Made by a program: the position numbers and the translations under genes. A stretch of DNA of 64,000 bases from Mobula hypostoma. Lineage: Eukaryota. Each line of letters opens with the position of its first letter. Positions within the stretch are counted from its first letter, which is position 1. Shown here piece after piece: positions 1 through 64,000 of the stretch. The notes beneath the pieces are model-generated. The model did no database searches and was not told where the DNA came from. It saw nothing but the letters and a program-made list of their open reading frames with translations. The DNA is taken from assembly GCF_963921235.1 (NCBI RefSeq), contig NC_086100.1, positions 48,546,001-48,610,000 on the forward strand, given 5' to 3'.

Positions 1-2445
1 TGCTGCATCTGTGGAAGATCCTGAGAACCTTTTGGAGAAGGGGGAAGATCCCAGAACAGTGGAGAGTGGCTGAAGGGGTGTGGATCCCGAAGGAGGAAAA
101 TGCCACCCAGATAGATCAGTTTCACATCATCTCCCTGCTGTGTGTCGAGGCGAAGATCTCCTTCAGTTCTGTTTCTAACCGGCTGTGCACCTACTTAGCA
201 AAGAACACCTATATTGATACATCAGTCCAGAAGGGTGGCATTTCAGGGATGCCGGGCTGTCTGGAGCACATCGGTGTGGTGACACAGCTCATCAGGGAGG
301 CCAGAGAGAACAAGGGCAACCTGTCAGTGTTGTGGCTCGACCTGGCAAATGCATATGGCTCCATTCCGCACAAGCTGGCGCAGCTCACACTGGCCAAATA
401 TCACGTCCCCAGCAGAATCAGAGACCTTATCGCTGATTATTACAGCAACTTCAGGGTGGGGGTCTCTTCAGGAACAATTACATCAACCTGGCACAAGGTG
501 GAGGTCGGCATCATCACAGGGTGCACTATCTCAGTGACACTGTTCTCCCTAGCCATGAACATGCTCACTAAGTCAGCTGAACCAGAGTGCAGAGGGCCCA
601 GAATGAATTCCGCTCAACGGCAACCACCTATCAGGGCATTCATGGATGACCTCACAGTCACCACAGAATCAGTCCCAGGCTGCCGGGGGATTCTGCAAGG
701 GCTTGAAAATCTGGTGGAGTGGGCCCGGATGCGTTTCAAACCTGCCAAATCAAGATCGATGGTGCTGAGGAAAGGGATGGTGGAGAACAAGTTCCAGTTC
801 AGCATCGCAGGCACAGCCATCCCAACCATCACAGAAAAGCCGGTAAAGAGCTAGGCAAAGTGTTTGACAGCTCTTTAAGGGACACAACATCCAGTCATGC
901 AACCTGCACCAAGTTGGATGGCTGGCTGAAATCTGTGGACAAGTCTGGCCTACCTGGGAAGTTTAAAGCCTGGGTGTATCATCATGGCATTCTTCCCAGA
1001 ATCCTGTGGCCCCTCCTCGTCTATGCAGTTCCGATCTCGACAGTCGAAACCTTAGAGAGGAGGGTTAGCAACTACCTCAGAAGATGGCTGGGGCTGCCAA
1101 AAGGGTCTGAGCAGCACCACACCCTATGGACACCACAACAAACTACAACTGCCTTTCAAATCCTTGGAGGAAGAATTCAAGGTAACAAGAGCCAGAGAAG
1201 TGCTACAGTATAGGGACTCAAGTGACCCGAAGGTGGCTACAGCAGGGATCCAAGTGAGGACTGGCAGGAAGTGGAGGGCAGAGGAAGCTGTTCAGGAAGC
1301 AGAGGCGAGGCTGCGTCACAGGAGGCTGGTGGGAGTGGTCACACGAGGCTGAGCTGGGCTAGGATCCTTTCCAACTCCCCAAATGGACACCAGAGGGAAG
1401 GAAAGGCGTCGTCTAGTTCAGGAGGAGGTGAGAGCAGTAGTGGAGGAGATGAGAGCTTGCAAGGCGGTGGGAATGAAGCAACACGGAGCTTGGACAAAAT
1501 GGGAGAATGCAGTTGAGAGGAAAGTGACCTGGGCTGATCTTTGGAAACCAGAACCACACCACATCCAATTTCTCATCCAGGCAGTGTATGATGTGCTTCC
1601 AAGCCCATCAAACCTGCACACATGGAGCAAGGCAGAGTCATCTGCATGCCCACTGTGCTCCAAGCGAGGAACCCTGGAGCACATCCTCAGCGGCTGTGCA
1701 AGGGCACTTGGTGAGGGACGGTACAGATGGAGGCATGATCAGGTCCTGAAGACCATCACTGAAGCCATCAGCGCAGGAGTTGAGTGGGCGAAGCGGTCCC
1801 GACCCTCCAAGCAGACCATTGCCTTTGTCAGAGCTGGGGAGCAGCCAATACCTGCCAAAAGAATATCTGCAGGCATCCTGACCTCTGCAAGGGACTGGCA
1901 GCTGTTGGTGGACCTCGAATGGCAGCTGACGTTCCCCAACCATCTCCTAGCCACCACCCTGCGACCAGACATTGTCCATATATCTGAGTCTACTAAGCAA
2001 GTGGTGCTGCTGGAGCTGATAGTCCCATGGGAAGATCGCTTGGAAGAGGCCTTTGAAAGGAAGCTCTTCAAGTACACAGGACTGGTCAGCAACTGTCAGC
2101 AGGCTGATGGAGACCGAGGTGTCTCCCAGTGGGGGTTGGTTGCAGAGGATTTGCAGCCCGTTCCTTAGCTAGAGCCTTCAGCAATTTGGGCATTGAGGGA
2201 GAGAGGAAGAGGAGAGCCATCCGCAGTACCACCGATGTGGCAGAGAGGGCCTCAAGATGGCTGTGGCTCAAAAGAGGGGAACAATGGAGTCATAAGTAGC
2301 TAGCCATCTGGACACAAGCTGGGGTCTGATCAGCCCCGGCTGGGTCACCTGGAGGAGGTTGTATGATGTTGAAAGACCCAAAACACCCAATGATTCCAGG
2401 AACATCACTGAAAATGAGTCCAGAAGCATCAGTAGATGTATATAC
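1..2445 (+). mobile_element. HERO-type non-LTR retrotransposon (RT plus restriction-like endonuclease), degenerate, 5' part outside the window
   Basis: RT motifs WLDLANAYGSIPH, GIITGCTISVTLF and AFMDDL (66..854); thumb region LPGKFKAWVY...ILPRILWPL; CCHC knuckle CPLCSKRGTLEHILSGC, then RYRWRHDQVL and RPDIV..ELIVPWE; C-terminal ASRWLWLK near 2250-2272; short 3' UTR. Frameshifts near 850, 1100 and 2110, stop at 1350. Confidence 0.92.
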
Positions 2446-4241
2446 ACTGTGCCTCCAAGTGCCATTTCAGAAAGTAGTTAATAGTTGATCAGCATGTTGG
2501 TCATTACAGTACCCAAAATGAATCTAACAATTTTGGAGTACCATATTTGACTCCAGCTCTTACTTAAATTAACAAAATTCAAATTCCCCAGTCCAGCAAG
2601 TTGAACTCGTGTCTTCAAATCATTAGTTCCAGTCTCTTGATTATTTGGGCAATACATAAACCAAATACTATCATACAATTTCACTTTTGATTCAAAGTGC
2701 ATGTAATTGAATTTCTTACAACTTCCCTTCTAAAAATCTGTCTTTATATTCATTTCAGTAACATTGCATAAGCCCACTTTTATTGCAATTTGCCTAGTGC
2801 TGAAAGCCCTCACCAAAGCCTTTGGCAACTTGTCTTTGCTATTTCAATCAATTCTTGGCTGCATTCTGATTTTGTATCCTTCTTAAATTTGAGATTATTC
2901 AAAACTCTCCTGTCCATTTTCTGACACACTAAATCCTCATAATTGCTGGCTTCAGTGCTCATTACCCTTAAGTTATGTTTTTCTTGAAACACATAGTCAT
3001 GATTTCAAATCCACTTTTACCTTGCCCTATTTTATCTCTGTAATCTCTTCTAGTTTTCCCAAATATTTGGCGTTTTCCTGTTACTGCCTTTTGAGCCTCC
3101 TCAGTGTTATTGTTCCCTCAAAGATGACCAGGTCTTTTGAGTACCACAGTTCCAAATTTAAAAATTTCCTCCCTAGATAACTTTAGATTGAAACATCCAT
3201 TTCCTCCTTTTAGAAAAAAACCATCTTTCCTAATGTGGATTTGTGTAAGATTTTATTTAGAAATACTCAATGCACCTTGGGCTCTTTAGTATATTTTAAG
3301 GTGGTATGTAAATACAAATTCTTCTGAGACCGATGTTCCCTCTCAGGCTTATTCCCACAAACTTGTTGGTTCTGTACTGTCTCATTGTGGCCTCCATTCC
3401 ACTTGATTTTTGTAAACGGGCCCTTGAGGCCATCATTTCAAAACCATTATAATCATTCCTCCAAGTGTTCACTCTTTACCCAATTGACCAAGAAACAATC
3501 AGCCAAAATCGCAGACATTTTCTATTCTAAATCCCTTGAAAGTGCTGCAGCCTTTCAGATCTTTGAATTATTTTTACACAGTCCCATATCCAAGTATTTA
3601 AGTCAGGGTTTTATTCCTGTTAGAGCAGTGATTGAGGCCCAATCAAAGACCCATAGCAAATTCTGCATGGCACTTATTTTAGTGCCTTATCATTCCTTGT
3701 CTGTCTGCAGATTTTGACGTTATTAAGCAGATTCGGCATCTCTGTTAGTTCATTATCTTGCTCTTTGGGGCTACCCATATCTCATACAGTCAAATAGGGC
3801 AGAGATAGGCCCTCTGGTCCACTTGGTCCGTGTCAAGCAAAACATTCCCTTCTCATTTCAGATCATCTCCAATGGCTTCCCAATACACTACTCGTCAGAT
3901 AACTCTTAGGACCTCTGAGGATCCACTATTAGCCCCTCTTAATTCCCACTGCAAACAGACAACCATATCAGATCCCACAGACTAGCAGCATACACCTTTA
4001 CCTCATTTTGTTGCTACCTTGTCATACTGGTTCCCTGACATTCTGTGTTCAATAAGAAAAATTTACAATTAAGTGTTAAGGATGACCAAGGCCAGTATCT
4101 TAAGCTCCTAGAAATGAAAATTCATTTGAAACTCTGATGCTGATTTTTTTACTGTGCACCATCTCTTGCTTTCCTTTTTAGCCCTACGATCACTGATCCA
4201 CATTGAACCCAAGACTAGTAAATCATAAGCAAATTAAGAAT

Positions 4242-4336
4242 CTTGATGAAGGGACTCAGCCCGAAACTCTGACTGTCTATACTTTTCCATGGATGCTGCC
4301 TGACCTACTAAGTTCCTCTAGTATATTGTGTGTGTT
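4242..4336 (+). mobile_element. PLE-terminus short element with degenerate hammerhead motif
   Basis: TCTTGATGAAGGGACTCAGCCCGAAACTCTGACTGT...GATGCTGCCTGACCTAC...TGTGTGTG matches the family seen at 47836-47988; core has C>T (TTGATGA). Confidence 0.8.
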
Positions 4337-4699
4337 ACCCAAGACAAGCAATACTTCTTTGGTCTCTCCCCTCCCTAATTCTGCTATATCCAACCCTTTT
4401 ACCCTACAGTCATCTAAGGACTCTGAGGATTTTACCATCTGCATTTAAAAATTGACACCATCATTGTTGATTTTGTTTCGGGCTGTATAGGCTTTATGTT
4501 TGGTAGATCCCTCCGAAAGCCTCACAGTCTTGTTATCAGATTCTACTGGCAAATGTTCCTGTGAAATACCTTTTACTGTATATATACAGGTTAATCAGCT
4601 GTTTTGGTGAATATTTGTTACCTGGATTGATCCTTGAATTAAAAATCACTGAGAAGTAGACACTGTTCAAACATTTCCTTCAATTCAATTGATTGTGCT

Positions 4700-5200
4700 A
4701 ATTGTGCTCAATATTACTTACCTAGCTCTGATCCACTCTCCTGATAACCTTACCTAATAAAAATCTATCTGTCTTGGTCTTGAAATTTTGGTTGTCTGAG
4801 AATTCACTGTCATTTCAAGGACGTAATTCCACATTTTCTTTGCCCTCGCTTTGAATATATGCTTCCTCATTCAATTCTGAATAGACTTGTTCTGATTTTA
4901 ATATTGTACCCTTCTGTCTTGGAATTTCCCATCAGAGGAAATAGCTTCTCTGTGTCAACTGTAATAAATTTGTGGCACTTTTTAAACATCTCAATCACAA
5001 CATCTTTTAATCTTCTACCCTAATGATCACACCCCAGAGTGTACAACATGTCTTCATAATTCTACCCTTTAAGGCCTGCTCCCTTTCAAGAATACCTTCC
5101 ATTTACCCAGCTCAACACTAACATCTTTTTTCTGAAACTTAGTATACAGACTGAACACAATATTCCACATAAGATGTTTTGAAACTCTGTATAATTTGTT
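4700..5200 (-). mobile_element. Old CR1-like LINE 3' fragment
   Basis: Degenerate similarity by eye to the CR1 3' ends at 8400-8660 and 38600-39000 (aatctatc...aattccacatttt...gcttcctcat...ggaaatagcttctc). Confidence 0.5.
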
Positions 5201-5929
5201 CTCCATTATATGCAAAGGTTCTTAAACTAATTCAATGCTTTTGTTGCATTCTTGCCATCATTTAGTGATGGTAGAATATGTGACCAAAATTTTTTTCTTT
5301 CATTTTGTAGATTCTCATTAAAAAAGATACTGAAATTCGTCTGTTTCAATTTGTCAAATAATTCTGTGATGATAAACTGTGCAAAGACTGTTGTTCTGAC
5401 ATAAGATTTATCAACCAAACATCCACTGAAGAGTTTAACATTTATTACTGCCCTGAGTCTCCAAGTATCAAGCTCAGTTATAAAGTCCTTTGTATGAAAC
5501 ATTGCAAATATCTTTTGGAAGATACTTTGGACATTGGCAGTACTTACTTAAAGATTCGAAGCACATTTATTATCAAAGAACGTATAAATTATACACCTTG
5601 AAATTTGTCTGCTTACAGGCAGCCACAAAGTAAGAAACCCAAATAACCCAATTTTAAAAAGACCAAAATCCACTGTGCAGAGAAAGACAGAGAGAGAAAA
5701 AAATACACATCATGCAACCAAAACAAGCAAGCCAACAGCATTCTGAACCAGACTGAGTCCCAGATGTGTTCCTGGAGTAGGCCCAAGCCTCGTTCCCCAG
5801 TTCATCCCACTAGCGAGGCAGAAACGCACGGCAGCCAGGTCAGTTCACAGCCTCAGCACTGCGGAGGAAGAGATAAACATTCACAGGAGAGCGAGCTAAT
5901 TCGGCCCGACCCTCACCTCTGTACCAGAC

Positions 5930-6063
5930 ACAAACACGAGGAATTCTGCAGATGCTGGAAATTGAAGTTACACACATCAAAGTTGCTGGTGAATGCAGCA
6001 GGCCAGGCAGCATCTCTAGGAAGAGGTACAGTCGACGTTTCGGGCCGAGGCCCTTCGTCAGGA
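5930..6063 (-). mobile_element. 134-bp PLE-terminus short element with hammerhead, 12-bp TSD
   Basis: Perfect TSD TCTGTACCAGAC at 5918-5929 and 6064-6075; minus strand reads TC-CTGACGA-AGGGCCTCGGCCC-GAAA-CGTC-GACTGTACC...GATGCTGCCTGGCCTGCTG...CCAGCATCTGCAGAATTCC. Confidence 0.92.
6027..6063 (-). ncRNA. Minimal type I hammerhead ribozyme motif
   Basis: CUGACGA, stem II GGGCC-UC-GGCCC, GAAA, CGUC cleavage site; the 5' strand of stem I is mostly lost and could be supplied by flanking UACAG pairing with CUGUA. Confidence 0.8.
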
Positions 6064-7529
6064 TCTGTACCAGACGCTGGGTTTTCCAGTGTATCGGTGT
6101 CAACATTTAAATTGTCCAAGCACCGTAGTGCCATGCGCCAGGACCCGGTCATCAGCTTAATACGTATTCAAGGCATTTTGCAGGCAGTCCTGAGATCAGA
6201 AAGCACTGGTATTACAATCCAGGGCGTAATGATCCATCATTGTTCTCAAGAGTGGATTTAGCGGATGATGATGGAGCTCCAGGTTTCAGCAGAAGGTTTT
6301 GCATTAGAGCTCATCAGTACTGAATGGGAGCAAGGGCAATCAGACTTGTATGGTGGAATACTGTTTAAAGTTTGGACCGAAAGTTCATAAGTCGGAAATG
6401 TGGTCATCACCTGAGTTCCTGAATGGCAAAAGATGTCTGCAGCCCTGCTGTAATCAGCATCTCCATACTGACAGTCACCTAAGCCAACATAAGTTGGGCA
6501 TTCACAAACTTGGAAGGACCTGTAGTCCATTCCTCGGATCCCCTCCAATCCAAAGCACATCTTTACTGCACTCATATCTGGTTAAGTAAGATGATAATGT
6601 GGGAATTTTAAAGGAAGACCTATTAATATGTATATTGGACATTAATCCTGCACATGTCAACCAAACTACGCTTATTTCAGAAGGCATCTAGAAAAAGCAG
6701 TAAACTTATATTTTAAAAAATTGTATTTTATGATTGTGTAAATTAACATAGTCTTTGCATAAATCAGATTAATCTGCGTACTTTTACTAATGGTAAAATA
6801 ATATAATACCCTGTATGATTCTAGTCAGAAAATTTCATTCAAGTTAGAATGGCATAATGTATAAAGCAAATTCATTGTTTAGAGGCTCAGTTAACTCATT
6901 TTTCCTAAGGGGAGAAAGAGAGAGAGGCAAACACAGAAAAGGAAAAGTCTGACTACTTGCTCATCACCAAATTGTGTTGAAGACTGATTGCCAGTAGTAA
7001 TTAAAATGAACTCCCCCTCCCATTCTATAGTGTGTGAACTATATCTGTTACATAGTTTGGCTAATTCATGGTTTTGAATAAACACCGCTCTAGTATTAAA
7101 CGTTTGTTAATATCTTCATCATTTTCCAGTGTTTCAAAACTGAAGTAATCTAGGTAGAAATAAGGTCTTTTGATGCCTCATTCAACTGTCATAAAACTTG
7201 TGTACCAGTGAAACTTACTCTTTTTGCATCACTTTCATCACATAAAGTCAAGTTTTCTTTTAACGCAGAGGTAAACTTTTCAGAATGTTGCAGCCTCCTC
7301 ACTCAAACCACCTGATCCCTTTCTGCATCCTTAGATAATTTACACTGTATACCCTGTCTGTATAATTCTAGTTTGAGGGGTTTTAAATGAAAATTTTGCT
7401 GTTTTTTCATTTATATATATACAAGAGGGGTTATAACTTTTTGAACCACTGCAATCCATGTGCTAAGACTGTTCCCACTGTTTTTTAATGTAAAGATTTC
7501 AAGGAGTTGAAAAGTAGTGCAGCAACCAG

Positions 7530-7760
7530 TTGTCTCCCCTTAGAACCTGAGACTGCCCCTGACCTCGGGTGCTGTTCGTGTGCCTGTTCTCTCTGTGAGC
7601 TTCTGAGTTTCCACCTGGTACTCTTGCTTCTTCCCACATCCTATGGATGTTCCAGTGGATTAATTGGCTACTGTAAATTACACCTTAGTAAAGGAGAGAG
7701 AATGGAGGCCTATGAGAGGATAAGATGCAGAGGGGCAAGGGTATTAGGACAGATAGGATT
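7530..7760 (+). mobile_element. Old SINE fragment (V-domain-like core)
   Basis: Motif cttcccacatcc...ttaattggctactgtaaattacaccttagt; a related copy lies at about 21660-21940. Confidence 0.45.
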
Positions 7761-8660
7761 GTTCTACTGGGAGACAACTTTTGAGGAGGTGGAGATTGAG
7801 CATTGCTGCAAAAGAACAATGATTAGGACTCTCTGCAGCCAAGTACAGTGTTCAGGCTAGGATGTAAATGGCAGGTCAAATCAAGATACTCTTGATGTGA
7901 ATGTTGCTGATCTTCTCAAGAAAATTTTACGGCTGCCTCCATCCAGTTAAATGGGGAACATTCTATCACGTTCGTGGCATCTAGCTTGAATGCAGAGACA
8001 CTTGAGAAGGAGAAAGAGGAATTCCCAATTGGCTAAAAATTCAGTGCAATGCCTTTAGAGGTCCATTGGCCACAGCTCACAATATTCTGAAGCAGAGCTG
8101 GTAAAGTCAGAGGAGACGTGGTTTCAGAGCAAAGACTGGCTGACTAAAATTTGTGTAAAGATGGAACAAGTGATAGCAGCATTGGTTATGCAACAATTGA
8201 GCTTGTGTGTCTACTGTAATATGGAAAAGGCTGATGTTGCCTTTCTTCTGTTCTCCTGTAAATCTTTCACATAATGCCTCTGTTATTCCACAGAGTAAGA
8301 GGATCCATGTTGTCCCAATCAAAAACAAAACTCAGTAGTTTGCACCTGCATCTACTTAAGGCTGACTGGTGAGTATTCATGATTTATCAGTAATTCTCTG
8401 TAAGACCAGACATAGGAGCAGAATTAGGCCATTCAGCCCAACAAGTTTTATCTGATATTTGATCATGTCTGATTTATTTTCCTTCTCAACTCCATTTTCT
8501 TGCCTTTAACCCATAACCATTGACTTCCTTACTAATCATGAACTTATCAATCTCCACTTAAAATATACCCAATGACTTGTCCTGCATAGCCATTTATGTC
8601 GATGCATTCTACAGATTCACTACCCTCTTGCTGAAGAGAGTCTCCTTATCTCTGTCCTCA

Positions 8661-9160
8661 AACTATGTTGTGTTTAAATTTGGAAAAAGTTAGAAGTGTT
8701 GTTTATGATCCCTCTATTAATTTTGAAAAGACCTGGAGGCCATTTATTCAACATTTTCATATGATGTAATTTGACCTTTTCCAAACTTATTCTATTTCTT
8801 TGTAATATTTGTTGAGAGGAATGGTGTCGTCGACACTAATGCTTTTTTTAATGATGTTATATAACAGCCCATGTCTTTTTTTTTTAGTTTAGTTGATTAA
8901 TACTGTTTAGGTTAGTTTTTTTGGGGGGGGATTTATAGTTTTATTTTTTTCTCTTTCCTTTTTCATGATTTTTTTAGATATTTTTCTTTGTTTTATATTG
9001 TTCATCTGTATCCTCAATGATTGGGAGTTTTAACATTTAAGTGTCAACTGGGTTTATATTTAATTATGTCAATTATAACAATGTATTCCCAATAACTTTG
9101 TATCATTATTATGTTACATTTATTATTATGAAACTATCCAATAAAAGGATTGAAAAAGAT
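8661..9160 (+). mobile_element. L1-clade LINE 3' end (ORF2 C-terminus, 3' UTR, A-rich tail) nested in CR1
   Basis: Translates TMLCLNLEKVRSVVYDPSINFEKTWRPFIQHFH (L1 ORF2 terminal pattern), then a T-rich UTR with a G run and AATAAA near 9140. Confidence 0.75.
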
Positions 9161-10919
9161 ACAGGTACGTTCTTCTATTCTGAGGCTCTACCCTCTAATC
9201 CTACACTCTCCCACTACTGGAAACATCCTCCTCACGTCCACTGTATCTAGGTTTCATTGAGATCTCCCTTCATTGTTCTAAATTCCAGATAGTATGAGCC
9301 CAGTGCCATCAAACACTCCTCATACGTTAACCCTTTCGTTCCCAGGATAAATTTTGTGAAACTCCTCTGATCCCTGCCCAATAACAACACATCCTTGCTT
9401 ACATCGTCTGAACCCTTAGTGCCTAGATTGCACATGGGGCTCCCTGCTTACATACAGGTCCCAAATCTTCTCACAATACTCCAAATACAGACTGGACAAT
9501 GCCTTATAAGCCTTGGCATCACACCCATATTTTTATATACTAATGAATACTCTCAAAGTGAATGTTAAAATTGCATTTGCTTTCCTAACTACTGACTAAA
9601 CCTGCAAGCTAACCTTTAGAGAATCCTGCAATAGGACTCCCAAGTCCCCTTGCACCTCTGATTTCTGAATTCACTCCTCATTTAGAAAATACTCCACACC
9701 TTTATTCCTTCCACCAAAGCACATAACCACACACTTCCCTGGATTGTATTTCATTTGCCACTTCTCTGCTCATTCTCCCAATCTGTACAAGGCCACCTGC
9801 AATATCCCTGCTTCCTCAACACTACTTTCCCCTCCACCTATTTCTGTATCATCCCCAAATCCATCAATTCCGTAATCCAGGTCATTAATATATAACATGA
9901 AATGTTGTGGACCCAGCACCCTATGGAACACTGCTGGCACCCTACCAGAAAAGGCACCCTTTATACCCACTTTCTGCCTCCTGCCTTTCAGTCAATCTAC
10001 CATCCATGCTAGTATCTTTCCTGTTGAACAATGGGCTCTTATTCAGCATCCTCAAATTCGGCACTTTGTCAAAGGATTTCTGAAAATCCAAGTAAACAAC
10101 ATAGATTGGCTCTCCTTTGTCTATCCTGACTTATTTCCTCAAAGAATTCCAACAAATTTATCAGGCAAGATTTTCCCTTAGGAAATAATGCTGACTTTGG
10201 CCTCTTTTATCATTTGCCTCCAAATACCCCAAAACCTCATCCTTAATAATGGACTTTACTATCTTGCCAACCACTGAAGTCAGGCTAACTGGCCTATAAT
10301 TCCCTTTCTTTTGCCTCCTTCCCTTCTTAAAGAGTGGAGTGATTTGCAATTTTCCAGTCCTTAGCAACCATTCCAGAATTCTTGAAAGATCTCAATTAAT
10401 ACCTCCATAAACTCTTCAGCTACTTAGTTCAGAATGCTGGTGAATAGTCCATCCGTTTCAGTTTACTTGCCTACCTTCAGAACTTTCAGAATCTACTTAG
10501 TAATAGCAGTACACTCACTTCTGCCCAAGACTCGTGGATTTCTGGCCTCCTGCTGATGTTTTCCACTGATGCAAAATATTTACTCAGTTCACTCGACATT
10601 CTTTTTCCTTCATTACCACCCCTCCAGTGTCATTTTCCAGTGGTTTGATGTCTAGTCTTGCCTCTCTTTTGTTACTTATATATCTGAAAAAAAACTTCTG
10701 GTACCCTCTTTTATATTATATCTTTTAACTCACTATTGCTTTTTTCTTATTTTCCTTCAGCTGATTTTTAAAAGCTTCCCAATACTCCACCTTTGCACTA
10801 ATTTTTGCTATATTGTATATCCTCTCTTTTGTTTTTTATGCTGTCTTTGACTTCCCTTGTTACGCAGAGTTGCCTCATCCTCCCTTTAGAGTGCATCTTC
10901 TTCTCTGTGTTGAACTGAT

Positions 10920-11052
10920 CCTTTTAAATCTACTCCTCACATGTTTTTCTCCAGTCCTGCCGAAGAGTTTTGGCCTGAAACACCGACTGTACTTTTTTCC
11001 ATGTATGCTGCCTGGCCTGCTGAGTTCCTCCAGCATTTTCTGTGTGTTGCTC
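10920..11052 (+). mobile_element. PLE-terminus element with degenerate hammerhead, nested in CR1
   Basis: CAGTC-CTGCCGA-AGAGTTTTGGCCT-GAAA-CACC-GACTG followed by ATGCTGCCTGGCCTGCTGAGTTCCTCCAGCATTTT. Confidence 0.85.
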
Positions 11053-12244
11053 CTGTAAATTATTCCTTGAAACACCAGCCATTGCTGCTCTACAGTCATC
11101 CCTGATGACATTATCTTCCAATCAACTTTGGGAGATCCTCTTTCACGCTTCTGTAGTTCCTTTTATTCCACTGTAAGACTGATGCCTCAGATTTTAGCTT
11201 CTCCCTCTCAAACTGATGAATGAATTCCATCATATTATGATCACTGTTTCTTAGGAGTTCTTTACCTCAAGCTCCCTAATTCATTATGGTTCATTACACA
11301 GACCCAATCTGGAATTGCCTTTTCCCTAGTGGGCTTGGCCACAGGTTGCTCTAAAAAGCCATCTCTTAGGCATCCTACAAATTCCTTCTCTTGGATCCAG
11401 CATCAAACTGATTTTCCCAATCTACCTGCATATTTCTATATTCCATTTTAACTCGTACCCCACATCCTGATTACTACTCTAATTTGGGTAATTCTACCTT
11501 TCTTAATTCCACCCAGAAGAATTCTCCATCTTCTAATCCTATGTCACTTCTAAGGATTTGATTTTGTTTTTTACCAACAGAACCAATCCACCCATCTGCG
11601 TGTCCTTTTGATACGTGTTTCCTTGGATGTTAAGTTCCCAGCTATCATCTTTTCTCAGCTACAACTCAGGGATGCCCATAACGTCATACCTGCCAATTTC
11701 TAACTGCTCTGCAAGATCATCTACCTTATTGCATATGCTGCCTGTATTCAAACATAACCCCTTCAGTCCTATACTCACCACCATTGTCAATTTTGTCTCC
11801 CTAGTACCTGAAGTTAAAGTCTTATCCCTTTCTAATTGTGCTGTCTGGGTTTTTATTCTGGGGGCTTCTGTAAACTCTGTTCTGTAAACTCATTTCCCTT
11901 CTCTTTTACTCTTTCCATACTCTTCCAAGTTGTCGAACCCGCCCCCTACTATTTATGTTAAAGACATATCCACAGCGCTAGTTTTACAATTCTTCAGGAC
12001 CCTGGTCTCTGCATGCTTCAAATGGAAAAATATTCAAAGATACATTTATTATCAAAGTATGTATGGTACATACAACTCTGATATTCTTGTCTCTCGGTAG
12101 CTACAAAACTGGAGGTTCTGGATTAAAAACAAGTGTTCTGGAGACTAGTCCGGCATGAAGGCATAATTACAGCTTGAAAGTGGATATAGACATGAGCAAT
12201 AACAAGAAAACAAGAAAACCAATAGTAAGTGAAAATTAAAAATA

Positions 12245-12342
12245 CCAGGAATGCTGGAACTCTGAAACAAATTCGGAAAATGCCTGAAACTCTTAGTAAT
12301 CCAGGCAGCATCCTCGGAAAGAGAAACAGTTAATATTTCAGA
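12245..12342 (-). mobile_element. Old PLE-terminus fragment
   Basis: aatgctggaact...ccaggcagcatc...gagaaacagttaatatttcag is a diverged match to the family; ribozyme core not retained. Confidence 0.55.
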
Positions 12343-13189
12343 TCATTTCTTCATTTGTTTCTCAACAAGTAGCATTGTCCATAGTGTTAGAACCAGAAAT
12401 CATTTTGCAGCAGGTAAAATATTTTTGAAGTATGTATTTGTAATTTGTCCATGCAATTAGTAATGTTCCACAAACTGTATTATGCTAATGACTAAACATT
12501 TTATTAGATACTGTGGAAGATTAAATATTGACTGGGACACTGGTGATATATTTTCTCTGTTGTTTCTTCAACATTCACCAAAGAGAGCACACAGGGCCCT
12601 GGTTAAAGCTTTGCTGAAAAATGGCTCCTCTTCTGGTCCACCATCAACTAGAATATCAGCCGAGATTTTTGTTTTCAAGTGATACTTGAATGCATACCAT
12701 GTCTAAAATGCAAGAATTCAGCCAGTTAAGCGACAGGGTACTGTGTGAGGAAGGTCAGGGAGCTCATCTAAAAGACAGTCAAAGTTTGGAAGCTTTGTGA
12801 AGTATTTTTCGAACATCAGAAGACTATCTTCTGCCCCTGATGACTTTAGTGTGCTGGAACCTTTCTGCTTGGATTGTAGATGGCTTTTACAATGCTGAAG
12901 AATCAAAACATTTCAAGTTGTTGTTACATTTGCTCCATCCACTATCTGTTCTTTACTTTCTAGATTTTCTGCTAGATTATCTGCCTTGTTGTTCCTATAG
13001 AACTTTATTCACCTTTGAATAAATGTAGAAATTCCAGTTCAGAAATGTCCTATGTTTATATTTGATTGGTCCTCAATCTCTTTGTCATTCTCATCAAATC
13101 AGACCTGATTCTTTTTGGTAGAGAAGACAAGATATTCTTCATAAATACCTATTATGGAGGCATTATGCAAATTACCCTTTGTGTTTTCA

Positions 13190-14110
13190 CATGCCCAGAG
13201 GCTGAGCACCAAGACATAGTACAGATGTATACAAGAAGATAGGGGTGTTTACCGTCAACATCTGCAAGACCAAGATTCTCCACTAACCTGCTTCCACAGT
13301 ATCATGCTATCTTCCAGCAATATAGGTATATGAGTAGGCCCTGGAACATGTGGGCCAGTTTTCGTATCTCAGGAGGAACCTCTTAGCAAATGCAGATGTT
13401 GGTGATTAAATCTTTTGTTTGATTGAGGAAAGGAAAAGGATACTGGAAGATCAAGACACCAGATCAGGCACACGACTCAAGGTCATTGAGCAGTAATGAT
13501 GCCTGTATATGTCTGGGACCTGAACAACTAACAGCAGGCATTTCAAGCCACTGAAAAAATATCTTCAACATTACATCTGCAAAATCCTCAAACTTAATTG
13601 AAAGCATAAGCTTCTTCTCCCAAACCAACATACCCAGCACTGAGATCCTAGTTACTCTCAATCAGCTATATAGAGCCGGCCATATCATTGACATGCCTCA
13701 CATCTGACCTTCAAACCAGAAACCCTGTTCCAGGCAAACGTAGAGGAAGATTCAAAAAGTGCACAGAGCTCCCATGAAGTAATCCAACATGCAGACTGGC
13801 TCCTGGAACCTCCCGCCCATGATTGGTGCGGGAGTATTCAGGCAGTTTTTGTTAACAAAATTCTCCACTGCTGTCAATGGACCTTCACAACTTTTGGTTG
13901 ATCGTGGGAGCAAATTAATGCAAAAAGATGCACGTGTGACAGGAAGAGTGCATCATCCTCAGACTATTTAGCTCCTCTGCCAAGCCACCTCCTTCCCCAT
14001 TTGTGGAAAGATCTGCATTTTCCACATTGGGCATAGTAGTCACCTCAGAATATGCAAAACTGGAACAGAAGCAATGTGTTCCTCACAACTGAGGGGCTGG
14101 CTATGAAGAA
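13190..14110 (+). mobile_element. RTE-clade LINE 3' fragment, highly degenerate
   Basis: gtcaacatctgcaagaccaag (VNICKTK) and tttcgtatctcagg (F.YL.) RT domain 6/7 remnants; terminal cccatttgtggaaagatctgc...agtcacctcaga zinc-finger-like end and a gaagaag tail. Confidence 0.6.
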
Positions 14111-15689
14111 GGGCATGGCAGTCTCCATGAAAATGCACCGAACTCTGCTTTAATGACCAGGTGGACAGAAAACTTACTGATGTACCACCTTGTGTCCTCT
14201 GTGTTGGACTCCACACCACACACTGCTGTTACAATCACAGAACGACCTTGAAGAAATTCCCACAACTCTCCCATCATTTCACCATTTTTGGTACTCATCA
14301 CCCAATGAGGTGCTGCTTTCACAAAACTCAGTTGCATTATAAACTGCTCCGCTAATGCAGGCAGAAAATGGCTCCAAAAATTCCCAAATCAACAAAAAAA
14401 AACATCCTGACTTGCATCAACGTTGGTGGGAGCTCTCTAAATTTTACTACTTCCCCCAGTTGATGATTATTCATGTTGGGCTTCTCCAAATGAGCACAGG
14501 TACAAGTGAATCAAAGTACTCATGCATCATGTTCTCAAAGGAGCACCAATTCAGCCGCAGAAGCCATTTGATATTTACTCACTGTTCACTATTTCCCAGG
14601 ACTGTGTTCATGTCAGGAATCTGCCAAGGATTGCTGGAAGTCTCTGAACCAATATAATGGGAACTGTTTCATCATCTTGCTTCTGGGACAGGATATCCCA
14701 TCTCAGAAATGAATTTCTATCCCATGAACAGTTCCTTATTCAACTTTCCAGAAAGCCTCATGGAATAAAAACAAACATCTGTGGCTGCAAAGCCATGCAT
14801 GAAAATTCCTCCCAACAACAGGGGAGTGGCTCAGCAACTGTTCACTGCTTTAATGCAATTTCACCTTGCAGAATGACACGCTGTACTACTTACTAAACTA
14901 ACAGTAAGTTAAATGACTCCTAAGTGACATTCAGTCATTTACTCAAGTCACAGAGGAGATTTTAGTTTTGTTGCCTGACTTCCAAGACTGTCAAAGAATT
15001 TCCTAGAGTGAAGGTTTCAGCTCTGAAAATACCAGAAATAATTGGGGCTGGTGGGGGGGGGGGGGAATTCTTGGTGGAGAAAAGATCCTAAGTCATTTTT
15101 GGACCCATCATTTGTGGATAATAAAGAAGCTCTTTATGTTCAGTTTGCTTGAGAAAGATATGTTTGGTAACCAAATGGAAAATAGATAAATAGGGTAGTT
15201 GAAGGAGAGTGATGGTATCTCCAGAAATCCATACAAATCAAGTTGGTAATGTTAGGTTCCTTGCTCAATACATGGAGCCTGCTAGTTCCAAAGTGACAAG
15301 TAGTTCCAGACCACTGGACTCAACCTGATCATTACTGGACTGACCCAGCTGCCACAAAGTACATCTGGGGAGGTAGATTTTTCATTCATTTTTCAGGATC
15401 AAAGAATCACTGGAAAGGCCTGCATATATAGTTCAGGTTTCTTTGTTCTCAAAGCTGGGGGTGAGCTGCCTTCTTCAACCACTTCACTTCCTCTCGTGAA
15501 TGTCCACAGTGTTGTTGGAGAAGGGGTTCCGGAAATTAGACCTAGCCATGATGAAGAAACAATAATATGCTACCAAGTCTGTATAATGGTCAATGCCGGA
15601 GAAGGGAACCTGTGGGTGGCACTTCCATTTGCCTGAAGCCTTTTTCCCTCCTTGTTATAATAGTTGTTGTTTGCTATTGAATTATCCTC

Positions 15690-16310
15690 TGTGATTACCT
15701 GCAGACCATGTCAACTATCATTGTCAGCTTTGCTACCGGGAAACTCAGCCTCATGGAGAAGGAAGCCAGAAAAGCCCACTACACGATGAACCATCGGGTC
15801 GCCAAAATATACCAGCTGCGTCAAAAGCTCCAACCCCTGGCTGAACAGTACGGAGGGTGGTGGTCAAGTGAAGAAGGGAAACCACCACTTGCGAACTCCG
15901 TAACATCCTCAGAAGTAAAACCAGGTACCAAGAGTAACAGGAGCTGGTAGAGCAGTGCCAGAGATAGGGATGGAGGGCACGATGTGAGCCTATAGAGGTG
16001 GGGTGGAGGCTTTAATGGCTTCTCACATTGCAACACCTACTCTCTCCTTGGCATTACAAGGGCTGCAAAGAGAAGAGTCATCAGGACCAAGACAGAGGCT
16101 GCTGAGCAAGCCTCCAGGTGGCTATGGATCAAGGGGTGTTACCAGTGGACCAATTCAGCGGGAACACAAACTAGTGTTTGATAAACCCTGGCTGGGTCAC
16201 CTGGGCAAGGATGTCTCATTTTGAAAGTCCTGAAGCACTCAATGACCCCAGGTTACACGATTGATGAAGTGTCCCAGCACATCCTGGGATGTATCTCAGC
16301 ATCAGTGTAT
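15690..16310 (+). mobile_element. Internally deleted HERO-type element
   Basis: TMSTIIVSFA...YTMNHRVAKIYQLRQKL resembles the HERO pre-RT region and is joined to C-terminal QELVEQCQR*GWRARCEPIEVG and ASRWLWIK; the 3' UTR is homologous to 2310-2440. Confidence 0.8.
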
Positions 16311-16329
16311 TTTGTAAATGGAAAAGTGC

Positions 16330-17230
16330 AGAGGGAGAAAGGGGAAGAATGTTTAGGTGGTAGGTGGGGTGTCAATTAAGCAGGGTCCTTTCTCCTATGT
16401 AGTCCCAAGTTTCACAAGTGTTGTGGGAGCAGTATTATATGATTTGTTGGGATATCAGGAAGTGAGTCACTTGTCACAGGAGACCGACCCTCTGAAGTGT
16501 TTACTTGAGTATCCGCTGATTATCCCCTATATGTTCATATTGAAGGAATAGACACACTTACTTGTTGGAGATGGACATCGTCGGATGTTTTTAAGTCATA
16601 AACATTACTTGTCACTTAACTGCCTATGCCTGAATGTTGTCTAGGTTTTACTGTATGCAGGCTTCGACTGCTTCACTCCATCTGGCGTTCCAAACTGAAT
16701 TCAACATTGTACTAACATCTCCACTTATGATGTTACTCTGGAAGGAGAAGTTTTTGATGAAGTAGAAGAACACAGTTGAACCCAGACTATGGTCCTGAAG
16801 TATGACTGCTCAGATGACCTGGGGGTAGTGTGATGCACCACAACAATCGTCCTCTGTATGAGATATGACACCAAATGTTTCTTGCCTATAGGCCTCAGTT
16901 TTGCCAAGGCCGATGCAAGCTCAACTATGAGGCAGTCACTCTCACCTTCCCTCTGGAATTTAACTTTTGCCCATGTTTGAACCAATGCTGTGATGCGAAG
17001 TTCTGGCAAACTCAAAATGGGCGTCGATGAACAGATTAACCATTTCATGTCACTGTCAAACCAGACTTTGCCTGACTTGCTAATGATTGAGAGTACACTG
17101 ATCAGGTAGTAGTTAGCTGGATTGGATTTGTTCTCATCTTTGTGAAGTCATACCTGGGCAATTTTCTACATTGGTGCTAACGTTGTAGCTATACTGGAAC
17201 AAATTGGCTGCAGATACAGCTAATTCTGTT
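16330..17230 (-). mobile_element. Old CR1/L2-type LINE RT fragments
   Basis: Mosaic of degenerate pieces related to 53985-54560 (gaagaacacagttgaacccagact; aatgatt...tgatcaggtagtagtt). Confidence 0.5.
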
Positions 17231-17348
17231 ACACAATCACACACTAATTCTGGCTGTTGACTTTCTGGGAGAGTGGAAACCTGGGGTAATCCAGATTATT
17301 GTTGTTTGCTTTGAAAAGCATTAGTGCACCTCCAAACTCATCTTTATA

Positions 17349-17420
17349 CCCAACCTATTTTATGCCGTGGGCCCCTACCATTAACCACGGGGTCTAGGGA
17401 CCCCAGGTTGGGAACCCCTG
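17349..17420. mobile_element. Small hAT-type MITE, left TIR truncated
   Basis: Right TIR AGGTTGGGAACCCCTG (17405-17420), partial left TIR CCCAACCT, and internal hairpin ccgtgg...ccacgg. Confidence 0.65.
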
Positions 17421-17627
17421 ATTTAGACCAATACCATTGGAACTGCCTGTAGCTTGCAGGCTCCTGCAATGAAGTTTCTGTTTAAATTAGTGTGAAAATT
17501 ACTGCACTTCAGAAGGATCTTTTTACATGAAATGGGCATTTGCTTTGGTCACCAGATGGAAGGCCCCTTTCAATATTGGGTTTGTTGCACTAGATTAACA
17601 GGAAAGCATAGCAACAGATCTCAACTT

Positions 17628-17785
17628 CACACACGAAATTCTGGCAATGCTGGAAATCTTGAGCAAAGCACACAAAATGCGGGAGGAACTCAGCAAGTAG
17701 GACAGTACATTAACTGTTTATTTCCCTCCATGGATGCTGCTTGACTTAACTGAGTTGCTCCAACATTTGATGCACGTGGCTCAAT
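17628..17785. mobile_element. Old fold-back pair of PLE-terminus units
   Basis: Minus-oriented aatgctggaaatcttgagcaaagcacacaaaatgcgggaggaactcagc followed by plus-oriented gatgctgcttgac...ctgagttgctccaacattt. Confidence 0.75.
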
Positions 17786-20700
17786 ATCGTGCCTTTTCTG
17801 TTTCTTTGATATTGGACGAACTAAGCAGAGGTCACTCCCAGTGTGTGCAAGTTAGGAATTGTTTTGCTTCATTCCTGAAATTGATTCTCAGAAAAGGCAA
17901 GAATTAACTTCTTACATTTCTATCATCATTACAGCTGCTTAACCATATTGAATTAGGCTTATTTTTAGCTCAAATAGTAAAGTCCTGCCATAAATAATCT
18001 GAACCCACACCAGTCTCACCAGTCATTCGACACCCCATCAAGTAGTCACCAATCGCACCCCAAGCCATTGAGCACCTGATTGAACAGTCTTCCCCGAACA
18101 GCAATCACAAGCCAACCTGCCAACTCACTACCACACATTACAGATGGCCAAATCACAACACAACCCCCTTTCTGATCCTTTGGCTTCATCCCCTCTAACA
18201 AGCCTCCACATCCCACTCTCCACCCCCTTTATAATCCCAAACCTGACCACGGCACAGACTTTTCATTTTGCACTTTGATCCATTACATTTTCCAATTTGC
18301 ACCTTGTGAAAGAAAGCCCTAAATTCACATGTCACCAATTCAGTGGCTTCTTGGGCTTTGAGAACTGTAGAATTTCCAAGGAATGGGCCTAAAATTATAA
18401 TGGTCATTCGTGCATCATGCATCAAATGTTTACTATATGCCTGCAAGCATGAAAAAGATTCTGGACCCTTGGTCTTACAATGCAACAAAACAATGGAGTA
18501 ACTTAACCATGTTAAAAAATAATTTGTGAAGACAGATTAAAGGCAATTAAGATTTGCTTTGTTCACTGGCATATGAAAAAGATAAGAAAGCTATGCTCAG
18601 AGGTGAAAATAATGCACACACAAACAGCCAATTTCCCAGCTAAGTAAGTATGGCAGAAAAACATTCTGATTGTAGGCAAAAGGAGGCCAAGAGAAGAGGT
18701 TAAGGCTCTGTGCGAGACCGGGAGAGAAGATAGTCTCCTTGGACTTTCCTGAAATCAATGTCAGATTAAGAGCGAGCTGTTTACAGTGAGTAAATTCAGG
18801 AGCTGTTTGATGAACACCAGTAAGCACACTGCCCAAAGCAGCAATACACCTTGATCAGTTAGACATGATCAAGGTAATATGCATACCAGGTAGAATGTTA
18901 TACATGTCCTTGTTGAAAATGCTACTGCCTTTTAATCACACAAAATAGGACTTGTACATTTGTTGCAACAATTGAGATTGAATCACTGATGCTTTGGGAA
19001 GAACTTTATTTACCTTAAACTAAATCACTGGATTACATACTATCTGCTTAATGGCAGATTGTTGCAACATAAGGTGCAAAACATGGAATATATAATTAAT
19101 GCAGCCTTCTGATATATCAAGCCCAATGTATTAGAAAGCCTCAATTCCTGTTAATTGTATAGTTCTCATTTACCATGAAGTTAATAGTTCCCCAAGGACA
19201 TTCACCACCTGTCCCCCTCCTGCTTTTCTATTATAAGTGACTTGTGCATTTAATCTTAGAGCCTTGTGGATTATGGCATTAATACACTGCAGGGAAATCT
19301 ATTCTCTTCTCAGTTTGACTATAGTATTTTTGAAAGAGTCCTTAATCCAAATAAGGTTTAAATAATCTCAATTTTATGTCCTTAATGTACATAATAGGTT
19401 AAAATTCGAGACAGAGGATTTAATAATTTTCCAAGGACAACTTCTAACTTCCCAAACAGAATATAATTGACAATAATTCCCCAGCATGTTGAAATGGTAC
19501 ATTCCGATTCCCTTTGCCCTCATGACCCCACCAGTCCAATAGGGAGAGGGAACGAAGATAGCGATGGGACAGGAACTGGTCAATCATTATTTGGACTGAC
19601 TTTGTTATAAATGACTTTTTCTCTGGTTCTTAAATTATTTGCACTTCTCGTATTATTTATCAAGTTCTGTTCCGAAAATCATGACAGTGGGTGAAGCTTT
19701 AGGAAGATCACAGGTGTGAGTGGGATTTGGGGAATGGTAGAAGACTGTATCACTTGTGTTAGCATGCCATTTATTTTCTACCAGTCTGCTGGGCTACTGG
19801 AGCCTGCTTTACTTTGCAACATTAACATATTTCATTTTCCTACCTTTTCAACCTCTCTCTGTTAATCAGCATTTCTTTTTCTATTCTTTCTGTTATCTCA
19901 ATGTTGCTCAATTGTCTCCTTTTTCACCTATGTCACTTCAAGGTCAGTCTACTTGCATGTTTTGTATTTTCCATGTTCTTTCACACTTCCATGTGCTCAG
20001 TGCCATTTTAAATGTCGTTTAGTGGTGACATCTTGTTGTTTTGATTTCATGTTGTTAATTCTCGTCATAACTGTTGCTTGACATGCTGGGCATTTGCACG
20101 ATCTCCTGTTTCTGTTGTAAGAATATTAACTTGAGCCTGGCACTATGGCACCATATCCCAGGAGCAGATTGAAGGGGTGGGATAAGGGAATGAAATGCAT
20201 GAGCTCATTGTTTTGGTTCTCGAAGTACAGCACAATATACAGTAAGTGCCATTAATGAGAGGAAGCCAAGTTGTAGTAAGTCAAATGCAGAAGCACTAAT
20301 GGAAAGGAATAATATTTCTTTGTTTTTTTTGGCAAAATACTGGTTTATTTTCTTGATGCATTTTCATGTTCATGTGCACAGATCAAAGATCCAAATCACC
20401 ATAAGAGAAGAAAGAGCATAGATGACAGTAAATAATTCATTGTGCCTTCTCCTAAAAGACCTGCTGGCAAAGAAATGGGTTTGGTAATAATTAGCTAAAT
20501 TGTTCGGGCAGTGCATTTGGGAGAAATGTGAATGAATTGCTGGTAGCCATTTTGTATCTCATCAAATCAACATATTAATGTTGCCTCAGATCCTGGATTT
20601 TTCACTCTTCGCCTTCTTCTCTCTATTGATTGGATAGGAATATCTCTTTATCCTCTTTATCTCACCTTGAAAGCCCACCTTCATTACCAGGCCATTTGGT

Positions 20701-23700
20701 CATTCATTGAAATATCAGCTTCTTTGATTCAGCACCTATCTTGTTGTGATTTCATTTCAAACCTCCACTTGAACATCAAAGATGCAATATAAATGCGAGC
20801 TATTGTCGCTACTATAGTCTGATTATTTCAAAGTTTTCACGTTGGTCGTTAACCAATACTTTCCTAATCTATCACCATAACCAATCCCAAAAGTTTTAAA
20901 ATATTAAAAATACTCACCCCATAAATCTGTAAATTAGTGAAGACTAAAATGCCAATGCCTTTCAGAGGAAAAGAGATTTATCAGGTATTTACAAATTAAT
21001 TTAGATATGCTCATTTATTGATCATTATTGAGTTTATCTGATTGTGAAAATGAGTTTGAAATAAGAGTTCTGAGCTTTTGCACAATATATTAAGATGAAG
21101 TGAACACAGCCCTCACTCATTGTTACAATCATATGGAGGTAAGAATGGCCAAGAGAGGGCACTCTCAACAACAGAACTATGTACTAAATCAACTTCTTCA
21201 ATGATGTGTTATCTACAGTATTTGTTAACAAATATATGTGAAATCCTTTTAGAACTAGCCAGTTACTCATCCATTATGATGTTTACCCCAAAGATCATTC
21301 ATATTCAAGTGTCATGAGGGAAATTAGAGAAAACAACGTGATTTGCTGAGATCTTATTCAAGAGCAATTACCATCCAGTAGAAATGTCCAAGGGAAGAAG
21401 GGTCATTAAAGGATATTAAGATTTGAAATCATAGGCACAACTTCCATGTTAGAATGTAATAAAATTCATGGTTACCTGTAAAAATATGTTCCCTTTCCCA
21501 CCCTCCCAATTATTTTCTGGTTGTGGACTATTAATAAAAGTGCAATAAATTTATTTCATATGACCCCACAAGAAAATAGCAAATTCTGGGTTCTCCTGTC
21601 ACTGGTCAGTTATATTCTCGGAATGATTTCTAGTTATTATGAGCATTAGCGAGCATAGTGTAGCTGGCTCAAACCTGCAGGGACTTCTTTTTAATCCTGA
21701 CACGAGTTGCCACATGTGTTTCTGCCAGGTGCTCCAGTTTCTTTCCTCATCCCAAAGATGTGAATTACCCCTTAGTGTAAGTAAACAGCAAAATAAATCC
21801 CAGAAGGAATGGGGTTGATTGATTTGTGAGAAGGAGGTAGTTGCAGTGCTGGCTACAGGGGGAAATGGAAGGTGAATGGGACTGATGGGATTCCTCTGCT
21901 GTGAGCCAATGTGGCACCATTGAGCTGAATGTCCTCCATTTGTGATTTTTCTTACATTTTATTAGTTTCCCTCAGTCAGGTTGGTATCTAATTTGCATTA
22001 TACTGGTGGATTATTTTGGTGAAACCCCTTCCTCTAGTTATCAAGCAAGGTAAGCACTTCCTTAGTGATTTTTATTCAATTTGCTTTAAAATGGGTACTG
22101 TGATCTAAACATGCAAGATCTTCAGAGAAAATATCTTTGCAAAACATCCCTGGTTTATCCACAAACATGGTCATGCTCGGCCTATGATTCATCATCTTGT
22201 ATTTTTCTATCTTCTTAGGGAATTATAAGTAATTATAGTCCCTTCTATTCTTTGATGCAGACTTTTTCAGTTCATTTTCCACTCTGTTGCCAAAAGTTTT
22301 GGAGAAAAAGTAGAAAAAATGTGTAAAAATGATTGGAAGAGATTTTTAAAAAAGCAGTACAGGAAATTGAAAGTATTTCAATAGTTCATGCATAATAATT
22401 TCAGAGGTGGATTTATGTGTTTAATAAGTTTTATGAGTAGCAATGTAAATATAGCTAAAAAGTAATTGGCTGAAAAAGTGACAAAAATGGATTCCAAACA
22501 TTCATGGATACAAGGTGTTAAGGAAAGAATGGGTCAGTAAGGGGTGGTTGAAAAATATTGCAACCCTGCAGTAATAGAACGTCCTCAAATAAATTATAGA
22601 ATCTGCCCACTTAGAATTAAGAAATAATACAATTGTGGTTTCAGTACTTGGGGCTCGTCTATAAACTTATGACTAGCAACAACATTTTCCTGAAGTATTT
22701 TAGGATAAATTTCTTAATCAGTATTTTTCTGGTCTAATGATGATAGCAATATCCCTTGAGTTAATTCTGGCTATGTGGAGCATTCATGAAGGACCATCCA
22801 GGAGATAGTGACCAGAAAATCATCAGCTTTGGAATAGCCATGCTAAATGATACAGACCACTTCAAAAAAAAACATTTTCAATGAGATGAAAAAAAATTTG
22901 GTTCAGTTAAATTGGAATGGAAGCCCAGCAAGAAAAACTGTGTTTGAACATTGGAAAAGGTTTATGGAAATAAATTAAAGCCAGAGTTTCATGAATGACC
23001 AAAAAGATCAAACAGAAAAGAGAAAAGAAAAAGAATATGACAGATGCCAAGTTGGTATGCAAGTGAGAATCAGACTGATTGTAGACAGTTCAGAGTTACA
23101 GTGTCCTAGTGAAGGACAGCACAGAAACAGGCCCTTCAGCCCATCTAGGTAATGCTGAAACCACTTAAACAGCCTACTGTGGATGTTTAAAAAGAGAGAG
23201 GAGAAAGAGAAGACTGGCAAACATAAAAATATTCCGTACTCATGAGAAGAGAAAAATAGTTGAAGAGAAGAGCTGCCACTGCTCAGGGAGGTAGAGGGCA
23301 TGTTTAGGTCTTCTTCTTCATGTGCCTTGCGCGTTACATGCTTGGGCGATCATGGCTCTCCACATCGAACGATCCCTCGCAGTGTCAATGATATCTCGCA
23401 CACTTAGATCTGTTAGTACTTTCACAGTGTCCATATATTTTCTTCTTTGCCTTCCTCTACCGCGTTTCCCAGGCATACGGCCTTGTAATGTGAGGTATTC
23501 TATTTCTCCCTTTCTGATGACATGGCCCAGGAATTTAAGTTTCCTCTTATTTAATGTCCTCATTAAAGATCTTTTTATATGGGCACGTTGGAGTACTGTC
23601 TCATTAGTTACCCTATCTCTATATGATATTTTCAGCATTCTTCTAAGAAACCACATGTCTGTTGCTTCTAAGTTTCTTTGGAGTTTCTGGTGTTATAGTC

Positions 23701-23809
23701 CATATTTTGGAAGCATACAGCAAGATTAACCAGATGTAACATTTTAGTAGCCTAAACCTTGTTGTCATAGAAATGTGTCCGTGGTAAAAATGGGTTTCAT
23801 TTTTTAGAA

Positions 23810-23990
23810 ACACACATAAAAGTTGCTGGTGAACGCAGCAGGCCAGGCAGCATCTCTAGGAAGAGGTGCAGTCGACGTTTCAGGCTGAGACCCTTGGGGT
23901 CTTCCCAGAGATGCTGCCTGGCCTGCTGCGTTCACCAGCAACATTTATGTGCGTTGCTTGAATTTCCAGCATCTGCAGAATTCCTGTTGT
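23810..23990. mobile_element. Fold-back (tails-out) PLE-terminus insertion, 15-bp TSD, nested in RTE
   Basis: Perfect TSD TTTCATTTTTTAGAA at 23795-23809 and 23991-24005; left unit minus (truncated at hammerhead stem II), right unit plus. Confidence 0.92.
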
Positions 23991-24769
23991 TTTCATTTTT
24001 TAGAAGTTGGTTTTGGCAATGGCAATTCTTCTTTTTATTTCTACTTCACTTCTAGCATCTTGTGATATAAAGCTACCAAGGTAATTAAAGCTGGTCTTTT
24101 GTTCAATCTCTGGTTACCGATGTACAATTGGCAGTTGGGAGTATCCTGCTGTTTTGATATTACCATAGATTTGTTTTTTTTTACAGTTGACGGTTAGACC
24201 AAAATCTGCACTTGTTTGTACTACTTTGTCTAGGAGGATTTGTAGGTCTCCTGCAGCACTTGCTATTAGGGTGGTATCGTCTGCATATCTTATATTGTTG
24301 ATGTTAACACCATCAATTTTTATCCCATCTAGGTCTTCTATTTCTCTGAGAATCATTTCACTATAGATATTAAATAACTCTGGTGAGGCAATGCATCCCT
24401 GTCTAACTCCTCTTTGAATTTTAGTCCAACTGCTTATATTATCATCAACTTTTACTGCCGCTGTTTGATTCCAGTATAAATTTGGAAGCAGTTGTTGGTC
24501 CCTTCCATCAATGTTTAGTTTAGCGATAATTTGAAATAATTTTTCATGTTGCACTTTGTCAAATGCTTTAGTGAAATCAATAAAACATAAAAAGACTCAT
24601 TCTGATATTTAATTGCCCTTTCTGAAAGCATTCGTAGTATGAAAATTGCGTTCCTAGGTCCTCTATCCTCAATAAACCCGTATTGCAGTTTAGAAGTTTC
24701 TGGACTCAACTTGTTTTTAATTCGACTCAGAAAAAACTCTCAATAAAATCTTTACTATGTGACTCATAA

Positions 24770-24906
24770 GTCCTGACGAAGGGTCTCAGCCTGAAACGTC
24801 GATTGCACCTCTTCCTAGAGATGCTGCCTGGCCTCCTGCGTTCACCAGCAACTTTTATGTGTGTTGCTTGAATTTCCAGCATCTGCAGAATTCCTGTTGT
24901 TTGCGT
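24770..24906 (+). mobile_element. PLE-terminus short element with hammerhead, at the RTE inversion junction
   Basis: GTC-CTGACGA-AGGGTCTCAGCCT-GAAA-CGTC-GATT...CCAGCATCTGCAGAATTCCTGTTGTTTGCG; no TSD visible. Confidence 0.9.
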
Positions 24907-25804
24907 TTTTAAACACCTATTTGGGACAGATTTAAACATGCTATACAGCAATCAGAAGAGTAGGTAATCCCAGTACAAGAAATCCAACACATCAACAAGC
25001 GGTGGATAACCCAAGAAATTCTAGATCTGATGGAACAAAGAGGGTTAATGAAGAACGATGAAGTGCAATACAGACAGCTAGACAGACAGACCAGACAATT
25101 GTGCAATATTGCAAAGGAAGAATGGCTGTATCAAAAATGCAATGAAGCAGAAGGCCATATTAATAACAGCGAAGAAATGCACAAGAAAATTAAGGAAATT
25201 ACTGGAATTAAGAAAACCTCCTCTACAGGATGCATAAGATCAGCAGACGGATCCATACTAACAGAGCCAGATAAAGTATGTGAGAGGTGGATTCAGTATA
25301 TAGAGCAGCTTTTTGAAGATAATAGAGGGGAACCCCCAGCTATTAAACACCCTAATTCTGGCCCACCCCAAGAAATAACTAAAGCAATGAAAGGCATTTT
25401 TAGGTACTGATTGAATTAGTTAATGAAGGAAGAAGATGTTCCTACAGTCTTAGCAAGGAATGCCTCACTTACTTCAGAATGTTTATGATGGCAATGCAAA
25501 TAGATTACATTTAAGGACTGTTGTGACCATGTCATGTGTCTGATAACATGAATCATTGTAATAAAATCGGAAACAAATTTGTTTCTGTCTGTAATATAAA
25601 ATCTCAATCGATAAAGGCCAACGTTTTGAAGATGAACTAATTAAAACAGGAATGAGGTTTTTCAGCCCCATGAGTGTAGAAACTGGATTTCACAAAATTT
25701 TGGTGGATTAAATAGGCACTGCATTTTACCTAGCTCTGGGTCAGATGTTAACAAAATAATTGTGAAAATCAGATGTATGGTGGATGGAAAACAGGGAAGG
25801 ATAA

Positions 25805-26750
25805 GGCTGCATCACTACCGTATGGAAACTCCAATGCCCTTGTATGGAAACTACTACAAAAAGTAATGGTCCATCGTGGGTAAAGCCCTCCCCACCATTG
25901 AGCACATCAACGCCAAGTGTTGTCGCAGGAAACCAACATCCATCAAAGGGACCCCCACCACCCAGGACATGCTCTCTTCTCGCTGCTGCCATGAGGAAGA
26001 AGGTCCAGGAGCCTCAGCACCCACACCAGCAGGATAAGAGACAGCAATTACACCTCAACCATCAGGCTTTCGAACCAAAGGGGATAGCTTCACTCAAATT
26101 CACTTGCCCCGTCATTGAAATGTTCCCACAACCTATGGACTCACTTTGAAAGACTCTTCATCTTGTTCTTGATATTTATTGTTTATTTATTTATTATTAT
26201 TATTTCTTTATTTTTGTACAGTTTGTTGTCTTTTGCACACTGGTTGAACAGGAGACAAATGGTCTTCCATTGATTCTATCATGGTTATTATTATATTATG
26301 GATTTATTGAGTATGCCTGCAAGAAAATGAATGTCAGGGTTGTATATCATAACATCTATGTATTCTGATATGAAATTCACTTTGAATCTTGAACTTTGGA
26401 ATTCTGTGAAGCACCTGGAGCTTCAAAGTTGGTGCCTCAAAAAAGGCCTCATTTTTCGTCAAGGACCCTCCCCATCTGGGACATGCCTTTTTCTCATTAC
26501 TGCCATCAAGGAGGAGCTACAGGAGCCCGAAGCCTCACACTCAAAGTTTCAAGAACAGCTTCTTCCCCTCTGCCATCAGATTTCTGAATGATCCCTGAAA
26601 TCATGAACACAAGTTCACTATCTCCCTTTTGCACGATTTATTTAATCTTTGGATTTAACAGATAGCAATTTTTGTCTTGCATTGTACTGCTGCCATAAAA
26701 CAATAAATTTCATGACATACGTCACTGATAATAAAGCTGATTCTGACTCT
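25805..26750 (+). mobile_element. Two tandem Rex1/Babar-like LINE 3' ends
   Basis: catccatcaaagggacccccaccacccaggacatgctctcttctcgctgctgcca..ggaagaagg repeated in diverged form at about 26450-26580; tails actttgaatcttgaacttt (about 26380) and aataaagctgattctgactct (about 26730). Confidence 0.7.
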
Positions 26751-27989
26751 ATAGACAATGTTATTGTGTTAAAAGCACAATATGATTGTAGCTTGCATTA
26801 TAGTAAGTACTGAGATTCTAAAGATAGAAAACAAAGTAATGTTGTACTGCAGCACTGAGTAAATTTTAAATTCTGTGTGAAGGCAGCTACTAGCAACGTA
26901 CCAACCTTCATAATTTTTTTAAATTTCCACACCTTTGTTAACTTAGAACTGTATGTCCAGATTTGCTATATGTTTAAATGATAGCTAATATTTGTTGGAC
27001 ACTATTTTATACAATTGTGCATCAAATTTTTCCTGGGGTTTTCACCATTTATACTGGCACACAAGTATTTATTGTGTGAAAATTGATGGACGGGCTTTCA
27101 GTGGTTGATACCACCTAATTTGTTTATTGACTTCTGTAACTGCAAATTCAAGACTGTGTCAATTTTAATTGGTAGGAAAACAGGGAAAAGGAATATATTT
27201 AGTTCCAAGAGGGGAAAAAAATCAATTGTTTTAATTTAAAGCAGCAGTAAAAGTCATCCTTATGGAAGACTGGATAGGTGATATTTACTGGGAATTGTTA
27301 ATGAGAGTACATAAATGCTCTTGCTACAGACTCTTATATTGCATTTCTAGATAATAGGCTCACAGAAACTCTTGCCAATTACAGGAAATTCCCTATGTTC
27401 TCCAACAATCTGTGAAACTACTATAGGAAAGTCACCGCTGGATAGAAAATAAGTGCTGTGGGAATGTACAATCACAATTGCTGGCCTGTTTCTGAAGTTC
27501 TAATAAATTGATGACAAAGACCACCTTTCAACAAGTTGGTTCAATAGGCTGTCTCAGAATAAAAAAAACATCCAATCCTAACTAACTGAACAAAGTTCAT
27601 CATCTGAGAAATAGCCTCAGTTTGACCAAATCATATTAAACGGAAAATTGATTGATTAACATGTAGAAAGGTTTAGAAACTCAGCCCTCTTATGTTTGCT
27701 TTTCATGAACAGACAATATAAAGTAAGTATTTTGCAGCTTTCCTTTTGAAGTATTGCCTATGGCAAATTGGACCAGATATTGGATTCATACTAAACCAGG
27801 TGCCATTTTCCTATTGTATCAATGGAAATTGGTTAAAAGGGACACGCCAACAACCTTTGTTTTTACTAATCAATTGTTTTATTTTCTGTTCTGACCCACC
27901 GCAAGTTTTTGTTTGGTATTTCAGGCTTGCCTGCTTGTGCTTGAATTCGGTAGATATCCTTGGGGAAAGGTTGGAATTTGCTGTGTTAG

Positions 27990-29120
27990 GTTTTTTTTAA
28001 TTAATGTTTTTATAAGTTTCTACAATGCAACAACAAAAAAAACAGTAAAAAAAAGAGGTTTATACAGTGCAAAACAAACATATCAAATGTACAGTTCATA
28101 ACAGTTAAGGAAAAGCACCCATAGTAGAATTGTATAAAGTTAGTTACCACCCCACCCTCCCACTACCCAACTCCAAGCCAACCTTATGATATATAGAAAA
28201 GTTAATCAGTACTTCTATCACCACAGAGCTGTATTTATAAAATGAAGGTATATTGCCTGCTATCTGAGCTATAATATGTTTACACATCAAAAAAAAACCC
28301 CGTAAATCTTAACCGAAAGAAGCTGGAAAGATCCATCAGAGTGTTCTTCGTATAGGCTGGTTTCTTTGCTAAATGTTGATGTTAAAATTTTGGCTAAAGT
28401 TTTGGCTCGCAGATTAGAGAACATTCTACCCTTAATTATTTCTGAAGACCAAACTGTTTTTTCGTCTCCCTTTTTTTAATATACAGTGTCTATTTACTAT
28501 CTTATACTCACCTTCAGCTGGGATTCCTGAATGTGTCATTTCTCTAGACGCGAAGAAAGCATTTGATCGTGTGGAGTGGTATTATCTTTTTGCGGTTTTA
28601 GAAAAATTTGATTTTGGATGAAGTTTTATTACATGGATTGAATTGTTATATTCACACCCCACTGCTTCTGTCTTGACCAACTCTCAGCAATCCCAGCCTT
28701 TCAACCTTAAACATGGCACCTGGCAAGGGTGCCCTTTAAGTCCCTCACTTTTTGATCTGGCCATAGAGCCATTGGCGATTGCGTTTCGTAGCTGTGCTGA
28801 ATTGACGGGGATTTGGAGGGGGGGGGTGTTGAGCACAAAGTCTCTCTTTATGCTGATGATCTTTTACTTTTTATATCAAATCCGACTCCCTCCTTATCCC
28901 CAACGTTTTCACTCATAAACAAATTTAGCCAGCTTTCCGGGTAGAAACTTAATTTACATAAGAGCAAACTCTTTCCAATAAACAGAGAAGCACAAATATT
29001 AGAATTTCATAACCTCCCTTTTCAAGTAGTAAATAATCAAGTCACTTACCTTGGCATTACAGTAACCAAGGGTTTATTTTGGAGAAAATTTCACCAATCT
29101 TTTAAATCATACAAAACAAC
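27990..29120. mobile_element. L1-clade fragments: minus-strand 3' end (27990-28330) and plus-strand ORF2 RT (28340-29120)
   Basis: YRLVSLLNVDVKILAKVLARRL, ISLDAKKAFDRVEW, GTWQGCPLSPSLFDLAIEPLA and HKVSLYADDLLL with frameshifts; poly-T at about 27991. Confidence 0.85.
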
Positions 29121-29146
29121 CTTTTATATCTCCCTTCTTAAATCAA

Positions 29147-29348
29147 GGAGCCATGTACCTGTTTTCACTGGAGGAGCCATGTATCTGTTTTCACTGGAGG
29201 AGCCATGTATCTATTTTCACTGGAGGAGACACGTACCTGTTTTCACTGGAGGAGCCATGTATCTGTTTTCACTGGAGGAGCCATGTATCTATTTTCACTG
29301 GAGGAGCCACGTACCTGTTTTCACTGGAGGAGCCACGTATCTGTTTTC
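29147..29348. repeat. 26-bp minisatellite, about 7.8 units, with 78-bp higher-order period
   Basis: Unit GGAGCCAYGTAYCTRTTTTCACTGGA; variants cycle ACCTG / ATCTG / ATCTA in units 1-3, 4-6 and 7-8. Confidence 0.97.
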
Positions 29349-31532
29349 GATCTGCATAGTATTCTGTGTTGCACATTTATTATGTTTATTATGGTAGTTA
29401 GTCACATGGATGGGGGTGTGGCAAAGGCGTATGGTTTAGTTATGTAATTGTGCTTTGTTTTCAGAAGTTTAGTTTAGTACAGGAGCCTGATCGATGTCAT
29501 ATCTTTGTTGACTGCTTAACTTACACTTAATTATGCTTAACTTGGTTTAATTATATTTGAAATCGCTTAACTCTACTTAATTTTGATTAAGTCTGCTTAA
29601 GTACATTTAATGTAGCTAGTTTTAGTTTCAGAAATTGCATTGCTTCAAGATTGAATGTTTTGCTAGTTGCTAATAAAGGATCGAATACATTTCTTCGACT
29701 TGGTGGAATATTATGATTGGATTGATCAGTGGGCATATCAAACAAGGATAACAATCCGTGGGGGTTGCCAGCAGCAGCATTGTTTTGGTAGTGTTTGTTC
29801 TACAGTCATCATGCATGTAGTGGTTTGCCTATCCCAGCATGTGAAGCCAGACTCTGGTGGATTGAGCGGACGAGACCAATGGAAGGTCCAACGGTCAAGA
29901 AGGTGGTTTCTGCAAGCATCGTGGAACGTGTAGAACAGGACAAGACACAGCAGGTGTCCTGGTCATCCACTACGCCTCATCCCATCTCCAGCCGTCTCGT
30001 CTCTCTCTTGCCACTGGATCCAGATGGTAATTGGGAAGAGAGAGTGAGGCTGACGCTGCACAACTCTCCCTCACTTAAATCCAAATCTCGTGCTAGTCTC
30101 GACACCATCGTAATGGTGTTGAGGACGTCGACGATGGACGAACTCAATGCAGTGGTTGCTCCGTGTTTTCAAGGCTTTCCTTTAGCGCCTGTTTTATATT
30201 TCATAAATCTGCTCCAGTAATTTTAATGTGCTAAAATCTTATTGTCACGGCCCCAAGCATTTGATATTGAATCTGCACATTGATATCTTCAGGATGCTTC
30301 TATCTGTGGGCCCATCTGTGAGCCGGTGATAATTGTGATATCAGAAATGGTATGTCTTCCCTATGTATTGGAGGGGATATTTATCTGGGTACATATACTG
30401 GTGCTGATGCCTTTGTCACAATTCCTTTCCTGTCATTATGCTCTCCACTACATGTCTGTAGACGTTTGTCAAGGTTTTAGATTTCATGCAACATCTTCGC
30501 CAACTCCTAAGGAAGTAGGGGTATTGCCATGCTTTCTTCATTATCCCACTTACATGCTGGGCCAGGGACAGATACTTCAAATAATATCATCGAGGAATTT
30601 AAGATGGCTGACCCTCTGCACCTATGATCCTCCAATGAGGAGGGGCTCCTGGACATCTGGTTTCCTCCTCTTGAAGTGAGCAATCAGCTCCTTGGTCCTG
30701 CTAACATTGAATGAGAGCTGTTGTTGTGGCACCACAGCCAGATTTTCAATTACCCTCCTACAGTATATGTTGGCTGCATCACCATTGTATGGAACCTTCA
30801 ATGCCCTTGTAAGGAAACTACTACTACTTTGGTTAGGCCTATATCAGTAATGTCATCAGAAAACTTGAATATGCATTGGAGCTACGCTTAGCCGCACTGT
30901 CATGAGTGTAAAGCAAGTAGAGCAAGGGACTAAGCCTTGAGGTGCTGATGAAGAGCATGGAAGAGATGTTGTTGCGAATCCAAACTGACTGGGGTCTGCA
31001 AGTGAAGAAATCAAGAATCCCACTGCACAAAGGTATTGAGGCCAGGGGTTTGAAGCTTACTGACTAGCTTTGAGGGAATGATGGTATTGAATGTTGAGCT
31101 GTAGTTGATAAATAACATCCTGATGTACGCACCTTTGCTGTCCAGAAGTTTCAGGGTTGAGTGAAGAGCCAATGAGATAACATCTGCTGTGGACCTATTA
31201 GTTCCAGTAGGCAAATTGGTGCGGATCCAAGTCTTTTCTCAGGCAGCAGTTGGTATGTCTCATCACCAACCTCTCAAAACACTTCATCACAGTGGATGTA
31301 ATTGCTACTGAATGATAGTCATTGAGGCAGATTACCATGCTCTTCTTAGACGCTGGTGTAATTGAAGCCTGCTTGAAGCAGGTGGGTACCTCAGACTGCC
31401 AAAGCAAGAGTTTAAAGATCTGAGTGAAAAATCCAGCCAGTTGATCAGCACAGGTCTTTAGTACTTGGCCAGAACCTGGGCTGGATGATTTTCGTGGGTT
31501 CACACTCCTGAAGGCTGCTCACATGTCAGCCT

Positions 31533-33852
31533 GGTGACATGAACATCGATTCACCATTTCCCAACCCCTTTTCCCTCTCTCACCTTATCTCCTTGCCTGC
31601 CCATCGCCTCCGTCTTGCACTCCTCCGCCCCCCTTTTCTTTCTTCCATGGCCTTCAGTCCTTTCCTATCAGATTCCCCCTTCTCAGGGGGGCATCAAGTG
31701 ATGACGTGGGATTGAGACGTGTAAATCCAGCTCTCCCGTAAAAAATCAGTAAAGTACCGTTTAAACAACGTAAAGTTAATGAATACTTTCCGAAAACTAC
31801 TTATAAACTTCGTAAGACTACTCTACGATATGCCTCGTAACCCACAACAGAAGAAATCTGTTGTTGTGAAGTCGCAGCGAGATGGGAAGAAAAAAGGGCC
31901 CACTGCAGCGATGGAGCCTCGAATTCAGCTTGGATCTCCTTCGGAGGAGATGCGCTCTATCTCCGCTGGAGAACAGGGAGCAATGGCGGCCATAGCGGTC
32001 TCTCGGAAGAAGGTGCCGGAAATGCGCATGCGCAAATTGACACAACTTAAACTACAAGAACCAACGGCCACTGCAAGTGAAAGTGACTCAGAGTCAGAAT
32101 CGGATACCGCAGAGAATACAGATGAAGGAGAGGAGGAAGAACTGGAAGAGACTGGAAGTAAAGGAGACGACGGAGACATAAGACAGGCTTTATTGCAATT
32201 AACGGCTGAAATAAGAAAATTAAGAACAGAACTTAGAAGGGGGAATCTGATAGCTATGATAAAGCTATGAAAAGACAGGATAAAATGGATAAGAAACTTC
32301 AGAAGATGGAAAGAACAATGGAGCATATTAACGATAGAGTGGAAAAAACAGAAAATAATGTGCTCGTCTGGAACACGGAAAGAAATCGACTCTTGGAAAA
32401 AGTGGACGTGTTGGAAAATTTTAGTTGGTCTTAAAGAAGGTATAGAGGGAGATAATCCAATAGAATTTTTTCAAAGATGGAACCCGAAAACCTTGCAAAT
32501 GAAAGAGGAAGACTGATCAATTGAAATTGAGCGGGCACATAGAGCTCTAAGACCAAAACCACAAGATGACCAATATCCACGATCAATTTTAATAAAATTC
32601 TTAAGATTTCAAGACAAAGAAAGGATTCTACGGGTGGCTGCCCAAGCTGCCAAGAAGAGAAAAGGGCCACTGATGATAGAAAGGAAGAAAATTTTTTTCT
32701 ACCCTGACATAAGTTATGAACTTTTGAAGAAAAGGAAGAAATTTAATCCAGTGAAAAAAGCCCTATGGGATCACAGTTATCAATTTATATTGCGTTATCC
32801 TGCAGCCTTGAAGATTTTTTTGACCGGTGGAGAAAAAAGATTTTTTGATGATTACCGGAAAGCGGAGGAGTTTGTGCGAGATTCTTTGAATATTCACAAG
32901 AACAAACCCAGGGGAGTGAGATGGATTGAAGATGAAGACTGGATTAAGGAATAGGCCTGTTGGATTTTTAGGCAGATGAATATATAAATATATTATTAGT
33001 TATATGAGGGAGGGGAAGAAAGGTTAAAATTTGAGGAATACTAGCTGGGAATAATGACATTAATTTCTCTTTTATATATATACAATTTTTTGTTACGGGG
33101 GAGCTGGAAGAAACACTGACCAATTGCTACGTTATTCATGTGTGCAAACGTGGCAATAGCCACGACCCGCAGAATGGAGGGGGGTAGTGTTGTGTATCTT
33201 TTCATTCACAACATTAGTGGGGGGGTATTTTGTTTTTTCTTTTTTTGTATCTCATCTCTTTTTTTTTGCCTGGATGATTGAGAGGGAAACACATAGCAAC
33301 ATGGTGAATTTCAAAGAGATTCCCCAGGGAACTATGAGAGTTGAGAAGCTAAGTAATGTTTTAGATATGATAAAGATCTTGGTTCCTTGGGGAAAGTAAC
33401 AAATATATAGTACACTTATTTTTAATCCCATGGAGCATGTGGAAACCTTCCAATATTCAGGCGGTCCTTTTTTTTCTCTTTTTTTTCTTTTCTCTTTAGG
33501 TAGTAGTATATATCGGGGGGGAGGGTTAAGGGGAGGGGGGAGGGTATGTATTTTTTTCTTGTATTTACTTTGAAAACTCAGTAAAAATTATGTTAAAAAA
33601 AAGATTCCCCCTTCTCCATCCCTGTATCCTTTTCACCAATCAACTTCCCAGCTCGTTACTTCACCCCTCTCCATCCCAGTTTCACCTATCACTTTGAGTT
33701 TCTCTCTCCTCTTGCCCCATCCTTTTAAATCTACCTCTTATCTTTTTTCTCCAGTCCTGCTGAAGGGTCTCAGCCAAAAACATCGACTGTACTTATTTCC
33801 ATAGATGCTGCCTGGCCAGCTGAGTTCCTCCAGCATTTTGTGTGTGTTGGTT
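31533..33852 (+). mobile_element. PLE 3' end (31533-31684 plus 33602-33852) split by the L1 derivative
   Basis: Both halves are colinear with 37360-37770 (catgaacatcgatt...tcagattcccccttctc | ...cagtcctgctgaagggtctcagccaaaaacatcgactgt...gatgctgcctggcc); hammerhead core mutated. Confidence 0.88.
31685..33601 (+). mobile_element. ORF1-only L1 derivative (HAL1-like), 15-bp TSD, poly(A)
   Basis: Perfect TSD AGATTCCCCCTTCTC (31670-31684, 33602-33616); G-run 5' end; ORF1 from ATG at 31830 to about 32954 with frameshifts (acidic tract, coiled coil, IERAHRAL, PRSILIKFL, IFFYPDISYELLKKRKKF...LRYPAALKI); no endonuclease or RT recognised; G-rich 3' UTR and A tail. Confidence 0.88.
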
Positions 33853-34369
33853 GAGGTCCCCATGTATGATTTGAAATGTGTCAGGATGGATTATTTCTTG
33901 TTTGGAGATGGCATCATGCAGTACCTCAAGGTCTTGATTATAGTTGACCACTGGTGGCATGTATACTCTGGACAGGACTATGGAGAATAACTCTCGAGGC
34001 AAATAGAACAGATGGTATTTGACTGTTAGGTGTTCAAGGTAAGGAACACGATTTTGACAAATCCTCAAATTCAGAGCACCACCATCATGAAACACACTCC
34101 TCCACCTTTTCCCTTTTCCAAATGAGCAGTTTGATCCTTGCTGTAAATCGAGAAGCCTTCAGGTCTAATCACTGTATCTGGCGTGATCGCTGAATTTTGT
34201 ATTTATTGTAGCTGATTTTTTTTTTGTCTTGTACTGTACTGCTGCCATAGGACAACAAAATTCGTGACATATGTCTATGATAATAAACCTGAATCTGATT
34301 CATATAAGTGTTATCAACCAAAAATTTAATTCCATGTCATATTATAGGTTGTTGATTTTAAGGAATGAG

Positions 34370-35850
34370 TTCAAAGTTCAAAGTAAATTTATTATCAAAG
34401 TAAGTAAGTCATATATATTACCCCGATATTGACTTACTTGCAGTCATTCACAGTAGAGCAAAAAAGTACCCAATAGAATCAATAAAAGAAACCATACACA
34501 AAGCTTGACAAGAAACTAATGTGGAAAAGAAGACAAACTATGCAAATACATAAAAAAAATAAATAAATAGAAAGATAAATTAAAAAATACTGAGAACTTG
34601 AGTTGTAGAGTCCATGAAAGTGCATCCATTGGTTGTGCTCAATGGATCAGTTCAGTGTTGTGGTGAGTGAAGTTAGATAGATAGATAGATATACTTTATT
34701 AATCCTGAGCGAAATTTGGTTTCATTACAGCCGCAAGAATAGAGCGTAAATATAGCAGTACAAAAACCCCCAACAATCAAACAACAAAATGCAAACTATG
34801 CCAGATGGAAATAAGTCCAGGACCAGCCTATTGGCTCAGGGTGTCTGACCCTCCACGGGAGGAACTGCACATTCGATTGCCACAGGCAGGAACGACCTCC
34901 CGTGCCGCCAAGTGTTGTATCACGGTGGAATGTGGCCGAAGTCCAACAGTAAAAAGTTTAATATCCAGTCTGCAAACACGTTCCTCGATCATAATATGCC
35001 CCGGATTGCACCATCTGATGTTAACCAGATCAGTAAGCACCCAACTCCTTTACGCTTACCGCTCTCAGTGCACTTCCGGTCAGCTGGAACGGTATTACCC
35101 ACCGAACTCCTCTTCTCCAAAAGTCTCTGTTGTCTCGACCCAGTCCTCTTTCCTCGTCTATGTGATCCCCCTCTGCATCCTCTGTGTGTTTTCCTCCGGA
35201 TTTCAGCAAGGGTGTCCGCCGCTCTGCTCGCTAAACCGACCGGTATTTACTGGTCCGTGGAATACACAATGCGACCTTGCTTCTGTCCCGCGTGTCGGGA
35301 TGTAACCATTTACAGCACTAAAGAAAATCCAAATAAAGCTCTCTCACCAGCATGTTAGAGAGGGTGCAGCTTCGACGTGTTACCGTGAAAAAAAAATACA
35401 AAAAAATAACGTAAATTAAAAAGTGAGTTATCCACACTGGTTCAGGAGCCTCATGGTTGAAGGGTAGTAACTGTTCCTGAACCTGGTGATGTGTTACCTA
35501 AGGCCCCTGTACCTCTTTCCCGATGGTAGCACCAAGAAGAGTGCACAGCCAGGATGGTGGGGTCCGAGACGATAAAAGCTGTTTTCTGGTGGCAGTGCTC
35601 CTTGGAGTTGGGCTCAGTGAAAGGGAGCACTTTTACTATGATGGATTGTACTTTTCCATTCTTGCGCACTGGCATTTCCATTGTCAGACCAGGATTCAAC
35701 CAGCCAGGATACTCACCACTCTGCATCTATAGAAGTTTCTCAAAATTTTAGATGACATGTTGAATCCACACAAGCTTCTAAGGAAGTAGAGACAATGCCA
35801 TGCCTTCTTTGAAATGGTCCTTGCCCCTAGTCCTAGGACAGATCCCCTGA
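34370..35850 (-). mobile_element. Rex1/Babar-like LINE 3' end (host of the 34675 element)
   Basis: Tail gttcaaagttcaaagtaaatttattatcaaag; terminal ORF remnant ctgttcctgaacctggtg...ctgtacctctttcccgatggtagc. Confidence 0.7.
34675..35420 (-). mobile_element. Bipartite non-autonomous Rex1 derivative with (CTAT)n tail
   Basis: 34808-34935 matches the Rex1 3' end at 43629-43755 (aaataagtccaggaccagcctattggctcagggtgtctgaccctcca); the 5' part reads MVTSRHAGQKQGRIVYSTDQ* and RKTHRGCRGG, resembling a Rex1 ORF start; (gata)n at 34676-34692; imperfect TSD gtga(a)gtta. Confidence 0.75.
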
Positions 35851-36789
35851 TATGATCATTTCAAGGAAATTAAATTGGTAAAGGAAATATAAAATTTTAG
35901 AGCTAAACAACAAAACATACAACTTTCAATTGTGGAACAGTGAAAATCAGGGATTCTTAAGAAGTTGGAATTGGATGAACACAAAAAAACTGAGAGCATT
36001 GTTGGACCTGCTGAGGTTAAACAGATAGGGACACAATGCAATTAAGAAATATTAACTCATCAAGTGAGGATTTTAAAATCGAGTGTTCAAAATACATTGT
36101 AAAAGTTATTTCAATAGTTTTTTTTTGTTTTAGATACCATAGATACCAAAGTAGTCCCAATGTAGCAACCAATACATATGTACATTTATAGTGTGAGCTT
36201 CAGTGGCTATCACATTGGCAAAGACATCACCAACAAACGAATGAAGAGTCGGCAGATAATGATTTAAGTGAATGTGTATTTCTGATACATCTTAAAGCTT
36301 CCGAACTGGAACCCCATGCTGCTTCTACCACCTTTGCTGAACTTGTCACAGATGAATATTCATGCTGCAGAAACAACAACCATCCCCACGAGCCCTATTG
36401 AAAGAGATTATCAACTACTTGCAGGTTGGTGGCTGGATGATATTTACTGGCGGGTTGCTACATTTTACAAAGTATCACATTTTCATGAGTTAATTAACGT
36501 TTATCAATTGTACAGGCCTGAAGGCAAGAAGTGAAAGATTGCCCTAATTTCAAGACTACTACACAATTTAGTTGCTCTAGGTAATAGGCACATAATTACA
36601 ACATGAAAGGGGAAATAAGTATTAAGATGTGAAGAGACCCATAGTGCTGGAGTAGCGAGTGACACCACTATCCACTGTTCAGTTGATTGAATATTGTATT
36701 GCTCAACAACTTGCACCATTTGGCACTTGTGTCCATTATATTTCTAGTCTAATTTGCTGTGGGATCATTGACCCCTTTTTACTATTTCA

Positions 36790-37804
36790 AGCAAGAGAAA
36801 ATCTGCAGATGCTGGAACTCCGAGCAACGCACACAAAATGCTGGAGGAACTCAGCAGGCCAGGCAGCATCTGTGGAAAAGAGAACAGATGACGTTTCGGG
36901 CTGAGATCCTTCATCAGGACTGGAGACAAAAAGAGGAGTAGAGTTAAAAGGTGGGGGCAGGGGAGAGAGAAACACAAGGTGATAGGTGAAACCGGGAGAG
37001 GGAGGGGTGAAGTAAAGAACCGGGAAGTTGATTGGTGAAAGAGACACAGGGCTGGAGAAGGGGGAATCTGATAGGAGAGGATAGAAGGCTGTGGAAGAAA
37101 GAAAAAGTTGGGTGGAACACCAGAGGGAGGCAATGGGCAGGCAAGGAGATAAGGTGAGAGAGGGAAATGGGAATGGGGAATGGTGAAGGAGGGGGGCCGC
37201 TACTGGAAGTTTGAGTAATCGATGTTCATGCCATCAGGTCAGAGGCTACCCAGATGGAATAAAAGGTGTTGTTCCTCCAACCTAAGTGTGGCCTCATCAT
37301 GGGAGTGGAGGAGGCTATGGAACAACACCTTTTATTCCATCTGGGTAGCCTCTGACCTGATGGCATGAACATCGATTACTCAAACTTCCAGTAGCGGCCC
37401 CCCTCCTTCACCATTCCCCATTCCCATTTCCCTCTCTCACCTTATCTCCTTGCCTGCCCATTGCCTCCCTCTGGTGTTCCACCCAACTTTTTCTTTCTTC
37501 CACAGCCTTCTATCCTCTCCTATCAGATTCCCCCTTCTCCAGCCCTGTGTCTCTTTCACCAATCAACTTCCCGGTTCTTTACTTCACCCCTCCCTCTCCC
37601 GGTTTCACCTATCACCTTGTGTTTCTCTCTCCCCTGCCCCCACCTTTTAACTCTACTCCTCTTTTTGTCTCCAGTCCTGATGAAGGATCTCAGCCCGAAA
37701 CGTCATCTGTTCTCTTTTCCACAGATGCTGCCTGGCCTGCTGAGTTCCTCCAGCATTTTGTGTGCGTTGCTCGGAGTTCCAGCATCTGCAGATTTTCTCT
37801 TGCT
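36790..37804. repeat. Long inverted repeat: 486-bp arms (36790-37275, 37319-37804), 43-nt spacer
   Basis: Mirror positions sum to 74594 at both ends; mirrored ORF translations match in three frames; no mismatch found by eye. Confidence 0.97.
37672..37709 (+). ncRNA. Minimal hammerhead ribozyme motif (mirror copy on minus strand at 36885-36922)
   Basis: CAGTC-CTGATGA-AGGATCTCAGCCC-GAAA-CGTC-ATCTG; catalytic boxes intact, stems I and II weakened by substitutions. Confidence 0.7.
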
Positions 37805-38401
37805 ATCGGAATGGGAATAGGAAGTGGAATAAAAATGGGTGGCCACTGGGAGATCCCACGTTTTCTGACAGATAGAGTGTAGGTGCTCGGTGAAGTAGTT
37901 TCCCATTCCATGCCAAGCCTCACCAGTTTTCAGGAGACCACACCGGGAGCACCGAACACAGTATATGGCCCCCAACAGACTCACATATGAAGTGTTGCCT
38001 CTCCTGGAAAGACTGTTTGAGGCCCTGAATGGTAGTGAGGGAGGAGGTGTCGGGGCAGGTGTAGCACTTGTTCTGCTTGCAAGGATAAGTGCCAGAAGGG
38101 AGATCAGTGGGGAGGGACAAATGGACAAGGGAGTCGTGTAGGGAGTGATCCCTGTGGAAAGCAAAGTGAGGGGGAGGGAAAGATATGCTTGGTGGTTGGG
38201 ATACTGTTGGACATGGCATTACTATTTCTCTGTTTGCAAGCAAGTCTAACCTGCATAACACAGCGCGCAGTAATTGAAGTGGTAATGGACATAATCCTCA
38301 TTCATCTATTGATACCCTACGTATCAATGTAATATTCTGCATCATCACATTTTAATATCATAACATAATAAAAAGGTGGAGCCTGAGCTGTGTCACAGCA
38401 C

Positions 38402-40960
38402 CATAAGATATAGGAGTAGAATTAGGCCATTCAGCCCATCAATTCTGTTCCAACATTTTAACATGGCTGATTTATTTTCCTCCAACACACATAAGAATTG
38501 CTGGTGAACACAACAGGTCAGGCAGCATCTACAGGAAGAGGTACAATTGATGTTTCGGGCCGAGACCCTTCGTCAGGACTTATTTTCCTTCTCAATGCCA
38601 CTCTCTCCTGTCTTCTCGCCACAGCCTTTAATGCCTTACTATTCAAGAACCTATCAACCTCTGCTTTAAATACACCCAATGACTTGGCCTCCACAGTCAC
38701 CTGTGGCAACTAATTCCACTGATTCACCACCCTCTGGTTAACGAATTTTGTCCTCATCTCTGTTCTAAGGAAGCAGGGAGTATTCTTGTATGCTTTTATT
38801 CTGAGGTTGTGCCCTCTGGTCCTAGATTCTCCCATTTGTGGAAACATCTTCTCCATATGCACTCTATCTAGGCCTTTCAATACTCGGTCAGTTTCAAATA
38901 ATCCTTTCACTCCCAGGATCATTCTTGTGAACCTCCTCTGGAACCTCTCTAATGCCAGCGCATTTTTCCTTACATAAGGGGCCTAAAACTGCTCATAATA
39001 CTCCAAATGTGGTCTAATCAATGCCGTATAATGTCTCAGCATTACATCATTGCTTTTCTATCCTAGTCCTCTCGAAACAAACCCTAACATTTCATTTGCC
39101 TTTGATACTGACTCAACCTCGAAGTTAACATTGAGGGAATCTTGCACTTGGACTCCCAAGTCCCTTTGTACCTCTGATCTTTGAATTTTCTCCCTGTTTA
39201 GAAAATAGTCTACAGCTTTATTCCTCTATGAAAGTGTATGTCCATACATTTCCCTACATTTTTAATAATGGATTCATTATCAAGAATATCGTTTTGGGTA
39301 CTTGTAGCCATATGATAAAATAGGCCCAAGTCAGCATGGTTTCATTAAGGTGAAACCTTGCCTGACAAGTCTGTTGGAATTTGAGGATGTAGCAGGCAGG
39401 ATAGACCAAGGAGGGTCAGTGCATGTTGTTTGCTAGGATTTTCAGAAGGCTTTTGACAAGGTGTTGCACATGACACAAAATACGAATGAAGTTCTTCTAC
39501 CACTACTTTGTTCCTCCATTACCACATCTCCAGCACTATTTCCCAGTGACCTGATGTCCATTATTGCCTCTCTGTTACTATGCAGTTCAGATAGAATCGA
39601 ACCAAAAATCACAGTTAGCCAGATCTGTAGGCTTGCAACTCTGCCCAGAAATATTATATATTTCTAACATGATTTGAAAATATTTCACTTTGCCCACACA
39701 TTGCATGACTTAAGACTTTTTTATTCTGTAAGACAGCATTTCCATGTAATTCTACTAATCATCTACAGCATGCAGAGTGTATCCTACATGGTGACCTAAT
39801 AGGGTTTTTAGTTCTCTATTATAGAAAAATAGAGAAAAATAGAAAAATAGAGGGCTATAGGTAACCCTAGGTAATTTCTAAAGTAAGTACATGTTCGGCA
39901 TAGCATTGTGGGCCAAAGGGCCTGTATTGTGCTGTAGGTTTTCTATGTATCTATGTTTCTGTGTATCCATCTGAAAAAAACTTTAAGCATCCTCTTTTAT
40001 ATTATTTGCTAGCTTAGCTTCATATTTCATCATTCCTGTCATTGCTACTTTAGTTGCCTTCGGTTGGTTTTTAAAACCTTCCCAATGTTCTTGCTATCCA
40101 ATAATGTTTGTGATATTGTATGCACTCTCTTTTGCATTTTTGCTGTTTTTGATTTCCCTTGTTAGCCACGGTTCCCTTGTCCTCCCTTTAGAAAACTTCA
40201 TCATCTTTGGTATGAACCAATCCCGTGTCTTGCAAATTACTCCAAGAAACTCCAGCCATTGCTGCTATATTGTCTTCCTAATCAACCTTGGTCAGCTCCT
40301 CTCTCATGTCTTTGTCGTTCCCTTTACTCCACTGTACACTGATACATCCAGGTTTAGCTTCTCCCTCTCGAACTGTAAGGTGAATTCTATCATATAACTT
40401 TATTTGTTGATTGATGGATATACAGTGCAGAATAGCCTCTTCTGGTCCTTCAAGCCTTGCCGCGTGCAAGCCCTGATTTAATCCTAGCCTAATCATGGGA
40501 CAATTTACAATGACCAATTAACCAACCTGTTTACAATGACCAACCTGTATTTCTGTGTACTATACAAGAAAACCTGATCACTAATTTCTAAGGGCTTCTT
40601 CACCTTAAGCTTTTTAATCAAGTCTGGTTCATTACTCAGCACCCAATCCAGAATTGCCTTTAAGACCGCCAGCTGCTCTGAAAAGCTTTCTCATAGACAA
40701 TCTGCAAATTCCTTTCCTTGGAACCCGATTTTCTCAATCTACCTGCAATTTGAAATCCCTCATGCCCATCCTAACATTGCCCTTTTTTATCCCCCATTCT
40801 AATTTGTACCTCACATCCTGGCTACTGTTCAGAAGCTTGTGTATAATTTCCATCAGGGTCTTTTTATACCTGCAGTTTCTCAAAGCTACCCACAAGGATT
40901 CTACATCTTCCGATCCTATTTCCCTACTTTCTGTAAAATAGCAGATAAAATTTAATCTGG
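38402..40960 (-). mobile_element. CR1-clade LINE, fragmented and rearranged (plus-oriented RT piece at about 39270-39470)
   Basis: 3' tail cataagatataggagtagaattaggccattcagccc; LKGLDRVHMEKMFP..GESRTRGHNLRIK; SQHGF and DFQKAFDKV on the plus strand; endonuclease remnant IGSEDVESLWVALRN. Confidence 0.85.
38482..38579 (-). mobile_element. 98-bp PLE-terminus short element with hammerhead, 10-bp TSD
   Basis: TSD TTATTTTCCT at 38472-38481 and 38580-38589; minus strand GTC-CTGACGA-AGGGTCTCGGCCC-GAAA-CATC-AATTG. Confidence 0.88.
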
Positions 40961-41139
40961 ACAAGTGTGAGGAGTTGCAGTTTGGGAGGTCCAATATAAG
41001 AGGAATGTATGGGAATTGAAATTGGTTTATCATTGTCAAATGGACCGAGATACTGTGAAACACTTGTTTTGTATATTACTCGTACAGATCATATCATTAC
41101 ACAGCGCATTGGGGTAGAAAAAGTTAAACAATAGGCGGA

Positions 41140-41294
41140 TACAATAGGGTTTTTTAAGAGACTTTTGGATAGGTATATGGAGCTTAGAAAAATAGAGGGC
41201 TAAGCCTAGTAACTTCTAAGGTAGGGACATACTCGGCACAACTTTGCGGGCCGAAGGGCCTGTATTGTGCTGTAGGTTTTCTATGTTTCTATGT
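41140..41294 (+). mobile_element. Short 5'-truncated CR1 3' tail (sister copy at about 39805-39962)
   Basis: Both share agaaaaatagagggcta...gggcc(a/g)aagggcctgtattgtgctgtaggttttctatgt with a (ttctatgt)-like tail. Confidence 0.75.
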
Positions 41295-41769
41295 AAAATC
41301 CAGAATAAATGGTAACAGCTACAGAGAAAGCACAGCATAAGGCAGACAATGCGGATCAAGTTCATAACGAGGTATGCAGTAAATGGTATGACTGTTAGGG
41401 GGGATTGTGGAGTGCAAGACCACAGATGAGCTTAATTTTAATAGACATCTTTGTTGGCACAGATCTTCTGCGCCAAAGGGTCAGTACCTGTACTGTCCTG
41501 TTCCAAGTTCCTGATGTAAGCCCCTGTATGCAAACACAGACCGAATGCAAATCAATCAAAATGCGTCTGCCTGAGAACAACAGAGTGACAGAAGATTATC
41601 TCCCAAATGTTCCCTCTAGGAAATGGAAATAAAATAGAATTTTGGGATGGGTGCCTAGAGAATGATACGCAAATCTACTCCTTTGCCAACTTTTAACATT
41701 AAGCTTTAAAATGTAAACCACATGAAAATGTACAGCAAACCAGTGCTTTTTTATTCAAAATTTGAGATA

Positions 41770-42172
41770 CAGTGGATTCCATTTAACTGGGCCATCAGTT
41801 AATCGGGGCAACCACTTATTTGGAACAACTCTTCAAGAACAAAGACTAACTGACAAATTTGCCAGGATTTCCTTCATTTATTTGGGACACTAGACTGCTT
41901 AACTGGGGCAGGGTAATGTTGCTGAACAGATTCTAACTAGTGTTAGTCGTGTTCACTTGTGTTGCTGTCAGATGTTACACCATGCTTAGAGTGAATGGCA
42001 TCAGTTGCATGTGTTTGTGTTCTGTATTTCATTTAAGTAGATAATTTGTTACCAAGGCTGTATTTTTATACCTTTTTAACTATGTCCATGAAACTTTGGC
42101 TAATTGGGGCAGCCACTTAATTGAGCCAAAATATACTTGACCCAATGTGTCCCAGTTAACTGGAATCCATTG
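41770..42172. mobile_element. Tc1/mariner (Tigger-like) MITE, 403 bp
   Basis: TIRs CAGTGGATTCCATTTAACTGGG and CCCAGTTAACTGGAATCCATTG, flanked by TA on both sides; repeated subterminal TAAYTGGG-like motifs. Confidence 0.88.
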
Positions 42173-43110
42173 TATATGGTTGATATTATATGATACACCA
42201 TTTCTTAAGTTTGGAAAAAGCAGAATAACATGAACTTACAATAAAACAAGAGCAGGTTAAAAATATCCTGTTTTAAATTGTTGAGTGAACTATATCACCA
42301 ACTAACAGGATTAGAATCTGTTTCTTACTGATAGAATTTACTCAAAAAAACGCACTTGACATGTTTTTACATTGTAAAGTAACAATGTCCAACATAACAG
42401 GAAGAGAAAGGAAACATGATTTCATTTATCAAGATTGATTAAGATCATTGAATCATGCAGCATAAAAGAAATAGACTTAGTCCATTGTGCTCAGTGATAA
42501 TGTCAGGCCTGCACGTCGGAATCAGAATCAGGTTTATTGTCACCAGCATGTGTCATGAAATTTGTTAACTTAGCAACAGCAGTTCACTGCAATACATAAT
42601 ATAGAAGAAAAGAACAAATAAAGTAATAATAATATTAAATAAATAAGTAAATCTTATTTAGTACACTATATACAGTATACATATATTGAATAGACTAAAA
42701 TCGTGCAAAAACAGAAATACTATATATTAAAAGACAGTGAGGCAGTGTCCAAGGGTTCAATGTCCATTTAGGAATCGGATGGCAGAGGGGAAGAAGCTGT
42801 TCCTGAATCACTGAGTGTGTGCCTTCAGGTTTCTGTATCTCCTACCCGATGGTAACAATGAGAAAAGGACGTGCCCTGGGTGCTGGATGTCCTTAATAAT
42901 GGACGCTGCCGTTCTGAGACACTGCTCCTTGAAGATGTCCTGGGTACTTTGTAGCCTAGTACCCAAGATGGAGCCAACTAAATTTGCAACCATCTGCAGC
43001 TTCTTTCAGTCCTGTGCAGTATGCCCACCACCACCCCCCTCTCCATACCAGACAGTGATGCAGCCTGTCAGAATGCTCACCATGGTACATCTATAGAAGT
43101 TTTTGAGTGT

Positions 43111-45665
43111 AGGTGTCCCCCGCTTTTCGAACGTTCGCTTTACGAAAACTCACTGTTACAAAAGACCTACATTAGTACCCTGTTTTCGCTTTCAGAAGGT
43201 GTTTTCACTGTTACGAAGAAAGGCAGCACGCGATAAAAGACAGCGCGCACCCCGAGCAGCTGCTCTCCCCCGGATTCTCGCCGGCATTGCTTAAACACGT
43301 TGCATTGAGCAGCTGTTAGCAAGATGAGTTCTAAGGTGTCGGAAAAGCCTGAAAGAGCTTGTAAGGGTGTTACACTTAGCGTAAAACTAGACATAATTAA
43401 ACATTTCGATCGTGGTGAACGAAGCAAGGACAAAGTGAGTTTGGCTTGTGGAAGCTGACGAAGATGATGTTGAAGAGGTTTTGGCATCTCATGACCAAGA
43501 ACTGTCATAGTTATACTTCATTGATCCCGGGGGAAATTGGTTTTCGTTACAGTTGAACCATAAATAATAAATAGTAATAAAACCATAAATAATTAAATAG
43601 TAATATGTAAATTATGCCAGTAAATTATGAAATAAGTCCAGGACCAGCCTATTGGCTCAGGGTGTCTGACCCTCCAAGGGAGGAGTTGTAAAGTTTGATG
43701 GCCACAGGCAGGAATTACTTCCTATGACTCTCTGTGCTGCATCTCGGTGGAATGAGTTTCCGGCTGAATGTACTCCTGTGCCCGCCCAGTACATTATGTA
43801 GTGGATGGGAGACATTGTCCAAGATGGCATGCAACTTAGACAGCATCCTCTTTTCAGACACCACAGTGAGAGAGTCCAGTTCCATCCCCACAACATCACT
43901 GGCCTTACGAATGAGTTTGTTGATTCTGTTGGTGTCTGCTACCCTCAGCCTGCTGCCCCAGCACACAACAGCAAACATGATAGCACTGGCCACCACAGAC
44001 TCGTAGAACATCCTTAGCATCGTCTGGCAGATGTTAAAGGACCTCAGTCTCCTCAAGAAATAGAAACTGCTCTGATCCTTCTTGTAGATAGCCTCAGTGT
44101 TCTTTGACCAGTCCAGTTTATTGTCAATTCGTATCCCCAGGTATTTGTAATCCTCCACCATGTCCACACTGACCCCCTGGATGGAAACAGGGGTCGCTGG
44201 TACCTTAGCTCTCCTCAGGTCTACCACCAGCTCCTTAGTCTTTTTCACATTAAGCTGCAGATAATTCTGCCCACACCATGTGACAAAGTTTCCTTCCGTA
44301 GCCCTGTACTGAGCCTCATCTCCCTTGCTGATGCATCCAACTATGGCAGAGTCATCCAAAAATTTCTGAAGATGACAAGACTCTGTGCAGTAGTAGAAGT
44401 CCGAGGTGTAAATGGTGAAGAGAAAGGGAGACAAGACAGTCCCCTGTGGAGCCCAGGTGCTGCTGATCTCTCTGTCGGACACATAGTGTTGCAAGCACAC
44501 GTACTGTGGTCTGCCAGTCAAGTAATCAAGAATCCATGATACCAGGGAAGCACCCACCTGCATCGCTCTCAGCTTCTCCCCCAGCAGAGCAGGGCGGATG
44601 GTCTTGAACGCACTGGAGAAGTCAAAAAACATGACCCTCACAGTGCTCGCTGGCTTGTCCAGGTGGACGTAGACACGGTTCAGCAGGTAGACGATGGTAT
44701 CCTCAACTCCTAGTCGGTGCTGGTAGGTGAACTGGATGAAGAGCTGATGCAATTGGAAGAGGAACGGGTAACAATCAAAACCAAATGCAGTAGCGAAAGT
44801 GAAGCAATGGATGAGATGACACCCCTGTGTCCCACCATCCCAACCCGCGGGCCCCGGACAGATACTGTACCGATTCGCGGAGAGTGCAGCGGTAGCCGGG
44901 AGGCACACATCACATCTTTAAAAAAAAAGCCGAAATAAACATGCTAATTAATTAGGTGCCGCTGACATGTAATTGTCGGCCTAGATCAGAGGCAATACAA
45001 TCGGCAATCGGCATTGATCTGCGCCGACATTTACGTGCCGGGCAGCACCTAATTAATTAGCATGTTTATTTCGGCTTTTTTCTTAAAGATGGATTGTGTG
45101 CCTCCCCGGCTACCCCTGCGTGCTTCGCGGCAATGTATCGCTCGGCGGCCTGGAGGGTGGGGGCCACTGCACCACCCCAACCTGCGACGACTCAGTCTAA
45201 CACACCATCATCAGTGTGCTCTGCAAGCTGTTTTCCCCATTCCGGTAAGTGATACTAAACTGTACATACATTATTTCTACTTTATATAGGCTGTGTATTT
45301 TTACGTGTTATTTGGTATGATTTGGCAGCTTCATAGTTTAAAGGTTACTGGAGAGCGCGTTTATGCCAACAGCGCTTGCGTGAGATTTTCGCTACGGAGA
45401 TCTGTGCAGGCAATTGTTGTAGAGAAGTATTTCTACTTTATATAGGCTGTGTATTTATCTTATCATTCCTGCTTTTACTATATGTTACTGTTATTTTAGG
45501 TTTTATGTGTTATTTGGCATGATTTGGTAGGTTATTTTTGGGTCTGCGAACGCTCACAAAATTTTCCCATATAAATAAATGGTAATTGCTTCTTCGCTTT
45601 ATGACATTTCGGCTTACGAACCGTTTCATAGGAACGCTCTATCTTCGGATGGCGGGGGAAACCTG
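43111..45665 (+). mobile_element. Tigger/pogo-like DNA transposon, internally deleted
   Basis: TIRs AGGTGTCCCCCGC and GCGGGGGAAACCTG at a TA site; psq-type HTH start MSSKVSEKPERACKGVTLSVKLDIIKHFDRGERSKD (43323) joined to C-terminal EDDVEEVLASHDQEL | DEELMQLEEER. Confidence 0.85.
43505..44728 (-). mobile_element. Young 5'-truncated Rex1 LINE with an open RT C-terminal frame, nested in the Tigger-like element
   Basis: Uninterrupted frame 44728..43715: GVEDTIVYLL, VRVMFFDFSSAF, APQGTVLSPFLFTIYTSD, LQKFLDDSAIVG, LNVKKTKELVVD, YKYLG; GAACTG duplicated at 43499-43504 and 44729-44734. Confidence 0.92.
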
Positions 45666-46895
45666 TATTTGTTGACATACCAAATCTCTTCAAACTCCTA
45701 ATAAAGTATAGCTGCTGTCTTGCCTTCTTCATAACTGCATCGATATGTTGGGACCAGGTTAGATCCTCAGAGATCTTGACACCCAGGAACTTGAAACTGT
45801 CTCCATCCAGCTAACATGAGTCACCTGCCACCCATCTCCAGCTCATCATCCGCAGCCTATTTAAACCCAGCTCTCATCAATCATCGAAATAGCAAGCCTC
45901 AACCAGTTGCTCCTTGTCGTGTTATGTTAAGTATCTGTTCTCTCTTGCTTTGTGTCCTCTCACGGCTTCTTATTTTACAATTTATTATTAAAGTTATCAC
46001 TCACCAGTAAATCAGCTCCACTGCTCTGTGCTTGGGACGGGCATCCGAAACCTGTGAGTGAACCAGCAAAGTGTGCTCGTCTAAAGGAAATCGTCTGTCA
46101 ACATCAGCATATGATCTAGAAGCTGCAGGAAGCCATTGGCCATCTGCTCACCACTCTCTTTCAATTCTCTATCTTGATACAAAAGCCCTCCCTTTGAGCC
46201 CTGGATTTCGGGGCCCAAACGCTTCGACGGATTGTCAACTTGATGCCGCAACTCCTTGTCCCAGTGCGTCTTACATTTCGAGCTCCGGCTGCCTCTGTAT
46301 TCTACAGACCAAGCCAAGGTCACCTCCCCCTTTTCTCTTTTGACTGGGCAAGCGCTGACTTGGGATGCCGCTAACTGGGACAATAAAATCACCATTTGGA
46401 ATAAGTGTGAGGATTTCAACCCTCCAGGAAGTGGGAGGGAGGCAGCGAGTCGGGTACTTCACCTGCATCAAGGCTCACAGTTGATGCTGGATGACACCGT
46501 GGAATTCAACACCCTTCCAGTGGAGTGCGGTTGGAATGTGGAGGCAGCTGGCCCATTATCATCATGGCCTCTCAGAGTGCTTGAAAAACAAGCTATCTGC
46601 ATGGGAGATGCCCATTGAAAGCCTCCTCACTCTGGCTGTCCTGATTGACAAACATCTTATGGAACAGCCCTCCAGGTCATCAATCAGAATCCCAGTTCCG
46701 TTCCCAGAACCTGTTCAGGCTGCAGGATTCTCATCTGCAAACCCTAGCAGTTTAGGAAGATCTCCTTTTCCCCAGCAAGAGTACAAGCCTCAGTGGAGAA
46801 ACAGCTTGTGTGTTTACTGTAGAGTAACTGTTCACCCACGCATCGGGTGTCCTCTGCGGCCAGGGAAAAGGCACCACCAGGCAGAGATGAGGGGC

Positions 46896-47029
46896 AAACA
46901 ACAGGAATTCTGCAGATGCTGGAAATTCAAGCAACACACATCAAAGTTGCTGGTGAATGCAGCAGGCCAGGCAGCATCTATAGGAAGAGGCGCAGTCAAC
47001 GTTTCAGGCCGAGACCCTTCGTCAGGACT
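46896..47029 (-). mobile_element. 134-bp PLE-terminus short element with hammerhead, 12-bp TSD (1 mismatch)
   Basis: TSD GAGATGAGGGGC (46884-46895) vs GAGTTGAGGGGC (47030-47041); minus strand AGTC-CTGACGA-AGGGTCTCGGCCT-GAAA-CGTT-GACTG. Confidence 0.9.
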
Positions 47030-47835
47030 GAGTTGAGGGGCCTTCTTTCTGGTAAGCTATTCTAGCCGCTCATTCCAGCACAACAGCCCATCTCACTCTT
47101 TCTGTTCTCCTCCACACCCCAAGGCTAGACGCCAACAGGAGGCTCTGGTGAATACCGATGTAGCAGGCTTCTTCGACCGGACTCTATATGTGCAGCTTGG
47201 ACTCTCTACCATAGAGCATACCTTGTACACCTTCTGCATCATGGTCATTGACGGATGTCTCTTGAGGTTTGGGATGGTCAGAGCATATGTACAACCTGTG
47301 CATATGAGTCTCGGAGAGCACTGCCAGGAGTCCATCCAGTTCCTTCAGATCCAACAACCCAACACTCCTCTCATCTTGGATAACCCCTAATTCTCCACTC
47401 ATGAGCCTTTCTTAGCCTGATCATCCAGCTTACCAATGACCTGCCAGACCACCTGCCAGCAACTTCAGTTGAATTCATCTCGTAAATCTATGGAGACAGA
47501 GGAAGGCCAAGCTCTCACAGGAATACAATAACTTTAGCTGTTGCCTTCAGTACCAGTGAAGCCAGCACCCTGTTGCCTCAAAGACTGCATGACTCTGCGA
47601 TCAAACTCTTCTGGGGCACCACCTCTCTCCAAGGTTGTATGTTCTCCCTCTCCCCCTCCTGAGATCCGAGCCATGAACGACTACATCACTAAAGCGCTAC
47701 GGTATGGCTTCATTCAACCATCCTGGTCCCCAGCTTTTATTCTTCTTTGTCAAAAAGAAAGTTGGGGTCTTTGTCCCCACATCGACTACCATGGACTCAA
47801 CAAAATCTCATTAAGAACTGTTACCCTCTCTTCTT

Positions 47836-47988
47836 ACTAGCTCTTCTTTCAGTTAGTCCTGACGAAGGGTCTTGGCCCGAAACGTCGACTGTACCTCTTC
47901 CTAAAGATGCTGCCTGGCCTGCTGCATTCACCAGCAACTTTTATGTGTGTTGCTTGCAATTCCAGCATCTGCAGATTTCCTCGTGTTC
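47836..47988 (+). mobile_element. 153-bp PLE-terminus short element with hammerhead, 13-bp TSD (1 mismatch)
   Basis: TSD ACCCTCTCTTCTT (47823-47835) vs ACCCTGTCTTCTT (47989-48001); interrupts the Gypsy RT at KNCYPL. Confidence 0.9.
47855..47890 (+). ncRNA. Minimal type I hammerhead ribozyme motif (best-preserved copy)
   Basis: Stem I AGUC/GACU, CUGACGA box, stem II GGGUC-UU-GGCCC, GAAA box, vestigial stem III with palindromic ACGU, GUC triplet; predicted cleavage after C47886. Confidence 0.88.
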
Positions 47989-48251
47989 ACCCTGTCTTCT
48001 TGATGGATAATGCATTCGAAACACTCCACAGAACCCAGATCTTCATCAAACTGCATCTATGGAGCACGTACAACCTGATCCACATCTGCCAGGGAGATGA
48101 GTGGAAGTCAGTATTCATAGCCCCCTCTGGCCACTGCAAATACTTGGTGATGCCATTTGGCTTTCTAACAATCCATCTATTTTCCAAGCTTTCATCAACG
48201 AGATCCTCTGAGACATTCTACAGAAGAATGTGTTTGTCTACCTTGACAACA

Positions 48252-48524
48252 TTTTTATAAGGCGAACAAATTCTGTTTGTCGTATTCGGTGGCAAGAATT
48301 CATTGGGCTGAAGGGGCTGTTAACATGCTGTATCCCTAAATAAATAAAAATATTTGCTTATCAGTCTTAGCTGCTAGAGGAGGGGCATATTGTATTTGAA
48401 GGCAGGAGATCAGCCTTTTGCAGAGAAACCCACTGGAGTCCAGAAAGAATGGAATTCATGCTCTGTGCAAAGTGTTCTGCGAAGTTCAAATCTGCACTGG
48501 GAGGAACACTTGCAATGCTCCTGG
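48252..48524 (-). repeat. 273-bp inverted duplicate of 52420-52692
   Basis: Reverse-complement match; mirror positions sum to 100944 at both ends; 3 mismatches found by eye. Confidence 0.95.
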
Positions 48525-49162
48525 GAGGAGAAGATGGCAGCGCGACGCAGCTCGCAGCGGCCACTCCAGTGAATGATATCTGTTATTTGTCAAATAGGAT
48601 GCGGTGTACAATCCTGATTTGATGGAGACGGACGTGAGAGCACAGAGGAACATCTGGTGAAACTTCTGAAATGCCTGCTTCGCTGCTGCTGCTACTGTGT
48701 GGTCCGAAATATCCGGAGGGGAAGGCCCCGAGTCCTCGGCGTTGCTTGTTGCTCGGCGACCGGGGCAGGGTCAAAGCGCTCAGCAGAGATGGTGCTCGGT
48801 GCTCAGTGTCGGAGGGCTGGTCGGAGGCTCGAAGTTTCCAGACCAACTCAGAGTCGGCTGCAGTCGGGTGCTCCAATGCATCGGCAAATTTTCAATGCTT
48901 CCTTCTGCGTGAGATGATGTGGCTATCAGGACTTGAGACGTTTTTTTGCTGTGCCCATGGTCTGCTCTTTATCAAATTACAGTATTGCTTTGCACTGTTG
49001 TAACTATATGTTATAATTATGTGGTTTTGTCAGTTAGTCTTGGCTTGTCCTGTGTTTCTGTGATATCTTTCTGGAGGAACATTGTATCATTTTTTAATAC
49101 GTGCATTTCTAAATGACAATAAACGAGGACTGAGTGTCCTCATAATCTAATCTAATCTAATC
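48525..49162 (+). mobile_element. CpG-rich non-autonomous retroelement (SINE-like) with (TCTAA)n tail
   Basis: Starts GAGGAGAAGATGGCAGCG; ends AATAAAC-GAGGACTGAGTGTCCTC (stem-loop)-ATAATCTAATCTAATCTAATC; inserted in the Gypsy RT. Confidence 0.8.
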
Positions 49163-51714
49163 TTCTCAAAGGACCCCCCATGACCATGCCTGTCATGTCC
49201 TTTCAGTCCTTTGCCATCTCCTCAAAAACTGACTGTGAAGAGGAGAATATGTCAGTTTACCTCAGAGATGGTGTAAGAAGATATCTATGGAGGTTCTCCC
49301 TACTGTCTTTCATAGGCTCCTCCTTAACTATCTCCTCCCAGAGACTATAAAGTGATCCCCAAATAGCAGTATGAACTTCACTGATCTACTGGGACAGTGG
49401 GTGCGATCTACCTATCTACCTCTATTGCTTGACAATTGCAAAAAAAATGCAGGGAACAACACCAGCCATGCATAGCCTTTTTTAACTTCATAAAGCCTTT
49501 AATTCCAATTGTGAGGAACTATGAGACTGTATCTGTACTGTGTCCATCTCAAATTTAACCTTTCTCAAATTTAGTTGCCCACTGACATTTATCATCTGGC
49601 TATTTTTTACTTCATCATAGGCAAGCCACAATCAGAACTAATGGGTCTGCAACAGAATTAATTTCATTTAGAATCAGTCTGAACACATATTGCCCTAACT
49701 TATTTCTCATACTCTTGCAGTGGAATATTGCACCTCACCTCCAACGAATTTGCTCTTTGATTGAAAGGAAACTGCTGAAGGGAAACTGTTAATGGGTTAC
49801 ACTATTGCTCGCCGACAGATCTCTGCTCCACCTACATTCGTCAGTGTTCCAACAATAGTAGCTCAACTTTTTCAGCACAACAGTACACACTTCAAATCTG
49901 GAGAGTGTACGCACTTAGACATCACCAAGCACAGGACTGTAAAGGTCCATTGATTTGTCACTTGCTGTTTTTACATTACTGCATGCTATTGAACACTGTT
50001 AATGGATTCTGCATTTCACTGGCTGAGTAGGTAATGCAAAGTAGAGATGATTGTTGTTAAACAGATGCCTGAATAAGTGGTCTGCTTGAAGTACTAATGT
50101 GTATTAGAGACAAAAAGTATGGAAGGCTGTTATTTGCTATAACCTGAATGTTGTTTAATTGAATACTGCTTACTAATGTGAGGCTTGTAGGCACAGTTAC
50201 TACTGCCAACTAAAAATATACAACTTCTGATAAATCTACTAAAAGATCTGATTGCAAAAATCTTACACTTAAAATCCATTGCCGAAAAATGTGCTTTGTC
50301 ATGACAAAATAATTTGAGTTGCAGGGTTCAGAGTGGACATTTAATACCCCTTACTGTACTGTATGTGTCGCTACACAAACTTCTATGAAAGTAAATTGGT
50401 TAGTAAATTCAAGAAATGATTTTCGGGTTTAACCAGTAAATTGGATAAGTGGAAGGACAATGAATCACTTCTATAGTTCAGTTATAAAGAGGATTGTCTC
50501 TTTAAATAATTAATAATTTACTGAAATTAATAGGTTTGAATATATTTATCATTTGTTCCAGAAGGTTTCCATGCAGTTTTCAAAGAATACACTTTTTGAA
50601 GGGAAATGGACAATAATTTATCATATCAAGGGTAAATTAAATTATGTCAAAATATTTAAGACATGCTAGTCTGAACCTAGCTTTGAGAATAAAAAATATG
50701 CAGGGAATCCTGTGTACTTCAGATTGTATCTTGAAAATGACTAGCCAGTCAACAAGCTTTTCTATTGATTTAAAAACAAATAGCACAGTTATCTAGTTCA
50801 TATCATGCACTAGGGCTGCTGTACCCACCAAATTATAAAAGCAAAGGATTAGCAATTCAATTTGATTGTAAGCTGTGACCTAAACTAGAGATAATTGAGA
50901 AATTCCACTTTTGTTCTAGTTACACTTGCCTCTAAAATTTGTGCTCACTTGTCAAGCTACATTTGAATGTTTCAGCAGCATCAATTGTACCATATCCTAT
51001 ATTAGAGTACATTGATAGAGAGTCACATTGAGGACTTGTGCATACTGATTACGAGGAGCCTGTGCCTTGTTGTCTAGAACCATTGCTAGATGTTATTACA
51101 GAGTTTGGGGGAGCACTGTACTGTTATATTCAGCCAAACACCCACTTTTCGAAGACAGCCCTGGAAATTCTTGTAAAGCTCAACTCAAGGAATGAGTTCC
51201 TTCACATTTTGGGGAGATGCTCAACCTTCCAAGTCTGGGAAGAAGCATTGATGTAAGGAGGTAACTAGCTTAATGGATTTGATCGGAGAACAGTGAGAAG
51301 CAAAACAACCAACAAATGTCATCAAAGCCAGTAGAGACAGCGATAATAACCATCCACTAAATATCCCCCCTCACTGGTCATTGAATTACACCTCCGACAT
51401 TTGCTTAATAAGAGTCTCTGGTAATCAGCACTCCGTCTGTTCCTATGCCACTAAACACCTACATGCAAACACACTCAGACACCTACCACAGATGCACTTC
51501 AGCCCATGACACTATCTGTCAGGAGATGCTGGCAATACACTGATGACCTCAGCAGCAGTCTGCTGAGGTCGACAGCAAGGGAAGTGGATGGATATGAGAG
51601 AGCTCCCTAACAACAGGTTCAATCATCGTGAGCAGAGAATACCGCCGATGATGATAGAACTAGCTAATCTGGAGACCTGGTCTAATGGCAGACCAGCAAA
51701 TGTGGAAGCTAATG

Positions 51715-52015
51715 CTATAAGACTATAAGACCATAGACCATAAGACATAGGAACAGAATGAGGCCATTCAGCCCATCAAGTTTTCTCCAACATTCCATCG
51801 TGGCTGATATATTACTCTGCTCAATTTCATTCTCCTGCCTCCTCTCCATAACCTTTGACACCCTGATTACTTAAGAACCTATCAACTCCACTTTAAATGT
51901 ACTGAATGACTAGGCCACCACAGCCGTCTGTGACAATGAATTCCACAGATTCACTACACTTTGACTAAAGAAATTCTTCCTCACCTCTGCTCTAAATGGA
52001 TGTCCCTCTAGTCCG
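51715..52015 (-). mobile_element. CR1 3' end with (accataag)-like tail
   Basis: GHPFRAEVRKNFFSQSVVNLWNSLSQ; tail repeats ctataagactataagaccatagaccataagacatagg. Confidence 0.85.
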
Positions 52016-52692
52016 TCTATTCCTATGCCACCCCTCCCACCATCATACATTGTTATTGTGCTTTTCTTCTGCACCCCAGTACTTCTGCCCACCCACATCT
52101 GGCAGCTAAGCCACTAAAAATGAAGGCAGACACTCTTTCACTCAAACTATTACTCACTGCCGAGCTACTGGGACTCTGCAGATTATGGAGGGTATCTCTG
52201 AGGTGAGTCCTACATGTGATGAATTACTAGGCCCCCATGAGCTGCAATTAGGTCAGAAGGAATAGGGAGGTCATGTGACAGGCCCTTGAGGATGTGGGCA
52301 CATAACAGTTCTGCTCTCAACGGCTTTTTTCAATGAGGGGGAAGACTTTAAGAAATGGCTGACTGCAAACACATCAAGATATGTTGATGGGCATTATTAA
52401 ATCTGCATTAAAGACTTGTCCAGGAGCATTGCAAGTGTTCCTCCCAGTGCAGATTTGAACTTTGCAGAACACTTTGCACAGAGCATGAATTTCATTCTTT
52501 CTGGACTCCAGTGGGTTTCTCTGCAAAAGGCTGATCTCCTGCCTTCAAATACAATATGCCCCTCCTCTAGCAGCTAAGACTGATAAGCAAATATTTTTAC
52601 TTATTTAGGGATACAGCATGTTAACAGCCCCTTCAGCCCAATGAATTCTTGCCACCGAATACGACAAACAGAATTTGTTCGCCTTATAAAAA

Positions 52693-52890
52693 AGAAATCT
52701 CTGGAAATGCCCAGCAGCTTAGGCAGCATTTGTGGAAAGAAAAAATAAGTCAATGTTTCAGGTCAAAGACCCTTTGTGTGCCAAAATGCTCTCAAGTTGA
52801 AACATTAACTCTGGTTCTCTTCCCACTCTGTGGCCTGACCAGCTGAGCATTTCCAGTTTTTCCTAATAATGTTTTAGATTTCCAACATTT
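52693..52890. mobile_element. Old fold-back pair of PLE-terminus units
   Basis: ctggaaatgcccagcag...ggcagcatttgtggaaaga...caatgtttcaggtcaaagaccct followed by ttgaaacattaactctg...cctgaccagctgagcatttccag. Confidence 0.65.
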
Positions 52891-53984
52891 TCACTTTCAC
52901 CAACAGAATTGGAATATTGGTAATGAGTACAAGCTTATAGTCTGAATTAGCATTTAGTATGTGTTGCAGAGAATAAAATAATCGTTACCAAGTGATTTCC
53001 CTGAGGAAAACTAAAACACATTGGAGAAACAGGTGAACAGTAGTGGATATAGAATCAGGTTTATTATCACCGGCATGTGACGTGAAATTGTTTTTCACAT
53101 CACAACCACTTGAACCAACCACTTGAAATGGAGACAGAAGTCATCAGGCAGTTAAGGAGCTACATCTTTGTCAAATCAGGTAGTAGCTACAGTGACAGAG
53201 TTCCAATACCATTAAGAAGGTCTCAGCATATGAAAAGGTCAACTAACAGACTGAAAGAGTTATTCCAATCCATAGGTTAAGCACTTTTCCATGGAGGGAG
53301 AGTAGTGGTATATTGTTATGTTGGAGATATTGCTGCGGATCTTCAGTTTAACAGCCAGCTGTTCTGCTTGTCACTGTAGGATTTTGTTCTCCAAATCTGG
53401 AGGGGAAATTCAATACTTGCACAGGGCTCATCACTGGTCCCATTTTTTCTCCCACACCCATCAACCCTTCCCCCAATCTCCCCACTCCCACTCCCCCCCC
53501 CCGCCCAGTTGAACTCCTCATTAAAACCTCAGGAGGAATGCAGGCATCTCCAGATTTCCCACTGGTAATGCTAATCGCCTGCTGAATCTGCAGCTTCCCC
53601 TGGCAAAGGTCTGCAAGTCCATTGACTTTAGTGGGAAGAAACAGCTGCAGACAGATGGTTAAGTATGAAATGATTTCCTTTAATTAAACTGATTTAATTA
53701 TGTTCTGATTGTGTTTACTGTTTTAAATATTCTGAGCATTTCTCAATTTTTAAATATTTTTAGAGACTTTGAATACGTATATAGTCAGAGACATTTAATC
53801 TCAACAATTCAGTGAACAAAGACTATCAGTTACACCCAGCAAGGCCCTGCAGAACACTGAGCCTCATGAATCAGGCTAGCACAGCACTTAGGGATGTACT
53901 CCAAGTAAGAGAGGACTTCAAGGGCATGTACTCAGTGAGCTTGGGCTGCTTCCTGCTCACTGGGAAATATAACCCATAAGCACA

Positions 53985-54560
53985 ACAGACATTTCTCAGG
54001 CTAGTGTCCTGGGCCCAATCATCTTCAGCTGCTTCAACAATAATACTCCTTGAACTGTAAGGTCAGAAAAAGGGATGTTCACTAATGATTAATCACTATT
54101 CTGCACCTTTCACGTCTCATCAGATAAAGACATGGTCCAAATCCCAGAGCAGCAAGACCTGGACAATATCCAAACATGGGCTGGCAGGTGGCAAGTAACA
54201 TTCTCACCCTCCACCAGTGCCTCACAATGAACGATATCTGACAATCTGGCCATCTTCTCCTGATGCGTAATGCATGACCATCAATGAACCATCCCCCACC
54301 CCACCCCACTCGCAATTGTCAGGTGTTACCATAGTCCAGAACTTGAGCTGGCATGGCCAGATATACAATGTGGCTACAAAAGCAGGCCAAAGGCTAGGAA
54401 TCCTGCCATGAGTAACACTCTGCCAAAGTCATTTACAAGGCTGAAGTCAGGAATGTGATGGAATACTGTCTACTTGCCTGGACGAGGGCAGACTCAACAA
54501 CACTCAGGAAATTTGACACCCTGGAGGGTGTAACAGCTCGCTTGATAGGCATCCTATCCA
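53985..54560 (+). mobile_element. Old CR1/L2-type LINE RT fragment
   Basis: SQASVLGPIIFSCF, cagcaagacctggacaatatc (QQDLDNI) and YKAEVRNVMEYCLLAW remnants. Confidence 0.7.
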
Positions 54561-55706
54561 CAATGTCATTATCTAGTTTTATTTTTAGCTATCAATCAAA
54601 CACAAAACAATTCAGCTCATCTAAGGCCCAACAATCTCTGAAGATATTATTACATAAAACACAAAACACAAGGATTAGATATTTGTTCCATCAAGCTCAT
54701 TCAGGTATAAGATTTGCAAAGAAGCCAGTCCAGTGAAAGGAAGTATAAAGTGATACAATGCAAAGTTTCGTTAAATATTTTTCCACAACTCCAAAAGAAA
54801 TTCAAGTTTATTTGTATTTGAAGTCCACAAGTGACTCATTGACAATTCCAGCAATGCACAATGAGTTCCAATGTGAGGTCTTGCTTCTTGATGCTATGAT
54901 GTCAATGATTATTTTTGGAAAGCACTCCTTGTGGAACCCCAGCAAGGGCAGATGCCAAGTAATTTCCACAAGTTTAAAATAGCTTTGGGAAGTTCTATAA
55001 AAAAAAGTTCTCAGTGACAAGCAAGAGCATTTAGAAACATTATAAGAATGGAGTTTTTTTTAAGTAAAAGAAATGATAAACCACACAGTTTACCAAATTA
55101 TAACCTTTTCCTCTTTCTCATAATTTTCTGCTCAAACTTGTCAATAATCTTTCTCAGCCAGTATCTGACCAAGTGGTTGAATTCTTCAGCACTGTGTGTA
55201 AACTCCCTCTGATGGATTAATATGCAATTGCACATAGGACTCAACTTTCATATTGGTACCTGTATCTGAGTTTGAACTATCTCATTGATTGGACATATAG
55301 AGGGAAACTAAAAAAAAATCATGTGCCTGTGACACAACCCAAAAAATTTACATCCATACAATAAACAAGAGACAAGTAAATAATTCCAGTCACATTCATG
55401 TACTTCTTCCCCACCATCACTGCATTCGGTGACTTCACTTATCGAAATACGTTGATCAGTTACTCCTCCTCCATGAAACAAGTGGAGGAGTGGAAATGTG
55501 ATTCATGAGATTGTTTTGAATGCTAGCATTGACTAGATGAGCCAAATGGCCTCCTGCTGATTCATAAGGAAACAAAATACTTTTTTAAATATCCTAATTC
55601 AAAAGGACACTGTACCCTCTCTGCTGACTCCTGCTCTTTCCCCATTCCATGCAACTAACCAAGTACAGTTCATATGAACACACATGAACACAGTTTATAT
55701 TGTGTT

Positions 55707-55998
55707 GGCGCATGGCCAAGTGGTTAAGGCGTCGGTTTAGTGATCTGAAATTCGCTAGTTCAAGCCTTGGCTGAGGCAGTGTGTTGTGTCCTTGAGCAAG
55801 GCACTTAAAACACACATTGTTCTGCGACGACACTGGCGCCAAGTCCTTCCCTTGGACAACATTGGTGGCATGGAGAGGGGAGACTTACAGCATGGGCAAC
55901 TGCCGGTCTTCCATACAACCTTGCCCAGGCCTACACCCTGGAAACCTTCCAAGGCGCAAATCCATGGTCTCATGAGACTAACGGATGCCTATATATAA
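55707..55998 (+). mobile_element. tRNA-derived SINE
   Basis: A box TGGCCAAGTGG (55713-55723), B box GTTCAAGCC (55758-55766), core gtgtccttgagcaaggcactt, TA-rich tail. Confidence 0.82.
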
Positions 55999-56010
55999 TA
56001 ATTATAAGAA

Positions 56011-56215
56011 GAAGAGAAAATCTGCAGATGCTGGAAATCCAAGCAACACACACAAAATTCCGGAGAAACTCAGCAGGCTAAGCAATATCTATAGAAAAAT
56101 TTAAGTACAGTCGATGTTTCGGGCCTTCCAGGCTTCAGACTGAAACATTGACTGTACTTTTTTCCATAGATGCTGCCTGGCCTGCTGAGTTACTCCAGCA
56201 TACTGTGTGTTTGCA
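56011..56215. mobile_element. Fold-back pair of PLE-terminus units joined within hammerhead stem II
   Basis: Minus unit ends ...gtacagtcgatgtttcgggcc; plus unit starts cagactgaaacattgactgtac...gatgctgcctggcctgctgag. Confidence 0.85.
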
Positions 56216-56862
56216 CAGTTTGTATGAACTTATACTGTTCCTAATAGTTCTTAACTACAGCCCTTCACAGTTAATTAATTCTGGGAAAAAGTTCTATACT
56301 GTATTTCACTTGCAGTCCAAAACAGAGCAGCAACATCAGATACAGAGTAGAAATCGGCCAGATATGAAAGCAGAATGGTAATTATTTGCTAGCTAGATCC
56401 TCTGGCATCACCAGGAATAGGACATTCTTCTTAACGCCTATTAATTTAGAATATCCTTCTGTTTTTAGTCAAAATTAGATATTGTTTTTGTAATTATTGA
56501 GTTGACCTTGTGTATGGTGACTCCTGCTAATCTGCGGCACAAACCTCACTCTTAGAAATCAGATGAACTGGTAAATATGAAATGATGCTGCAAGTTTTGA
56601 AGTTTATGTGGTTTTTAACTAGGTGTTAAAGTGGGTAACCCTAACTAATAATCACAGTAAACAGGCTTGTTCTTATATGAACTATGTCATTGCAGTAAAT
56701 TAGGCTGAAATATCATTTAAAAAATTATTCTTGAAAGAGTAAGAAATCATAATTTAAATCATTAATAATGTCTCATGATGTCACTTTGGATGCTTGGGAA
56801 TCCTGTCTGCAAAATGGAGTTCAGCAGAAGTCACTAATGATGCTTAAAGCATTGGATTAGAT

Positions 56863-58591
56863 CAGGGGTGGCCAACCTTTTACACTCCATGCATCAAATT
56901 TTTTCACGCACGAGTTCTGATGCGCCATACAACTCTTGTACCCCCATTCAATTCTTGTAAAAATATGTTAATACAGACATATTTAGCATTTTTACATGAT
57001 ATATTGATTTAATATAAAAACAAGATAAACATTACTTACACCAGTTTTTTGGCCAACGCTAAAGCAATTTTGTAGGCGGCTTCTGTCATCACCAAAGTTT
57101 CACAACTTCTTTTAACAAATATATTTTTTCTTTTTTTGATTTCTCCCTTTTTCTTAATCATATATTCTTTCTGTAACTCAGACCCAAGCACTAGCTTCAG
57201 TTTTCCTTCTATTTCAGTCTGATGTTGTGTTTTATAGTGTCTATTAAGATTATGTTTTCTATTATGTGAGAAAGTGTGTTCACAAACAATGCACAACGGT
57301 TTTCCTGACGGATCCGCTATAAATAAGAACTCATTTTCCCACTGTTCATTGAATTCACACTTACTATCACTTTCTGCTTTTCTTTTGCACTGTGATGGGT
57401 AACTGAATGTAAAAACAAGGCTTATTTTTTCAAAAAGGTACAAAACTGCAAATGTTCACAAAGGACGAACAAAGCACAACTCCATAGCGCACGAGTGTCA
57501 ATTGTAAACTGACTGGCAAAAACCGGCGATGCACCGCTGGTGCAGACACCTGGCGCCTCAGGATCAAACAGGTATCATACGTGTATTGAACAGTTATGGA
57601 GCGACTGCAGAACAAAAGTCCTTCTTTCGTAGTTTGACTCATTGAACATTTTTTTAAAAATTGAAAACAGATTAATGTGAAAGAGGATAACATTCGCCAA
57701 AAGATGTGCACGAAATAATAAAATCGCTAAAAGTAATTGCTAAGTTTTAGATTTATTCCCAGTAAAACCCATTTCTAACTCTAAGCTCGCAAACCCGTGG
57801 AAATCTGCAGATGCTGGAGATTCAAGCAACACACACAAAATGCTGATGGAACGCAGCAGGCCAGGCAACATCTATAGGAAGAAGTACAGTCGATATTTTG
57901 GGCTGAGACCCTTCATCAGGATTAACTGAAGGAAGAGATAGTAAGAGATTTGAAAGTGGGAGGGGGAGGGAGAGATCCGAAATTATAGGAGAAGACAGGA
58001 GGGGGAGGGATAGAGCTAAAAGCTGGAAACTTGATTGGCAAAAGGGATACAAGGCTGGAGAAGGGAGAGGATCATGGGACAGGAGGCCTAGGGAGAAAGA
58101 AAGGTGGAGGGGAGCACCAGAGGAAGATGGAGAGAAGGCAAGGAGTTATTGTGAGAGGGACAAAGAGAGAAAAAAGAGAGAGAAAGAAAAAAAAAGGAAA
58201 AAATAATAAATAAATAAGGGATGGGGTAAGAAGGGGAGGAGGGGCAATAACGGAAGTTAGGGAAGTCAATGTTCATGCCATCAGGTTGGAGGCTACCCCT
58301 CCCACTTTCAAATCTCTTACTATCTCTTCTTTCAGTTAGTCCTGACGAAGGGTCTCGGCCTGAAACATCGACTGTACCTCTTCCTATAGATGCTGCCTGT
58401 CCTGCTGCATTCCACCAGCATTTTGTGTGTGTTTCTAGCTCTAACCTACTTGAATTCCTGTTATAGATTTTTTTTTCTACAAATCAGTTTTTGTTTAATA
58501 CTTTTTGCATGAGTAGGCTTACTTTTTTATTATTATCACTGGGGTGCAATGCGCCACTTTTGCTGCATGCGCCATAGGTTGGCCATTCCGG
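56863..58591 (-). mobile_element. hAT (Charlie/SPIN-like) DNA transposon, internally deleted
   Basis: TIRs CAGGGGTGGCCAACCT and AGGTTGGCCATTCCGG; 8-bp TSD GATTAGAT / GATTAGAA; N-terminal zinc finger KRK...FNEQWENEFLF...KPLCIVC....NLNRHYKTQH (57036..57443), catalytic domain absent. Confidence 0.9.
57785..58431. mobile_element. Fold-back PLE 3'-end insertion, 13-bp TSD (1 mismatch), nested in hAT
   Basis: TSD TTTCTAACTCTAA (57772-57784) vs TTTCTAGCTCTAA (58432-58444); long minus arm to about 58297 encodes GSLQPDGMNIDF (endonuclease C-terminus); short plus arm has hammerhead AGTC-CTGACGA-AGGGTCTCGGCCT-GAAA-CATC-GACT (58338-58373). Confidence 0.9.
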
Positions 58592-60284
58592 GATTAGAAT
58601 CCAGTTCTACAGTGTGGACAGAATGGAGTCAGGGATTGGGGACCTGTTGAGTGTTTTGTTAAAGACGATTGAGAGCTAGGAAGATGTAGGTTACACAGTG
58701 TATAAATGGCAGGAGGCCTGTAGTAAGCGGGCAAGTATTCAAAGCAAGCTCTGAAGCTCTGAAGTTGGGTTCTCTGCACCAGCCTAGGACTTCCTCAGGA
58801 AGTTCTCCTGTAGGGAATAACAACGACATTCAAAACATGTTCTCAGAGTGCCTAATGATAAGCCCACATCAGAATCATGTGACCTAATTTCTATGGCAAA
58901 ACTCTATTGTAGCTGAAATGATTATTATCAGATTTTGCTTCAGAAGAAAAAAATCAACGGCAACACTGAAAGAACAATGGCTCGTCTGAATTTCCAGATC
59001 ACTTCCCTTTGCCTGTCAACTGAATACATGCAAAAGCTTATTTTCCCTCTTTCCACACACTGCAGGTTAACTGAGATCTGACAGCCAATAATATATCAAT
59101 ATTACCTACAATTATTTAAAAAGTAACAAGTATAGATTATCGGTCAAAAGAAATTATTCAGCTTTATACTCAAACTCAATTACCGCTGAACTCACTGCCA
59201 ATTATTCACCTTTGTCGAATGTTTTTAACCATTAAATCCGATGTCACCACTGCATATCGGTATTCATTTATCATTCACTTCATTATAGTAGATATGTCGT
59301 CAATTTTAGTAATCACTGAGTAAAGTTGTGAATGCAACTATTACTGTCAATTCATTACCAGAGTGTATTGCTGGTGGGTTGCTTCCTAACTAGAGAAAGG
59401 TCATGTCCATCTACAGCTGCAAGCTGCTGGATACTGACACAAGCCTCAAAGGTGACATACTTCAGGCCAAGATTAATCTTCTCAAAATAGGGTAAGAAAT
59501 TAGGTTTACATTGTGGAAAAAGACCTGAATAAGTGGGATTACCTGAGAAAAATGGCAATGCTAATTTTTTTTTTAAATTAAGGCACTTAGCATGTCTACT
59601 TAGAGCATAGGATTTTATTTTCCCATTTACAAAGTTTAAAACGTTCAAAGTTCAAAGTAAATTTATAATCAAAGTGCATGTCTGTCACCATATACAGCCC
59701 TAGATTCATTTTCTTGCAGCCATACTTAATAAATCCACTTACCATAATAGAATGAATAAAAGACCGCACCAACGGATGGACAGTGTGCAAAAGATAACAA
59801 ACAGTGCAAATACAAAAAGAAAATAAATAAATAAATAGCTAGATAGATAGATAAATATCCATCTATATTTCTATCTATTGAGAATGTGAGATGAAGAATC
59901 ATTGAATGTGAGTCTATAGGTTGTGAAGGACAGTAAGTCCTATGACCGAATAGAGTTATAAAATTAATTTTTGAATGCAATCAAGATTTGAAAGTCTGCA
60001 CAGCACCTAACGTGACTTTGGATGATATGTGTCTGTCTGAAGCACATACCTGGGCACAAAAGACACTGAAAGCACATTTGCGATGTCAACTTTTTGTGAC
60101 ATGCATGAACACCACTTCTGCAATATTGAACAAAGGCTGTGAGGCGCCAAGAACAGATCAATGTTCCCGAATCCATGGAAACAGGATTGCACAGGTGCTT
60201 CATAAAGGGATGCACACGTTTCCTGCTTCATGGCGAGTGTGACCACAATCGAAGATACTGATTGTATCAATGGTGCAATTGTGA

Positions 60285-61320
60285 TCAGAATCAGATTGAT
60301 CATCATTTACAGACTGTATAATGTGAAATGTGTTATTTTGCAGCAGCAGTACTGTGCAAAGACAAAAACACCATAAATTACAAAAATAAATAATACAAAA
60401 AAGGCAATATTCAGTACTGTTCATGGATTCATGGACCGTTCAGAAATCTGATGGTGGAGGAGAAGAAGATGTACCTAAATTATTGGGTGTGTGTCTCCTG
60501 TGCCCCCTCTCTTATGGCAGCAACAAGACGAGAATGGTGAATGTCATTAATGATGGATGCCACCTTCTTGAGGCACCATCTCTTGAACATGTCCTCAATC
60601 CTGGAGAGGATTGTGTCCATGATGGAGCTGGCTGAGTTTACAAACATCTTCAGCCTCTTGCCATCCTGAATATTGGAGCCTCCATACCAGGATGTGATGC
60701 AACTATTCAGAATGCTCCCCACCATACGTCTATAGAAATTTGTAAGAGTCTTTTGGTAATATCAAAAATCTCCTAATGAAGTGGAGCCATTGGCATCACT
60801 TCTTCATGATTGCATCAATGTGTTGGGTTCAGGATAGATCTTCTGAGATGTTGATGCCCAGGACGTTGAAACTCCTCACCCTTTCCTCCATTGACCCCTC
60901 AATGAGGACTTGTGTTTGTTCTTCCAACTTCCCCACCCTGAAATCAAAGTTGGTTCCTTGGTCGTGCTGACGCTGAGCAAGATGGTTGTTGCAACATCAA
61001 TCGATCAGTCAATCTACTTCACTCCTGCTTCCTTGTCACCACCCACGATTCCACCAACAGCAGTTACGTTGTCAACTATAGACCTGTTTGGGTGGTAGGT
61101 TAATTGCAGTGGGTCCAGCTCCTCACTCAGTCAGATGTTAATTCAAGTCATAACCAACTTCCCAAAGCACCTCATTATAGTAGATATGAATGCTAGTAGG
61201 CCATAGTCATGGAGGCTGTTCACCCTGCTCTTCTTGCTGCCCTTTTAAAGCTTGGTCTAACCTCAGACGTGATCAGTGAGAGGCTAAGTATGTTCTGATT
61301 ACACCAGCCAGTACTCAGCC
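60285..61320 (-). mobile_element. Rex1/Babar-like LINE 3' fragment
   Basis: MVGSILNSCITSWYG...RLKMFVNSASSI...KKVASIINDIHH; tail tcagaatcagattg. Confidence 0.78.
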
Positions 61321-62779
61321 AGGTATAGCATCATTTCTGTTCTTTACTCTTGAAGCTCTCTACATTATTTTGGAGAAGGGAACAATTCCATCCTCTTCCT
61401 GCACTCATGTCCACTCTGCCACTGTATGCATGACTGATCACACAGACAGCAGACCTCCAGATGAGAACTGCCACTTTCAGACTTCAGCTATAAAGGCAAA
61501 TAATGGAGGTCAGTTCATAGTTCAAGAGTGACTCTCAACATTACATGCAGTTAATGAGCAGAACCAGACAAAAATCCCACTTAGATGCACAATTCCTTAA
61601 AAGGCAAACACACAGATAAACCACTCCCCCCAGTCAAAGGTCAATAGCCACCATACAAAGCCATCTTATGTGAGGATGAATTTCAAGAATACTATTCCCA
61701 GAATAAATTGTTTCCAGAGTTTAGGTTTCTACGTGTTATTCCGGAGGATTAAAAGTATCTTTTTTAACAATAATTTAAATTTATATCAGACCTTCAATGT
61801 ACTAATACATCCCACATCACTTCAGAAGACTGTTATCAAACAAACGCAAAGGCAATTGTAAGCCAAGCATAAACCTCCAATGATTGTGGTTACTAATTTT
61901 CCATGCTTCATACATTCTAATTCAAATAATTCTAGCTTGACATTATAGTTCAAAATACTAACAAGGAAAACATTAAGGAAGTGCTTTAGGGTGGTTTTGC
62001 TGTCCTATTATTTTCCTTCCCAAGGGTACATTCGGAAGCCAAGTTTAATAATACTTCTGGCAACATCAGTTTCTCAGACGGGGAAGATTTCCATGAAATA
62101 TAAGCTCCCATTTGTTCACAACAGATGTTTGGGATTTTAAATATGTTTAAGTAATAATTGAGGTGAGAATTGGCAGAGGAGGCAGAAAGTCCAATATGAC
62201 TATTGTTAACATTAAAATACACAATATTTTTCACAATTTAAGCCTGAATAATAGCTGTAAAAGCAAATGAAAAATATATGAGTATTACAGCATCAGCTAA
62301 TTTATAATGAATCAAGGTGAATGAAGCCTCACAACTATTAACAATATTAAATTACTGTTTCCATACTGTCATTATCTAAAGTAAGCAAAGAGGTTACAGT
62401 CACACCAGAAAACAAAAATTAGTGGAAGGTGTGGCACTGCTGACAGAGTCATTGACATTACACTAATATGTGCCTTTATAGTCCTACTAGGGCGGTTTGA
62501 TGGTTTCTATGACACTCTCAAATTCCCTGTGAACACTGGAATCCAGAGCTATGACGTCAGCAAGCTGACCTTGAATGTCAGAGGTTACTTTAGCAAGCCT
62601 AGATAGGATGGCTGCTAGCTACATTACAATGCAAGCTGAACGCTCAGCTATCAGAATCTGCTCCAATTACTGTGTGCGCAAGGGTCAACGTTGAACTGTC
62701 TGCCACTTCATTGCTATAAAGATGGGTGTCAAACTCACCTGCACTCACCTCCAACAAATGCCCAAATATCTTAGCAGGA

Positions 62780-64000
62780 TTGCACCTGGATTCTAGACAT
62801 GTGGATTGAAGAACTGGTGTAGAGGACAGGGTTTCAGATTTGAGGATCATTTGGATCTCTTCTGGGGAAGGTACTGACCTATATAAAAGGGACTGGTTGC
62901 ACATCATCTGGAGGGGGGGGAGCAATATCCTTGCAGGCAGATTTGCTAAGACTGTTGAGGAGGGTGTAAATTCAGCAGAGGTTGGGAATCGGAGTGGTAG
63001 GTCAGAGGAGGAAGCAGATGGTGTGCAGGTTGATGCACCGACAGACTGTAGAGCAGAAATACAGTTAATTGGATCAGTTGAAATGTATCTATTTTAATGC
63101 TAGAACTATCAGGAACACTGGCAATGAACTCAGAACATGGATCAGTACATAGAAATAGAACTTTATGACCAATACAGAGACTTGGTTGTTAACAAGATAG
63201 GAATGGCCGCTGGATGTTCTGGGGTTTAGATGTTTCGAAAAGTACAAAGGGGAAGGTGACATTGCTAATCATTTGCAGAAAGATAGGACATTATAGAGGG
63301 ATCATCTACAGAGTCACTGTGGCAGGAAGTCAGAAACAGAACAGAAAGGTACTCACTCTATTGTGACTATTCTGTAAACCCGTCCCCGTCCACAAGAGCA
63401 ACAGGGACACTGAGAAGCAGATTGTCACCTCGTTAGTGCAAAAGGTTTCAATGGGGCAGATTTTGTTAGGTGTTACCAGGAAGGACTGCAGGCTGTCTGA
63501 TTAGTGGAGAAGCCATACTGGACCCTGTACTAGTCAATAAACCTGCACAGGTGACAGATCTCTTGGTCAGTGAGCATTTCTCACATAGTGACCACAACTT
63601 CTTGACAGGGATTGGATAGCCTTGGACAAGGATAGGAGCAAAAGGCATGGGGAAGTATTTAATTGAGGGAGGGCGAATTAAGATGCTACTAGGCGGGAAC
63701 TATGGTGTGTAAATTAGGAACAGATGTTCTCAGGGACACCCACTTGCATGGATTTCTGAATAGACTTGACCAATCGATGCAGGGAAAGAATGGTAAGGTG
63801 AAGAAACTATGGTTGACAAGAGATGTGCAAAATCTAGACAAGAGGAAGAAGGAAACTTGCTTAAGGTTAGGATGCAAGGATCAGATAGGGCTCGAGAATT
63901 ATAAGGTAGCCAGGAAGGAGCTTAAGAAAGGATTTAGGAGAGCTAGAAGGAGGCAAGAAAAGACGGCAAGTAAGAATAAGGTAAACTGGAAGGCATTCTA
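62780..64000 (+). mobile_element. CR1-clade LINE: ORF1 esterase-like end and ORF2 endonuclease, degenerate, runs off the window
   Basis: DLYKRDWLH...GSNILAGRFA; YFNARTIRN, TETWL, EAILDPVL, SDHN remnants with many stops and frameshifts. Confidence 0.8.

What the first reader, a model, noticed from the sequence alone, without database searches (positions are those of the whole stretch)
4242..58431. Dense family of hammerhead-bearing short retroelements derived from a Penelope-like element terminus
Seen: about 15 insertions in 64 kb share one module, AGTC-CTGAYGA-AGGGTCTYGGCCC-GAAA-CGTC-GACT plus 60-105 nt (GATGCTGCCTGGCCTGCTG...CCAGCATCTGCAGA). The same module forms the 3' end of elements carrying GIY-YIG remnants (36789-38218, 57785-58297). 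Established: CUGANGA and GAAA boxes, an NUH triplet and a vestigial stem III with a palindromic loop define the minimal type I hammerheads known from PLE pseudo-LTRs, which are thought to cleave as dimers. Inference: what looks like an ordinary SINE here has no Pol III promoter and is instead a ribozyme-headed, PLE-mobilised unit at very high density. PLE hammerheads as such are known; whether this SINE-like short form is described in this lineage cannot be determined from the sequence.
Basis: partly seen in the sequence, partly recalled or inferred. Interest (0 to 1): 0.85.

Follow-up and report, generated by a model that had tools for sequence, protein, structure and literature searches.

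The report
Ray Penelope retrotransposon tails with hammerheads
The window is peppered with about 13 insertions of the 3' end of a Penelope-like retrotransposon, each carrying a minimal hammerhead ribozyme motif; this is real and very abundant, but it matches what is already published for these elements in other vertebrates.

Summary
A 19-nt anchor occurs 15 times against 0.01 expected. Eleven copies carry AGTC-CTGAYGA-A-stem II-GAAA-ACGU-C-GACT, a minimal type I hammerhead with no stem III loop. About 13 insertion events cover roughly 4.0 kb, 6.3% of the window.

The link to a Penelope-like element (PLE) also holds. One copy (36790-38261, minus strand) runs in frame from a GIY-YIG endonuclease remnant, through a pyrimidine-rich 3' UTR, into the hammerhead and terminal module.

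Published PLE insertion behaviour explains every structural oddity:
- heavy 5' truncation;
- an adjacent inverted 5'-truncated copy (five head-to-head pairs here);
- an optional 30-40 bp "tail" (two alternative 3' ends, 37 nt apart);
- variable target-site duplications (TSDs).

Solitary minimal hammerheads were reported in their thousands in 2014 and read as truncated PLEs. A 2026 preprint calls PLE-derived hammerhead repeats non-autonomous, SINE-like partners of PLEs. The "SINE-like" reading is therefore only partly supported and not new in kind.

Two points remain unexplained. The 5' ends of four of nine solitary copies cluster at the first base of helix I. A tight short-only subfamily has CUGACGA.

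Contigs of four public runs hold thousands of copies. Other windows of this genome were flagged earlier in this scan for the same family.

The parts
47855..47891 (+). Best-preserved minimal hammerhead. Helix I AGUC/GACU, core CUGACGA, bulged A, helix II GGGU-CUUG-GCCC, GAAA, palindromic ACGU in place of stem III. Predicted cleavage after C47886.
47830..47990 (+). Solitary tailed copy of the short subfamily, with a 25-nt 5' extension homologous to PLE 3' UTR. Imperfect TSD ACCCT(C/G)TCTTCTT.
46896..47033 (-). Solitary 138-nt tailed copy with 8-bp TSD (TGAGGGGC on the + strand). The 5' end lies 4 nt before AGTCC. Hammerhead intact (GUU triplet).
5930..6063 (-). Solitary 134-nt tailed copy with perfect 12-bp TSD (GTCTGGTACAGA on the element's strand). 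It starts at TCCTGA, so helix I is cut short.
24769..24903 (+). Solitary 135-nt tailed copy starting at AGTCC. No TSD of 7 nt or more was found. Hammerhead intact with G-U wobbles.
38482..38579 (-). Solitary 98-nt tail-less copy (helix I edge to GTGTGTTG) with 10-bp TSD TTATTTTCCT, inserted next to a LINE 3' end.
4216..4336 (+). Old tail-less copy with 9-bp TSD ACCCAAGAC. Hammerhead degenerate (TTGATGA, no palindrome).
10920..11052 (+). 133-nt tail-less copy with 33 nt of 3' UTR upstream of the hammerhead. Core broken (CTGCCGA).
31539..33853 (+). PLE 3' copy of about 400 nt (31539-31684 plus 33602-33853), split by a 1.9-kb poly(A)-ended L1-like insertion with 15-bp TSD AGATTCCCCCTTCTC. Tail-less; core broken.
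36790..38261 (-). Longest copy. GIY-YIG endonuclease remnant (37805-38164 and upstream), then the end of the ORF (...EEQHLLFHLGSL*PDGMNIDYSNFQ*), a ~350-nt pyrimidine-rich 3' UTR, hammerhead (36885-36922) and tailed end at 36790. It is interrupted by the nested arm 37319-37804.
37319..37804 (+). 486-nt perfect inverted duplicate of the host copy's own 3' end, nested in its endonuclease coding region 529 nt from the end. No TSD.
23810..23990 (.). Head-to-head (tails-out) pair inserted as one event with 15-bp TSD TTTCATTTTTTAGAA. The left arm is tail-less and the right arm tailed. The joint lies in or next to the hammerhead.
56008..56210 (.). Head-to-head pair. The left arm is tailed and the right arm tail-less. 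The joint lies inside helix II.
57767..58445 (.). Head-to-head pair: a ~500-nt tailed minus arm (57792-58298, with the last ORF codons) and a ~140-nt tail-less plus arm (58293-58436). Contigs of a host repeat in four runs bridge 57766 to 58446, so everything between is inserted material.
17635..17782 (.). Old, decayed head-to-head pair of 3' modules without a hammerhead core. One arm is tailed and one tail-less.

Best explanation
These are insertions of the 3'-terminal part of an endonuclease-bearing Penelope-like retrotransposon of a cartilaginous fish. An earlier scan note names a devil ray; I did not verify this.

The hammerhead sits in the element's pseudo-LTR, about 100-135 nt from the 3' end. 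Every 5'-truncated copy longer than about 100 nt therefore carries it.

Inferred mechanism, taken from published PLE biochemistry:
- The PLE protein binds the 3' module of its RNA.
- It cuts both strands of the target.
- It starts reverse transcription at one of two internal sites. This gives tail-less ends at GTGTGTTG and tailed ends 37 nt further on.
- It usually stops long before the 5' end.
- When both cut ends prime, the result is a tails-out inverted pair inside one target-site duplication.

The short 98/134-nt copies are the extreme of this series. A hotspot of 5' ends at the first base of helix I suggests that many derive from a short RNA beginning there. That RNA is most simply a transcript started at an initiator-like YYANWYY site in the pseudo-LTR.

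The ribozyme is a conserved passenger of the terminal module. Cleavage is not needed to explain any copy, because none begins at the cleavage site.
For: What the sequence shows:
- The family is real: 15 copies against 0.01 expected.
- Copies are colinear with a 486/529-nt reference arm, with 5' starts at arm positions 1, 25, 89, 207, 325 and 354-357.
- A GIY-YIG remnant is contiguous and in frame with the ORF end, UTR, hammerhead and tail. The nearest ESM Atlas clusters are eukaryotic GIY-YIG proteins, score 0.94, in 51 of 100 hits.
- There are two 3' ends 37 nt apart, both with TSDs.
- There are five head-to-head pairs. One has a 15-bp TSD around the whole pair. Another is bridged by host-repeat contigs.
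- In all four asymmetric pairs exactly one arm is tailed.
- Four of nine solitary 5' ends fall within 7 nt. Under uniform truncation, P is about 0.001 over 500 nt and 0.03 over 160 nt.
- Public-run contigs pile loose ends at 47855, 47832, 46894-6 and 46932, and show 2,500-11,000 matching contigs per run.

From the literature:
- 5' truncation, an adjacent inverted copy and a 30-40 bp tail at one end (PMC8557442).
- Both strands cleaved and extended, two internal RT start sites that define the tail, hammerhead dispensable for insertion (PMC11167929).
- Minimal hammerheads with a bulged base before helix II and palindromic 15.2-16.2, mostly solitary and 'probably related to truncated PLEs', also as opposite-strand pairs 100-700 bp apart (PMC4209133).
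Against: - No PLE reverse transcriptase is linked to any copy in this window. The RT remnants present look like LINEs.
- Pfam does not recognise the endonuclease remnant, and a word-based homologue search found nothing.
- The 5'-end hotspot is not expected from plain random truncation.
- Loose ends at 47855 and 57921 are confounded by subfamily divergence upstream of the hammerhead. Their consensus is partly pyrimidine-rich UTR, with agreement 0.42-0.48.
- The perfect 486-nt nested arm has no TSD and could be an assembly artefact.
- There is no RNA evidence at all.
Confidence: 0.8

Rival explanations
1. The short subfamily is a self-standing non-autonomous retroelement of 98 or 134 nt. Its members are 5930-6063, 23810-23990, 24769-24903, 38482-38579, 46896-47033 and 47830-47990, with core CUGACGA and tail CACCAGCAAC. 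It would have its own short transcript beginning at helix I of the hammerhead and would be mobilised in trans by the PLE protein through the shared 3' module: a SINE-like partner. This partly overlaps the best explanation.
For: - Four members are 90-94% alike, a fifth is 83-86%, and all are at most 161 nt. Long copies are only 71-80% like them.
- 5' ends cluster within -4 to +2 of the A of AGTCC.
- The three intact hammerheads all belong to this subfamily.
- C7 removes the AUG that the long subfamilies have inside CUGAUGA. C7 predominates among contigs that match this subfamily: 5-12% have T.
- Earlier scan notes report 97-bp and 124-bp units with perfect TSDs elsewhere in the genome (unchecked).
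- The concept is published for vertebrates (10.64898/2026.07.22.740005).
Against: - One member extends 25 nt upstream into PLE UTR sequence.
- Contigs continue upstream from 47832 with the same UTR sequence as the 500-nt copy, so a longer source exists.
- The sample is only seven copies.
- Subfamily assignment of the long contigs could not be made.
- There is no transcript evidence.
- CUGACGA versus CUGAUGA differ by a CpG transition.
Confidence: 0.27
2. The copies are non-LTR retrozyme monomers. In this reading, tandem hammerhead repeats are transcribed, self-cleaved, circularised and reverse-transcribed.
For: A type I hammerhead that would need a partner in tandem to cleave. Retrozymes are reported in one cartilaginous fish (10.64898/2026.07.22.740005).
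Against: - There is no tandem array of the unit in 64 kb.
- No copy begins or ends at the cleavage site.
- Copies have fixed 3' ends and TSDs, as in target-primed insertion.
Confidence: 0.05
3. An ordinary Pol III SINE whose body happens to resemble a hammerhead.
For: Short length, dispersed copies and TSDs.
Against: - No A or B box on the sense strand with up to 2 mismatches.
- No tRNA and no Rfam family.
- The unit is colinear with the 3' end of an endonuclease-bearing element.
Confidence: 0.02

Closest known systems
Minimal hammerheads of metazoan Penelope-like elements (Cervera and de la Pena 2014, PMC4209133)
   Same: CUGANGA and GAAA boxes, an unpaired base between positions 9 and 10.1, a G10.1-C11.1 pair, a short helix I of 4-5 bp, and no loop 3 with palindromic 15.2-16.2 (ACGU). 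They are mostly solitary copies spread through the genome, some as opposite-strand pairs 100-700 bp apart, and are found in fish, coelacanth, frog and reptiles.
   Different: Helix II here is 4 bp with a tetraloop, rather than the 6-8 bp described for many PLE motifs. The host is a ray. Density is very high, about one copy per 4-5 kb in this window.
Poseidon PAc of Anolis carolinensis (Frangieh et al. 2024, PMC11167929)
   Same: The hammerhead lies about 100-150 nt upstream of the reverse-transcription start sites. Two start sites define an optional tail. Both target strands are cut and extended. In the long subfamilies an AUG lies inside CUGAUGA, with the cleavage site 25 nt after it (26 in PAc). 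No insertion begins at the cleavage site.
   Different: Here nothing is shown biochemically. Whether the ray ORF starts at that AUG is unknown: the frame has stops in 6 of 12 copies, and a search with that peptide found no PLE protein.
General PLE insertion architecture (Craig et al. 2021, PMC8557442)
   Same: A high degree of 5' truncation, an inverted 5'-truncated copy adjacent to the insertion, and a 30-40 bp tail often at only one end.
   Different: No full-length unit or partial tandem (pseudo-LTR pair in direct orientation) is present in this window.
Non-LTR retrozymes and their monomers (Li, Clavereau and Pollet 2026, bioRxiv 10.64898/2026.07.22.740005)
   Same: Short hammerhead-bearing repeats homologous to PLE termini, proposed to be non-autonomous partners of PLEs, with dispersed monomers.
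   Different: Retrozymes are defined by tandem arrays. None is seen here, and the copies have target-primed hallmarks.
Schistosoma Sm-alpha hammerhead repeats (cited in PMC4209133; SINE-like nature from my own knowledge)
   Same: A short, very abundant, hammerhead-bearing repeat in an animal genome that also holds PLEs.
   Different: Sm-alpha carries a canonical hammerhead with loops. The ray unit has the minimal motif and no Pol III boxes.

Membership tests
Penelope-like element (endonuclease-bearing, C-terminal GIY-YIG) | PLE-type reverse transcriptase in the same ORF | tested here: inconclusive
   No copy in the window reaches the RT; the longest is about 1.5 kb. The RVT_1 hits at 66-854, 28643-28918 and 43715-44908 are not linked to any module.
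Penelope-like element (endonuclease-bearing, C-terminal GIY-YIG) | C-terminal GIY-YIG endonuclease | tested here: inconclusive
   37805-38164(-) reads AIYCVRCSRCGLL.TGEA...FTEHL...LPVATHF, then ...LEEQHLLFHLGSL.PDGMN. ESM Atlas neighbours are eukaryotic GIY-YIG clusters, 0.94. However, Pfam gives no hit, the 39-aa end piece gives none, and the word search gives none.
Penelope-like element (endonuclease-bearing, C-terminal GIY-YIG) | Hammerhead motif in the terminal (pseudo-LTR) region | tested here: met
Penelope-like element (endonuclease-bearing, C-terminal GIY-YIG) | Insertion signature: heavy 5' truncation, adjacent inverted copy, optional 30-40 bp tail, TSDs of variable length | tested here: met
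   Truncation series. Five inverted pairs. 37-nt optional tail. TSDs of 8-15 bp.
Minimal type I hammerhead of PLEs | Core boxes CUGANGA and GAAA with an H17 cleavage triplet | tested here: met
   In one search, eight of 11 aligned copies keep CTGAYGA (one has TTGATGA, two have A6 to C) and nine keep GAAA. The consensus is GUC.
Minimal type I hammerhead of PLEs | Helices I and II, bulged base before helix II, G10.1-C11.1 | tested here: met
   82.6% of cells pair in register against 9-46% when slid. The bulged A is invariant. The 10.1-11.1 pair is GC in 6 copies and GU in 4. There is no covariation beyond shuffles.
Minimal type I hammerhead of PLEs | No loop 3; palindromic 15.2-16.2 allowing a dimer | tested here: met
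   ACGU in 5 of 11 copies. The others differ at the CpG.
Minimal type I hammerhead of PLEs | Self-cleavage (as a dimer or protein-assisted) | not testable with these tools
   Folding alone prefers an inactive extended hairpin: -13.5 against -8.7 kcal/mol for the active stems. Rfam models do not score it.
SINE (Pol III-transcribed) | tRNA, 7SL or 5S head with A and B boxes | tested here: not met
SINE-like non-autonomous partner of a PLE | Distinct short lineage that shares only the 3' module with the autonomous element | tested here: inconclusive
   A tight short-only subfamily and a 5'-end hotspot. However, one member and many contigs extend into the PLE UTR.
Non-LTR retrozyme | Head-to-tail tandem repeats of the hammerhead unit | tested here: not met
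   Tandem Repeats Finder finds no array of the unit. All neighbouring copies are in opposite orientation.

The most novel reading that the evidence does not exclude
The 98/134-nt unit is a true mini-retroelement. In this reading, an initiator-type start site coincides with the first base of hammerhead helix I. It produces a short Pol II transcript made only of the ribozyme plus the PLE protein-binding and priming module, which the PLE machinery copies in trans. This would be the smallest PLE-dependent 'SINE', with the hammerhead kept for protein binding or RNA folding rather than for processing. It would have spread to very high copy number in rays.
Probability: 0.22. Interest if true: 0.55.

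Novelty: new member of a known kind. Interest (0 to 1): 0.3.

Why it matters
It adds a very abundant ray family to the known set of hammerhead-bearing Penelope-like elements. It also gives clean natural examples of three features that were only recently reconstituted in vitro: the optional tail, priming from both cut strands, and insertion without ribozyme processing.

For genome annotation, these copies should be labelled as Penelope fragments and not as a new SINE.

The 5'-end hotspot at the ribozyme's first base is a small, testable lead. It bears on where PLE transcripts start and on how non-autonomous derivatives arise.

Tried and rejected
- Rfam, at gathering and at E up to 10, scores no hammerhead. 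This is expected, because the models need stem III.
- Single-strand folds are no better than shuffles, z from -1.1 to +0.6. The cofold gives a trivial extended duplex.
- Covariation in the hammerhead is not above shuffles, as expected for decaying copies of near-identical sources.
- I tested whether the module is the N-terminus of the PLE ORF, as in Anolis PAc:
  - The frame from the AUG in CUGAUGA has stops in 6 of 12 copies.
  - A full HMMER search with the 42-aa peptide gave only a low-complexity hit and one predicted protein carrying another frame of the module.
  - The question is left open.
- Pfam on the endonuclease remnant and its pieces gave no hit. The word-based homologue search gave none.
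- RNA evidence: no run on record as RNA holds the stretch. The laid runs are contigs of unknown type, so no starts, ends or expression can be read from them.
- A metagenome scan for the 19-nt anchor gave 68 loci, all chance matches without a hammerhead.
- A snap-back origin for the inverted pairs was rejected as a general rule, because the arms are very unequal in three pairs. Priming from both cut strands fits better.
- The direct repeat TTTCTA(A/G)CTCTAA around 57767-58445 may be a TSD. The bridging host-repeat contigs lack it, so I do not count it.

Full report
**Observation**

The 19-nt anchor GATGCTGCCTGGCCTGCTG, with up to 3 mismatches, occurs 15 times on both strands between 4292 and 58407. 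The expected count is 0.01. The hammerhead pattern CTGAYGA-N13-GAAAC gives 29 matches against 10 expected. Thirteen of them lie about 45 nt upstream of an anchor, and eight are exact.

An alignment of 11 hammerhead regions gives the consensus nAGTCCTGACGAAGGGTCTCGGCCCGAAACnTCGACTG. It reads as follows:
- helix I: AGUC/GACU, often 5 bp;
- core: CUGAYGA;
- one unpaired A;
- helix II: GGGU/GCCC with a tetraloop;
- GAAA;
- ACGU in place of stem III;
- C17;
- the 3' strand of helix I.

The named pairs form in 82.6% of cells, against 9-46% when the partners are slid by 1-3 columns. There is no covariation beyond shuffles.

Rfam does not score the motif. Free-energy folding is not better than shuffles. 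Both results are expected for a motif without stem III.

Only three copies keep every required feature (47855+, 24769+, 47029-). The others have lost A6, G12, helix I or the palindrome, mostly at CpG sites.

**Anatomy of the copies**

A self-BLAST against the longest clean arm (37319-37804) shows that the copies are colinear 3' fragments of one element. Their 5' starts lie at arm positions 1, 25, 89, 207, 325 and, for five copies, 354-357.

There are two alternative 3' ends. About half of the copies stop at GTGTGTTG. The others run 37 nt further, to ...CCAGCATCTGCAGAWTTCCTNNTGTTTG. Both kinds have target-site duplications:
- 98-nt tail-less copy 38482-38579: 10 bp;
- 134-nt tailed copy 5930-6063: 12 bp;
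- 4216-4336: 9 bp;
- 46896-47033: 8 bp.

Five pairs of copies lie head to head with their 3' ends outward.
- The pair 23810-23990 sits inside a single 15-bp duplication.
- The pair 57767-58445 is skipped as a block by contigs of a host repeat in four public runs.
- In all four asymmetric pairs, exactly one arm has the 37-nt tail.

Altogether about 13 insertion events cover 4.0 kb, 6.3% of the window.

**Link to a Penelope-like element**

On the minus strand, 37805-38261 encodes a decayed GIY-YIG endonuclease (...GTYPCKQNKCYTCP...AIYCVRCSRCGLL.TGEA...FTEHL...LPVATHFYSTSYSHSD). It continues in frame at 37318 with HSLLHSHDEATLRLEEQHLLFHLGSL*PDGMNIDYSNFQ*. A pyrimidine-rich 3' UTR of about 350 nt follows, then the hammerhead and the tailed end at 36790.

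Pfam and a word-based homologue search do not recognise this remnant. The ESM Atlas places it next to eukaryotic GIY-YIG clusters, with a score of 0.94 in 51 of 100 hits.

The 486-nt plus-strand arm 37319-37804 is a perfect inverted copy of this element's own last 486 nt. It is nested exactly between ...SHSD and HSLLH... and has no duplication. It could be a very recent self-targeted insertion, a template switch within one event, or an assembly artefact.

The copy at 57792-58298 holds only the last codons of the ORF. No PLE reverse transcriptase is linked to any copy here. The RT remnants in the window are not linked to any module and look like LINEs.

**Abundance elsewhere**

No RNA run holds the stretch. 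Contigs of four runs from two coded organisms and two studies, of unknown library type, give 2,500-11,000 matching contigs per run. The unique flanks have almost no depth.

Loose ends pile up at these positions:
- the full 3' end (46894-6);
- the tail-less end (46932);
- the A of AGTCC (47855), in 60 and 89 contigs with heterogeneous flanks, agreement 0.42-0.44;
- 47832, where the contigs continue with ...CCCTCCCACTTTCAAATC (agreement 0.7). This is the same 3' UTR sequence as in the 500-nt copy.

Longer relatives of the 'short' copy therefore exist.

Earlier notes of this scan report the same family in other windows of this genome. They include 97-bp and 124-bp units with perfect duplications, and tails-out palindromes. 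They name the host as a devil ray. I did not check those notes.

**Comparison with what is published**

*Cervera and de la Pena 2014 (PMC4209133).* They defined this minimal hammerhead in PLE flanking repeats, with these features:
- an unpaired base between positions 9 and 10.1;
- a G10.1-C11.1 pair;
- palindromic 15.2-16.2;
- a short helix I;
- low activity that needs a dimer.

They found thousands of such motifs in coelacanth and Xenopus. Most were solitary, 'probably related to truncated PLEs', and some were opposite-strand pairs 100-700 bp apart.

*Craig et al. 2021 (PMC8557442).* They list heavy 5' truncation, an adjacent inverted 5'-truncated copy, and a 30-40 bp tail often at one end only as the PLE insertion signature.

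*Frangieh et al. 2024 (PMC11167929).* Working with Poseidon of Anolis, they showed that:
- the protein cuts and extends both strands;
- reverse transcription starts at two internal sites, and the interval between them is the tail;
- the hammerhead needs the protein to cleave;
- cleavage is not needed for insertion;
- no reads start at the cleavage site.

*Li, Clavereau and Pollet 2026 (bioRxiv 10.64898/2026.07.22.740005).* They describe PLE-derived hammerhead repeats, including dispersed monomers and one cartilaginous fish. They regard them as non-autonomous partners of PLEs and compare them to SINEs and LINEs.

Each structural feature seen here has its counterpart in these papers.

**What remains unexplained**

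First, four of nine solitary 5' ends fall within -4 to +2 of the A of AGTCC. Three of the four are fixed by abutting duplications. Under uniform truncation, the chance is 0.03 over 160 nt, about 0.001 over 500 nt, and lower over longer spans.
- The site fits YYANWYY (TCAGTCC, CCAGTCC, TTAGTCC).
- It also looks like a 3' splice site (pyrimidine tract plus YAG), as noted for the intron end at helix I in Drosophila virilis Penelope (PMC4209133).
- In D. virilis, the mapped start lies in the pseudo-LTR at an initiator-type, TATA-less promoter (PMC2377424).
- A start site at this position is my preferred reading. It is inference only.

Second, seven copies form a subfamily defined by CUGACGA and CACCAGCAAC. 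Four of them are 90-94% alike, and all are at most 161 nt. One of them extends 25 nt into the UTR, so the ribozyme is not an obligatory head.

No copy starts at the cleavage site, apart from one arm of the decayed pair at 17635-17782, which starts near it.

**Verdict**

It overstates the case for a distinct ribozyme-headed SINE, and it is not new in kind. I class the family as a new member of a known kind. It carries one modest open lead: the 5'-end hotspot and the short-only subfamily.

Noticed in passing
31685-33601: A 1.9-kb poly(A)-ended insertion with an L1 ORF1 dsRBD-like hit (ORF 32634-32954). It splits a PLE 3' copy and is flanked by a perfect 15-bp duplication, AGATTCCCCCTTCTC (31670-31684 and 33602-33616).
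   Followed up: partly
36790-37275 / 37319-37804: A perfect 486-nt inverted repeat with a 43-nt spacer. The plus arm is nested in the endonuclease coding region of the minus-strand copy, without a target-site duplication. It is either a very recent event or an assembly artefact. It also produced a spurious MIR2118 'hairpin' hit in Rfam.
   Followed up: partly
17635-17782, 23810-23990, 56008-56210, 57767-58445: In all four asymmetric head-to-head pairs, exactly one arm carries the 37-nt tail. Two of the joints lie in or next to hammerhead helix II.
   Followed up: partly
57700-57766 and 58446-58500: The flanks of the pair belong to another repeat, with depth in the hundreds to thousands. Its other copies join 57766 directly to 58446 with one G between, in all four runs.
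   Followed up: no
protein P0002: A 192-aa predicted protein from a public genome contains DAAWPAEFLQHFVCV. This is the translation of the module in another frame, so a copy of the module seems to be exonised or read through in a gene model somewhere.
   Followed up: no
66-854, 1383-2168, 28643-28918, 30416-31503(-), 38590-38922(-), 43715-44908(-): LINE remnants not linked to the hammerhead family: RVT_1, zf-RVT, an ALKBH8_N-like stretch, and a typical LINE ORF2 C-terminus.
   Followed up: partly
29146-29348: A tandem array with a 26/78-bp period, 7.8 copies at 92-96% identity, unrelated to the finding.
   Followed up: no
37679-37804 and equivalents: In the long subfamilies an AUG lies inside CUGAUGA, 25 nt before the cleavage site. 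This is the same layout as the ORF start of Anolis Poseidon PAc. The short subfamily has ACG there.
   Followed up: partly
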